A DNA stretch of 64,000 nucleotides from Chiloscyllium plagiosum (Eukaryota), in the NCBI RefSeq assembly GCF_004010195.1, contig NC_057723.1, positions 40,140,432-40,204,431 on the forward strand. Reading direction: 5' to 3'. The notes under the pieces were generated by a model. That model did not search any database and was not told where the DNA came from. It worked only from the letters and a program-made list of their open reading frames with translations. Numbering within the stretch: position 1 is the first letter of the stretch; each line of letters starts with the position of its first letter. Shown here piece by piece: positions 1 through 64,000 of the stretch. Both the position numbers and the translations under genes were made by a program.

Positions 1-406
1 ATGATGGTTGGAGGAAGAGCGCCTCATCTTCTGCCTAGGAACCCTCCAACCACAAGGCAGGAACGCGGGTTTCACCAGTTTCCTCATTTCCCCTCCCCCC
101 ACCTTGTCTCAGTCAAATCCATCGAATTCAGCACCGCCTTCCTAACCTGCAATCTTCTTCCCGACCTCTCCGCCCCCCCCCCACTCTGGCCCTTCACCCT
201 CACCTTGACCTCTTTCCACCTATCACATTTCCGACGACCCTACCTTTTATCTTAGCCTGCTGGACAAACTTTCCTCATTCCTGAAGAAGGGCTTATGCCC
301 GAAATGTTGATTCTCCTGTTCCCTGGATGCTGCCTGACCTGCTGCGCTTTTCCAGCAACACATTTCCAGCTCTGATCTCCAGCATCTGCAGACCTCACTT
401 TCTCCT
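1..406 (+). mobile_element. Penelope-like element 3' end (GIY-YIG C-terminus, pLTR with hammerhead motif)
   Basis: Frame +2 from position 8 reads LEEERLIFCLGTLQPQGRNAGFTSF, the PLE endonuclease tail motif. CTGAAGA-agggc-ttat-gccc-GAAA lies at 281-304. Confidence 0.8.
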
Positions 407-449
407 ATTAAATAATGATGTAGAGGAACCGGTGTTGGACTGGGTGGAC

Positions 450-600
450 AAAGTTAAAATCACACAATACCAGGTTATAATCCAACTGGTTTATTTGGAA
501 GCACTAGCTTTTGGAGATGATAAAGGAGCAGTGCTCTGAAAGCTAGTGCTTCCAAATAAACCTGTTCAACTATAACCTAGTGTTTTGTGATTTTTAAATT
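450..600. repeat. Inverted repeat from a second PLE family (about 67-bp arms)
   Basis: 450-516 is the near reverse complement of 534-600. A decayed hammerhead-like core (gatgataaaggagcagtgctctGAAAgct) sits in the centre. Confidence 0.75.
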
Positions 601-1590
601 AGTAATGGGCAACAATGCAATGATGGAGAATTGAAGTAAATATCTTGTATCTATATTTATAGCAAAAGTCACAAAAATGCTTGAAGTAGAAAATTGAAAG
701 GTAAAAAGGTGAAACTAAAAATAATCATAATGACTTCAGAAATTATATCAGGGAACTTAATGAAACTAAAGGCTGAACCATCTCTTGGACATGATAACCT
801 TCATCCTAGGGTCTTAAAAGACATAATTGCAGAGATAGTTGATGCTTTGGCTGTATTCTTCCAAAAAATCCCTAGATTCAGGAAAAATCCCAGTGGATTA
901 GGAATCTACCAATGTAATACCCCTACTCAAGAAAGGAATGAAGCAGAAAGTAGGAAACTAGGTACCAGCCTAATGATTGTTATTGGGAAAATTCTAGAAT
1001 CTAAGATTAAAGAGGTAGTAGCGTCATATTTTGAAAGTTATAATGCAATCTAGCAGAGACTATATGGTTTTATTAAAGGGAAATTGTGTTTGAAAAACTT
1101 ATTAGAGTCATTTGAGAATGTGATGTATCGGATGGATAGAGTTACTGGAGTGTGTGGAATGAACTTCCTCAGGAAGTGATGGATGCGGGTACATATACAA
1201 TGTATAAAAGACATTTGGATTGATACATGAATAGGAAAGGTTTGGGAGGAATATGGACGCCAGTAGCAGGTAGGTGGGACTAGTTTAGTTTGGAATTATG
1301 TTTGACATGGACTGATTGGACCGAAAGGTCTGTTTCTGTGCTGTATGACTCTGTGTCTCTATGACTCCAAGACGTGGTACATTTGGATTTTGAAAGGAAA
1401 GGTATATGAGAAGGTGCCACAAAAAGGTTTCTGGACAAGAGAAGTACTCATGGCTTTGAGGGTGTTATGCCAGTATCGATACAGGATTGACTAATTGGAA
1501 ACAAGGAGTCAAGATAAATGGGTCATTTTCAAATTAGCAAACTGCATTTGTAGATTCCCACAGTGATCAAAGCTATGCTTGGTTAAATGT
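600..1590 (+). mobile_element. Decayed CR1 LINE ORF2 fragments with a nested CR1 3' tail (about 1140-1365)
   Basis: ORF 694-1053 contains GHDNLHPRVLKD and GKILESKIKE. The nested tail ends in ctatgactct-type repeats. Confidence 0.8.
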
Positions 1591-1619
1591 CCAGATGCAA
1601 AGAGACTTTCTAAGTAGGA

Positions 1620-2330
1620 ACAAAAACAGAAATTCTGGCAAACCTCAGCAGGTCTGGCAGCAACTGTGGGAAGAAAGCAGAGTTCATGTTTCAAATCCAG
1701 TGACTCCTCATCAGAATCTTCATCAGAACAGCTAGAAAAAGTTGGTGAAAAAAATCCCAAAAAGCAAGCTCACTAAACTTAACACGTTACCACTGTTTTC
1801 TCTGCATAGATGCTGTCAGACCTGTTGAGATTTTCCAACAACTTCTGTTTATTTGTTGAGGAAAAACTAGTATTTATAAGAGGAGGTTGAGTTGATAGTG
1901 CAGGGAGGGGTGAATGGATAGGTGGAGATGGAGCCGAGAGAGATGAAAGAATTAGGTAAATAAGGGAACTCTGGATGACAGGTCAAGTCAGACCTGAACC
2001 TGAATAAGTGATAATGAGAGCTGAGGGAGACGAGAGTCTCTACTGCAAGCAAACCATGTACTATGATAATAGGCCTCAGAGTGAGGGAAAATGGGTTGGC
2101 TGTGCTAAAAGCAACCCATGTCATAACAGGACTGGTGGGGGGCTGGGTAATAAAACATAACTTTAGAGCCAGATTCTAATCTTTATCAAAATCAATGAGT
2201 CCCAGAGGCTGCTGGATTGCCAGCAGAAAATGATCTTTGAGCTTGTGCTGAGGCTCACTGGAACATAGGCTTGTGACAGAAATGTTGGCATGGGATCACA
2301 GTGGTGTGTTGAAGTGTGTTGCACAGTGTC
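1620..2330 (-). mobile_element. Penelope-like fragments (inverted pLTR pair plus GIY-YIG tail)
   Basis: Minus-strand CTGATGA...GAAAcatgaact at about 1680-1730. An inverted copy of the same pLTR lies at 1770-1857, and a PLE C-terminal relic at 2160-2330. Confidence 0.65.
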
Positions 2331-3332
2331 TGAGAAGGAAGTTGCTTTGACAATTGGACAAAACTTGACTTTGTTTGATTCACATCTCAATTGCTGGAAT
2401 AAGATTTTTTTCTGTGATATCGTTTGTCAATATAGTACACAAGACTAAAACATATAAAGTAATTTAAGTGTCTGTTATCGATTTTATAGTGACCTATTTG
2501 TTTGACACTTCAACGGAGTTTGTAAAATCAGCAGGCTTTTCTCAAAGTAAGATTTGTAAATTTTATTTGTGTAGTTTTATATGTAACATTGTTACTTTCA
2601 GGTTCATTTGTTCAGTCCATAGTGTATACTGGCTGAACAGAGAGAGTTGGATAACTCTTTCAGGATCCGGTACAGATACAATGGGTCAAATAGCCTCCTT
2701 CTATTCTGTAAAATTCTATGTGAAACAATCTATCTTAAATAATTAGGAAATAATTTGGTTTTCAATTAATCTCTACTATTCCTATTGAACCTAAAAAGTT
2801 TGTATCACACTGACTATTGTATCCTCCTGCAAAGGCCTTGTAAGTATCTGACTGAATCTTCTTTGCAGGTTTGCCATGTTGTCATTGTATTCCATCAAAC
2901 TGTAAGGAAACAGTAAATTTCCATGTATCCAAATGGCAGCCTTTAAGCTTTGTTACAAATAGGAGAAGTATTTGTCCAAGAGAAATGTTTCCGAAATGAA
3001 AAAAGCTACTGTCACAATTAAGAAGATTCCAAAATGTCTTTTGTCATCTGATGACATTCAAAGTACAAAGTGTCCTGTAGAAGTGTCAAACATATGGATC
3101 ACTATAGAATCAATAACAGACACTGAAAATACTTGACACATCTTAATCTTGTGTAAATATACATTGAGACATTGCCAAAAAAAATCACAGTGAAAGAAGT
3201 CTTGCATCAACATCTAAGATGTGAATCAAACAAAGTAAAGTTTTGTCCAATTGTCAAAGCAACTTCCTTCTTACACGCAGTGCAACACACTTTAACACAC
3301 CACTGTGTTCCCATTGCCAACATCTCTGTATA
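2272..3332. repeat. Long inverted duplication, arms about 2272-2512 and 3080-3332
   Basis: ORFs 2163-2390(-) and 3172-3375(+) share RCESNKVKFCPIVKATSF. Similarity extends to gaagtgtcaaaca...aacagacact at 3080 versus 2512. Confidence 0.9.
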
Positions 3333-3619
3333 TTTTGTGACAAAATCTAACAGCATACAGGCACTTCTGAAATAAATGTTTGAGACAAAATCTCTTAAAA
3401 ACTAATTGTCAAGAACTTTAAGCTACATTCTGCGTAGGTTTTGTACTGTCCTTAAATTTTCCATAAAGCACCATTTTTTCATGAATCTTCACACATTATT
3501 AATATATTATTTGCAGTATTTAGTTTCAAAGTAAGCTGTTCATAAACCTTGCTGTAAGGTAAGACATAGTAGCAAGAGTAATGCAGAATGATTCTCTCTT
3601 CTAAGAGCACTAGAACACC

Positions 3620-4260
3620 AAGAGTAAAACAAAAAAATGTTAGAAATACTCAGCAAGTTAAGTAATAACAATGGAGTGAGAAACAGAGTGACATCTCAGG
3701 TAAATAAGCCTTCATCAATACTGGAAAAAAGCTAGAGATGTGATAGGCTTTGAGCAAGCATTTGGTGAGACAAGAACAAAAGGAACGTCAGTGATGGTTA
3801 GGAAAGATTGCAATAAGATTTCGTTTTCCGGGGCCAAAGAAAATGGTATGCAGCAGGAAGAGAAACAATAAAACAAAGGGTTATTATCTGAATAAAAAAT
3901 AAGAAAAAAACCCCAAAACATGCAAATAAAAGCATACAAAATTGATAGAACGTAGTTTATGGCTAAAATTATTGAATTTAATTTTGAGTCTAGAAGGCTG
4001 CATAGTGCCAAAATAAAAAATGAAATGGTGTTCATAAGGCCTACACTGAGTTTCACAGGAACGGTACAGGAGGCCAAGAACAGAGATGTCCGTATGGGAG
4101 CAAAGTGAAGAATTAAAATGACAGGCCACCTTAAGCTTGGGTTACTGCTTGTGAACTGAATGGAAGTGTCACTCAAAGCAGTCACACCGTCAGTGTTTGA
4201 TATCCCCAGAGCAGAGGAATCCATATTGTGAACAATGAATGCACCATATTTAACCACATG
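3620..4260 (-). mobile_element. Penelope-like element 3' fragment
   Basis: ORF 3884-4129 reads ACHFNSSLCSHTDISVLGLLY...EHHFIFYFGTMQPSRLKIKFNNF, a GIY-YIG C-terminal consensus. A pLTR remnant lies at 3620-3720. Confidence 0.8.
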
Positions 4261-4682
4261 TTATCTCTCAGTGACATTATCCAAAAACCATCATTAGTTG
4301 CTATGTGTATGCTAATGACATTTAGCTCTCCCTAACTATGACCTTGTCCTCCAATATCATTAACTGATCAGACTTCTTGTCTGGCATGTAGCTAAACGAC
4401 CACACATTTTCTCCAGTTATGTAATAGGAATATACTAAAGCCATTGCCTTTTGGTCCTCTTTGCTAATTCTGTTCCCTAACCCCTTGCTTCAGAACTCTC
4501 AAGTAACTGTCCATGTGTGAACCATAACTTCACAACCTAGGAGCTATATATGATAAGGAGGTAAACTTCTAATTAGATATCTATGCCATCTATTTTTGCC
4601 TCTTTAACATCAGCTAATTCTGCTCCTTCGTCAGCTCCTTTACTTCTGAAACTCTCATTCGTGTCTTCTGTTCCTTGCCATG

Positions 4683-4988
4683 GGTGACATGCTGGCTCAG
4701 TGGTTAGCACTGCTGCCTCACAGTGCCAGTTTGCACATTCTCCCCAGTTGCTGTGTGGGTTTCCTCTGCGTGCTCCGGTTTCTTCCCACAGTCCAAAAAT
4801 GTGCAGGTTAGGTGAACTGGCCATGCTAAATTGCCCATTGTGTTCAGGGATGTGTAGGTGAGGTGCATTAGTCAGGGCTAAATGTAGAGTGATTGGTAGG
4901 GGAATGAGCCTGGGTGAGATACTCCTCAGTAGGTTAGTGTAGACTTGTTGGGCCAAATAGCCTGTTTCCACACCATAGGGATTCTACA
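4683..4988 (+). mobile_element. HE1-type V-SINE (internally deleted)
   Basis: tRNA-like head tggctcagtggttagcactgctgcctca, V-domain gtttgcacattctcccc...gtgcaggttagg, and a CR1-like tail. Confidence 0.85.
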
Positions 4989-5324
4989 AACTTAACAATC
5001 CAATAGACTCCTGGCTTGCCTCTCATGTTCTACACATATAAATGTGAGTTTATCCAACATTTTGCTGCATGTGTCCTAATTTGCATTTAATCCAATTTAC
5101 TCATTATTCCTGTGCCCACAGCTTATAAACACTTCTAGTAAAGCAACATCCCAATTTTGAAATTCTCATTCTTCAGTTGAAATCGCTTTATGGCCTACCT
5201 CCTTCCTATCTCTCACACTAAAACCCTTAACTATTTGAATTTCTCTAACTTTGACCTCTTGAGTTTTGCTGGTTTTGATTCCTCCATCACTGGGAACTGA
5301 GGCTTTCATTGTCAGGACCATAAG

Positions 5325-5626
5325 CTTTTTGGCCTTCTAGAGCAAGGAGTTGACCTCAAATGAGTGTTGCTGACTGGCACATTCCAAGGTCCAGGACTAT
5401 GTGATGAGGGACATACTAAAGCTTGGGGCTTAGCTACTGTCAAAAGGCAGTGGGGAAAGACCACCATCTAAAGTTTCTCAGCCAAAGTTTAATAGGGGCC
5501 TGTTAAGAATCAAACTCCAATGTTTGTTTGTTTCTTCATATGCTACTATACAGAACAGAACTGCTCAGTGACTGCATATAAAGATATTTTTATGAATAAA
5601 GTATACTTCTGAAATGAGAAAAAAGT
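5325..5626 (+). mobile_element. L1/Tx1-clade LINE 3' fragment
   Basis: Translates ECC*LAHSKVQDYVMRDILKLG...QWGKTTI*, followed by a 3' UTR ending tatgaAATAAAgtata and an A-rich tail. Possible degenerate TSD gaccataagc/gtccgtaagc. Confidence 0.6.
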
Positions 5627-8104
5627 CCGTAAGCTCCGGAGCACCCACCATGAACGCTTCTGTCTCTTTTCCTCGGTTTCTTCCTTAGAATGTGCATTTG
5701 AGTTGTTTCTGTGACCAAGCTTTTGGTTGCTTGTCATTGATAACTTCTCATGTGGTTCAGTGTCACATTAATGTTGCTGTAAAGCACCTGGGGACATTTT
5801 ATTATTTGAAAAGTGTTGTTCTTGTAAAAGTTGTTGTTTGTTTTCCATAATCATATACTACTGTCAATAAAATAAATAATTCTCACACTCCTAATTCTAC
5901 AGCTAACTTTGTCTTGACTCCTTATTTGTGTCTCCCTTATTAAGAACTTCACTAGTCCCAGGCAGAAAGGTCATATGATAAGTGGAAAGAAGAAAGGACA
6001 AATAAAATTAGCCTTCAAAGTATAAGCAGACAATTATATGGAGATTTTCTTTGCCCCTGAGATCCATTACATTTTCCAATAGTTTGTTTTGCTTGAAAAC
6101 ATCTGTATTTTCTCTGTGGAATACCAGCATAAAAATACTTAACGCAATCAACCAAAATTTCTCTCTGTCCTATTTTAGCTGTGGTATTTAGCAATACTCT
6201 TTCAAAAGGTGAACACCTTCTCAAAGGCAATTAAGGATGGACATAAGTGCCCCCATCTTGTGAATAAATAAGAAAAAAACATTCAAATAGTATATGAAAA
6301 TTATCAAGTGAATACTTGAAGTTTGTTGGTATCTCACAAAAATGTTTTAAGACCTATTTGTCATCGAATAATGCAAATCTAATTACTAATTAATTTCTGT
6401 GGCTCAACTCATGCTGCTATCTGCCATTGTGTCAATTCCTCTCATTCCAATCATATATCCAGAATGTTGTTTATGTCTTTTTTTGGGTTATCTTCTAGCA
6501 CTTTCTTTGTCTTGAGGAGTTCAGGATCAAGTCCTTTCAAACTATCATAACAAATCATTTATACCATACGTGCTTAATCATTTTAAATTCAGACTGACTA
6601 TCTTCTGTATCTGAAGGTGAATGATATGTTTTGGCTTTTTGCCATCAATGCAAGATAACACTCTGTGTGGATGGTTTGGAATTATGCATGAGCAATGATT
6701 CCTGTACTGCATATTTATAAAGTCTATATTCTTGCATTGTACCAATTTCTGTTGGATACTTTAGAATTTCAACAACAACACCTTAAAGGGATTTTATGGA
6801 TCCTACAGAGCAGGAATGTGGCATGCGGTGTGACCTAATTAGGTGAGATGCAAAATTTAAACTACTTAACAACAGTGGTTAGAGGGAGAGAGATAAAGTC
6901 AGTGATGTGCTTGTGGTTGTCAAAAATAATGCTGGCCTGTGTTGGTATCATATTTCTAATATATTTGCATGGCACAGATACTGATTAACATGAACAGTTT
7001 TCAATAAAACTAACGCCTCAGAAGAATTTTGCGGCACCTGCTTCGTAATAGTTTAAAGATGGTGTGCACTAGTTGGCTTTATGAAGTTGTGTGTAAGGTC
7101 ATTGGTTTTCCTTGGTTAACCCTCCAGCACACAGGAGGGAGGCAGGATTCTTGCTGCTTCAGGACTAGCAACGATGAGTCAGGAGAAGAAGGGGTTGTGG
7201 AGTAGTGTTGGGAGCATGGAGGATTGGAAGAAAGAACCAGAGCTGGTTAATCCTGCCAATTAATCCAATAAATTCAGCCATATCTCAGACTGATATGTAC
7301 AACACTGAACACTATACTATGTATGTTCAATAAACATTGAATGCAAGAATACCAGTTTCTTCCACTAAAGGAAAAGCCCTTAACCCCTCATATAATCATC
7401 AATGCATTGCCAATAAATATAGCTTTTCAGCTTAAGAGGTCTCAACAAATAACAATAATGCACATAAATAAAGTGAAACCCAAACAGTGTAGAACATTTT
7501 GGAAATTTTACTTTGAAAAACATCCGTGCTACCTTTGTGCTCTCAAGTTTGTTTGTGGCAACGTTGTTGGGTAGGAAAATTGTGACTGTGATGCTGAGAC
7601 TCCCAGTTTGACCAGGAGGTTCTTTAATAGGATGCCCATAGATTATCTGTAGGGCCAGCAGTTGTAAGGTCTCATTGCACAGTGCACCTACCGAGCTGCC
7701 AGATGTCCAATTAGCCAGAAGCTCTCTAAAACAGAGCCTTCTCCCAATTCAGGGGCAGAAGTCTCACTTTAAAGCAATCAATGTTCTACCTACTTGCTAT
7801 GGGACAGCTGTCAGGATTATGGGCAGACTCCCACCAACGTTTTACAAAGCACAATGCGGGACTCAGGCTTGCACAAGACTCACGGCCTGTGTCCAGCAAA
7901 ATCTGTTTCTGAATCTATGCAGCTGCCAATAAACATAACAGCTTAGGTGTCACATATGTTGAATAGTGCTCCTCAAGTTCAAAGGAGGAAGTCTTAGGAA
8001 AGCCTAGTACATTTGTTTTCCTTCTTATGTTACTAAATCCACAGCTAACTCTGTCATTTTGTCCACTTCCTTGATAAGCAAGAGTTACAAGAATGAGAAA
8101 CTTT

Positions 8105-8440
8105 GGAGTGGCACGGTGGCTCAGTGGTTAGCACTGCTGCCTCATAGCGCCAGGGACCCACTTTCAATTCCAACCTCGGGTGACTGTCTGTGTGGAGTTT
8201 GTACATTCTCCCTGTGCATGCGTGGGTTTCCTTCAAGTGCTCCAGTTTCCTCCCACATTCCATGATGTGCAGGTTAGGTGAACTGGCCATGCTAAATTAC
8301 CTATAGTGTTCAGGAATGTGTGGGTTATATGCATTAGTATGGGGAATGGGTCTGGGTGGGTTACTCTTCGGAGGGTCAGTGTGGACTTGTTGTGTCAAAG
8401 GGCCTGTTTCCACGCTGTAGGGATTCTAATTCTAATTCTT
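8105..8440 (+). mobile_element. HE1 V-SINE, near full length
   Basis: A box gtggctcagtgg, B-box-like ttcaattcc, V-domain, and tail gggattctaattctaattct. Confidence 0.9.
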
Positions 8441-8444
8441 TTAG

Positions 8445-8848
8445 TTATGAGGATGGATGGGACTCTTCTCCTTGAAGAGAAGAAGGCTGAGAGGAAATTT
8501 GACAGAGATTTTCAAAAATATGAGTAGATAGGGAGAGCTACTTCCATTTGTAAAATAAAAGAATAAGTGTGCAGAGATTTGAAGTGATATGTAAGTGAAG
8601 CAAGTAAATGTGAGGAAAAAAATGTTCACACAGTGAGTAGTTAGAGTATGGAATACACTGTCTGGAAGTGTGCAGGAGGCAGGGTTAATTGAGGTATTCA
8701 AAAGAGGCATTGGATGATTACTTGGATAGAAATGGTGTAAAAGAATAAGGGGAAAGGCAGAAAAATGGAACTAGGTAACAGAACTGACCCAGCCATGATG
8801 GGCCAAATTAGCCTCCTTCTATACTGTAACAATTCTGTGATTCTGTAA
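8445..8848 (+). mobile_element. CR1 LINE 3' fragment
   Basis: RLRGN-like segment, ttcacacagtgagtagttagagtatggaat (FTQRVVRVWN-like), and tail ttctgtgattctgt. Confidence 0.7.
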
Positions 8849-10094
8849 TGAAGCTCTTCCTCTTTGCACACCTTGTCAATGTTTTAATGATTTTGGTGTA
8901 AAATTGTGCATTTGTGAAATGCTTTGGGAAGCTTCACTATATTTATATGGAAGAAAATGTGTATTAAGTTTCAAAAGGTAACTTTTGGCATCAAAATAGA
9001 ATGGAAAGCAATGTATTTTTGGTTTTTCAACTGATAATCAAACACCCTGAATTCCCTTGCATGTCTTCACCCTTCTCAATCTGTGTGCCCACTGAGTTCT
9101 AAGGAAGCTTGTTTACCTGTATTTTCAGTCACAATCAAAATTCTAAACTATGATGTTTCAACTACTATGTGTGTTAGCTCCACCATGTACAGGGATTCCA
9201 GGCCATAGACTTCAGCCACTGTGGTAAACCACACAACAATTGCAGTAATGCACAGAAAATACGAAGCAATTCATTTGGATTCTGGTTGATGATTATAGCT
9301 TCATTACCAAATTTCACCACAGCAATTGGAAATGCTATACACATAGGCACAAATTAAATTTAAAATAAGCATTATTGTTTAATAATACAGGGATTAGGTC
9401 TAACACTGATGCTTTTCAGTTTAATTTTATGGCAGATGGGCTTCAAGTAATCTGGAACAACAGCTCGTTCATTATTTGATGTGGTATTTAAATAAGTAAT
9501 ATAAAATTACCCACATCAAGCAAGTGAGCGGAGCTACAGCTTCCGATTGTTGTGTTGACATCCTTTTGAATTTGAGAGAATATACTAGCAATCAACCATC
9601 ACATTGAACCAGTTCTCCTGGTAGGGAGTTTTGAGCCAAGTTAATAACCTGTCACATAAATGGAGACTAAATTATAGAAATACCCTCTGCATGTAAAATA
9701 TTGAAAGAAATGAGATGCCTTATCTACTGTTAGGTATCGAAGCAACAAAGAATATGAAATTTCACCAGACAGTGTTAAGAACTTTTAATTGACAGAAGTT
9801 GCAAACTAATGAGTGTCGCTTCTGCAGTTCTACATCACACACCTGTAGAAAGGTCTGTCTGTATAATAAGGCCCATTGTCAGACTTGATCTCTTCAATGT
9901 ACCGAACTGGTTGAGTATCATATCCATTGTGTCTGGCACAAATATACTTAAGGTGTCCTTTAATTGTCTGACTGTTGGAAAGATGGGGAAGTAGGCAGTG
10001 ACAATGAGAGCCTTGTTGCAATGTATGGAAAATAAATCTATTGTGATCTTGGATCAAGAGAACAATGAAATGTAAAGGTAGAGGTTCTTTGGAT

Positions 10095-10213
10095 GGCTGT
10101 GGTTAGTGACTCTGGTTAGTGACTCTGGTTAGTGACTCTGGTTAGTGACTCTGGTTAGTGACATTGGTTAGTGACTTTGGTTAGTGACTTTGGCTGTGGT
10201 TAGTGACTCTGGT
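10095..10213. repeat. 13-bp minisatellite (GGTTAGTGACTCT) x8
   Basis: Units start at 10101, 10114, 10127, 10140, 10153, 10166, 10179 and 10198. Confidence 0.97.
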
Positions 10214-10871
10214 CTGCCTTGAATATCTTCAGTGTTCTCAATGCCATTATTGATTTCCATCTAATACACAGTCCCCTGTGCCAGGTATTTTGTTTGTTCT
10301 ATGCCCATACACTCTTCATGTCCTGTCAAAGAGCTTTGGGTACAAGTCTATATTTTTGTTTAAATGTTGCATCCTTGAAATGCCTGTTCAACCTTGTACG
10401 GCCAAAAGCATCTCTTGTACAATGTCAGCACTTTCTTCTCCAGTTATTTTCCATTGTGTCTTCAGTCATAATTTGCACTTGCTGTTTTTTCTGGAAATTG
10501 GTTACATTTGTGCTGTGCAGAATTCATCCAAACAGCCTTTAGCACATCTTCTACTTTGATGTCCCTATCTACTTGTAAGTCTTAGTGGAACTTTAACATT
10601 CCTATTCTGATTTGGTAATCTGCTCAGTGTGGTTGAGGTAACTACTCTGATACTGGGCTTTTAGCAGACATCCAAGTTGTACCCTTTTTTTTAACAAGAA
10701 TTCATTGCAGTCAGTTCAGTTTGCACCAGATCGTTTTCAATGGTTTGTGATCAGTTTGCACAGTGATTTGTACAACAAACAGGTACATATGGAATTTTGT
10801 GATAGCAAATACTAAAGTAAGTGCTTTATGCTCCATTTTGAATAATTTGTCTTTGTGATAAACATTTTAAA

Positions 10872-11300
10872 ATTCATTCACAGGTTGTGGGCATTACTGG
10901 CTTAGCCAGCATTTATTACAACTACCTAATTGCCCTTGAGAAGGTAATGGTGAGTTACTTTCTTGAACCACTGCATATGGTTTCAACATTTGCATAGTAT
11001 GATTAGAGAGGGACTTCCAGGATTCTGATCCAGTGATGGTGAAGGAACGGTGATATGTTTCCATGTCAGGAGGGTGTCGGGCTTGAAGGAGAACTTGCAA
11101 ATAATGCTGTTCCAATGTACTTGTTCTCTTAGACAATAGATGTCATGGGTTTACAAAGTGTTATCTAAAGAGCATTGGTAAATTTCTGCAATGCATCCCA
11201 TAGATGTACAAACTATTCCCATTTTACATTAATGGTGGGGGGAGTTGAAAGTGTTTAGATGTGGTGCAAATCCAATGAGCTGCTGTGTCCTGGAACGAAG
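10872..11300 (-). mobile_element. Non-LTR retrotransposon 3' fragment nested in the Gypsy relic
   Basis: gccagcatttattac...taattgcccttgagaaggtaatggtgag is the reverse complement of the tail at 24210-24310. Confidence 0.6.
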
Positions 11301-12920
11301 CACAGTTGGTTTCATCTTGTTTGATGCACACTCTCAGCCCTCTTTACGACATATTGACTTTTTCCTTGGAATATGGTATTGAAGGATAAATGTTTCTGAG
11401 ACAACACTTGTTTGGGTGACTTGAAGATATGTTGATTATCCTCCTGATATATATGTGGAATATTTTTCTTTAAGAGCTCCTTGAATGATGATTTTTTTTT
11501 GGTATGGCTTGGTGTATGTAGCATTAGGAAATTCAAAAGCAGATTCCAAGACATCTTTGTTTTTGGGAATGTGCAACTGTTTACATCTTCAAATTTGTCT
11601 GGGTTGGGCTAAAAATACCTCTGACCTAAATTCACTTGTACTTCTTGCTGTTGAAGGTGAGTCCTTGACGATGCGCTGCCACCATCAGAGAGTGTCGATC
11701 TCAAATGTGTTGTTCTTTAGTTTTGCCAGTCATGACAATGCATACACATTGAGGAATATTCTATGTAATTATGTTCTTTTGCTGCTAGAACAGATTATGA
11801 CTCTCAAATAGACTGAAAGGTAGCCTCTGAAAGCAATACTTGCTAAATTGTGTTCTGAAAGCATTGATTTCTTGAGTTTCCTTTGTCAGTGAACGTATCA
11901 TTTTCTGTATTTGGTATCCTTCTTGATGAAGAATTGAGCTGTTGTAATTTTTGGATTCAGTTTCTCCAATGTTGGGATTTTATATGGGTGTCTCATTGAA
12001 GAATGGTTTTGATGCCTTTGGAACAAACACATCCTGCTTGTGTCAATGGTCTTTCGAAGACATGTAATAGATCTGCACTCCTCTGTGAGTTGATGTGCAT
12101 GACTTATAATACTATCATATTTCACATTGTCCAACTCAGTCTTCAATTTCACTTGTATGTTAACACTACATTTTAGGATGGTCAACTGACAGTATTGCAT
12201 CTTCTCTGAGGTGTGATGCAGAATCACCATTGATGATGCAAGGGATGGATGACTCATTTTATGCAGCTAATTTTGTATGTTGTATCATTGACTTCCAACA
12301 GTCCAGCTACATATCTTTTGAGACTCTGACAGGTGTGGATTAGCTCCTTTCTAGACATTTGAACTTGTATTTGTGTTTGCCAATTTTCTTTGGGCATATG
12401 TTAATATTGGCAAAAACTGCAAACAGTTTAACTTTGTCCAAAAATACTGTTACATTCCCAGCACAGAGAGCCTGTTCAGCTGCTGGTTGAAGGTTCTTCA
12501 CTCTGGTCCCTCTTGCCGCAGACATTATGTATGTGCTTGTGCTTATGCAAGTCTCTGGGAAACTCCCTCTTATTGCTGCCAGAACCCTGCACATGTTTTT
12601 TTTTTGGATGGATCCAATAGTAGCTTCTTCTCTGAAACTAGATCACTTGCAATGGTGAGCCCAGTGTCCTTTTATACTGAATCATTGACAAAGACCTTGG
12701 AGCAGGACAGTTTTGTGATGGGTGCAACAGACTGATTTCCCACAGAATATGTTTCCTGTCTGCATCCTGGCTATTACATTAATACTGGTAACTGAATCTA
12801 ATGCCAGCATATATTATTTTCCAGCTACAGTAGTACACTATTTGCTGCCACCTTTAAGCAACATGTCAATGTTGTTGCCTTTATCTTTCTCCACGAGGTC
12901 TTTTTAGTAGGCTTTAATAA

Positions 12921-13612
12921 GTCATAGAGTCATAGAGATGTACAGCACTGATACAGACCCTTCTGTCCAACTTGTCCATGCCGACCAGATATTCTAACCT
13001 AATCTAGTCCCATTTGCCAGCATTGGGCCCATGTTCCTCTAAACCATCCCTATTCATATACTCATCCAAATGCCTTTTAAATGCTCTAATTGTACCAGCC
13101 TCCACCACTTCCTCTAGCAGCTCATTCCACACACACACCACCCTCTCTGTGTGAAAAAGTTGCCCTTTAAGACCCTTTTATTATCTTTTCCCTCTCACCC
13201 TAAACTTGTGCCCTCTAGTTTTGGACCCCCTGCCCCCAAACAGGGAAAAAAACCTTGTATATTTATCCTATCCATGCCCCTCAGATTTTATAAACCTCCA
13301 TAAGGTCCCCCCTCAGCCTCTGATGCTCCAGGGAAAACAGCCCCAGCCTATTCAGACTCTCCCTATAGCTCAAATTCTCCAACCCTGGCAACATCCTTGT
13401 AAATCTTTTCTGAACCCTTTCAAGTTTCACAATATCCTTCCGATACGAGGGGGACCAGAATTGCACGCAATATTCCAGAAGTGGCCTAACAAACATTTTG
13501 TACAGCTGCAACATGACCTCCCAACTCCTGTACTCCTATTGGTCTGACCAATAAAGCAAAGCATACCAAACACCTTCACAATTCTATCTACCTGTGATTC
13601 CACTTTTAAGAG
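12921..13612 (-). mobile_element. Young HER1/CR1 LINE 3' fragment nested in Gypsy gag
   Basis: ORF 13281-13514 LYKMFVRPLLEYCVQFWSPSYRKDIVKLERVQKRFTRMLPGL. Tail gtcatagagtcatagag. Confidence 0.92.
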
Positions 13613-14789
13613 GTATTGAAGCTATAATCAGCTCCATTATCTGTTCATCTGGGGTAGATCATTCTCTTAAAAATGAATCTTCACCCTTGTCACAGCACCT
13701 GTTAACAAACTGATTACTTTATTTTTATGCTTGTTGCTTAGAAGACATTAGCTCCAAATGGTGAATTCTGAAGTTCACTTTTGTACAAAGCCGATTTTTC
13801 CAGCATTTCCCAAAGCTTAGCAGCATCATTCTGCTCCACTTGTCAGGTCTGAAATGCTGACTCTGCTTAAGTGCTCAGTTCCAAGTGCTTTATTTTCATG
13901 ACTTGCTTATCCAGCTTTGCAATGGCTAACGCTCAGAAGCAGAGCTCCATCGTTTGTTTGAAAAGCCTAAATTCAGATAAGGTGCCTGTGGCCTTCTTAT
14001 TTACGCGAGGGAGTTTAGTAATCAGCTTTCTGACATTTCTCGACTTTTGCAAATATTCATAGAGATTTTTAGCTTTGCCGGTCCATGGACAGCATTCAAA
14101 AACAGTGCAGTTACTGTGCTTTGTTGGGATGTTTTCTTCTCAGCTGCACTGCTTCTGACTGTTGCTCAGGCTTTTCTCTTTGCGGGCAAATGACAACCAA
14201 TGTCGTCACCATGGTCTTTTACAATCCAGTTTGGAACGGAGTCGCTGCTTGTATGAGCCACTAATCTAGTCAGTCCACAGAGCATGTACTTTCTATTCAG
14301 AGAGTGTAATGACGTTTGTTTTCTCCTGAGCTTTCAGTGTAAGTACAACTTCTGTACTCCCTTGAATCTTGTCTGAGTCTTTTTCCTGTGTGTTTCAAGC
14401 TCACACTATCTTCATTTTTCAAGAAGAAACACCACTTATTACCACATTGTGATTGTGTATTGCTCATCTTACACAAAGTTCCCACTTTCACACAGAATAA
14501 GTGAAAACGGCCTAGGTTCTGTTCAATTGCAAACCTTCAATATATTTACTCAACAGCCAGAAAGATTACAGACGTTTAGTATTTGCAGTTATAGAAATGT
14601 TACACTGGCACACTGAAACTGGGCTCACATAGTTGCTCGTCACAATATCTTATAGTCTCTTGCTTATTACATGTTCAGCCCTTAAAAGTGACATTACAAC
14701 ATCCATAGTCAGGCAAAACATTTTTCAGAATAAGAGATAGTTAACCATAACTGAATGTGATGGATTGCATTCTCTTTGTGGCGGGGAAT

Positions 14790-15125
14790 TCATAGAATCC
14801 CTAGTGTGGAAGCATGCCATTCAGCCCATCGAGTCCACACTGAACCTTCAAAGAGCATCCAATCCTGACACCCCCCACCCCCAGCCAATACATGTAGCTC
14901 TGCATTTCCCATGGCTAACTCACCTAGCCTGGACATCCCTGGAGACTTTAGCATGGCCAATCCACCTAACCTGCACATCTTTGTTCTGTGGGAGGAAACT
15001 AGAGAAAACCCTTGCAGACACAGGGAGAATATGCAAACTCCACACAATCACGTGAGGGTGGAACTGAGCCCAGCACCTTGGTGCTGTGAGGCAACAGTGC
15101 TAACCACTGAGTCACCGTGCTGCCC
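14790..15125 (-). mobile_element. HE1 V-SINE with internal duplication
   Basis: Reverse-complement head at 15080-15125. The catggc-aa-cacctaacctgcacat segment occurs twice (about 14910 and 14952). Confidence 0.88.
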
Positions 15126-15489
15126 TAATTGGGCAAATGTATTTGGAATTGTCCTGCCCTGAGGGAGGTAGATACTTTGTCACTAATGCAACCATTGATC
15201 CAAGTGAGGGACAGAGACATCCTCAGGACTGTTGTGATATTGAGAGAATAAGGTGATGAGTCACATAAGTCATGATATGGGATCACTGAGGAACATGTTT
15301 CAGTGTCTATTTATTCTAATCTAGCTGCTCTTAGCTATCTCTGGATATCCTGGAGTCTGTTTTACAAAGCAAGGCATTGTCCACTCATGCAGTATGTGAT
15401 ATGGTGGCAAGGTGAGCAACCAAGCCAAGGTGAGACAACATGTTACATCATAAGGGCTTCTTTGAGCAGGTTTAAAGCACGCTAATCTC

Positions 15490-15900
15490 CAGTAACCCAT
15501 AAAGGCAACTATGTGGGCATGAAAGATGAACTAACTGAGGTGAACTAGCATACTCAGCTCAGGAATAAATCAATAGGTACACAGTGGCAGACAGTTATGG
15601 GGATATTTCAGAATACACAGAATAGGTACTTTCCTCCTGGAAAGAAAAAGTACAAAAGGAGGACTCACCATCAGTGGTTAACTAAAGAAGTTAAGTAAGG
15701 CATCAAACTTAGGGAAAAAAAACTATGCAAAAGGGTGTGGCAGTTCTGATGACTGGACAGAACAGAAAGAAGATCAGAGAATGCTAGTCAGCCCACGATG
15801 TAAATAACTCGATGATTTCATGAACTCTCATTGGACCGTGATGCCATGAGATCTGGAGTGGTGCTGGCTCAATGGGAGCCATGCCCAACTGAGAATGGTT
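15490..15900 (+). mobile_element. CR1 ORF2 relic joined to a CR1 tail
   Basis: KGNYVGMKDEL...QW...IFQNTQNRYFP...WLTKEVK-like segment, then ggtgctggctcaatggg tail. Confidence 0.55.
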
Positions 15901-16064
15901 CTCTAACCATTTACTTTTGATTAATGCAATGCCCTTCTGAATGCTAAGTGTCAACTTCACCCAACCAACCAAAAAATACCTTTTCATTAATGCCTGTGAC
16001 TCCTTAGGAAATGAAAGTGGATTCCTTTTTAATTGAGGACCAATATGTTTGATCCTTGCCCTCA

Positions 16065-16141
16065 CCCACCACCTCTCATTATCCTATACCCACTACTTCC
16101 CATTATCCTATACCCACTACTTCCCATTATTCTATACCCAC
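16065..16141. repeat. 24-bp tandem repeat (cccactacttcccattatcctata) x about 3.2
   Basis: Directly visible; gives the TTSHYPIP repeat in ORF 16056-16334. Confidence 0.92.
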
Positions 16142-18094
16142 ATTACCTTGCCATTCCAGTTGCCATTGTTACCTTGAACCTCCTCCATTTCCATTGATCT
16201 TATCCATATTTGTGCGGACTTCACTACTCTACCCTGAGCCCATAACTATCAAGGTTTCAATGCTCATCCTTTCTTTCCCAATTCTACCTAAATGCTCAGT
16301 TACCATGACCCACTTGTATGGTTCTCACCCATAACACTACATTTCCCATCCTACCACATCCAACTCTCCTCATAATTATTGATTTTTCCTCTGTCACACA
16401 ATACCAATAGATGTAACCAAGACATAAACTTCCACAGCATTGATCATGCCCTGGACATCCAGCTCTGTGTGACATATCCTTCCCAATCATCACCCTCAAT
16501 GGACTAGGACAGACCAAAGCCATGTTGCAGTGTCTACCTTTCTACCCTTACCTGGCCAATTCTCCTCCTTTCCCTGCTGACCTCTCACCTCCCCATGCCA
16601 CTTTTCTCCAAACTGTCTCCCAATCACAGCAACTGCTCCACGTATGACTTTTGCTCCACATGGCCACCCTCTTCCTCATGCCACTTTCATTCTAGTTGGA
16701 GAATCTACAACACAACTCAATCACTAACTTTGATCGAAAGTCATATTGCGATAAGGACAAAGCAGCAAGTACTTGCTCTGAAGTCTTGGAAGAAATTGAG
16801 CTTGCTAGGTACATACCAATTATATGCAGTCAGGTATCTGAAGGCATATATTGCTTTATTAGATAGGATTTAATTGGGAATGAGCACTTAATTGCAGCAA
16901 TTGTGTTTTTAATGAGATGCAAATTTTTGTAAAATACATTGCCTTTCAGATTGCTGAATTGTCCCTATAGATATCAGTTTGCTTTTTAATTAAACTTTCA
17001 GCCACCACATTTTAATGATGTTAGTAGTTTACTGACTATTCAGTAAGTAAGAATAAAAACATTCTTTGGATTACTTTGCTGCCTTCGTTAGAAGAAATCA
17101 AATCTTTGTATTTATCCTATTAGAATAAATTTCTGTGTTTATTCTTCAAAGTTGTCCATACATCTATCGATTAAATTATACAGGTTGAATGTCATAAATG
17201 AATGACTTAGTGCCTACAAGCTGAATTTTTGAAAGTTACAAGGATCTTTACATTCACCAACAACAGATGGGAATTAGCGTCATCTGGTAACTTGTCTATG
17301 GTTAATAATTCTGGTTTAATATTTTGCATAATCTGTAGGCATTAGCAGATTTTTAATGCATGTGATCAAGTTAACTGTTAATTAATAATAAATGAATGTG
17401 TTCTACATATGTTACAAGGATTTAGATGGATAATTGTTTAATATTTATAATTAGTTACTTATTTAGATGAGAGAAAAGTGACAAAATAATTTGCTCTTTC
17501 AGTTACATGATGTGACATTCTTATTTTTCTTGGGTGTTACTGTTGCTTTTTCATAATTCAAGGAATATCAATGTTAATTAAGAAGATAACAGCAAAACCA
17601 TATTCTATGAACAAAAACAATGGCACTGATAGCTTTTATTGAAACTTGGTCTTGAATGAAAGTATCTTGACTCTAGCTGGCTTGATCAAGCAGCACTTAT
17701 TGGATCAATTAACTGAAAGTTTAGTAAACAACATTTGTAGAAAGAATACAAAAGAATTCTTGATAGTGGCTCATTTATGTCCCACACTTATTGATGCAGA
17801 GATTAACTATCAGACATTCAAACAATGGAAAAACTAGAAGGACAGATAATAGTTTTAGCATGAAGACCAATCTATGTTGAGGAATGAGTCTAATTAACAT
17901 TCATGTGGCAGACTTTAGGCAGCAAATAATCACCCCTTGCAACATGTTGCCTCTAATGATACTGACGGTTGAATTAAGATTGCAGAGATGGTGAGGAAGC
18001 CTCATCTGGTAGCAGCCCATATAATTCTGTGGAGCCTAGAGGAGAATATCATTAACTATTATTCCGCCTGAAAGTCATCCCTCATATAATCCGC

Positions 18095-18385
18095 ACTGTG
18101 TAGGAGCAGGCCATTCAGCCCACTGAGTCCACACTGACCCTCTGACAAGCATTCCACCCAGACCAAACCCCTACCCTTTACCTGTGACCCTGCATTTTCC
18201 AAGATTAATCTACCTAACGTGCACATTCCTGCACACTATGGACAATTTAGCATGGCCAATCCACCTAACCTGCACATCTTTGGACTGTGGGATAAAAACA
18301 GAGCATACATAGGAAACCCACGCAGACACAGGGAGCAAACACCACACAGATATTCGTCTAAGGCTGGAATCGAACCTGGGCCCCA
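18095..18385 (-). mobile_element. HE1 V-SINE
   Basis: Reverse-complement V-domain gcatggccaatccacctaacctgcacatctttggactgtggg and B box ggaatcgaacc. Confidence 0.85.
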
Positions 18386-19403
18386 CTGAACCACTATGCT
18401 GCCCATCAGGTCTAATTCCATCCCCATTTTTCCTCGCACCATTCTCAAAACAACTGTGTTCAGCGGATAACTGCCAGCATCCCTTGCACCCACAGCATCT
18501 GTGAAAGGCCACTGTGCACCTAGACAAGCATTGACAACCTAGCATTGCACCTCACTGGCAATGTAATGGCTTTACAGCCATGCTAGTCATGGCACATAGC
18601 CAACATACTTGGCACTACTTCACACATGCAACCCTATTCTCTCACTTTAATATCACACATAAACAAGAAATCAACCAAATGCAAACGTGAACATTTCTTT
18701 ACAGGCAGCAAAGGTATCCAAGAGCAAGCAAGCAGCCCTGAGATGGAATTGGGTCCAACCCTTGAATTGAATGCCTGTCAATGCATGTCCTTGTTGCACC
18801 CTTTCAATGCAAGTTGCTGCCATGCTCTGCAATGTGGATCAGTGGTTCCTATGTGGTCTGCCAGTGGATTAGAGAATGCCGTGATGGTCACAAGGACAAA
18901 TGCAACATGGTAGCCATGGATTATGCCCTGACATGCTGGCTAGTCATAAGTAAAATAGTGGTTCTTTGAGTCGTGAGCTGAATCCAACTGGTCTGCTCTG
19001 ATTTCTGTGTCAGTATTTCTCGACATCTAGCTTATTTGGTCTCTTTTGTAGGATAGGGAACTCCATATTATTGAGGCAAGTTAAATAGAATAGTATAGTA
19101 ATTTATTTCACTTCATCAACAAAGCAGTTAATAATCTGTAATGTCTCCTTAATTGGCAACTCACTACTGCCTATGAGAAACTCGCCACACCATTAGACAA
19201 AACATAAAAGGTGGAGCAAACGGGCACGGTTGAAGTCACATCTGTCTCAGACATGCATATTGACATGCCTCAACAGGTTGATTAGAAAAATCTAAAAGAT
19301 GGAGTGAGATGCTCTCAACATTGAGATGGGCCTCAGTGAACTGCTCATCCAATTCGACTATAAGTTGCGCCATGGCTCATATTGGTCAGGCTGCTATAAG
19401 ATT

Positions 19404-19463
19404 TTCCTGCTCCTCCGATGCTGCCTGACCTGCTGTGCTTTTCCAGCACCACTCTAATCTAGA
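19404..19463 (+). mobile_element. Tiny PLE pLTR insertion with 13-bp TSD
   Basis: ctgctataagatt at 19391-19403 and 19464-19476 flanks pLTR sequence matching 23750-23810. Confidence 0.85.
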
Positions 19464-20178
19464 CTGCTATAAGATTCTGTTCATTTACTCTATTTCTGAC
19501 ACATATGCTGTCAGACCTGTTGAGTTTTTCCTGCATGTTCTGTTTTTATTTTAAATCCCTACCATTCACAGTATTTTGCTGTTATTTGAAATGCTTAATA
19601 TTCCTTTGAAATGGCATTCTTCAAACAAATAATTTTGTTAAAGGATTCACAATAGTGACTGAACCATCATCAGTTACTCATTATGTATCTTTGGACATTG
19701 GGCATGTTTTCAATATATTTCTTTCATACACTTTAATTTTATCTTCATGCAAATAATTGTTAATAAAATATTTAAATGATATGCAATTGCATATTCATGA
19801 TTTTACTCCAAAATGTTTAATTTTAATATTTAATTAGATATTTTCAGCCTCCTATTAGAGCATAAAACAGATATTACAAATTGGTGATAGAAATTGAACT
19901 ATCCGTAGATGGGAAGGAAAATTGGGCCAACGTTCTAATGGGTGGCCAATCCACAATACCAGAGTTACAAAGTGCAGCATGTTGAAAATCTGTCCAAGGA
20001 CAGTTCACATGTATTCTTGAAGCAGAAATCTGTAATTTAAGTGACCTCCACATGTTCTTGAAGGAACTTTTAAAAGGAGAACTTTGCAAAATAACTCATA
20101 TATTTGTCATGTCAATTTTAGGGTATCATTTCCAGATCAGCAGTACCATCCAGACTTTAAAATAAATGTACTAATTAA

Positions 20179-20268
20179 TGAAGAAGGGCTTGTGCCCGAA
20201 ACGTCGATTCTCCTGCTCCTTGGATGCTGCCTGACCTGCTGCGCTTTTCCAGCAACATATTTTTCAGG
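20179..20268 (+). mobile_element. PLE pLTR insertion truncated inside the hammerhead core, 11-bp TSD
   Basis: actaattaatg at 20170-20180 and 20269-20279. TGAAGA-agggc-ttgt-gccc-GAAAC-GTC. Confidence 0.85.
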
Positions 20269-20479
20269 ACTAATTAATGTACTGACTTAAGGAAACAAAT
20301 TATGCTTCGCCCATCATTTACAATATTGCTACTCAGTGAAGTAAATAACTAACTTTGAAATAAAATGGCATCTTCTCAATGTTGCTCACAGCTCAGAAAT
20401 GCAAATGAAAGGACAGATCATCTGTGAATACAAGTATTATAATTTTAATTTTAAATCATTAGCTATTAAAGTATTACGA

Positions 20480-21050
20480 AGGCGAATGGAATAATGACCT
20501 CTATTACAAGAGGATTTGAGTGTTGAGGTAGTGACGTCATGCTCCAATTGTATAGGAGCTGGAAATGTGTTGCTGGAAAAGCGCAGCACATTTCCAGCTC
20601 TGATCTCCAGCATCTGCAGACCTCACTTTCTCCAATTGTATAGGAGCTTGGTTAGCCAACATCTGGAATATTGTGTGCTGTTCTGGTGTCCTTATCTCAA
20701 GAAAGATATTGCCATAAAGGTAGTGTAACACAGAGTCACATGATATGTTCCCAGGATGGCAGGACTGACCAATGAAGCGAGATTAGGCAAAGTGGGCCTG
20801 CATTCTGTCGAGTTTCGAAGAAAGAGAGGTAACCACATTGAAACTTACAAAATATTTAAACTGATAGGCAGAGTAGTGCAAGTAAGATGTTTCCCCTTAC
20901 TGTGGAGCCTAAAACCATGAGGTCCAGTTTAAAGATAGAGAATACCACAAAGGTCAGAGATCAGGAAAAATTATTTTACTCAGGCTGTAAACCTTTCGAG
21001 TAGTCTACATCAGAGAACTGTCTCATCTTCTAGAGAATGCTACTAAGGGT
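20480..21050 (+). mobile_element. CR1 3' fragment containing an inverted PLE mini-insertion (20561-20629) with 19-bp TSD
   Basis: LYRSLVSQHLEYCVLFWCPYLKKDI. ctccaattgtataggagct at 20542-20560 and 20630-20648. Confidence 0.85.
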
Positions 21051-21144
21051 TTAGGAGGGGAGGAGCTGTGAATGAAAACACAGCACAAGTTTAGAATTCA
21101 GGGGGTTCTTTTATATGAACTCAGAACATCAGAACTTTGTGAAT

Positions 21145-21275
21145 AGTTCTGATGAAGGGTCACTGGACTAGAAACATGAACTCTGTTTGTTTTTCTCTCA
21201 ACAGATGCTGCCAGACCTGCCGAGTTTCTCCAACACTTGTTCCATATCAAACAGCATCCACAGTTCTTTGTTTTA
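21145..21275 (+). mobile_element. PLE pLTR remnant with decayed hammerhead
   Basis: agtt-CTGATGA(21149-55)-agggtcactggacta-GAAA(21171-74)-catg-aact. Helix I arms agtt/aact are retained but the cleavage triplet is mutated. Confidence 0.75.
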
Positions 21276-21308
21276 ATATAAGAGTGTGGGTAGGTAGCTT
21301 AGGATGAT

Positions 21309-21426
21309 TCTGGATTAGTGGTGCTGGAAGAGCCCAGCAATTCAGGCAGCATCCAAGGAGCAGTAAAATCGACGTTTCAGGCAAAAGTCCTTCATCAGCA
21401 TCTGCAGTCATTGTTTTTACCTTTTT
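21309..21426 (-). mobile_element. PLE mini-insertion with inverted segment and hammerhead motif, 12-bp TSD
   Basis: gcttaggatgat at 21297-21308 and 21427-21438. Minus strand CTGATGA-aggac-tttt-gcct-GAAAC-GTC at 21398-21371. Confidence 0.85.
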
Positions 21427-21858
21427 GCTTAGGATGATACCAGGGATAAGAGGCTTTAGTTGTGAGGAGAGATTAAGGAAATTATGACTCTTGCTAATAG
21501 AAAACAAATAAAGAGGATATTTGATAAATATTTCCAACTTCATGAGAAACTTTGACTCAAGTTTTATTTTATTAATATTGATGAGACAATAACTGAACAG
21601 CATCAAGAAGAAGGTTTAGGAGAATTAGTTTTGACATGAGGATTATTAGGTAATTGGATTTCCTACTTGATACGTTGGTGTAAGAAATTAAGTTGATAAA
21701 TATTTAAGAACAAACGTAAGGCGTTGTAGAATGGCTATGAAGTCAAAGTGAGTAGTTAACTGTTTCAAGCAATCAACATGAGACTACATGGAATGAATGG
21801 ACTGATGTAATTCTTTGATGTAGGAAATTCTGAACTTGTGCTCTGTTTTCATTTGCAG

Positions 21859-21982
21859 CTGCTACAACTACACTCTCACCTGAATCTGGACATGCAAGAA
21901 GGTGCAATGAATCGGAGAAATCCTACTGTGTCAATGGCGGTGTGTGTTATTATATTGATGGTATTAATAAACTTTCTTGCAA
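21859..21982 (+). CDS. NRG2: Neuregulin 2 common EGF-domain exon (Cys1-Cys4)
   Basis: Acceptor ttttcatttgcAG (21857-58), donor AA|GTAAGT (21983). 124 nt, phase 1 to 2, translating ATTTLSPESGHARRCNESEKSYCVNGGVCYYIDGINKLSCK. This closely matches recalled human NRG2 SGHARKCNETAKSYCVNGGVCYYIEGINQLSCK. The 10-residue Cys3-Cys4 loop is NRG2-type (NRG1 has 13). Confidence 0.96.
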
Positions 21983-22555
21983 GTAAGTGAGTGCATTTTT
22001 CTCAGGTGTTTACTCAGTACTTTTCTAGTGATTAAACATGTTTAATTTTATAATATTAAAAATGTTTTGTCTTTTGAGTACTGAAGGTTGGTTTGATGAT
22101 TGACAAGGGACTGATTATACTAGTCGGACTGTACAATCACAGCACTGCTCCACAGGGGGCCCAGAAATGTAAATGTGGAAAGATTACTGAAGTTATCATT
22201 ACATTGTATTGCTAAATCAATCAACTATTCAATAATGACAAAAAATGTTTATAAAGCACCTTGAACATAGTAAAATGTCCTAATATGCTTCACATAAGTA
22301 TTATGGCCATAAACCAGATGAGGACTATCAGATTAGCTATAATCTCATTGAATGGTGGAGCAGACTACTTCTGTTATTATGTCTTACTGTTCTGGGTATT
22401 CAGCCAGATGCCTAAAAAAACTTGGAAAGTGTAGAAGGCTTTAACAGACACCTTAAAGGAAGAAAACAAGTTAAAGAGCCAAAGAGGGTAGGATTTTGAC
22501 AATTATAATCTGGGATGCTCAAGTGGAAAGAATTCGAGGAGTGCAAATAATTAAG

Positions 22556-22885
22556 GGGAAGGTGAAGGTCTAGTGGTATTATTGCTGGACTGTTAATCTG
22601 GAGATTCAGTTAATGTTCTGGAGGCCCAGGTTTAAATCCCATCATAGCAGATGAATTTGAATTCAATTTTTAAAATGTAGAATTGAGTCTAATGACTATG
22701 AATCCATTGTCAATTGTCAGGAAAAACTCATCTGGTTCATTAATATCCTTTAGGGAAGGAAGCTGCCATCCTTACTTGGTCTGCCCTACATGTGACTCCA
22801 GACCCACAACCAATGTGGTTTATCCTTAGCTGCCCTCTAAGCACTTGGGGATAGGCAATAAACCCCATGAATGAATAAAAATAAA
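22556..22885 (+). mobile_element. tRNA-derived SINE with probable Meta-domain core
   Basis: A and B boxes (ggtctagtgg; ggtttaaatccc). Core catctggttcattaatatcctttagggaagga...catgtgactccag. Tail ccatgaatgaataaaa. The family assignment is from memory. Confidence 0.65.
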
Positions 22886-23669
22886 TTCAGATTGATATGG
22901 ATTCGAGAGGTAGGAATGAACAAGGCAATGAAGAGATTTCAAAATGGGGTGAGAATTTTAAAATATTATTAAAACAAGGGCCAATGTAAATCAACAAGCA
23001 CAGAGGTGGTGTGAGTTAGGAAGAGTGGCATAGTTGGATGACCTCACATTTTTATTGAGGATGGAATGTGGGAAGTAGAGCCAACAGTCAATTGGAATTA
23101 TTGGGTCTGGGAATAACAAAGGCATGGATGGCAAGGAGCATGAGCAAAGGCATTGGGCAGCAGCAATCTGTGGTAGAGCTAGAATTGGACAATGTTACAA
23201 GGTAGAAACAGACTTCCTTGGTGATGGTGCATATCTATGGAAGGAGCTTATTTTGGCAGTAAATGTGGCATCTAAGCCTCAGATTGTTGCCAGGGAGAGA
23301 AATGCAATCATTCACTAGTTAACAAAATATGTAATTGGAACCAAAGACAATGGCTTGTGTCTAATATAGTTGGGAGATATTTCTGGTCATCCAGTACTGG
23401 ATGTCAGACAAGCAGTCTGAGGATGTAGTAACATCTGAGGAGTGGAGAGAGGTGGTGATCTGGATGGCTACAGAAAGGAGGATGGTATGGTCAACAGAGA
23501 CCAAGGCTGCAGACATGTCAAAGATAGCAAGCAGGAGTTGTTTACCTTTATCACATTTCCCTTCTTTCAACATTTTGGAGGGTTGCTACTACCTAGTCAT
23601 ATAAATAATTTGACTACAAGAGCAGGTCAGAACATGGAAATTTTATGATAAGTAAATCACCTCCTAACT

Positions 23670-24312
23670 TCACAATGCCCAAAAGCTCCATCACCTTAAA
23701 AGCAAAATTCATGATGAACTGATGAGGGCTTTTGCCCGAAACGTCGATTTTCCTGCTCCTCGGATGCTGCCTGACCTGCTGTGCTTTTCCAGCACCACTC
23801 TAATCTTGACCATTCATGATGTGATGGACTACTCTTCACTTATCTGAATGAGTGAAACTGCAACTGAAGAGGTTGGGCAACATCTAGACCAACGCAGTCC
23901 ACTTGACTGGCACCCAATCTAACTATCCTTTTAACATTCACTTTCTCCACTACTGCTGTGCAAGGTCATCCATAAGACCCACAGCAATAACCCACCCACG
24001 GCTCCTCAGACTGAATCTTCCAAGCCCATGATTTCGACTACCTCAAAGGTTAAGGCAGCAGTTTCATGAAAATACAACCCTGCAAGTGCCTCTCAAAACC
24101 TACGCCACCCTGACTTGGAACTATATTGGGAGGCTATTCCTTCACTACCATAGGATTAAAACCATGGAATTTCTCCCTCGCAGCACAGTGGGTGCTCCTA
24201 TATTATAACTGTTCAAGAAAGCAGCTCACCACCACCCAGGCCCATTCAGCATAGGCAGTAAATGCTGGAAGCCTAGTCTGAGACATTCCCAGCCTGGGAA
24301 TGAATAAAAATA
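23670..24312 (+). mobile_element. Non-LTR retrotransposon 3' fragment (same family as 10872-11300)
   Basis: Ends ttcaagaaagcagctcaccaccacc...aggcagtaaatgctgg...gaatgaataaaaa. Confidence 0.6.
23717..23811 (+). mobile_element. PLE pLTR insertion with canonical hammerhead core, 10-bp TSD
   Basis: CTGATGA(23719-25) GGGC TTTT GCCC GAAA(23738-41) C GTC. attcatgatg at 23707-16 and 23812-21. Confidence 0.9.
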
Positions 24313-26088
24313 CAATTCATTTCTATCATTTTGGTGTTATGGCAGAACTAAAAAATTGATTTGAGGAACCCAAACATGGAGTTCTGGAAGAGATGAGCAA
24401 TAACTTGGATGGTGACAACATGTTCAAGGACCTTGGAGTGGTAGGTCAGGTTGGAGTTGGTCCAGTAGCTTACAAGGAAGAGGAGCCAGGGTTGACTTTT
24501 TTAGAAGAGGCCAGATGATTGATGAATTCAGAGAGAGAAAAAGGGACTAACTAAGGAGGAGGTATTGGTACCAATATCCGTTAACATGAGAGCCAGGACA
24601 GAAGCAGTTGAATGAATAGGAAATGGGTCTCATGGACAAGATTCAAAATTGTATTCTGTTATGTAACTGGCCGGCTAAAAATACAGCTTGAGATAAGATT
24701 CTTTCATTTTGTCTGACTACTAAATGAATACTTATCTGAAAATGGTCCAAGTGTAGGTGGTGTTTATTCTGATATAAAACTAAAAACATTTACAGAAAAG
24801 GCACCTTCAGTACTCATTATGTAACATCTAAATAGATGCGCTTGTATTATGCAGAGGGTATATGGATCTTAACCATATGCAGTATGGCATTTGTGATTTC
24901 TGATTTTGGCTAAGTGTTGGAAGAAATATTCAAGAAATAGGATACAAATTGAAACTAGCAATTAGTTACCCTTCATACCCACTCTTTGTGGAGTTTATTC
25001 ACGAGGGAGATAGCAAGAGACAACAAATCAGATAATACAATTGATGCCTGTAGGGATTTGAAGCCTAAGCTGTCATGTTGAATAGATACATTCCTGCTGC
25101 ATACTTATTTATCATTTTACAAGAAAAAAAGGCAGCTGTTTCTTATTTATTGTTAAATCTTTCACTTTGAAATATAACACTGTTCAAAGGTTTTGTTAAC
25201 AAATCATTCTGTGCAAACTAGAAGCATTTCTTATCTGAAATGATTTCAGGTAACATCTATATTGTTTGTGAAATATTCCTCAAAAATGTTAATTCATTTA
25301 TATGCTATAACAGTTCCCTCACCAATACAATTTACCTTGCATCAATTTAATATTTTTAGTTCTGAGCTTAATTCCCCATTGTGCATTTTGCCAATCCAAA
25401 TCATTGCTACTGTGTGATTCTGAGATTTACACAAGCATGAAAGATCATACCTCTCTCATCCTACGGGTGTAAATTTTCAGCTTATAAAATGAATTAACTA
25501 AATTTTGGGGCTTCTTGTAGCTGTTTTTGTATCAGTGGCTGGTTTTCAAAATCTTGTTTGGATCAGCTACTCTAAGTTTCCTAACTGGTTTTATTTATTG
25601 TGAATTTTCGTATGTTTCAATCAATGTTTTTATTCTGCAAGTATCTTCTCATTATTTCAGCCTTGTGGAAAAGAAATGTTTCAAATAACCTTTAATATTA
25701 CTAATTTTATTAATTCATGAAGATGATAATGGGAGTTGTAATTTGATGATTCTATAACTTGGTTAATTGGACAAGAATTGTTTTCCTGTTCACATTACAC
25801 TCTCACTTTTGTTTAAACTTTTGGCTTGTGTATGTGAGTGAGAGTGTTTAGATGTCAGGAGAAGATCGCGCTGTGTTGATTAAGATGATAAGGGAGGAAA
25901 TAAATGATCTACTAGCATAGTATTAAATAATGTAGGTGCAAAGTACTGAAGTATGGTTCATCAATTAAACAAGATTTGAAACGTGCACTAAAAAGCAAAA
26001 TACTTCAGATCTTAAAATCTAAATGAAAGCAGAAAATGCTACAGACACTGAGCAAATCAGAAAAAAAGAGAGGAAATTAGAGCATGAT

Positions 26089-26711
26089 AGATTGGATTTA
26101 ATGGGACACTGTGGTCCAGTCCCCAGAGAAGAATCAGGGATGAGCCTGGACCCACTCCAGCATCACCTTCTAATGTGATCTAACTCCAGAGAACCATTAT
26201 TTGTTTTAAGACAAGACATTTGCCCAAATCTGGGCGAGAGATACCCCTTCAGTCTAATGGTTGGCAGCACTCTGTTTCTTGTAATACTACCAAATGCAGT
26301 GACCAGGGCTGGGACTACAAAACTCTTGGAATGAAAGTTAGGTGGGAGGGCAGTATCAGAGCAACTTAGAGGGTTGCGTGGGAGATTGTGTAGACTGCCT
26401 GGAGGGAAAAGCAACATGTGGTGAAAAAGGCGGCACCTTTGGGTAGCCTACCATCAACCCATACAGTGAAAGCTGTTGATTTGACATGAACTTCTTGTAC
26501 TGCTAGTTAAATTTCAACTGTGGCATGATAAGGCTTTTAAGTGGTCATTAATTGGTCACTTAAGGGACTTCGATCATTCTATACATGGACTGACTCATCA
26601 ATGCCTCCCAAGCGGCAGGTGAAATTGTTGTGGAACAAGTAAGTAGGTAGCGGACATGACACTCTTTCCGGAATCCTACCAGCAAATCTTTTAGCTGGTA
26701 AAATCTAATCT
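26089..26711. mobile_element. Candidate MITE-like DNA transposon
   Basis: GC-richer island bounded by agattggatttaat and gtaaaatctaatct (11/14 inverted match). Internal near-palindrome ttaagtggtcattaattggtcacttaa. Confidence 0.35.
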
Positions 26712-28800
26712 TATGTTTTGGGTCACTAACCATTTCTTAGAATAGGAAGTGTAACAGGTTCAGCAGCTTATAAGAAAACAAAGCCTGGGAAAATGGATAT
26801 GTGATTAAATGGAGGACAGGAGATATTTAAAAAATAGAACCTATAATGGAGTGACAACAGGAAGCAGTAATGACAAAAATGTTGAGAAATAATATATGCA
26901 GGTCCCAGAGATTTGATTCATGGTTACAGCAAAATAGCAGGTTGCAGCAGTTTGGGATAGATGTGGGGTCTTACGTTAACTTGACTATTTAGCTTCTTTA
27001 ATCTTTCCCTACAGCTATTGAATTTATATTTGCATAATTCTCTTGCTTTCAGATTTTTTATTTAACCACAGTGTTTTGAATTCCGTATTCCCTCTGCATA
27101 ATAGGAAACCTTTTTTGCCTGGTCCACATTCACCAGACAATGGCTTTATGTAATCCTTTGAATGGTTGACATGTTTCTTATATCTATAGATCTGTTTCTG
27201 ATGATGTCAGCCTTAATGTTAATTAATAGATGCCAGTTTGCAATGCTATATTCGAAAATCAAATTTTAAGGAAGGAAAGACAATGAGAAAAAGACAATGA
27301 GACAAGAAATCTTTTAAGTCTCTGGAAAATGTATATTTCCTAAACACAGTCAATAAGTGACTCTTGTAAATGATGATATCATGAAACCTTAGCTGCTTAG
27401 ACTGAAAACAATTCTATTTATATCAATGCTGGACTCTCACCAATTTCTTGAAGGCGCTAATGAAATGCCACCCCTTACTTCTTTCTCTGTCTCTCACACT
27501 TCACATGGAAAATTACACAGGAAAGCAGCATCCCATATTACAATTACAAACATACAAGCAATGACACAACAGAATTATGATGAAAATTGTTCACAAAGCT
27601 ACAATTATTTAACAATTTTCCAATGCTATATTCTAATTTTCTCTCTATGACTTATGTATAGAAGAAAATACACATGTGACTTCAGAACTCTGTCTCTTAT
27701 TATAGAACTTACACTTCAAAGGGAATTGTGCATATTAATTAGTTCCAATAGTAATCATTTTCCCTTATTTATAACTTTGAAAAGAACATCATAAATGTTA
27801 TTTGCATCACCTTCAATCTGGTGATTGATTAGCCTCGTAATCCTATCTATTAGATCCTTCATGTTGATGGAAACTAGCTACCAATCTTGTCGAATTGTTA
27901 ATGATGTTCCTTTAGAAGATAATCATGAAAACTAATAAGGACTAATTCTTAGATACACAGTAGTGAAACAGAACTCTCCTAAAAAATATGATCAGATATG
28001 TCCAGAGCAATACACGACGTGTGCAACAATACATCCATTTGTAAAACAAGGGGTATGACCCTCAGACTAATCAAGTAGTTCATATCGATTTATAGTTTTG
28101 GTACCAAGCAATCTTCTCATGATTTTGCAATAAAGACGAAATGGAATGTTTCCATGTCTTTGCAGCAAATATTTTCATCTAGTTATTTAGATTCAAATTT
28201 AAAGATAGATACTATTTTTCAGTAACTTTGTCCGAAGAAGGCACTTAAGAATTTCAAATTCAAGCACTTATGATTGTGGCAAGTAGATTGGTTAAAAGTA
28301 TGTTTCTCTGTTTACATAGTTGATAATCAATTAATTGTAGTACTTTCAGAAAATCACAAACTGACAATGCATTAGCTTTTTTTTAAACTCTTTGACCCAT
28401 TTTGCAGCAGTATTTTATAACTGGTATTGCCTTTTTGACATAGGGTCCATCGACATCACAGAAATTGATCTACAGTGCATTGCTTGTGTCCATAGCCATA
28501 CACAAAAAAGGCCATCTGCTTTACAGTCACAGGAGTTGCTATTAAAATGAATACCAGCATTAGAGACATTTAGGAGATTTGGATTTATCATTCAGTTGGA
28601 GAATGTATTGTAATTCAATATAACCTCATGATAGCCTTGTTAATAAGGATGTTTCCACAATTCTGCAAGACATTATAAACTGATCAAATATCAATCAGCA
28701 CCTTTTAATCATTCTATGTTTTAAATTTACATGTGTTTTGCCATAATTTCCCTCTCTCTTATCAGCCGCCCAACCCCTTCTCAGTATCTTTGTTAGTATC

Positions 28801-28825
28801 AAGTTAAAAATCACACAACACCAGG
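28801..28825 (-). mobile_element. 25-bp PLE micro-insertion with 12-bp TSD
   Basis: tttgttagtatc at 28789-28800 and 28826-28837. The insert aagttaaaaatcacacaacaccagg matches 451-474. Confidence 0.85.
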
Positions 28826-29141
28826 TTTGTTAGTATCGCCAGCAACATCCTTTTGACTTCAGCTCATGAAGAAAGACCACCTGATCTCATAGGTTTACAC
28901 TGCAGATTTGTGAAAGAAGGTGGTATGGTTTCTGTGGGAGAGGACTATTAATCTTTTTATCCCTAAAATAGAATTGTTAACCATTCAAAGCTTTCAATCT
29001 AATAATCTGGTGGACCGTAGATAAAACTTGTCCTTGAATGATTATCAGGAACAGGATTTAAACTCAGGCCTATCTGGTTGAAAAAACTGATACTCTGCTG
29101 TAGAGTTCTGTGCATTTCAGCTATAATATTCTTCTTTTAAT

Positions 29142-29478
29142 GGACGACATGGTGGCTCAGTAGTTTGCACTGCTGCCTCACAGTGAGGGGGACCCAGTTT
29201 TGATTCCAGCCTCGGGTGGCTTACTGTGTAGAGTTTGCATATTCTCTTTGTATCTATGTGGGTTTCCTCCAGGTGCTCCAGTTTTCACACACAGCCCAAA
29301 GATGTGCAGGTTAGGTGGATTGGCCACGGCAAATTGGTGATAGTGTCCAGGGAAGTGCAGGTTAGGCGGATGAACCATGGGAAATGTGGGTCTACTGGGA
29401 TGGGACTGGATCTGGATGGGATGCTATTCAGAGGGTCAGTGCAGACTGAAGGGGTGAATGGCCTCTTTCTATGATGAG
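29142..29478 (+). mobile_element. HE1 V-SINE with internal duplication
   Basis: Head ggtggctcagtagtttgcactgctgcctca. gtgcaggttagg occurs twice (29305, 29355). Confidence 0.88.
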
Positions 29479-29772
29479 GAGAATAGTACACAGCCTCTTG
29501 TGATAATTTTTTGTTTTCTGTTTTTAATCTTATTTCTGTGAGATATGGATCTTCCACTGTTAACAGCAATCAATATACAGTAAATCCTCTGTTTAAGTAA
29601 CCCCACTTAACATGGTTTCATATTAACATTCTTTTATTTTTAAGGCCTATTTTGTCAAATTTCATTGGCCTTTTACAGTTTAACATTGTTGTGTCTCCTC
29701 TCCACCCATCTCCCAGCCTTGCCTCCTTGAGTTTCCTGTTCCCTTCATTGCTTCTCCCCCTCTTCCTTTATT

Positions 29773-30905
29773 TAGAGTCATAGAGATGTACAGCATGGAA
29801 ATAGACCCTTTGGTCCAACCCGTTCACGCCGACCAGATACCCCAACCCAATCCAGTCCCACCTGCCAGCACCTGGCCCATATCCCTCCAAACCCTTCCTA
29901 TTCATCTACCCATCCAAATGCCTTTTAAATGTTGCAATTGTACCAGCCTCCACCACTTCCTCTGGCAGCTCATTCCATACACGTACGACATTCTGTGTGA
30001 AAAAGTTGCCCCTTAGGTCTCTTTTATATCTTTCCCCTCTCACCCTAAATCTATGCCCTCTAGTTCTGAACTCCCCGACCCCAGGGAAAAGAATTTGTCT
30101 ATTTACCCTATCCATGCGCCTCATAATTTTGTAAACCTCTAAAAGGTCACCCCTCAGCCTTTGACACTGCAGGAAAAACAGCCCCAGCCTGTTCAGCCTC
30201 TCCCTATAGCTCAAATCCTCCAACCCTGGCAAAATCCTTGTAAATCTTTTCTGAACCCCTTCAAGTTTCACAACACCTTTCCAATAGGAAGGAGACCAGA
30301 ATTGTATGCAATATTCCAACACTGGTCTAACCAATGTCCTGTACAGTCGCAACATGACCTCCCAACTCCTGTACTCAATACTCTGACTGATAAGAGAAAG
30401 CATAGCAAACACCTTCTTCACTATCCTATCTACCTGTGACTCCACTTTCAAGGAGCTATGAACCTACACTCCAAGGTCTCTTTGTTCATCGACACTCCCT
30501 AGGACCTTACCATTTGAGCCAGTTCTGTATCCAAATGGCTAGTTCTCCCTGTATTCCGTGAGATCTAACCTTGCTAATCAGTTTCCCATGGGGAACCTTG
30601 TCAAATGCCTTACTGAAGTCCATATAGATCACATCTACCATTCTGCCCTCATCAGTCCTCTTTTTTTACTTCTTCAAAAACCTCAATCAAGTTTGTGAGA
30701 CATGATGTCCCATGCACAAAACCATGTTGACTATCCCGAATCAGTCCTTACCTTTCCAAATACATGTACATCCTGATCCTCAGGATTCCCTCCAACAACT
30801 TGCCCACCACCGAGGTTAGGCTCACTGGTCTATAGTTCCCTGGCTTGTCCTTACCACCCTTCTTAAACAATGGCACCACATTAGCTAACCTGCAGTCTTC
30901 TGGCC
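29773..30905 (-). mobile_element. Young HER1/CR1 LINE, 5'-truncated with internal deletion
   Basis: ORFs 30748-30939 (ANVVPLFKKGGKDKPGNYRPVSLTSVVGKLLE) and 29906-30451 (LYRTLVRPVLEYCIQFWSP...FFTQNVVRVWN). Tail tagagtcatagag. Confidence 0.93.
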
Positions 30906-33900
30906 TGTCCGTGCCACAGCTTGGCCTCCCAACTTGCACCTGGCCCAGCTTTCTCCCTACCCAATCTGTCCATGTCTCTCTCCCAAGGTTGCTCCCTTCA
31001 TTGTTGATTCCATTCCCTCCTCCTTACTATCCTGTTCCAATCTCATACATAAGTGCTCCATCTGGTGGCAGGAGTTGGCCAGTCAGTGTCTGTGAAGCTC
31101 CATGCACTGACTAACACCTGCCACTAGTTGGACCCTGGTCAATCTATAAATGCAGGTGAGATTTTTTTCTATATATTAATGTAAGGAGGTATGCTGCATT
31201 GTTTTTTATAATTAGTGATGAATTTTGTTTTAAGTTATTTAATTTAGAAATGCACAGTGCTATACATGTATGCTGTAGTCATTCAACTTATACAAATTGT
31301 TTTCTTCCTGGTAAAACAAAATGGCTGAATGGTCCTAACTCTGACTTTAACACAGATTTCTACGGAAACCTCTGATTCACTTACAGTTACTTACTACATA
31401 AAAGCACTGAGCATTTTAAAACTGATGACAGATAGAACCTTGCTTATGACTTGGTTTAATATTTGAAAATAAAAACCATCTGCCTGAAATCTTATGAAAA
31501 TGGAAAACCTTGTCTCCTTGCTGGTAACTCATTTTTTTAGCAACTCACTGTTAAAATTATAAGAATCTGAAGTGTTCTATGATCCTAGTACTGAAAAAGT
31601 AAATTTTCAGTTTTTCATAGAAGAAATGTCATTATGTATTCTGAATTTGTGTAGCTTATTTATAAATACTGAATGCTGACTGAAGAGGTGATGGAACCTG
31701 TGTTCTTTTTGCCATGTAACTAACACCATTTTTCAAAGGTTGTTGTTCTGATTACTGGTTTATAAAGAATAGGTGTCTGGTCTGATTGGGGGAATAATAA
31801 CAAAACAAACAGAATGTATGACTACCACAAAACCAAGCATGACATCTCCCTGTACATTGCTTTCTCATCGGTGACCTTCTGATAGCGACTGGACACATGT
31901 CACATGTTAAACGAAAAATGGTCTTCAAAAAATTTAGTTGATGTCATTAACTAATTTCAAAAGGAAATTAGTTTAAGTTCAAGCAATAAAAAAACAAACT
32001 GTGCTGGTACTTACCTTTCATCGCTTCCTGTTTACCGATATAAAGAAGCATCTTCGATTTACTCCACTAGCCAATATCACAACTATCTTAATAAATTAAT
32101 GAGGCTATTTAATTAATCAATTTGAAGAGCAGTTCTAGGAAGTCCATATGTGGTTAAAGAAAACAACGCCATTGAGTAAGATTTAAGCCAAATCTTGCAA
32201 AGATGAGCAACAAATTAATATTGCTCCACAGAGATAAATTTACATTGATAGTATGATTCATATACTTTTTTTTAGGTCCTGTCTTTCAATATACCATTGT
32301 TGAAGGTAGGAACAGAGCACTGAATTACAAGACAATTCTACAATGTTTCTGTCATTGGCCAGACAGTCTGTTTGAATAAGCAAGTAGATTTTGATATTAT
32401 GTCACCAAATGCAGTTCAAAGTTATGTCTACTCAAGATTTTTGAAGGCTTGTATTTCAACCGAAAACAGCTAATTCCTCAGAAACAATGTCTTATGTCAA
32501 GGCCTGAAAGTTTGCTTCAATAGAAAATTAATATAGGAACATAGCATCGCTTAAATCCCTAATAATTCCTGAAGATTTTACTACTTGTCTTGACTTGTGT
32601 CTTCCCAGTTTGAAGTTGTTGATTTATGATAGCGTAAAACCTAACTGACAGTGGCAGTGTATTGCTGAAGTTGACATGTTTAGTTTGGAATTCAGATCAT
32701 TGAGCTATTTTATCAATATCGATGTATAATTAATGAGAAATGCTCAATGATAAATTGTGACAGGGTAAAATGTCACAATCATCTTGCCCATTTGTTAAAC
32801 AGTCTGACCAATGACTAGAGATTTGGTACAAGCAGTTTGTAATTTAATGATTTTGCGCTATTTTTAACTGTGGCGATATCGGAGGTCAGGACAAGATCAT
32901 GCTTGAGATCATTGAGCCATACTCAAAAACTAATTCTGTGAACACCTGACATCAATAATTTTAACTAGGGTCTCTGGGTTAAAATAAAAAAATCCTGAAT
33001 CTTTCAAAATACCTGCACAAGCCACAAACCAAATCTGTCTTTTTTGTTTGATTGGATATATCTTATGATATTACATAACAGTGCATTTAATCACTCTATT
33101 TGCCACATAATCTTTATAAAACAGTGGCCAAACCACAATGAATAACATTTCTTCTTCTGATTTTTTTGATATTTATTCTGTATATCTTTTCTTCAGAGCC
33201 TATTAATTAGATATCTATCACAACTCTGGATTCAATTGGTATACTGCCATAATGTCAACAGAAATCCTGCAACAAAGGCATAAACAGCAATTTATGGCAA
33301 TTCTCCAAGTTTTCTGTTGAAGTTATGCCAGGTGACTGGGAGAAATCCCACAGAAATGTACTTTTCACGCACATTGTAACTACTTTTCCATAGATTCCTT
33401 TGAACATATCATTCATTATCTGGATAGGTGGGCTAGAGAACTGAACTCAGGATGTACCACCTATTTATTACTGCTTTTTAACTGGCCAATGCCAGATCTT
33501 GTGAGGTTAAGAACCAGCCCATTAAACTCTGTAACTTCCTGGGGTGAACCTCCGTACTCCTGCTTGATGCCTTCCATTATGGAATAGCTGATCCTTGGAA
33601 TTTCCCATGTGGTAAGTCAAAATGGCAAAGGCAGAATGTCAACATTCTGTGACAAAATGGATTAATAAATGCTCCGTAGTTCCATGTACCTAAACAAAGA
33701 CCTTCAAAACGTTTGGACTTGGCCTTAGTAATGGTGAATGAATATCTCAACTCATAGAATGTCCTTGATAGAATTACCAAAATGAACATTTTTGCAAAGT
33801 TTGGAGAAAAAGTAAATAGCATACTAAACTGTGTCCAGTCACCTCAGCAATGTTTGTGATGAGCATTTATCATAAAATATTATTCTGCATTGATGGCTTT

Positions 33901-34899
33901 CCATAAACTTCAATGTTCCTTGGTTTGAAAAGATTTCATACTTTAATTCACATGCTGTCAACTCACACAAAGTTTTTTATTTTTCTGAAGATTAAATGTC
34001 CTTTCCTCTAGTTTTCACATTTTTCATCTGCAGTTTTCTTGAATTTAATATTTCTGTAACATGCCGCATTAATTGGTAGCAGGAGCAGGCAAGATCCGCT
34101 TCAGTTGGCTTCTTGAATCTCTGATTTCATCAGTCTATGCATGTTTTAGTCACTGTGTGATAATTTGGCCATCATGGTTTTTATTTCACCAATATTAACT
34201 ATGACTATATACTTCATAGTTACACTATTTTCTGATCTTCTGCATATGTGAATGAAAAAGAAAGGCAAGCAAATGAACTGCATGATTTGTGTCAATTAAT
34301 GTGAATAACTACTATTATACAAATCATAACTCATTGAATTTAACAACGTTTAATTTCAAAGATTTCAAAGTTAGAATGAGTGTCTTGAGAATTGTGACTC
34401 TGCTATTCTCCTTAAAATGTAAAAATAATTTTCAGTGCAGAAAGTAATAAATTCCAATAGCATAGTATACAAACCTGATCCTCTGCCAGGTGTCTGCAAT
34501 TGTGGAGAAATCTATCCTACATGCTCAGAGGTGATCTTTCAAAATAAGAAAACATTGTTAAACAAAATAAAATAGAACTAAAAGGAACATGATTTGGAAA
34601 GAAGCTTCTTCTAGATTTGTACAATAACCAGTGCAAAGCCCCAGTTGGACAAATGTTATCTTTCCGAGGTATCTTATAAGTCTTGTTTTAGCTTGCCAAT
34701 CAAATTCATGTTCTCATTGAATTACATATAAAATTATTTTATGTGTTAACCATGATTGCGCAGCAGTCTAATAGGTAATTCAAAGATTATTTTTCTGAGG
34801 AATGTTACTCAGCAACATCGTTAACAAAAATAGTTTTGAGGTGAAATATACTTGACAGCTTGTCTCAACAATAGTATAATTGCATAGAAGGATGTAATA

Positions 34900-36360
34900 T
34901 ACAATCAGAACAACACGGAATGAGGGTGTTTAGCCAATTGAGTCAATGCAGCACTTTCTAAGAACAGTTCAAGTTTCCCACTCCATGCTTCTTTTTACCA
35001 TCTCCTTTTAACTTTCTTACTCCTTCAAATATTTATCCAGTTTCCCTTTGAAAGCTACTTTTGAATGTGTCAGGCATCATTAATAAATCCTAAACACTCA
35101 TTATTTTAAAATGTTTTTCCTAAAGCCAGCCAGTTCTTTTGTCAATTTTCTGACATCTCTCACTTGATTGGTCATTGATCTTTGATTCTGCTGTTGGAAA
35201 CAATGGTTCAAATTTTCCAGACACATTGCAGATGGGCTGGGAAGTGCAAAGGATGAAAAAGTAGCACAGGAAGGGAATGGGATCACTGATAGCTTTCTGT
35301 CACCATGCCATTTTGTCAATGGCAGAAATATTGATGACTATATTGCCCACTTATGTGACCAATTAAGTGAGCTGGTTAAGTAGATAATTATGAGCCACAT
35401 CCAGCTGTTGGGCATTTTGATCATGACTGGAGGTCCGACCATCACATGAGGAGCCACCTGTAAAATATCTTTGAGAACCGCCAGCCATTGAACACACCAT
35501 ATCCCTCTAGTTACAGCCTTAGCAAAGGTCTGTAGCTCTGTGGCACTGTTGAACAGCTTGCCCTTGATTCAATCAGCAATCTTTCAACTAATATGCTCCA
35601 CTCCAGAACCCTCTCCACAGAAACCTACAGTTTCTCTTCATTTGCTTCATCTAAGCCCTTCATAACTTCTTTTCTGCTTGAAGGAGAACATATCTCAGCT
35701 TCTCTAATTTATCTATGTAATTGTAATCTATCATTCCTGTTTCAATTCTCCTAAATCACCTCTATAAATGATCTGAAACCTTTACGTTCTTCCTCAAGCA
35801 TGCTGCCCACTGTATTCCACCTGAGGCAGAGCTCATGTTTTAAGCAGATTTAGCATTTTCTCTTGACTTTTACACTTTATGCCTCAATTTACAAGTCATT
35901 GGGTCTCTGCTTTCTGAACCTGCCCCGATAATTTCAAAAAAAATGTCAAAACACTTCTAGAGCTAACTCTTTCTGTGCCATTGTCTCCCCGCCCTTCCCA
36001 TCAAAATGTGGCATTGTTCCAGTTGAATTTCACCTGCCATGTGTCCAGCTGTACCATCCCCTGCCTAATTAATGAAGAAATTATTTTCTTCAGTGTTTAC
36101 TGCATTTCCAATTTTTATGCCGTTTGCAATTTTTGAAATTCTGTATTGCACATTGAAGTTCAATTCATTATTCAAATCAAATTCACAAGAGGTCCCAGTG
36201 CTAACCCAGCCATTCACAACATCTGTGTTATCTAGCCCTTAACCGATTTTGTATCTATGCTATTACTAGTCCCTTACTCCTTAGTATAGATTTTGCTAAA
36301 CATCTTAATTTGTGACACTATATTAAGTGCCTTTTGCAATTTCAACTGCCAACAGCCACC
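34900..36360 (-). mobile_element. Old CR1 LINE fragments interrupted by a GC-richer insert (about 35230-35600)
   Basis: Reverse-complement CR1 tail tccttcaaatatttatccagtttccctttgaaag. gttgaatttcacctgccat (WQVKFN) and ccgtttgcaatttt (KFAD-like). Confidence 0.55.
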
Positions 36361-38006
36361 ATTTCTATTTTTTCATAGGGCAATGCAAATGGTTATTCAA
36401 ATTCTCACTGAATTATTGTATCTATAAACTACTTAATCACTGAAAAATTGATAATAATTTCCCTTTATTGAACATGAACTTTATATTTAGTCCCATATAA
36501 AATCCTTTTATTCCGGCAAAAATACAGCTAAGAGCAAAAGTTCTTTGTAATATGATTCAGCTCAAGAAATTTGATACTGCAAATGTTAAATTGTTAGATG
36601 GAAACTTTCACAGACTGAGGTTACTAAACCAGATTGAAACAGTCACTTCCTCAACCTGTTCAAATTAACTGATGGTTTTATTTTGTCACTCTATAGAATG
36701 AGTTCTCCCAATATATTTATCATGTCTTATTTTAACTAAAGGATAACTTGAACCAGACTTTTCATATATTAGGAAATTATACAGGTTATATATTATACAG
36801 GTTAGATAAATTTGAATTGGGAAGGAAAATAAACAGAAAGAAGTTAGCAAATTACTTGAAATTAGGCAAAAGAAGATAAAGAGCAAATGAGCATTTCTAG
36901 AGGTCTATAAGGAAAATATAACGAACAAATAATGTTTTGAGATTACAAGATTCGGAAATCTGTATTTAGTTCATAGTTTATCCACTCTGTTCATCCACAA
37001 ATATATTGCCTGGAATATATGGGCCACCATTATCTTTCTAAATAGATTTTCAGCAAATTAAAGGATGTAGGAAACAAAATAATGTGGAAATATGTAGTGA
37101 GAGAGATTACAGATAATATAACATTATCACACCCCTCCGAACTTTGACCCAGAGTACTTGGGGAAAGCAAAGAAGTGCTGTTTATCACAACTTTCCATGC
37201 ACCAAACAGATTTCTCCACAATGCGATGAAACTCAATTCAGAATCCTGCGAAATATATAACCAATGATTTGAATGACTTCCCTTTGAAAATCAGTTTTAT
37301 GTAGCTGGTTATTACAAATGATTGTTAATACAACTACTAATTTGTACCCGTTATAAAAATTCCGCACCTAATGCCTAATTAATTTGCAAAACTATATTAT
37401 GAAAGGTGTTAGTACAATTTCATGAAACCATACGTTGTGTTACTTCAAATCATATATGTATTTTAAGTATTTATTTAAACATTTAACATTATTAAATGCT
37501 ATTTATATTTCTAGTACATGATGTATGGTAACTTCATTCATTCAATTATAATAGCTTCATATATCAGTATCACTTTCAAGGTGACTGGTCTATGCAGCTT
37601 GAATTACTTCAAATTCCATAATTTTGCTTGTTCTTACTTTTTTACTGCAGTTCTCAGAAATATATAGTGCAGATTTATCAGTGTTGTTTTGGTAAATTAC
37701 TTGTACCACAACACAAAATATTTACTTGTGTTTATCCAAAATTAGTCATCATATTTTATTGAACTGGAATAAAAATTATTGACTCTGTATGTTTTCATTT
37801 CTCATTAAAATAATCTGAAATAATCTGTTCCAACCGTTAGTGAACCTACCAAACTAGCGGTGGAAAAAGGAACATACTATTTCAGCAGCTTCTTTGCTTT
37901 CTCATTATAACACAAATGATCCCATTGGGGAATGAAGTTATTTTGTAACTTCGACCTAGCATTTGCCTACATTTGTTTTGTGATTTGTCCCCTTTTCCTC
38001 CCCTAG

Positions 38007-38077
38007 ATGCCAACCTGGATTCTTCGGACAAAGATGTTTGGAGACTGAACCCTTGAGAACATATAAACCTGATCTAA
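38007..38077 (+). CDS. NRG2: Neuregulin 2 EGF alpha alternative exon
   Basis: Acceptor ccttttcctccccTAG, donor A|GTATGT. 71 nt, phase 2 to 1, translating (K)CQPGFFGQRCLETEPLRTYKPDL. It supplies Cys5-Cys6 and resembles human NRG2 alpha CPNGFFGQRCLEKLPLRLYMPDP. Confidence 0.94.
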
Positions 38078-38335
38078 GTATGTTATTGTAAGGAAGTGTT
38101 GCAGTACTTCTAGGTATCCTTGGTGACAGCACTGGAGTTGGGGATTTTGATTGAAGCAGCATATAAAGACCACTACATTTTGAAAAAAATGTTATTTTGA
38201 AAACATTTCTACTGCTGTTGAACAATCCAGTGGTTTCATCAATGTTTTTGGGATATGTGTCCTTGAATGCTCTGTTCTAATGTTAAACCCTTTCTATCTT
38301 GTTTCTTTCTCTATGGTTTTTGTTTTTCTTGTCAG

Positions 38336-38394
38336 GTGTCCAAATGAATTTACAGGTGATCGCTGCCAACACTACGTAATGGCCAGTTTCTACA
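38336..38394 (+). CDS. NRG2: Neuregulin 2 EGF beta alternative exon
   Basis: Long pyrimidine tract ending gtCAG, donor A|GTACGT. 59 nt, phase 2 to 1, translating (K)CPNEFTGDRCQHYVMASFY, the classic neuregulin beta C-loop. Confidence 0.95.
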
Positions 38395-40329
38395 GTACGT
38401 CCATTTCTTCTCTTCTTAAACTGAAGCATGCTATTACTGAAACATAGCATGCTATTTCTGCTGCTGCTTTCTGTTGATAATGCTATTACCTGTCTTTCCT
38501 GTATCACCATCCCATATGTTCCCCCTAAAACTTAAACCCAATTATCTTCAGAGTAGAATAAGGGAACTAAATTCGGAGGATAATGCCACTTACTGGACAT
38601 TTAGAATTCCTATTTCAGTCAAACACTAGATTAGGAATCACAGTTGCCTGAATAAAAATAATAATAAATAATTATTGCCCTTTTGAAAATGTTGTAACTG
38701 TGAATATTCATAACATTCAATTTAAATACACTTTACTATAGTATGCCCAGAAATCTAAATCTCTTGAACTCCAATAAATCTGATGCAAGATTGCACTTGC
38801 AATTGCTTTGGCTAACCATTTGGTCAAGTAAAATACTCATGGATACATATCAGTTAGTAGTAATAATGCCTAATTCCTTGCCTTGACCATGAAAGACAGC
38901 AAAGGTTAGAGAAAGCAATACCAAAAGATAGCACTCTGACTTCACTGAAATAATAACACCATTTGAGGGACATGGTATATGAGTCAGACACTAGATTCTC
39001 CAAATAATGTTTGGATAAAGATTTTCTTTTGAGTTGAGGTTAGAGAGAGCCAGCATCTATGACTGAGAAGTGAAATCTCTCCATGCCATGAATTCCAGAT
39101 CACCTGCATGTTTGTGCCAAAGCATTTGAAAACAAAAAAGGTAAAATGTTTGCCAATTTTTCATGCAAATTATAATTTTCATGCAAATTATACTGCTTTA
39201 ATAGATATCTTAAAATGATTCAAACCAACTTGTCATGCAAAAATAGTCAAATGACTATATTATACATGTGATCAGTAATGGAAATAGAATTATACTTATT
39301 GAAATGAAAGAAAAATTATAACTTTAAACATCAGAAAGCTAACATGCAGATAAACAAACTGAATATTTCCATTTCTGAGATTTGTATGCAATTTCTCTTC
39401 AGTGACCTTCCTATGCAAAAATATTTTGAGAATGGGTTACTGTATATTTATTTCTCATTAATTATTTGTGCAATTTTCTTCTTCATTCTGCAAATTAAGT
39501 AGAAATATTTTGCAAGTGTATTCATCCAATTTGAGAGATGCTTTCATCCAAAGCAGAGGGAGACAAGCTATTTGTGGTTAGACAACATTCTAAGATTAAT
39601 ATAATGGCAGGTGTAAATTACTTTGCAAACAAATCAATTTTATTTTTTCTAAGATACTTCTGCACTAACAGAAGAACTAACTTATGTAAAACTTTGTCGT
39701 TCTGATTATAATCTGAGTTAAATTGATTAGTTGGAACATGTTGTAGGCTAATGTCTATAAGAAACACAACATAGATAAAACTTGGAAATATTATTGAATT
39801 TTGATACAGTCATGAAGAAGTTATGGAAGATTATATTAACTGGGAAAAATCACTAAGATGAGTCAGTATTTACAATTCTAGTTTAAGTGTTCATTTAGTT
39901 TCTTTCTGGGTTTAATTCTAGTTGCAGTATTGTATCAAGTATTGTAGCAATTTTCCTCGTACGATGTTTGTTTAATGAAAGTGAATCATTTTACTTCATG
40001 AATGAAAAATAATGTTGCTTGAGTAAAATGGTTAACTCTTAACACCAGCCCTGAACTTCCATCAGATCCAGACAAATGAATAGGCTTGTTGCAGGATTCC
40101 AAATTACCATGTCCTAAGTCTCTGTGCATAGAAATTGTGAAACCATGTGTTAGTCTCTATTGAAATCCAATTGAAAGATTCAGGAGAGTATTGAATAATT
40201 ATTTGGATAGAAATAATGTGCAGGGGTATGGGGAAACTGGCAGTAGGTAATGATGCTCATTTGAAGAGCTGGTGCAGATACATTGGACCAAATGAGCTCT
40301 TTCTGCATCATAACAGAATCTAACCTTAA

Positions 40330-42100
40330 CCTACTTTTGTATGTTGCTTGCTGTTCTGCACCTGAGGTCACTAACCTTACTGCTACCTTTTTACCCTTTC
40401 AATTTATAACATACATTTTTGCCCTGTTCACTGCTACCCCTTGGTGTTCTTTCATCATGCTGTCATATTATGCTCATATCTGTCTTTACCTGGCATATAA
40501 CTCTCTGTACTACCCAAGTGTTACCCCTGCTGCACCCACAGTGCTACTCATTCTTGTCTCTTGTAGAATTCTTAGCTCCTGATCTCATATTCATAGTGAA
40601 TATTCTTCCAACTCATTCACCGGTGGCTTATTTCTTTAACAATCCATGCCTGTTCTCAATCCGTGCCTTTATGACTACTACATGGGTGACCAAAATTCAG
40701 CTCTCCGTGGCTTTCCAGAATGTGCACTCTCTGTGCCGTTATCCTGGCTGAGTTTATTGATACCCATGAGCTGGCAGCAATCCAGCTACAAGACAATGAT
40801 TGCTTATCCTTTACCAAAATTATCTAATCTGAAATGGCTTCCACCATGCTATGCCATACCATATAATCCATATGTTACTGATATCTTCTTTGTCAATCAA
40901 GTCTCCCAATCTTCCAGCATTCTTTTTGTAATTCTTGCTCTTTCTACTCTACTTGCCAAGATTTCCTTTTTTAGCCTTAGCATGGAGTAACTTCTTATTC
41001 CCAATCTTAATCCAATTGCACCTAATTCTCCCCTGTCCTCTCACTCAATGTACCCCATTCACACACTTCACTACCCATTTGACAATGCTATCCAAGGATT
41101 CACCACCTTAAAGATTTTAATTGGTGACAAGGTAATTTCTGATCACCACTTTATCTTTTTTACACGCAATACTTTGGTTCGCCTTATATCACTTTTGTCA
41201 TTCACTTTGGGAAAATACTTTCCCTCCCTGCTCCAGGACCACTACCCCGTGTAAATCCTACTCTGCACCCTTTGAGTTTCCATCTGCAATAATATTACTG
41301 CCACTGCTCAGTTCTGAAAAAGGTGCTTGAGTTCCACCTCTGATCACAACTACCCAATGTTGCTTAATTTTTTAAAATCTTCCATTCCAACATCCTTTGT
41401 GTTCTCAAATGTGAAGTTTGCAGACTTGAAAGCATCTCCATCTGTTCACTCTCATTAACCATTCAACAGCACAAGGAGTACCACATCTCTATAAGAGAAT
41501 CATATAAGTTCAAGATTATTCTTGAGTCTAAGAGTGATCCCAGAATCCTTAATTACCACCACCTCTTCTGACATCCTACTTTGATATTCTCTGTTCTTAT
41601 CTCTCGTGTTCATTACAAGATCTTTTGGACTTGGTTATGTCCAGGATCAAGACATTATGGGAACTGCCTTTGCCTCCACTTTCCTGATCATTTGCTCCAC
41701 TAAAAGATCCCTTAACTCCCCAAATCGTCCTTCTTGAATTTATTAGAGTGCATTATTCTTGTACAATTAAAAGCTTATTACTCCTAAAATTCCTTTTTCC
41801 ACTCTAAAATCTGATTATCAGCTTGTACTTTCAATTATACCTCCAGCCAATAACACAAATTATGTATTTGTGATGAAAACCATATTGCATTATCTCCCCA
41901 AGGTTTCAGCTTTTCAGAAGTCCTTTAAGGTAGATCACTCTATCATTCTCTACCATGTCTGCTCTGTGATGCATCTTCAGAAGAAAGTTTATTCTTGGTT
42001 CAACAGCCACTCATCACAAGAGCGCCACATATATCTGACAATAAATATTGCCCCTTGCCCTACACAGTCACATCTGCAGGATCCCAAAATATAATCTTTG
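40330..42100 (+). mobile_element. Highly decayed L2 LINE (endonuclease to RT)
   Basis: DKVISDHHFI (endonuclease SDH motif, about 41130). KVDHSIILY...VYSWFNSHSS in ORF 41870-42094. Confidence 0.55.
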
Positions 42101-44249
42101 TTTCTTCATCCCAGAAATTTCAGTTTAGTCAACAAATGTGATGGTAGATACAAAGTTCACCATAAACTACAGGTGTAGGCCTTCATATGATGTATCAGTA
42201 ATAGTCTTGTGTGAATATATATTTTTATTCTATGCTGAACATGACCTTGGATTATTTGAAATTGTTAGAAGCCACAAGCTTCAATTTAAATTTGAGTTAA
42301 AATATTGTTTCGCGAAAGGAAATCAAAAGAAAAACAAACAATTTGAATTTAAAGCACAATGTCAGTAGGGTAAGTGATTTTTTTTCATTGGTATTGTGGT
42401 GTTAGCTATAGAGTAATACATATGTATGAGCGTTTATGAGAAATTGAATTTCATGTCTTTCATTCTTATGGAAATTTTTCTGGGGCATTTCAAATCTCTG
42501 CTGTAACTCAGCATTAGCATCATACTTGGTATTGCCTGGTTCAGATATCTCTTCAACAAAACAGTGAAGTAAGTCCTGCCAGTGCCACTGCGACCCACTG
42601 AGGGACTGAGGAAGAATGAAGCTAGTGAGTCAAAGAATCCTAGAATAATTTCCATACAATATCAAACACAACAAAAAGGCAGAAATGTGATTTATCACAT
42701 ATAGTCCTGGATGAATGAAAAAAAAATACCCTTTATAACAAAATAAATGAAATGTTATGCAGACATAATTATGCATTGCTTGAATCGTTTGATATGCCTT
42801 TGCAAAATTTAATCTCAAATGAAAGGTCAGTTGAATAGACTGGCAGAAAGTTGACTTGAATTTTTACTCTATGAAATTGTTAAGTAGGAGTTTAAAATCA
42901 TTCCAGCTGCTGAATGAACTCTAAATCTCACGCACAAAATTTTCTTTTGATCTTTATAGGAGTTGATTAGTTTTTTTTGAAGATGAATATCCCGACAAAG
43001 TCCACACAGTAACCTAATTACTCATATTCTGCTTCATCATTACTAGTTGCATGCACAAACATGTTGAGCAAAAACAAATGAACAAAGCAAAAGTAAAGGT
43101 CATTGAACTCATCATGTTTGTTTTGTCAAACATGTTTATACAGCATCTAAAGTATTCCTCTTATTTTCAGTATCAAAGTCTCAAGTTTCTCTGAATATTA
43201 ATCTGTGGCAGGTGATTACTTTCCTCTACACGTCCTTCAGCAAATATATTGGTAAATTTCCTTAAAAGTATTAATCAGTGGTATCCTTCACTGCACTTTA
43301 ACAAGCTCATTAAAAAAGCTATGCTGAGCACATTGGTACATTTCTATTTTAAAACATTAACCCTTGGGTTTGATTCTGGATTCAGTTGAAATAACCTGCT
43401 GGCTTGAATTCGGAATATAGTTTTTGTGAAGGTGGATCATACGTTACTCATTTGCTTACTACAGGTATAAATTTAATTTGCAGCCAGGAATCATTATTCT
43501 CGTTTAATTTTGCTAATGTATAATACAAAATGTGAGTTAAAATCAGTTATGTGGGCCTGGGTAATCTGATTCTCACCATATATTCTAATGCTGAGTTCTC
43601 ATTGTTGCCATCTCATGACTTAAGAGATGTTGGGCTGAACCTTACTTTTTTTTTGGTGAAGTGCTATATTCATCAATTTTCACTGAAAGCTTCTTTCCCA
43701 AGACCTCTCTCATGCAACCCATTTTCTCAACCTAGTTGTTTAATCACCAGGCTCTAAGGTTTACTGACCTTGCCTACGTCCTGCTTAAACATTTTTTCTG
43801 AGTCACCAGTACACTGTCCCCAGTGCCTCCTGTATACCCTTAGTTAGTTATTGGCTGGTAGTGGAACATCACATACAGGCAAGCAAGCAATTAGACAATT
43901 CTAAACATGAGCTTTTATTCACAGTCAATGAAAGCAAGTACAAACAAAATGAATAGAGTCTGAAGTTTGCCCCACAATGCAAACTAAATGATGGCATGGT
44001 GATCACGGACTATTTTATAGTCAATGTTAGTTGCTTCAGCCAGCTGTCATCTACTGGAACCAGGAGTCATTCTGGTCTTGTCTGGCCTTTAGTGACCAAT
44101 ACAGCTGAGCTCAGCTATATACAAGGAGGGTTTACTCCTGCTAAATATCCTTGGGAGACTGCTGACCAGCCAAATTCTCAGCATTCAGCACATTACCTCA
44201 TTTCCAGCTCGAATTGTCCAAAACCCATCATGATAGATGGTGAAGCACA

Positions 44250-45000
44250 CGCTCTCTGAACTATACAGTAAGATTCCTGCAACCCACCCCGGCTGGACCA
44301 AATAGCAAAACCAAATCTTTGGCAGCCCTGTCCTTTGCTCTGTCATAACGGGCAGCATTGTATCTGTGTTCCATATCAGTTAGAGGATTGCACAAAGCTG
44401 CCATGAGCCATAGTCACAGTGGGTAGCCCTTGTAGTCCAGTAACCAGCCTTGCTAGGCACCTGGACCCTCAAGCAATCCAGGTACAAAAGAGAGCTGTAA
44501 GATGTAATACCAGGGTAGTGGGCATACACCTCCCGGAAGTCGTACCAGTGATCACAGACCACCTGGATGTTAATGGAATGGAATCCCTTGCTGTTGATGA
44601 ATTCTGCAGTTTTGTGACATGACTCTCTGGCCCCTTGTGTGAAGCCAATGGCACCTGCACCATTGGCAACCCAACTATGTTCCTGAATCCTACTACCTGG
44701 GCTGCAGAACTAACCTCACCATGGGGGGAAACAACGTGAACTGGCGTGATCTTGTACAGATGGCATCAGTCATGATCCTGATAAATTTTGTGGGTGTGTG
44801 ACAGTGAGATTCCACACAGGTCACCTGTCACTCTCTGGAAGGAGCCCATCCCATGGAAAGCAGAAGTCCCTTTCACAGCCAGCAGGATTTAAAGCAGCGA
44901 ACAGCTCTCCAATAGCTGGGTGCATGACTCCTCCTGAAAATGACCTGTGTTAGGAACATAATGAGCAAAATAGCTTCTTAGCTGTGAATGATATACCTGT
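44250..45000 (-). mobile_element. PIF/Harbinger (HARBI1-like) transposase relic
   Basis: Minus strand FINSKGFHSINIQVVCDH...VYAHYPG and GWLLDYKGYPL*LWLMAALCNPLTDMEHRYNAA match Harbinger DDE motifs. Confidence 0.85.
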
Positions 45001-45094
45001 AGATGTTGGCTACACACATCCCCAGACAGTGAGGCATGCAGCACCCCAAGAATGAGGGCTATGTCTCTGTCATATATGTAGCTTCAGCGTCAGA

Positions 45095-46745
45095 ATCCCA
45101 ACATTGTTAGAGCACAGAAGGATGCTATTTGGTCCATCGTACTTGCATCGATTCTATTACCTGGTGCAATTCTCCTTCCTTTTTCACATATCTCTGTGCA
45201 CCATTTCTATCCAGATAATCATCCAATGTTCTTTTGGATGTCTAATTTAACCAGCCTTCACCACATTTCCAGGCATTGCATTCCATGCCCTACTACTTGC
45301 TGTGTGAAATTTTTCTCTCATCACCTTCGTTTCTTTTGCACATTGCTTTAAATCTGTACCCTGTTGGTTTTTTTTTCCTTTTATGAGCAGAAACAGCCAT
45401 CTCATGATTTTGCAAACCTCTATTAAACCTCCTGTCAGCCTGCTTTGCTTCAAGGAGGACAGTCCCTTCCTCTTCAATCTCCCCTCACACCCAAAATGTC
45501 TCACTCCTGGAAGCATTCTTGAAAATCACTTCTGCACTCTGTCCAATGCGTTCACATCTTTCCTATTACAATTGTGCACAATAATCTAGCTGAGGTCTAA
45601 CAGATGTCTTATATAAGTTCAACATCATCTCCTTGCTCCAACCTCTCTTTCCCTATTAATAAAGTTGAGAACATTGTATGCTTTATTAACATGCTGTCTC
45701 CACCTGTCCTGCCACCTTCAATGATTTGTGCACATATACATCTAGAGCCCTCTATCCTGCACCCCCATTCGAATTGTACCCCATAGTTTGTATTGTCTTT
45801 TAGTGGTCTTCCAACCAAAGTGCACCACTTCACTTTTCTCCGCATCGAACCTCATCTGGTATTTGTCTGCCCACTCCACCAACTTCTCAATGTTCTTTTG
45901 GAATTCAACACTATCCTCCTTGTAGTTCTCAATTCTTCCAAGTTTCCTGTCATCTGCAAAGTTTGAAATTGTCCTCTGTACTCCAAGATCCAGATCATTA
46001 ATATATATACAGAAAAGCAAGAATGCGAATACTAACCCTTAGGGAACTCCACTAGAAATTTTATTCCAGTCTGAAAAATATCCATTGACCATTACCTATC
46101 ACTCAGCCAATTTTGTATCCACTTTCATACCATGAAGTATAACTTTCCTCACAGTGTCTGTTCTGTGATACTCTAACAAACAACTTCTGGGAACCATTAT
46201 GTACTATATCAACAGCATTACTGTCATCAACCCTCTCTATAACATCTTCAAAAATTTCAGCAAGTTAGTTAAAGATTTCTCCTTTAGAAATCTGTGCTTG
46301 CTCTTCCTAATCAACTCACGCTTTTTCCATGTGACTCCTAATTCCATCACTAATAATTATTCCTTGAAGTTTCACCACCACTGAATTGGTCTGTAATCAT
46401 TAGGATCATCCTTACAACTTTTCTTGAGCAAGGTTGTGATGTTAGCAAAGGCTGAAGATTATGGCCAGTGCCTTTACAAATTCTACTGTTCCTTTTAGAA
46501 ACCCTTGGATGTATCTCATCTGGTCCCAGTGCTTTGTGAACCCGAAATGCCAACAGTCCATCCAAGACTTCTTCCTTATAAATTTGAGCACTTGTAGTGA
46601 AATGGTTTCTTCCTCTATAATTATGGCCTGGGCACCATCCTCCTCTTTTATAAATACAGATGCCATGCATTTATTTAACATCTCAACATGTAAATCCCTT
46701 TTTTGGTCTCTGATTGGCCCTACTCTTCCTTTAAAACTATCTCTT
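45095..46745 (-). mobile_element. CR1 LINE, 5'-truncated
   Basis: ORFs give KALGPDEIHPRV, IYINDLDLGVQRTISNFADDRKLG and MLPGVRHF...RLTGGLIEVCKIMR. Confidence 0.9.
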
Positions 46746-48901
46746 TCTGTTTATATGTTGGTGTGTGCACAACTTGGTGAAGGTGCTGTGCCAGCAGAGT
46801 CACCCTCATATTCCATCAAAAAGGGTGTGCCCACCGAGTTCCAACCCCTTTTGCATCCCAGACCACAGCAACAATGAAACTCATTCAGTTGAGTTCATTC
46901 TCATACCTACAAGATGAATGATGAAACAAATCATCTCTGCCTCCCACAGCACCCTTCCAATTTTCAAAAATTGGGAGTCACTTTTGGCTGGCATTTGCCT
47001 CTTTTAAAGACATTGCCATGATCTTCTACATCATTGAGCTCAATTTGCAAGCACCAATGGCACGGTGCAAATCACCTTCGACCAGCACTTGAAGCTTAGC
47101 GCATTCACTCTGCAGGAATTGCAAATGAACGATGAAATTACTGGAAATTATGTTTAACTGTTTTTTTACCAGTCAGTGACTTAGCCTCCAGCAGACAGGA
47201 ATCCTGCACCTTCGCCGATCAAACTGACACCGACTCTGCTCACCTTGGCATTGTTGCTGCCATTTCCGGTTTTATTAGCATCTAGTGAATGGCAAGTGCC
47301 AGGGGATGCAGACTACTATGGATACCATCAGCATTTGGATCTACCTAGTTGCCAAGTACTCACTCCCCAAGCCCAGAGCTTCCATGCCCACTTTAACGTT
47401 ACACTATTCCGACAACCCATTTCCACTCATTCTCACAACCCACTATCAATGTGGAGACCCATCACATTGAATTTTGTTTCCAACTGCACTTTCTGTGCCC
47501 TCAGCCCTGACATTGTAATATAATGATGGTGACCTGACTCCTCTGTACTCCCCCACTGGAGGCTATGGTGGTGGTCACTGGCAATGAAACTTCCCCCTCC
47601 ACTGTAGCCTCTCATATGCTTTAATGCAGTTCTGCATTACCCCATTATACCTTGATATTTCCCTCATCCCAATCTACTATCACCCACTGTCCAAGCTTTG
47701 ACTGCCCCACCCATTTGTGACAATGAGAGTTCTTCAGCCTCTACACTCCATTCCTCTTGCACCCTGCTCAAACGTCAATGCACGAAGCCCTCAGGACTGT
47801 ATTTGCTATACATCTCTGACCAACATCAATAAGTAGTCCCTCAACAAGATCGACCAGACCCCTCACAGCTGTCATTGCTGCTCCTTGACTGATGATGATG
47901 ACTCCCTTGACTGTGACTGCCAATAGGCCTGACCATTGCTAAGCCCCTGGACTATGTCCAGACTCTGCCCATGACTGACACAATGGGCACCCTCATGACT
48001 GACTACAGACCTCTCTTGACCAGACTGAAAATTAGTCCCACATACTTACTAAAATGGCCAATTGTTTGTAAGAGAGTGCAGCGTGTGAGTCTGTGCATGG
48101 GCTGTCATTTGCAGTAGATATTAGATTGATATGTCAGATATTAGATCGATATACTGCAAGATGCAAGCAGGTGCTAACTCAGAAAGTGCTAAGAGATCAA
48201 GTGAGCAACCTTGAGTTGCAGCCTGGTCCAAACTGTGGGCTGGGTGCTGTCTCTGCATGCAAAGTCTCCTTGCAGCAGCCTTTCAATGCTAGTTGCCAGA
48301 GTGCCATTCAATGCAGATCTGTACTTCATAAGCATCTTGCAGACAAATCAGAGGTGCCATGAGGATCCTGAGTCGCTGGTAAAAATCAGATATCAATGTC
48401 CATGGAAGAGGGATGTGTGCAGTCACTAGCCATGGTTCTGAGCTGCTGTTACAGGCAGATAACAGGAAGACATTTTCCACCCAGTGGTAAGCTGACGTCT
48501 CCAGGTACTTGCACTGACTTCCATGTGGAGAATTCCCAGAATCGAGCTTACTAAGGGTAGGATAGGAAGTTGCATATTAATAAGGTAAAATCTGTAGTGA
48601 ATATGGTCGCTGGCAAGCAATAAACCCCTTAATATGTAACTTATCACTCCCTAGCAGAATGTCCCATTGACACCCGGAACATAGTTAAAAGATGCAGTGA
48701 GTTATTCCCAGCATTGAGATAGTGCTCGCTGGACTTCTTGCATGATCATGTGACATTGCTCATTGTAGCCTATTTTATCCAGGCCCCTTTACGATAAATG
48801 AATGAATGAATGAATGAACGAACAACTGAGTTAATGCCACATACATCTGGAGAGCTACAGTGAAAACTGTTCTGTCACCTCAATCTAGTGCCATTTTGAG
48901 G

Positions 48902-48965
48902 TAAATGGAGTTCCTTTTCATTGGCTAGGGTCATAAATGGAGTTCCTCTTCATTGGCTAGGGTCG
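48902..48965. repeat. 32-bp tandem duplication
   Basis: taaatggagttcct(t/c)ttcattggctagggtc(a/g) x2. Confidence 0.92.
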
Positions 48966-50229
48966 TAAACGCGGCTTCAATATTTATGCAAGGTCCCCAC
49001 TCTGGGCCTACCATAACCAGGAATCCCCACTGCACCATCACTTGATTTCACACTTGCATTCACACTTGCAACTAGACAGAGGGTGCCATAGATAGAGAGC
49101 CTTTGTGTGGTGAGACATGTTGCTTGAGTAAGCTGCAACCAGAACTGGTGGTGGGGGGGGGGGGGGGGGGCAGGATAACGCAGGTATCAACTCACAGGAA
49201 GTTGAAATTACCCATGGGTTTTGCTGCAGGTCATCAGTAAAGAGTTTGATATGACTGGTGCACAATGAGATACTTAGTACTTCGACAGATCTGTCAGAAA
49301 GTCCTTCTGCAATGTTTTTTGATTGATTGATTTATTGCCATGTGTTCTGAGATGCAATGAAAAGCTTTGTTTATGAGCAGTACAAGCAGATCATAGTAAG
49401 TGAGGATGTACAGATTAAAAAGAGTTGGGTAGAGGCATACAGGTTACATTGCACAGAGTAGGCGCTAGGTGAGATCAGCTGAGCCTTTGTGATGTGATTG
49501 TGGTGACCAACTACAATCCAAAATGCTGGCCTAACCTGAATGAGATGGTGTAATGGCCGATGTCTCGGCTTTCAGCAGCAAAAAGGCACCCAGTGACCAA
49601 GTGGAAGGCAGGATTACTGCCATCATGATTGTCTGAACAATGTTGAAAGGGGTATGCAGAGTGTCACAGAATTCAGCAATCTCAGCTGCTTTAAATTACT
49701 ACCGTGGTTAAGGTACCATCCCAGGAAGTGACGATGGCTCCATGGATCATGAACATGCCTTCCGCTTTCCAGATAACAGCTATCATCCTACCAATCCATC
49801 TCGGCTGCTGCCATCAGCATGCCAAGATGGTGTAGTCGAAAGCCATGCCCTCTGAAGTCAATGTCCATCTCCAGTCTTCCTCCTGCTGAAAATAACTCCG
49901 TACTGCAACCATCAGGGTAACACAATGGACGCACCTTAGGATGGACAAAGGCTTATGGAAAGCAGACCCTAAATAAAGCACAGTGGTAAATATTGACATT
50001 TGTACAGAATAACACAAGCTTGCATTTACAAATTCATTTAAGAATCCTCATTTTGTGGTGGTTTCTACTTATATGCTGTGGCCAAGTGGACTTCCTGTTA
50101 TTCAACAACAGAGGGAAGGTAACATTGAGAATTAGTTTGAAGTTGCTGGTATCACTGTTTGTTGAGTTGTGATTGGACAACCTAACGAGCGAAGAGTTAT
50201 CTAGCTGCTTTCTGCCTTTCTCAACAGTG

Positions 50230-50900
50230 GTTCATCAGAAAGCTATTGTCAAGGCCAACGTTGTGCTGCATGCAACAAGCTGCCATGAAAACGATTCTGC
50301 TGAATCCTGCATGGATTGTCTGCAGTGGTCCAGGTAGCAAAAGTATTGTTTCAGCACCTCGTCCTGTCTGACAGCATGCTGAGTGGTGTCAACATGTGCA
50401 CAGATTGTACACCAGGGTCATAAGCTATGTCCTCATAGCCACTTTCTTACTTGTTGCCATTGCTGAAGTGCTGATGAATGAAGGCATCATGATTGCTATA
50501 TGGATCTGCATGATCGGCTCTGGTCAGGTGGACATTGAAGACATGGAATTAGTTTTGACTGTGGTATAGGACGGAATTCTCATGCAGCTTTCTCAAAGCA
50601 ATGTGTGTGCTGTCAATGACACACTGAAACAAATTCCAAACTAGCAGCAGCATCAACATCTTCACTAAAATGTCTCTGACTCTGCTGCCAGTAGCTGTGG
50701 AGAGAGTGAGGACTACAGATACTGGGGAGTCAGAGTTGAAAAATTGGAGTTGGAAAAGCACAGCAGATCAGACAGCATCCGAGGAGCAGGAGAGTTTCAG
50801 GCATAAGCCCTTCATCAGGAATGCCAGCCAATGTGTACATGTCTGCCATAGATGCCAAAAGTACAGCTGCCAGGAACCATCTTTTGCAACCATTGAGTTT
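50230..50900 (-). mobile_element. Second PIF/Harbinger transposase relic, interrupted by a PLE fragment (about 50697-50822)
   Basis: Minus strand FQCVIDSTHIALRK...FHVFNVHL (GAIDCTH-like) and VLKQYFCYLDH (LKQRFRCLD-like). The nested PLE has CTGATGAagggcttatgcctGAAA at 50818-50795. Confidence 0.75.
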
Positions 50901-51302
50901 GATTCTGCAGGAGAGATGAATTATTGTTAAGACTTAATTGTTAACCACAATACTAGGGAGTATCCACTTCAACTAAACACTGTTGAACTCACTGACCTTT
51001 CAATATTTCAGCTGCTCTGAGGAACAGAGGACTTGGAAGTAGGAGTAGGCCACTGGCCTTTTTGAGTCTCTGCTCCACCATTCAATGTGGCCATGGCTAA
51101 TCTGACTGTGCTTTCAACATCACTCTACTATCTCCTCACCATCCCACTTGATTTCCTTGTCTCTCAAAAGTCTCTTTTACCCAGCCATGAATAAATTCAA
51201 TGACCCAACCTCCATAATTTTCTGGGGAAGAGAATTCCATAGACTAACAGCTCTGTGTGGCAAAATAATTTCTGTTCTTCTCTATCTTAGAAGAAAGATT
51301 TC

Positions 51303-51708
51303 TAGGGTGTAGGTTTGCTTGCTGAGCTGTAGGTTGGATATCCAGATGTTTCATTACCTGGCTAGGTAACATCATCAGTGGTGACCTCCAAGTGAAGCAA
51401 AGCTGTTATCTCCTGCTTTCTATTTATATGTTTGTCCTGGGTGGGGTTCCTGGGGTTTATGGTGATGTCATTTCCTGTTTGTTTTCTGAGGGGTTGATAG
51501 ATGGTATCTAGTTCTATGTGTTTGTTTTATGGCGTTGTGGTTGGAGTGGCAGGCCTCTAAACAAACGGAGACAACAGCTTTGCTTCACTTGGAGGTCGCC
51601 ACTGATGATGTTACCTAGCCAGGTAATGAAACGTCTGGATATCAAACCTACAGCTCAGCGAGCAAACCTACACCCTAAACCTCAACCTGAGCTACAAACC
51701 TTACAAAA
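51303..51708. mobile_element. Penelope-like insertion with inverted pLTRs (111-bp arms) and GIY-YIG C-terminus
   Basis: Arms 51303-51413 and 51567-51677. The minus-strand spacer reads EACHSNHNAI/NKHIELDTIYQPLRKQTGN. Degenerate TSD aagatttcta/aagacttcta. Confidence 0.88.
51599..51638 (+). ncRNA. Minimal type I hammerhead ribozyme motif with intact core
   Basis: CCA-CTGATGA(51602-08)-t-GTTACC/tagcca/GGTAAT-GAAA(51628-31)-C-GTC-TGG. Helix I CCA/TGG, palindromic ACGT helix III. Predicted cleavage after 51635. Confidence 0.8.
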
Positions 51709-54700
51709 AGGAAGACTTCTAATTTTTATTATGTCAGATCTACTTCTAGCCTCAGCACAAGGGAAGCATCCTCTCAGTATCCAACCTAGCAAGTTTCCTC
51801 AAGACCTTGCATGTTAAAATACGATCATTGTCTTAATCTCCTATGATATAGGCCCAATGTGTTCAGCCTGTCCTCATGGGATAATCTTTTCATCCCAAAA
51901 CTGAGTTGTGTGAATATTCTCTGCTTTGCTTCTAATATAAATGTATTTCTTTGCAAGTAAGGAAACCAAAACCATAAAGAATGCTCTAGATGTCTCATTA
52001 AGACCTTGCACAGCTGCAGTAAAGTTTCCCTAATTTGTATTTCATTTCCCTTGCAATAAACACCAACATTTAATTTGCCCTGCTAATCTTTTGCTGTACT
52101 TGCACAGTAACTTTTTGTGATTCATCTACCAGGGCACCTAGATTCCTTTTTAATATGAAGTTCCGTAGGCACTCTTTGTTGAAATGCTACATTGTCTTTC
52201 TATTCTACCTCCCAAAATGGACAAGTTCACATTTTCCCACATTAAATTCTATCTGCCAATTTTCCCCAACTCACTTAGCCTTTTATATCCCTTTGTAATC
52301 TATTTGCCTTCTCTTTCCAAATTACCTTCTTAGCTACTTTACTGTCACTGACATACATTCGGGTTTTTCCTCTAAATCATTGATAAAGATTGTAAATTGT
52401 TGCCAACCCAGCACTGATCCTTATGGTAATGATACTTACTTATGATACTTACAGTCTGCCAAACTGAAATGACTCTTTTATCCACACTTTGTGATTCCTG
52501 TTAATTAACTAATCCCATATCTTTGCTGATGTGTTACTGCTTGTGGGAAAAGTTCTTATTGGTGTAGTAACCTTTGATGTGGCACCTTACGAGATGCATT
52601 TTGGAAATTCAAGTACAGGTTCCCCTTTATCAATCTTTCTTGTTACTTTCTCAAAGCACTCTTGAGTGCTATTTGCCATTTTCCATTCCATTGGGACTGT
52701 TTCTGAATCTAAGAAATTTTGAAATTTTACTGCTTCAATGTGTCAGCCTTTCGATCCAACAGTTTTCTCACTTTTTCATTGGTGGTATTTATTTTAGCTT
52801 AAACAAAAAGTTGTCTTAATCAGAAATATTTCAGAAAACCTTTCTGAGGGAGAAATAAACTGAAGAGATTGAGGGACATCATTGGACAGTATCGTCCAGT
52901 CTGAGACACTTTTGCGCATTGGCTGAATGGCTAGCACATGATCACATGATGACTGATCAATTAGATAGACACATGTAAAGAACTTGGCAAATCACACACA
53001 TTAGTGAATAGGTAGTCGATGTCTCCGCTGTTATTTCACGGGGTGAAAGATGTAGATGTCACCCAAGTGGGCATTCGTTCCTTGAGAGCCAGAAGCATTA
53101 TTCTCACTGTCCCCATGATTCAGTGAAACCTCCCCTCAGGTTTTCCTCCAGACTGTATGAGAACAGTTTCCCATGGAAGACAGCAGAAGGCCCTCCCTTC
53201 TGTCCAAAGCTTTTTGATCAACGGACATTTACATGGCAACAGCCACACTTTGGTCTCTACCCACGCTGTCATGGTGAACTCCATCCTGGGGAGTCATTGG
53301 AGAGAGCACATTGTATGAACACAGACATATGAGTGGACACTCGCACATTGATTGGAAGCTGCCACCCTCAAGCCTCCCTCAATCATCTTCGAACTTCTCC
53401 GAATCAGCCTCAACTTTCACTGTATCACTCTTGCTTACTCATAGTGACTGTCGACCCGAACCCATCAGCCTTCAAAATCTACTATTGACTCTTGAGCTTC
53501 CTTCAGCAGAATTGAATTGTGCTGTTATCCTCAACCCTTTGGCAATTTTGCAAGGGGCAGCTTCCTAATTAACCACCATTAGGTGTTCCATCCTTTTAAG
53601 GATGGTGTGCTGAATTCTGATGCAGCCAACCCAGTCAGAGGGCGAGGAGCTCTGAAGTTTTGGCAGTTCCACCAGCAGTGAATATTAAAGGCAGAGTAAT
53701 TTTTTGATGGTCAACTGAAGGCCACATCGTTTGGAGGGCAAGCCCCTCCTAGTGGAGTTGCAGCACTGCCTTCCCTGCCCACACCCCTCTTGCTGGGGCA
53801 AGGAGCTTCTGGTTTCAGTGGTCTCCTTAGGCTGTATTTCCATGAAATGGGAGGCATGCTCACCTAGTGGTTATAATTGTATTGCAAGTGTAGAGTTTAG
53901 TTACATTTAAAGATCATGAGTGTGGTTAACTATAAATTTTGTGTCAGCAATTTACTTTTTATAACCAATTGTTGATTTCATATCCTGAAATCCCTACAGA
54001 AACAGATTTCAGTACTCTTGCAACAACTATGCAGGAAAGCTGTGCTTTTCAAGTTTATGTTAACTGATCAAGAGAATTTTGAGGAAAAGTCTGGAAATTA
54101 TTGCTACATGCTGCTTGTTTATTAGTGGAATAATAATTAGGTGGTACACTGATAATCTATTGGGTCTGTTTGTTTAAGTTTCACTCTGATTTCTCCCAGT
54201 ACTTTCATAGTCTAGATCAATCATGATCTAAAATGTAGTTCACAGGTCATTTAATAGCAGGTGCTTTGCGAACTTGCCATGTTTCTGTGTAACACGTCCA
54301 TGGGGAAGGATTTCATTACAGCCTAGTCAGTTTACATTGGCAGTTCCTATTATAAATATAGACTTGGACATTTATAATGGAAATATGTTTTATAGAAAGT
54401 GTGTGGAAATTTAAGATTGTTAACACATTCAATCAATCTCCAGTGAAATTGCACACAGGAAGTCAATATCAGGTGTAACCATCAGGTGAAATGAGAATAG
54501 AAGGCAATGGATTATTAGAGTAGAGATGTAGTCCTGTTGCTTTGAAAAAATTTTTTTTATATTGCACAATAAATTCTTAATTCAAAGTGCCAATATAAAC
54601 TTATCATACTGTAATTACACCCTATTGTTGCTGTTACAGGGGATCAGCTGAAGGGAAGAATGGAGATTTATAATTGCATACTTTATAAATGGGGATATCA

Positions 54701-55344
54701 CGTTTATGTATGTAGTGATTTATATTTTTATATAAAGGAATTTTGCTTGATAATGAACATCATTTTTGTGCTTATGAAAGTACCACATTTTATGTTTTTC
54801 TAGAGGGATAGATTTCTGTCAAATCATATGCCATCAATGTTTAGTGTTTGTGCTTCACCTTAGAAATGCCTGGCTATTCTTGATGCACAGATTTATCTTC
54901 TGATCATTGATCAGTAATTCAACAGAAATATGTAACAGTGTAGTTATAAAGGATGAATGTGTACTTTTATACATTCTTCCCCTCTAATATTGGATTTGTC
55001 TCTACTTAATTTGTTTTTTTTTTTGGAAAATCCATAGGGACCAATTAACTTATGGGTAGAATTTCCCATATCATTCCTAAGTGTGGGAGAAGTGTGTAAG
55101 TTGACAACTGACACATTGCCCTCACCGGTGAAATAACTCCCCTGATCACCCATCAGTTAGCTCATTAAGGGCTGACTACTGAGTGAGGGTGAGTACCTTT
55201 GCCTCATCACAGCACTAAATGCGGATGTCTCGGCTCACCAGAAACTGACAGGCAATCAGAATTAACCATCATCTGGGTCCAAATGTCTGCTGATTGAAGT
55301 TGACTCTTTTGGGGATCCAGTGACCAGAAGGTAAGTTTTTGAGT

Positions 55345-56100
55345 TTTGAAAAAAAATGTAATTTGTCAAAGCTTTTCATCTTGCACTCATCAGGGCAATT
55401 TGCAAGAATATCAATGTAAAGAGAAAGTCACATTTATGAAAAGAGAGTGCCGATTGTTTGGCATGTGGACTCTGATTAGCAAATACAATCAGTATATCTC
55501 TCGTGAATCACATCAAATAGCATGTCTCTTGGCTTTTTGCAGCAAACAAGGTACTGACCAATTAACCTGTATTGGTAAAACTCACAACACATGATTAGGC
55601 ATCACTAACAGGATAATTCTAAGTGTGCAAATAATTATGCTGACAAACAATTTAGGATTGCTAGTCAGATTTAGTGTGCTTCAATAGTGAATACTGGAAT
55701 TTACATATATTAACACAAAAGACCCTGTTCTATTCAGATAAAAGGAACATGCACTGTGCAAGTCTCAACTGAACAAAATAGGTGACAGTCATTCACTAGT
55801 TACCTTCTCAGGGCAATGTCTTGACCAATCAGAAAAGAAAGTCTGCCTGCTCTAAAATTTAAACTAATCTTGGCATTTAAATGACAGTCATCACTAACTG
55901 GTGCATTTTGCATGGAAACATCTCTATCAGTCAGAATCCATTTGCCAGTTAATCAGCACTCCCCTGATACAATACAGACATTGTTTTCCCTTCTCATTGG
56001 CATTTTTAAGAATTTTCGTGAAGATGCTGCTGAATTCTGACTGCCTGTCAGTTTCTGGTGAACGGTGAAAATCTTTTTAAAAAGTGTTATTTTTCAGCAA
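55345..56100. mobile_element. Old PLE insertion with inverted pLTR and GIY-YIG tail
   Basis: Minus-strand CTGATGAgtgcaagatGAAAagctt at about 55393-55369. About 55400-55500 is inverted relative to about 55925-56020. YINTKDPVLFR*KEH (PVLCRQKE-like) at about 55705-55750. Confidence 0.6.
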
Positions 56101-56169
56101 AACCCGAGGTAAGTTTTGTTTTATTTCATCTTGTGTGGTGAGCGTTGGGAGGTCATATGCCCAAGAGGT

Positions 56170-58024
56170 GCAAAGGCAAACTGGCCAAAAATATAAAGGA
56201 GGATAGTTAAAGCTTTTTTAGGTATGTGAAAAGAAAAAAAAATGGTTAATACTAAAATTGGGTCCTTGAAAATAGAAACGGTGAATTTATTATGGGTAAC
56301 AAGGAAATGATAGAAGAGTTGAATAGGTACTTTGGATCTGTCTTCACTGGGGAAGACACAAGCAATCTCCCAGATGTAATAGTGGCTGAAGGACCTAGAG
56401 TAATGGATGAACTGAAGGGAATTTATATTCGGCAGGAAATGGTGTTGGATAGACTGTTAGGTCTGAAGGCTGATAAGTCCCTGGGACCTGATGGTCTGCA
56501 TCCCAGGGTACTTAAGGAAGTGGCTCTAGAAATCGTGGATGCATTGGTGATCACTTTCCAATGTTCTGCAGATTCAGGATCAGTTCCTGCAGATTGGAGA
56601 GTAGCTAATGTTGTCCCACTTTTCAAGAAAGAATGAAGAGAGAAAATAGGGAATTATAGATCTGTTAGCCTGACATCAGTGGTGGGAAAGATGCTGGAGT
56701 CAATTATAAAGGATGAAATTACGACTCATTTGGAGAGCAGTGACAGGATAGGTCAGAGTCAGCATGGATATACAAAGGGGAAATCGTGCTTGAATAATCT
56801 TCTGGAATTTTTTGTGGATGCAACTATGAAGATGGACAACGGAGAGCCAGTGGATGTAGTGTACCTGGACTTTCAGAAAGCTTTGATAAAAGTCCCACAT
56901 AGGAGATTAGTGAGCAAAGTTAGGGCACATGGTATTGGGGGCAAAATACTGACTTGGATTGAAGATTGACTGGCTGACAGGAAGCAAAGAGTAGTGATAA
57001 ATGGGTCCCTTTTGGAATGGCAGGCGGTGACAAGTGGGGTACCACACATTTCAGTGCTGGGACTGCAGCTGTTTACAATATACATTTAATGATATAGATG
57101 ATGATAATAAAAATAATATTAGCAAATTTGCTGATGACACAAAGCTGGATGGCAGGGTGAAATGTGAGGAGGATCTTATGAGAATACAGGGTGACTTGGA
57201 CAGGCTAGGTGACTGGACGGATGCATGGCAGATGCAGTTTAATGTGGACAAATGTGTGGTTGTTACTATCTAAATGGAGTCAAGTTTGGTAAAGGGAAAG
57301 TACAACAAGATCTAGGTGTTCTTGTACATCAGTAAATGAAAGCAAGCATGCAGGTACAGCAGGCTGTGAAGAAAGCTAACGGCATGCTGGCCTTCATAAC
57401 AAGAGGAATTGAGTATAGGAGCAAAGAGGTCCTTCTGCAGCTGTACAGGGCCCTGGTGAGACTGCACCTGGAGTATTGTGTGCAGTTTTGGTCTCCAAAT
57501 TTGAGGAAGGACGTTCTGGCTATTAAGGGAGTACAGTGTAGGTTCACGAGGTCAATTCCCGGAATGGCGGGATTATCATAGGTTGAAAGATTGGAGCGAC
57601 TGGACTTGTATACACTTGAGTTTAGAAAGATGAGAGGGGATCTGATTGAGACGTATAAGATTATTAAAGGATTGGACACTCTGGAGGCAGGAAGCATGTT
57701 TCCGCTGATGGGTGAGTCCAGAACCAGAGGAAACAGTTTAAAAATAAGGGGGGAGGCCATTTAGAACAGAGTTGAGAAACTTCTTCACCCAGAGAGTGGT
57801 GGATATATGGAATTCTCTGCCCCAGAAGGCATTGGAGGCCAAGAATCTGGATACTTTCAAGAAAGAGATGGATAGAGCTCTTAAAGATTGTGGAATTAAG
57901 GGTTATGGGGATAACACCGGAACAAGATACTGATTGTGGATGATCAGCCATGATCATAATGAATGGTGGTGCTGGCTCAAAGGGCCGAATCGCATACTCC
58001 TGCACCTATTGTCTATTATCTATT
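56170..58024 (+). mobile_element. Relatively young CR1 LINE, 5'-truncated (about 1.85 kb)
   Basis: KSLGPDGLHPRVLKE, QHGYTKGKSCLNNLLEFF, YLDFQKAL, KFADDTKL and LYRALVRLHLEYCVQFWSP, with stops and frameshifts. Tail cctattgtctattatctatt. Confidence 0.95.
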
Positions 58025-58329
58025 AAGGCCCCCACCCTCCCACCATTTACTTGTTGAAGCAGTGAAAAGGATATGAGTTTCTCTGGAGTCAAGTTGCTCA
58101 ATTATTTCCCCTTCGCCCCATTTCTCTCACCTGTTCCAACTTAAATTTTCATTCTATCACACTCTAAAGATTGGTTCCATTTACAACCTTATGTCCCGAA
58201 AAGGCCATCAGACATTCACTTGGCAACATTCTTATATTTAGTTAAAAGTTTGTGTATCAAGCCCTATTTAAATGCCTAACAACTAAAATCTAGATTGATA
58301 CTCCAGTTTTTAGCACTGTTTTAAAGATA

Positions 58330-58535
58330 AGTAGGGATCTTGTCCCTTTTCCCCTTAACTAACATCCTAAGTCAACTTGTCTGGTCTTGATCATTTTGCT
58401 GTTTGTGGGAGCTTGCTGTGCACGAATTAGTTTTTTGTATTTCCTACATTACAACTGCAATTATATTTCAAAATTGGCTGTAAAGTATTTTGAAAAGCCA
58501 AATTTCATGCAAAACACTACATAAGTTCAAGATTT
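58330..58535 (+). mobile_element. DeuSINE-type (SacSINE1/AmnSINE1-related) 3' remnant
   Basis: ttgctgtttgtgggagcttgctgtgcac...tttcctacattacaac...attggctgtaaag matches the recalled DeuSINE consensus. Confidence 0.6.
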
Positions 58536-59479
58536 TGTTTTGGAAGTGTTTAAGATTTTACAAAAGCCATATATAGCAGTCAAAGTTGATATATTGTTGA
58601 GACATTGAAATAAAGAAAACCATAACAGAATACTGCAAATTAAAACAGTCAGATAATCTACACTTCATTATTCCCATTGTTAAATTTGTGGGCACCATAT
58701 TTTCGGTGTTACAGATAGATTACTTAGCAATATTTCAAGAGCTCCTTTCATTTTTTAATCTGAACCTGAAAAACATGGCTGCTCTTCTTCACTCATCATC
58801 AGTCCCAAAGACCATTTCCATTCATCACTTGGTACCTTGTCAAATATCTCCGTTTCTCCTGCCTGGATCTCAGAGATTGTCTGATGTCCTCAGTCCATCG
58901 ATCTGAGGGTAAACTCCGAATGGGTCTCAGACTGACCTGTTGTACTGACTGGTGTGTTCTCTGCTGAACATGATGTTAACTTCTCACCCTGTGCAATATT
59001 GCTTGTGTTTCCATGGTGTTGATGAGCAGAGTTTTCACCCATGTTATAAGAAAAATTAACCCAGGAAGTAAACAGAGATGAATTAAAACCAATTTACATA
59101 GTGTATTTTCTCTCACCATTTTACCAGCAAATGTTAATAAAACTTGGAATACACACAACTCATATTCACACAGCAAATATGAGTTTTGAGGAATGCATAC
59201 ATACAAAAATGGCCCAGTCTTCTGGCCAGCATTGGAACCTTTTTATCCAATGCTGAACTGTCAAAAAACCATCTATTCACTGTTCTGAATTTTCTGGCCT
59301 ATTTTCTAATGGGATCCTCCCAAATTCCATTAAAGCAGAGACTCTTAGGAGGGATGCATGGAGAGAATCTGGGCAGAAGCCATGCCCTTTGTTTTTAAAT
59401 GCTAGCTGCAGTATTCTGGTAAGATTAAATATTCCAGAATTTCTTAGTGCGTTAGTGTAAAAATGCATGGGTATAGGTG

Positions 59480-59860
59480 TAAGTGAGTAAAATGGTGGGG
59501 TGTCTGAGAAACGAAGGCAGTGGGAAGATTGGTGAGGTTGGGTCAGGTTGGATTGTATGGTAGAATAGTGAAGGATTGAGAGGGTGAAGCAGGGTACTGC
59601 CAGGGTTGGGGGAGGCTTGGCTCAGAATTGGCTTTGAGGTTGGATCAGATCGTATTCAGTTAGGGAGTTGGGTGGTGTTGGAGATTTGTGGGTGGTGTTG
59701 GAGATTTGTGGGAGGTTAGAGGATCAAGGGAAAATCGGGGCATCAAGAGGGGTTTGCGGGTGGAAGGGAGTGCCATGGGAAGAGAATTGGATGGTAAGGA
59801 GTTGGGGATGGGTGGGGGCAGGTGGAGTCACTTATACGGCTAAGAGGGTTAGATGAGGTT
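59480..59860 (+). repeat. G-rich low-complexity tract with a 20-bp tandem duplication (59671-59710)
   Basis: Dense GG and GGG runs; ggtggtgttggagatttgtg x2. Confidence 0.75.
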
Positions 59861-62032
59861 TTAATTTGTCCAACTTTTCCTGGATAATTATCCAGGTTAA
59901 TAAGTCAGATCTGACACAAATCTCCTATTCTAACTTCAAATTAGAGATCTTCCTGCAGTATCCCACAGAGCTGGGAAATTGCCCTTCAGAAATTTAAACT
60001 GTCTGCACAAGCCTCACAACGTCAGTACATCAGGAATTCCGAAGGGTCTGACTCTGGAGAGTAGACTATCAGTCTATTACCCAATTTCATTTACTGATCA
60101 AAAATATAATTAGCCACAATTGGCTTCCCAATTAGCTGTATGTGGTTGGTAGCTTGTGTATTGAACAATACGAATTCAGAAGACTTTGTTCAAAGGAATA
60201 GGAAAAAGTGGAAGCTAGGCACTAGCTGATGATACTCAAGTGAAAAGCCAGTGCGGGCACAATGGGTCCTATGGCCTCTTACTAGGCCAAAAAAATTCTG
60301 TGATTAAGAATACAGATTCAATTGCTGTTATACAATAATTTTATTGTTAAACTTATTTCCTTTCATAAACTTAGAAAAAAAGAACTGAACAAAGACATGT
60401 ATTCCTTTCGCATTTCAATTTTGTAGCCCTGCTTCTCTCATTTAATTTACGAAGATTGCTTAATAGTACAGTTTTCTTTTGACTGTGAATGCCTGTCCAT
60501 GAGCCATTATGCCTCCAGTGATATCACATCAGGTGTGGAATAATCCTGATATTCAGATGTTTTAAGGTTATTCAATATATAAACATATTGACACTGCAGT
60601 GTATGTGACAAGAACATGGGAATAAAGACTGAAGAGTTTGTAAACCTTAACCGAAACTCATAGTCTTCAATTCATACTTTGCGATCCATTATTTTGTATG
60701 GTAATTTCATAGAGTTTAAAATCAATTTTATTTGAAATTAGGTAAATTTCTATCAAGTTTCTCCTGGACATGTAATGAAACATTCAATATTTCTGTGGAT
60801 TGTCTGCCAAAAGTTAAGCTGATGAATGGGGAAACTTTATGAAATTTACACACACAGCTTTTGTTTTTTTTTAGTTATCAATAAAGCTATTGTGCCAAAA
60901 TCTTGTAATATTCTTAACCCACTTCTGTGGTTTCAGCATTATACTATACCAGCTAATAATTTTACAGAGTAATTCCAAGAAAATCTTTCATTATAAATAA
61001 TTATTTATCTTTGAACAATCATCCTTGGATTCACTAATTAGATAGCTCAGAGAATTTCATGGACATGAAACTGAATCATGGAGGTCAGGACATTGTAAAG
61101 AATGTTCTTAAGTCTGTGCTATTCCAACTGACCTTAGTCAATCAATGGATGTAATGCCACAATTAAACCTCTTTTCATTGAGACAAAGAAAGTGCAATTG
61201 GATCAGATTGCTGATCTTTGCTGCTGTTGAGTGACTGAACATTAAATAAGGACAGGATCAAGTTCAGTGCCACCTCGCATTATTTCCTGCCTATAATCGC
61301 TTTCAAGTCACAGACGTAAATAGTAGGCATTTGGTTAGGAGACTGCAGGGCAATTAAGATCTTCAGAATTGTATCTTCAGATAGCAATGTCTTAAGGAAA
61401 AGAGGGAGGGGAGAAAATTGACAAAAAAAGAAACAATAAAAAGTTCAGTGATAAAATATGGATGAGAAGATATTTCTTTTCACCATTGTTGTTGGTCTTT
61501 CATATCACAACACACTTATTGCCAATTATAGTATATCAGGCTTATTATTCATGAATAAAATCAAAAACACATTCAAAAAATATCTAGGTTCAATTGGTAG
61601 CAGGATTTTCAGCCCTCTTTTAATGCACATTAGTCTATGCAAAAACACAGACTTAATGCCACCTCTGAACTAAACTTGATAAAATCATTAATGCTAACTG
61701 TCATTTGACTCCTAAATAATTACCTATGACTTTCATAATATTTTTCCTTAAACTTGGAAAATAGGAAATAATTGTTTGTAACCAACTGCATTCCACCCAT
61801 TCCTGTCTTGTTTTGCATGTGTGAAACGTTTGCCTGTAATGGTAGTGCCCATTGTCCGAGACGGAAACACTTCCCTGAGCACTATGTTATATGCTAATGT
61901 TACATCTGCCATGTTTCTATACCAAAGTTTGAGCTAACCACATAACATGTATAATTTTGGTATGTTTTAAATATTTTTCTCTGAAACTGTTCTCCTTTTT
62001 CTTTCTTTTTTGTCAACTTTCTGCATTGGCAG

Positions 62033-62056
62033 AGCATCTTGGATTTGAATTTATGG
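62033..62056 (+). CDS. NRG2: Neuregulin 2 juxtamembrane linker microexon (type-1 linker)
   Basis: Strong pyrimidine tract then ctgcattggCAG, donor G|GTATGG. 24 nt, symmetric phase 1-1, translating (K)HLGFEFM(E). Compare NRG1 KHLGIEFME and NRG2 KHLGFELKE. Confidence 0.92.
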
Positions 62057-63723
62057 GTATGGACAACCATTCATTTTAATCTGCAAATGTTAAAGGCTGC
62101 CTTGGATTTCTAGCAACTTCTTTTGCTTTGAAGGGATGATCTCACTGCAGCTGTCTAGTTGTACTAATCCATCCATTACCAAAATAAAGGAGTCCAGTAC
62201 CTAATGATGACATTGAGCTACAGATAAGCAAAGCTTTTCTATAGCAGGACTCTTTTTGACTAGAGATGAGCTGCAGCTGGCCTAGGAGAACTCTTGCCAG
62301 ATTTATAACTGTTGTAAATAGACAGCATGAAACTACTGCTTAAATGTTTGACCTATAAATTTCATGTTAGCTCCAGATGTATGTAAGCTTGTGTCATCTG
62401 TTAGCTTTTCAATAAGTGAAGCTGGTATTTAGATTAGGAGACCTATTCTTTGAACTCCAAACGTGGTTTATAATAAAGTTGATTTAACAGTAAATCAAGC
62501 GAGGTTGCGGGTCGTAATGTTTTTGCTGAAGTTGCAGCTAATATAAACAATTTTTATGGAACACAGCTAAAAACTAGAGATGGACTGAGCTAAGAAAAAC
62601 AACAAAACATTCAAGCTAAAGCAAATGAAGTTTATTTACTGAGTGGAATTTAAAACTGTTTCATAAACATGTACCAAAACTCACTTTCTGTGAAAGTAAA
62701 CTTGCAATAAGTTTATTTTCATCCTTGATAAGATTTTCCACTAGTTTTCAGCTATTATGACAGGATTGTATACTTTGTTTCATCCTTAGTCATGCACATG
62801 ATAAATATGATAGCAATGTTGTCGCTGCAGTTCCCTAATCTTAAACTCAAAAAGGTTAATAAAGAAGTATTAATAATACATAAGCCTGTTCATTTCTCTC
62901 ACCCTCAACAAAATAAGTGCTGCAGACATTCTAGTTATTGATCACAAAATATATTCCAACTCCCATGTCTTGTCAGGTCACCATTTTTTAGTCCTAGTCT
63001 GCTTCTTCCCCCAGTATTCCCATTTTCTTCTTCCGACCATGCTATTGCCAAGTCTTTGACTTCCCCAACTCTTCCTTCGCCACTTCCAACTGTTATCAAA
63101 TATTTCTTCTAAAACACTTCCATGTCTCCCATTTTTCCATTGTCTTTTTATTTCTTTATATTCTCATTACTGTGATTGACACACATATAAACAGTGTTTA
63201 CTTAAATCTGCCTACTGTCAATGTTCAATCTCCATAATGACTAGGTTGTAGAAAAGATGTTTCAACTGTTTTTCCGATAGCTTAAAGTGAATTTCAAAAT
63301 TAGAATGTTTAATCAAAATGAAAACATCATTCAGATTAGCAATTCCTCCTTAACTTAAACTCTCTGAAGCTTTACCTTCATATCCTGTCACTTTAATTTT
63401 ACCACACTGTTTTAAGTTTTTAGCTTTTTAGATGAAGTTTGGTTTGTTTTAAGTTTTATTTATGAATCTGCCCTTCATATGTTGGTGGGGTTGGTGTTAA
63501 TAGTAATTTTATTTGCTGTGTATTAATTGTAGTTAACTTCTTTTTGTTGCTATTTTGTACACTTAGCTATTATTGTATTTGCAAATATCTTTGATACAGA
63601 TGTAATATTAGGAATGCTGTAGGCATTTTATGTGAAACTTGTGACTGCAGTAGCTTAAGTGATGCTTGTGTCTAAGTCTGAAATAGGCATTTAACCCTGT
63701 TGTACCTGTGTTTCTGTTTCCAG

Positions 63724-63826
63724 AAGCTGAGGAACTGTATCAAAAGAGAGTCTTGACCATTACTGGCATTTGTGTTGCTCTTCTTGTCGTTGGAATTGTG
63801 TGTGTAGTGGCATATTGTAAAACAAA
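63724..63826 (+). CDS. NRG2: Neuregulin 2 transmembrane exon
   Basis: Acceptor tttctgtttcCAG, donor AA|GTAAG. 103 nt, translating (E/K)AEELYQKRVLTITGICVALLVVGIVCVVAYCKTK. ICVALLVVGIVCVV is the NRG2 version (NRG1 is ICIALLVVGIMCVV). Confidence 0.97.
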
Positions 63827-64000
63827 GTAAGATTTTAAACCTTTCAGTTGCTATAATGTAAAGTTTCTTATGACCATTTAAATTAGCTTGTGGTTTGTTG
63901 CAAGTTAAGTTAATTTGATTCTTTTTTTAAAAATTGCATACAATTCAATAATTTACATTTTTGAGCGCTAATATGTTGCGGCTTTTTGAAGTTACTCTAA

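What the first reader, a model, noticed from the sequence alone, without database searches (positions are those of the whole stretch)
281..55393. NRG2 introns carry about ten Penelope-derived hammerhead ribozyme motifs from several families
Seen: CTGANGA-stem-GAAA cores, intact or decayed, at 281(+), about 516(+), about 1713(-), 20179(+), 21149(+), 21398(-), 23719(+), 50818(-), 51378(-), 51602(+) and about 55393(-). At least five different helix II sequences occur (GGGC/GCCC, GGAGC/GCTC, GTC-ACTG-GAC, GTTACC/GGTAAT, GT-GCAAG-AT). Known: PLE pLTRs carry minimal type I hammerheads that cleave well mainly as dimers through a palindromic helix III. Inference: several sense-strand copies ending GAAAC-GTC (20179, 23719, 51602) lie in one pre-mRNA and might complement each other in cis, giving co-transcriptional intron cleavage. 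Most copies look disabled.
Basis: partly seen in the sequence, partly recalled or inferred. Interest (0 to 1): 0.7.

Follow-up and report, generated by a model that had tools for sequence, protein, structure and literature searches.

The report
Ordinary Penelope hammerhead stubs, shark NRG2
The eleven ribozyme-like motifs are real end pieces of very common Penelope-type jumping genes lying in introns of a shark NRG2 gene, at an ordinary density and mostly damaged, and they likely do not pair up to cut the gene's RNA.

Summary
All 11 motifs are present and lie in NRG2 introns (6 sense, 5 antisense). They belong to five repeat families. Three are tied here to Penelope RT/GIY-YIG remnants, one weakly, one not at all, and helices I-III covary across families. 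Nothing is special about this locus. The window holds 15 remnants against 19-26 per 64 kb elsewhere, and one family alone has 42,927 perfect copies genome-wide.

The cis-pairing idea fails. 20179 lacks C3, 23719 lacks the 5' strand of helix I, and 51602 has a family-incompatible helix I and is predicted to be locked in a 111-bp hairpin with its antisense twin.

Across 1.62 Mb of introns in three genes, intact cores are 30 sense versus 32 antisense. Genome-wide, the core-killing and the tolerated change of one CpG are equally common (4,333 versus 4,357).

Verdict: likely inert, neutrally decaying pLTR stubs of a known kind (Cervera and De la Pena 2014). Cleavage was not assayed. The scan has reported the same elements many times on other DNA of this genome.

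The parts
1..405 (+). 3' end of a family-A Penelope-like insertion: C-terminus of the GIY-YIG ORF (about 2-85), 3' region, hammerhead at 279-310 (C3 = 281; predicted cut after 308), tail to 405. The same insertion has an inverted copy and a second sense hammerhead (G12 changed to A) about 4 kb upstream of the window.
   Evidence: Frame 2 reads WLEEERLIFCLGTLQPQG, matching the end of RT+GIY-YIG proteins in related loci. A 16-nt sequence at 405-420 recurs upstream of the inverted copy (read by eye as a target-site duplication). The core is intact but for a U15.2-G16.2 wobble and U17; helix I is 2 bp.
456..594 (.). Family-B fold-back stub: inverted arms 456-516 and 534-594; sense hammerhead at about 517-546 with a damaged core (ATGATAA)
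   Evidence: 61-nt arms, 85% complementary; hairpin -70.8 kcal/mol
1635..1837 (.). Family-C inverted pair; antisense motif with C3 at 1714, helix II closing pair and cleavage triplet decayed (GAAACATG)
19400..19463 (+).
   Evidence: HMM match from position 37; 13-nt target-site duplication 19391-19403 / 19464-19476, which overlaps the first 4 nt, so the exact start is ambiguous
20179..20268 (+). Family-A stub truncated inside the core: no C3, no helix I 5' strand; only the substrate half (GAAAC-GTC-GATTC) is intact
   Evidence: 11-nt target-site duplication 20170-20180 / 20269-20279
21143..21232 (+). Family-C stub, C3 at 21149; helix II closing pair lost, palindrome ACAT, G17: predicted dead
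21319..21400 (-). Family-A stub antisense to NRG2, C3 at 21398; core letters present, no helix I
21858..21988 (+). NRG2 EGF-domain exon (host gene)
   Evidence: tblastn with P0001 and splice sites
23719..23811 (+). Family-A stub starting at C3; core, helix II and ACGT palindrome intact, helix I 5' strand absent
   Evidence: 10-nt target-site duplication 23707-23716 / 23812-23821; 0-1 bp of helix I with any partner
38005..38393 (+). NRG2 alpha (38005-38076) and beta (38334-38393) EGF-tail exons (host gene)
50747..50823 (-). Family-A stub antisense to NRG2, C3 at 50818; the cleavage triplet region is deleted
51303..51677 (.). Family-D inverted pair: antisense motif with C3 at 51378 (palindrome decayed to ACAT) and sense motif with C3 at 51602 (core intact, 3-bp helix I, 7-bp helix II closed by G-U, predicted cut after 51635)
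   Evidence: 111-nt arms, 95% complementary, 153 nt apart; computed probability 0.999 that the sense motif pairs with the upstream arm
55338..55521 (-). Old family-E remnant antisense to NRG2, C3 at 55393; 2-bp helix II, AAGCTT palindrome; an inverted partner without core lies at about 55893-56013
   Evidence: no Penelope ORF could be tied to this family
63723..63827 (+). NRG2 transmembrane exon (host gene)

Best explanation
The motifs are minimal type I hammerheads in truncated end pieces (pLTRs) of several Penelope-like retroelement families that inserted independently into shark NRG2 introns, where they are likely inert and likely decay neutrally. Shown: identity, family structure, target-site duplications, ordinary density, no strand bias in the sample, symmetric CpG decay. 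Inferred: the fold was selected in the master elements, since helices covary between families and G12 is kept, and there it would work as a tandem dimer, probably helped by the element's own protein. A lone copy in a host intron has only 2-3 bp of helix I and a 4-nt palindrome, no close compatible partner, and often a much stronger antisense twin, so it would rarely fold into an active core before the intron is spliced out.
For: Penelope link: RT and GIY-YIG remnants lie about 200-1,750 nt upstream of same-strand hammerheads of families A, B and D. The relatives used as queries carry PF00078, and P0162 also PF01541. Covariation: 95.3% of cells paired against 70.7% shuffled, 34 two-sided changes, slid controls 22-46% (16 distinct hand-picked A/C/D copies). 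The same holds in 126 distinct anchored motifs for 7 of 8 pairs. Abundance: 42,927 exact family-A copies, 0 for the reversed control pattern. Neutral decay: C11.1-to-T 4,357 vs G12-to-A 4,333, p=0.81. No strand bias in 555 remnants over 1,619,940 intronic bases: all 286/269, intact 30/32 (95% CI of sense share 0.35-0.61), intact plus wobble 49/43, intact without a nearby inverted twin 14/12. 294 of 555 have an inverted same-family copy within 1 kb. Pairing matrix and energies. Literature.
Against: Cleavage was not measured, and nearest-neighbour energies omit Mg2+ and tertiary stabilisation. In NRG2 alone, intact cores are 7 sense vs 13 antisense (p=0.26). Close same-family pairs (<5 kb, both intact or near-intact) are 2 sense vs 5 antisense. 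Both lean towards mild depletion but are not significant. The strand test covers three genes, whose expression and possible nested genes were not checked, and cannot exclude a deficit of up to about 45%. Among family-A copies, G12 is kept in 59 of 64 sense vs 47 of 58 antisense copies (p=0.11). Old family E shows TG 56: CA 26 at the same CpG among 100 of 756 listed matches (hand tally; p=0.0012). One formally complete bimolecular core exists: 281 as enzyme on the substrate halves at -3789, 20179 or 23719. Families C and E are weakly or not tied to a Penelope ORF.
Confidence: 0.85

Rival explanations
1. One reading: sense copies at 20179, 23719 and 51602 complement each other in cis and cut the NRG2 pre-mRNA co-transcriptionally.
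For: All three keep the ACGT palindrome and GTC triplet, so a 4-bp helix III can be drawn between any two. Dimer cleavage is documented for tandem amphibian and PLE hammerheads.
Against: As enzyme, 20179 has no C3; 23719 forms 0-1 bp of helix I; 51602 forms 0 bp with family-A substrates. They are 3.5, 28 and 31 kb apart in three introns. Antisense duplexes compete at -123 to -216 kcal/mol against about -30 to -37 for sense-sense pairs. No strand bias.
Confidence: 0.02
2. Latent, protein-triggered cutting: a few near-intact sense copies (281, or intact ones elsewhere in NRG2) cut at a low level only when a Penelope protein or a trans partner RNA is present, for example in the germ line.
For: The anole PLE hammerhead cleaves only with the element's protein. 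NRG2 carries 7 strictly intact sense copies in 656 kb. Family RNA is present in a poly(A) run (reads from other copies). Earlier scan notes report U6 joined at predicted cut sites (not checked here).
Against: No selective footprint. In the anole the protein-binding region was mapped to the first 172 nt of the ORF, which short stubs may lack. The same paper found no RNA-seq ends at the cut site. 281 has an inverted partner at -201 kcal/mol, and its bimolecular core gains only 0.7 kcal/mol. I saw no clear pile-up of 5' ends at the cut site among 268 family-A copies (3 at HMM position 37, 3 at 36).
Confidence: 0.1
3. One of the copies has been domesticated as an NRG2 regulator, like the conserved intronic hammerheads of amniotes or the CPEB3 ribozyme.
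For: The precedent exists. The old family-E motif keeps core letters although its family's flanks have diverged widely.
Against: The family-E copy is antisense to NRG2. Family-E copies found with a flank-only profile mostly have decayed cores. The sense copies are repeat insertions without the 6-bp helix I and loop contacts of canonical motifs.
Confidence: 0.03

Closest known systems
Minimal hammerheads (min-HHR) in pLTRs of metazoan Penelope-like elements; Cervera and De la Pena 2014, PMC4209133 (parts 1-2 of 4 read)
   Same: Type I topology, CUGANGA and GAAA boxes, an extra nucleotide between A9 and G10.1, G10.1-C11.1, palindromic 15.2-16.2, several consensus families per genome, most copies single and truncated, some inverted pairs 100-700 bp apart; described in fish Xena, Poseidon and Neptune elements and genome-wide.
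   Different: Sharks are not named in the parts read. The copy number here (42,927 exact copies of one family) far exceeds the 4,000-9,000 given there for coelacanth and Xenopus, although search methods differ. Helix I is only 2-3 bp.
Neptune/Nematis-type EN+ Penelope-like elements; Craig et al. 2021, PMC8557442 (passages read)
   Same: 5' truncation, partial tandems, inverted 5' copy and RT then GIY-YIG. Family A and B ORF remnants carry a C-x(4)-C-x-x-C motif before GIY-YIG, as described for these clades.
   Different: Clade membership was not tested by phylogeny; no full-length element was recovered.
PAc (Poseidon of Anolis) protein-assisted hammerhead; Frangieh et al. 2024, PMC11167929 (parts 1-2 of 4 read)
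   Same: Hammerhead in the pLTR of a vertebrate PLE, inactive alone.
   Different: Different element; protein dependence of the shark motifs is untested.
Non-LTR retrozymes (PMC7229834, passages; bioRxiv 10.64898/2026.07.22.740005, part 1 and passages)
   Same: Type I hammerheads needing dimers, derived from PLEs.
   Different: Retrozymes are head-to-tail tandem arrays. None of the 9 tandem arrays in the window overlaps a motif; these copies are dispersed or inverted.
Conserved intronic hammerheads of amniotes (RECK, CTCL; as summarised in PMC6155905, passages) and the CPEB3 ribozyme (PMC10919898, listing and start of abstract only)
   Same: Self-cleaving motif in an intron.
   Different: Those are rare, conserved motifs; these are high-copy, minimal, on both strands equally and decaying.

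Membership tests
Minimal type I hammerhead (min-HHR) | CUGANGA and GAAA-N..N-UH boxes in type I order | tested here: met
   Met at family level and for 5 of 11 listed copies; the others are mutated or truncated
Minimal type I hammerhead (min-HHR) | Helices I and II supported by covariation | tested here: met
   95.3% paired vs 70.7% shuffled; 5 of 8 pairs with two-sided changes. Related sequences inflate the shuffle contrast, but the slid controls are also far lower.
Minimal type I hammerhead (min-HHR) | Palindromic 15.2-16.2, extra nucleotide after A9, G10.1-C11.1 | tested here: met
   ACGT in A, C, D; AGCT in B; AAGCTT in E. G at 10.1 in 116 of 126, closing pair G-C 69 and G-U 46.
Minimal type I hammerhead (min-HHR) | Self-cleavage as a dimer | not testable with these tools
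   Needs an in vitro assay; energy estimates disfavour it for these copies
Minimal type I hammerhead (min-HHR) | Match to a curated Rfam hammerhead model | tested here: not met
   No hammerhead family at E<=5; likely because the motifs lack a stable helix III and loop 1 (inference)
Penelope-like element (EN+) | RT followed by C-terminal GIY-YIG upstream of the hammerhead-bearing repeat | tested here: met
   Families A, B, D; seen as broken remnants only
Penelope-like element (EN+) | Same ORF link for families C and E | tested here: inconclusive
   C: one RT remnant 829-1005 nt upstream. E: none attributable in 12 loci.
Penelope-like element (EN+) | 5' truncation, partial tandem and inverted 5' copies | tested here: met
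   (294 of 555 with an inverted copy within 1 kb)
Penelope-like element (EN+) | RT phylogeny placing it in Neptune, Nematis or Penelope/Poseidon | not tested
   No named reference elements were fetched
Non-LTR retrozyme | Head-to-tail tandem units each with a hammerhead | tested here: not met
Domesticated intronic ribozyme | Sense-strand bias or protection of the core from decay | tested here: not met
Domesticated intronic ribozyme | Conservation at the orthologous site across species | not testable with these tools
   The genome has no relatives held

The most novel reading that the evidence does not exclude
Shark pre-mRNAs carry tens of thousands of perfect, sense-strand minimal hammerheads that are silent alone but become cut sites when a Penelope protein (or a partner RNA) is expressed, so a retroelement burst would trigger transcriptome-wide intron cleavage, NRG2 included.
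Probability: 0.08. Interest if true: 0.7.

Novelty: new member of a known kind. Interest (0 to 1): 0.15.

Why it matters
As a feature of NRG2 it does not matter: every long shark intron sampled looks the same. The by-product has modest value. The cellular activity of animal Penelope hammerheads is still open. A genome that tolerates intact copies equally on both strands of introns, and loses the catalytic G12 at the neutral CpG rate, suggests that isolated copies do not cut host RNA, or that the cut costs nothing. With more than 40,000 identical copies, this genome is a good place to test that by end sequencing.

Tried and rejected
Rfam scan: no hammerhead hit; the mir-302 hits at 484-566 are the family-B hairpin.

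Tandem-array (retrozyme) reading: no array overlaps a motif.

Local enrichment: rejected.

Cis dimer among the three named copies: rejected.

Pile-up of 5' ends at the cut site as a record of in vivo cleavage: only a slight bump among 268 family-A hits, and the window's example at 19400 overlaps its target-site duplication. Inconclusive.

Conservation of the old family-E core: the 13 exact matches are selected by the pattern, and flank-selected copies are mostly decayed. The TG excess is more simply a master with U11.1: by eye, TG also predominates in core-dead E copies, and reads of family D show no alternative letter listed at 51627. This was not proven by subfamily analysis.

First alignment A1 misaligned family B by one column, so the 5 B rows were dropped for the pair count; B is included in the anchored count.

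RNA data: no RNA holder listed. In run X11 the EGF exon had about 5-fold depth, reads on the repeats came from other copies, and no ends piled up; X12 laid no reads. Fragmented poly(A) libraries cannot show ribozyme ends.

Lunse et al. 2017 (PMC5785218) and De la Pena 2010 (PMC2933863) are not held; they are known here only from citations in other papers. No supplements were read; those of Cervera 2014 may list shark motifs.

Searches for a shark report listed no paper whose title or abstract start describes shark PLE hammerheads. The 2026 preprint included one cartilaginous fish for retrozymes.
Full report
1. Observation. All eleven positions hold hammerhead-like repeat remnants. A descriptor (CUGANGA, optional extra base, helix II of 2 bp or more, GAAA, palindrome, UH) finds 6 motifs in the window against 0.27 on average in 100 shuffles. 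Rfam gives no hammerhead hit. The host gene is NRG2 on the + strand. The Neuregulin family hits just downstream, the last exon is 100% identical to a protein its source names pro-neuregulin-2 of Chiloscyllium plagiosum, exons map through the window, and exon 1 is about 617 kb upstream. Six motifs are sense and five antisense, over three introns.

2. What the repeats are. Window bases 2-85 encode the C-terminus of a Penelope GIY-YIG ORF. In related loci and in the 864 kb, RT and GIY-YIG remnants lie about 200-1,750 nt upstream of same-strand hammerheads of families A, B and D. The query relatives carry RVT_1, and P0162 also GIY-YIG. Family C has one such link and family E none. Short copies have 10-13-nt target-site duplications, and 294 of 555 have an inverted same-family copy within 1 kb. 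This is the truncation and inversion pattern described for PLEs.

3. The fold was selected in the master elements. On 16 distinct hand-picked copies of A, C and D, 95.3% of cells pair against 70.7% in shuffles and 22-46% in slid controls; helix I pairs occur as C-G, A-U, U-A and G-C. On 126 distinct anchored motifs including B, 7 of 8 pairs exceed the maximum of 1,000 shuffles; the eighth, 10.1-11.1, cannot because G10.1 hardly varies. These are real minimal type I hammerheads as defined by Cervera and De la Pena.

4. The window is ordinary. It holds 15 remnants. NRG2 averages 19.7 per 64 kb over 656 kb and the downstream 184 kb 22.3; stretches of a glypican-family gene and a vinculin/alpha-catenin-family gene hold 19.0-26.4. 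One 32-letter pattern for a perfect family-A motif matches 42,927 places, and the reversed control none. That is 0.77 expected per window, and the window has none.

5. Cis pairing. In a dimer, the strand that carries the core must also supply helix I to its partner's 3' flank. 20179 begins after C3; 23719 begins at C3 without the helix I strand; 51602 has CCA, which fits only family-D flanks. No ordered pair among the three has both an intact core and 2 bp of helix I. 51602 is predicted to pair with its 95% inverted twin 153 nt upstream with probability 0.999. 20179 and 23719 can pair with the antisense copy at 21398 at -123 and -137 kcal/mol, against about -30 for each other. The only formally complete combination is 281 acting on the substrate halves at -3789, 20179 or 23719. 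It has a wobble in helix III and 2 bp of helix I, gains 0.7 kcal/mol in cofolding, and competes with a -201 kcal/mol inverted partner; the -3789 copy is itself inside a long fold-back. These energies omit tertiary and Mg2+ effects. Published dimers of this class cleave weakly, and the anole motif needs the element's protein.

6. Selection tests. (a) Strand: in 1,619,940 intronic bases of three genes, 555 remnants split 286 sense and 269 antisense. Strictly intact cores split 30 and 32 (95% CI of sense share 0.35-0.61), intact plus wobble 49 and 43, and intact without a nearby twin 14 and 12. Against this, NRG2 alone gives 7 and 13 (p=0.26), and close intact pairs 2 and 5; neither is significant. 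(b) Decay: at the CpG spanning C11.1 and G12, the tolerated C-to-T change has 4,357 matches and the core-killing G-to-A change 4,333 (p=0.81). That G12 is essential is recalled hammerhead chemistry. So the core is neither protected nor preferentially destroyed after insertion. Unexplained in part: family E shows TG 56 to CA 26 among 100 of 756 listed matches (hand tally). This is probably a master with U11.1, as in family D, but it was not proven.

7. Mechanism. Most likely (0.85): independent target-primed insertions of truncated pLTR ends; hammerheads functional in the tandem element RNA, probably with protein help; lone intronic copies inert and decaying. Cleavage itself was not measured, and the RNA runs available were uninformative.

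8. Novelty. A new member of a known kind. Three literature searches listed no paper describing these motifs in sharks, but the class, its genome-wide scatter and its inverted pairs are published. Earlier notes of this scan describe the same elements at many other places in this genome and none at this place. Interest 0.15.

Noticed in passing
window 1-420 and L007:5690-6276: The 281 copy is the 3' end of one composite insertion: inverted copy, second sense hammerhead with G12 changed to A, a run of N, ORF end, hammerhead. A 16-nt repeat bounds it on both sides. The upstream part folds into a hairpin of about 270 bp (-505 kcal/mol).
   Followed up: partly
window 21319-21400 (-) and 23719-23811 (+): Two family-A copies in opposite orientation flank the EGF exon and can form a duplex of about 80 bp (-137 kcal/mol). 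Fold-back RNA, with possible A-to-I editing or effects on splicing, is a likelier consequence for the pre-mRNA than cleavage; untested.
   Followed up: partly
window 19400-19463: Core-less family-A stub that starts at or within 4 nt of the predicted cut site; the start overlaps its 13-nt target-site duplication.
   Followed up: partly
window 20556-20633: Family-A-related tail with a 45-nt internal hairpin and a long flanking direct repeat, without a hammerhead.
   Followed up: no
window 55338-56013; genome-wide: Family E is an old dispersed repeat (27 profile hits in about 1.8 Mb) with a 2-bp helix II and a 6-nt palindrome, not tied to any ORF here. It shows a TG over CA excess at C11.1/G12 (56:26).
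   Followed up: partly
L016:298-3368: Family-B element with RT fragments on + and an inverted GIY-YIG end with a C-x4-C-x2-C motif on -, two identical intact hammerheads pointing outward.
   Followed up: partly
window 29906-30463 (-), 46350-46750 (-), 56256-56969 (+), 57329-57760: ORF fragments that look like CR1/L2-type LINE reverse transcriptase (recalled resemblance; not tested).
   Followed up: no
window 44380-44709 (-): ORF fragment resembling a Harbinger/HARBI1-type transposase nuclease (recalled resemblance; not tested).
   Followed up: no
G000:C32:28319941-28335258 (-): A second neuregulin-family gene with short 3' introns, the best Pfam PF02158 hit in the genome; identity not determined.
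   Followed up: no
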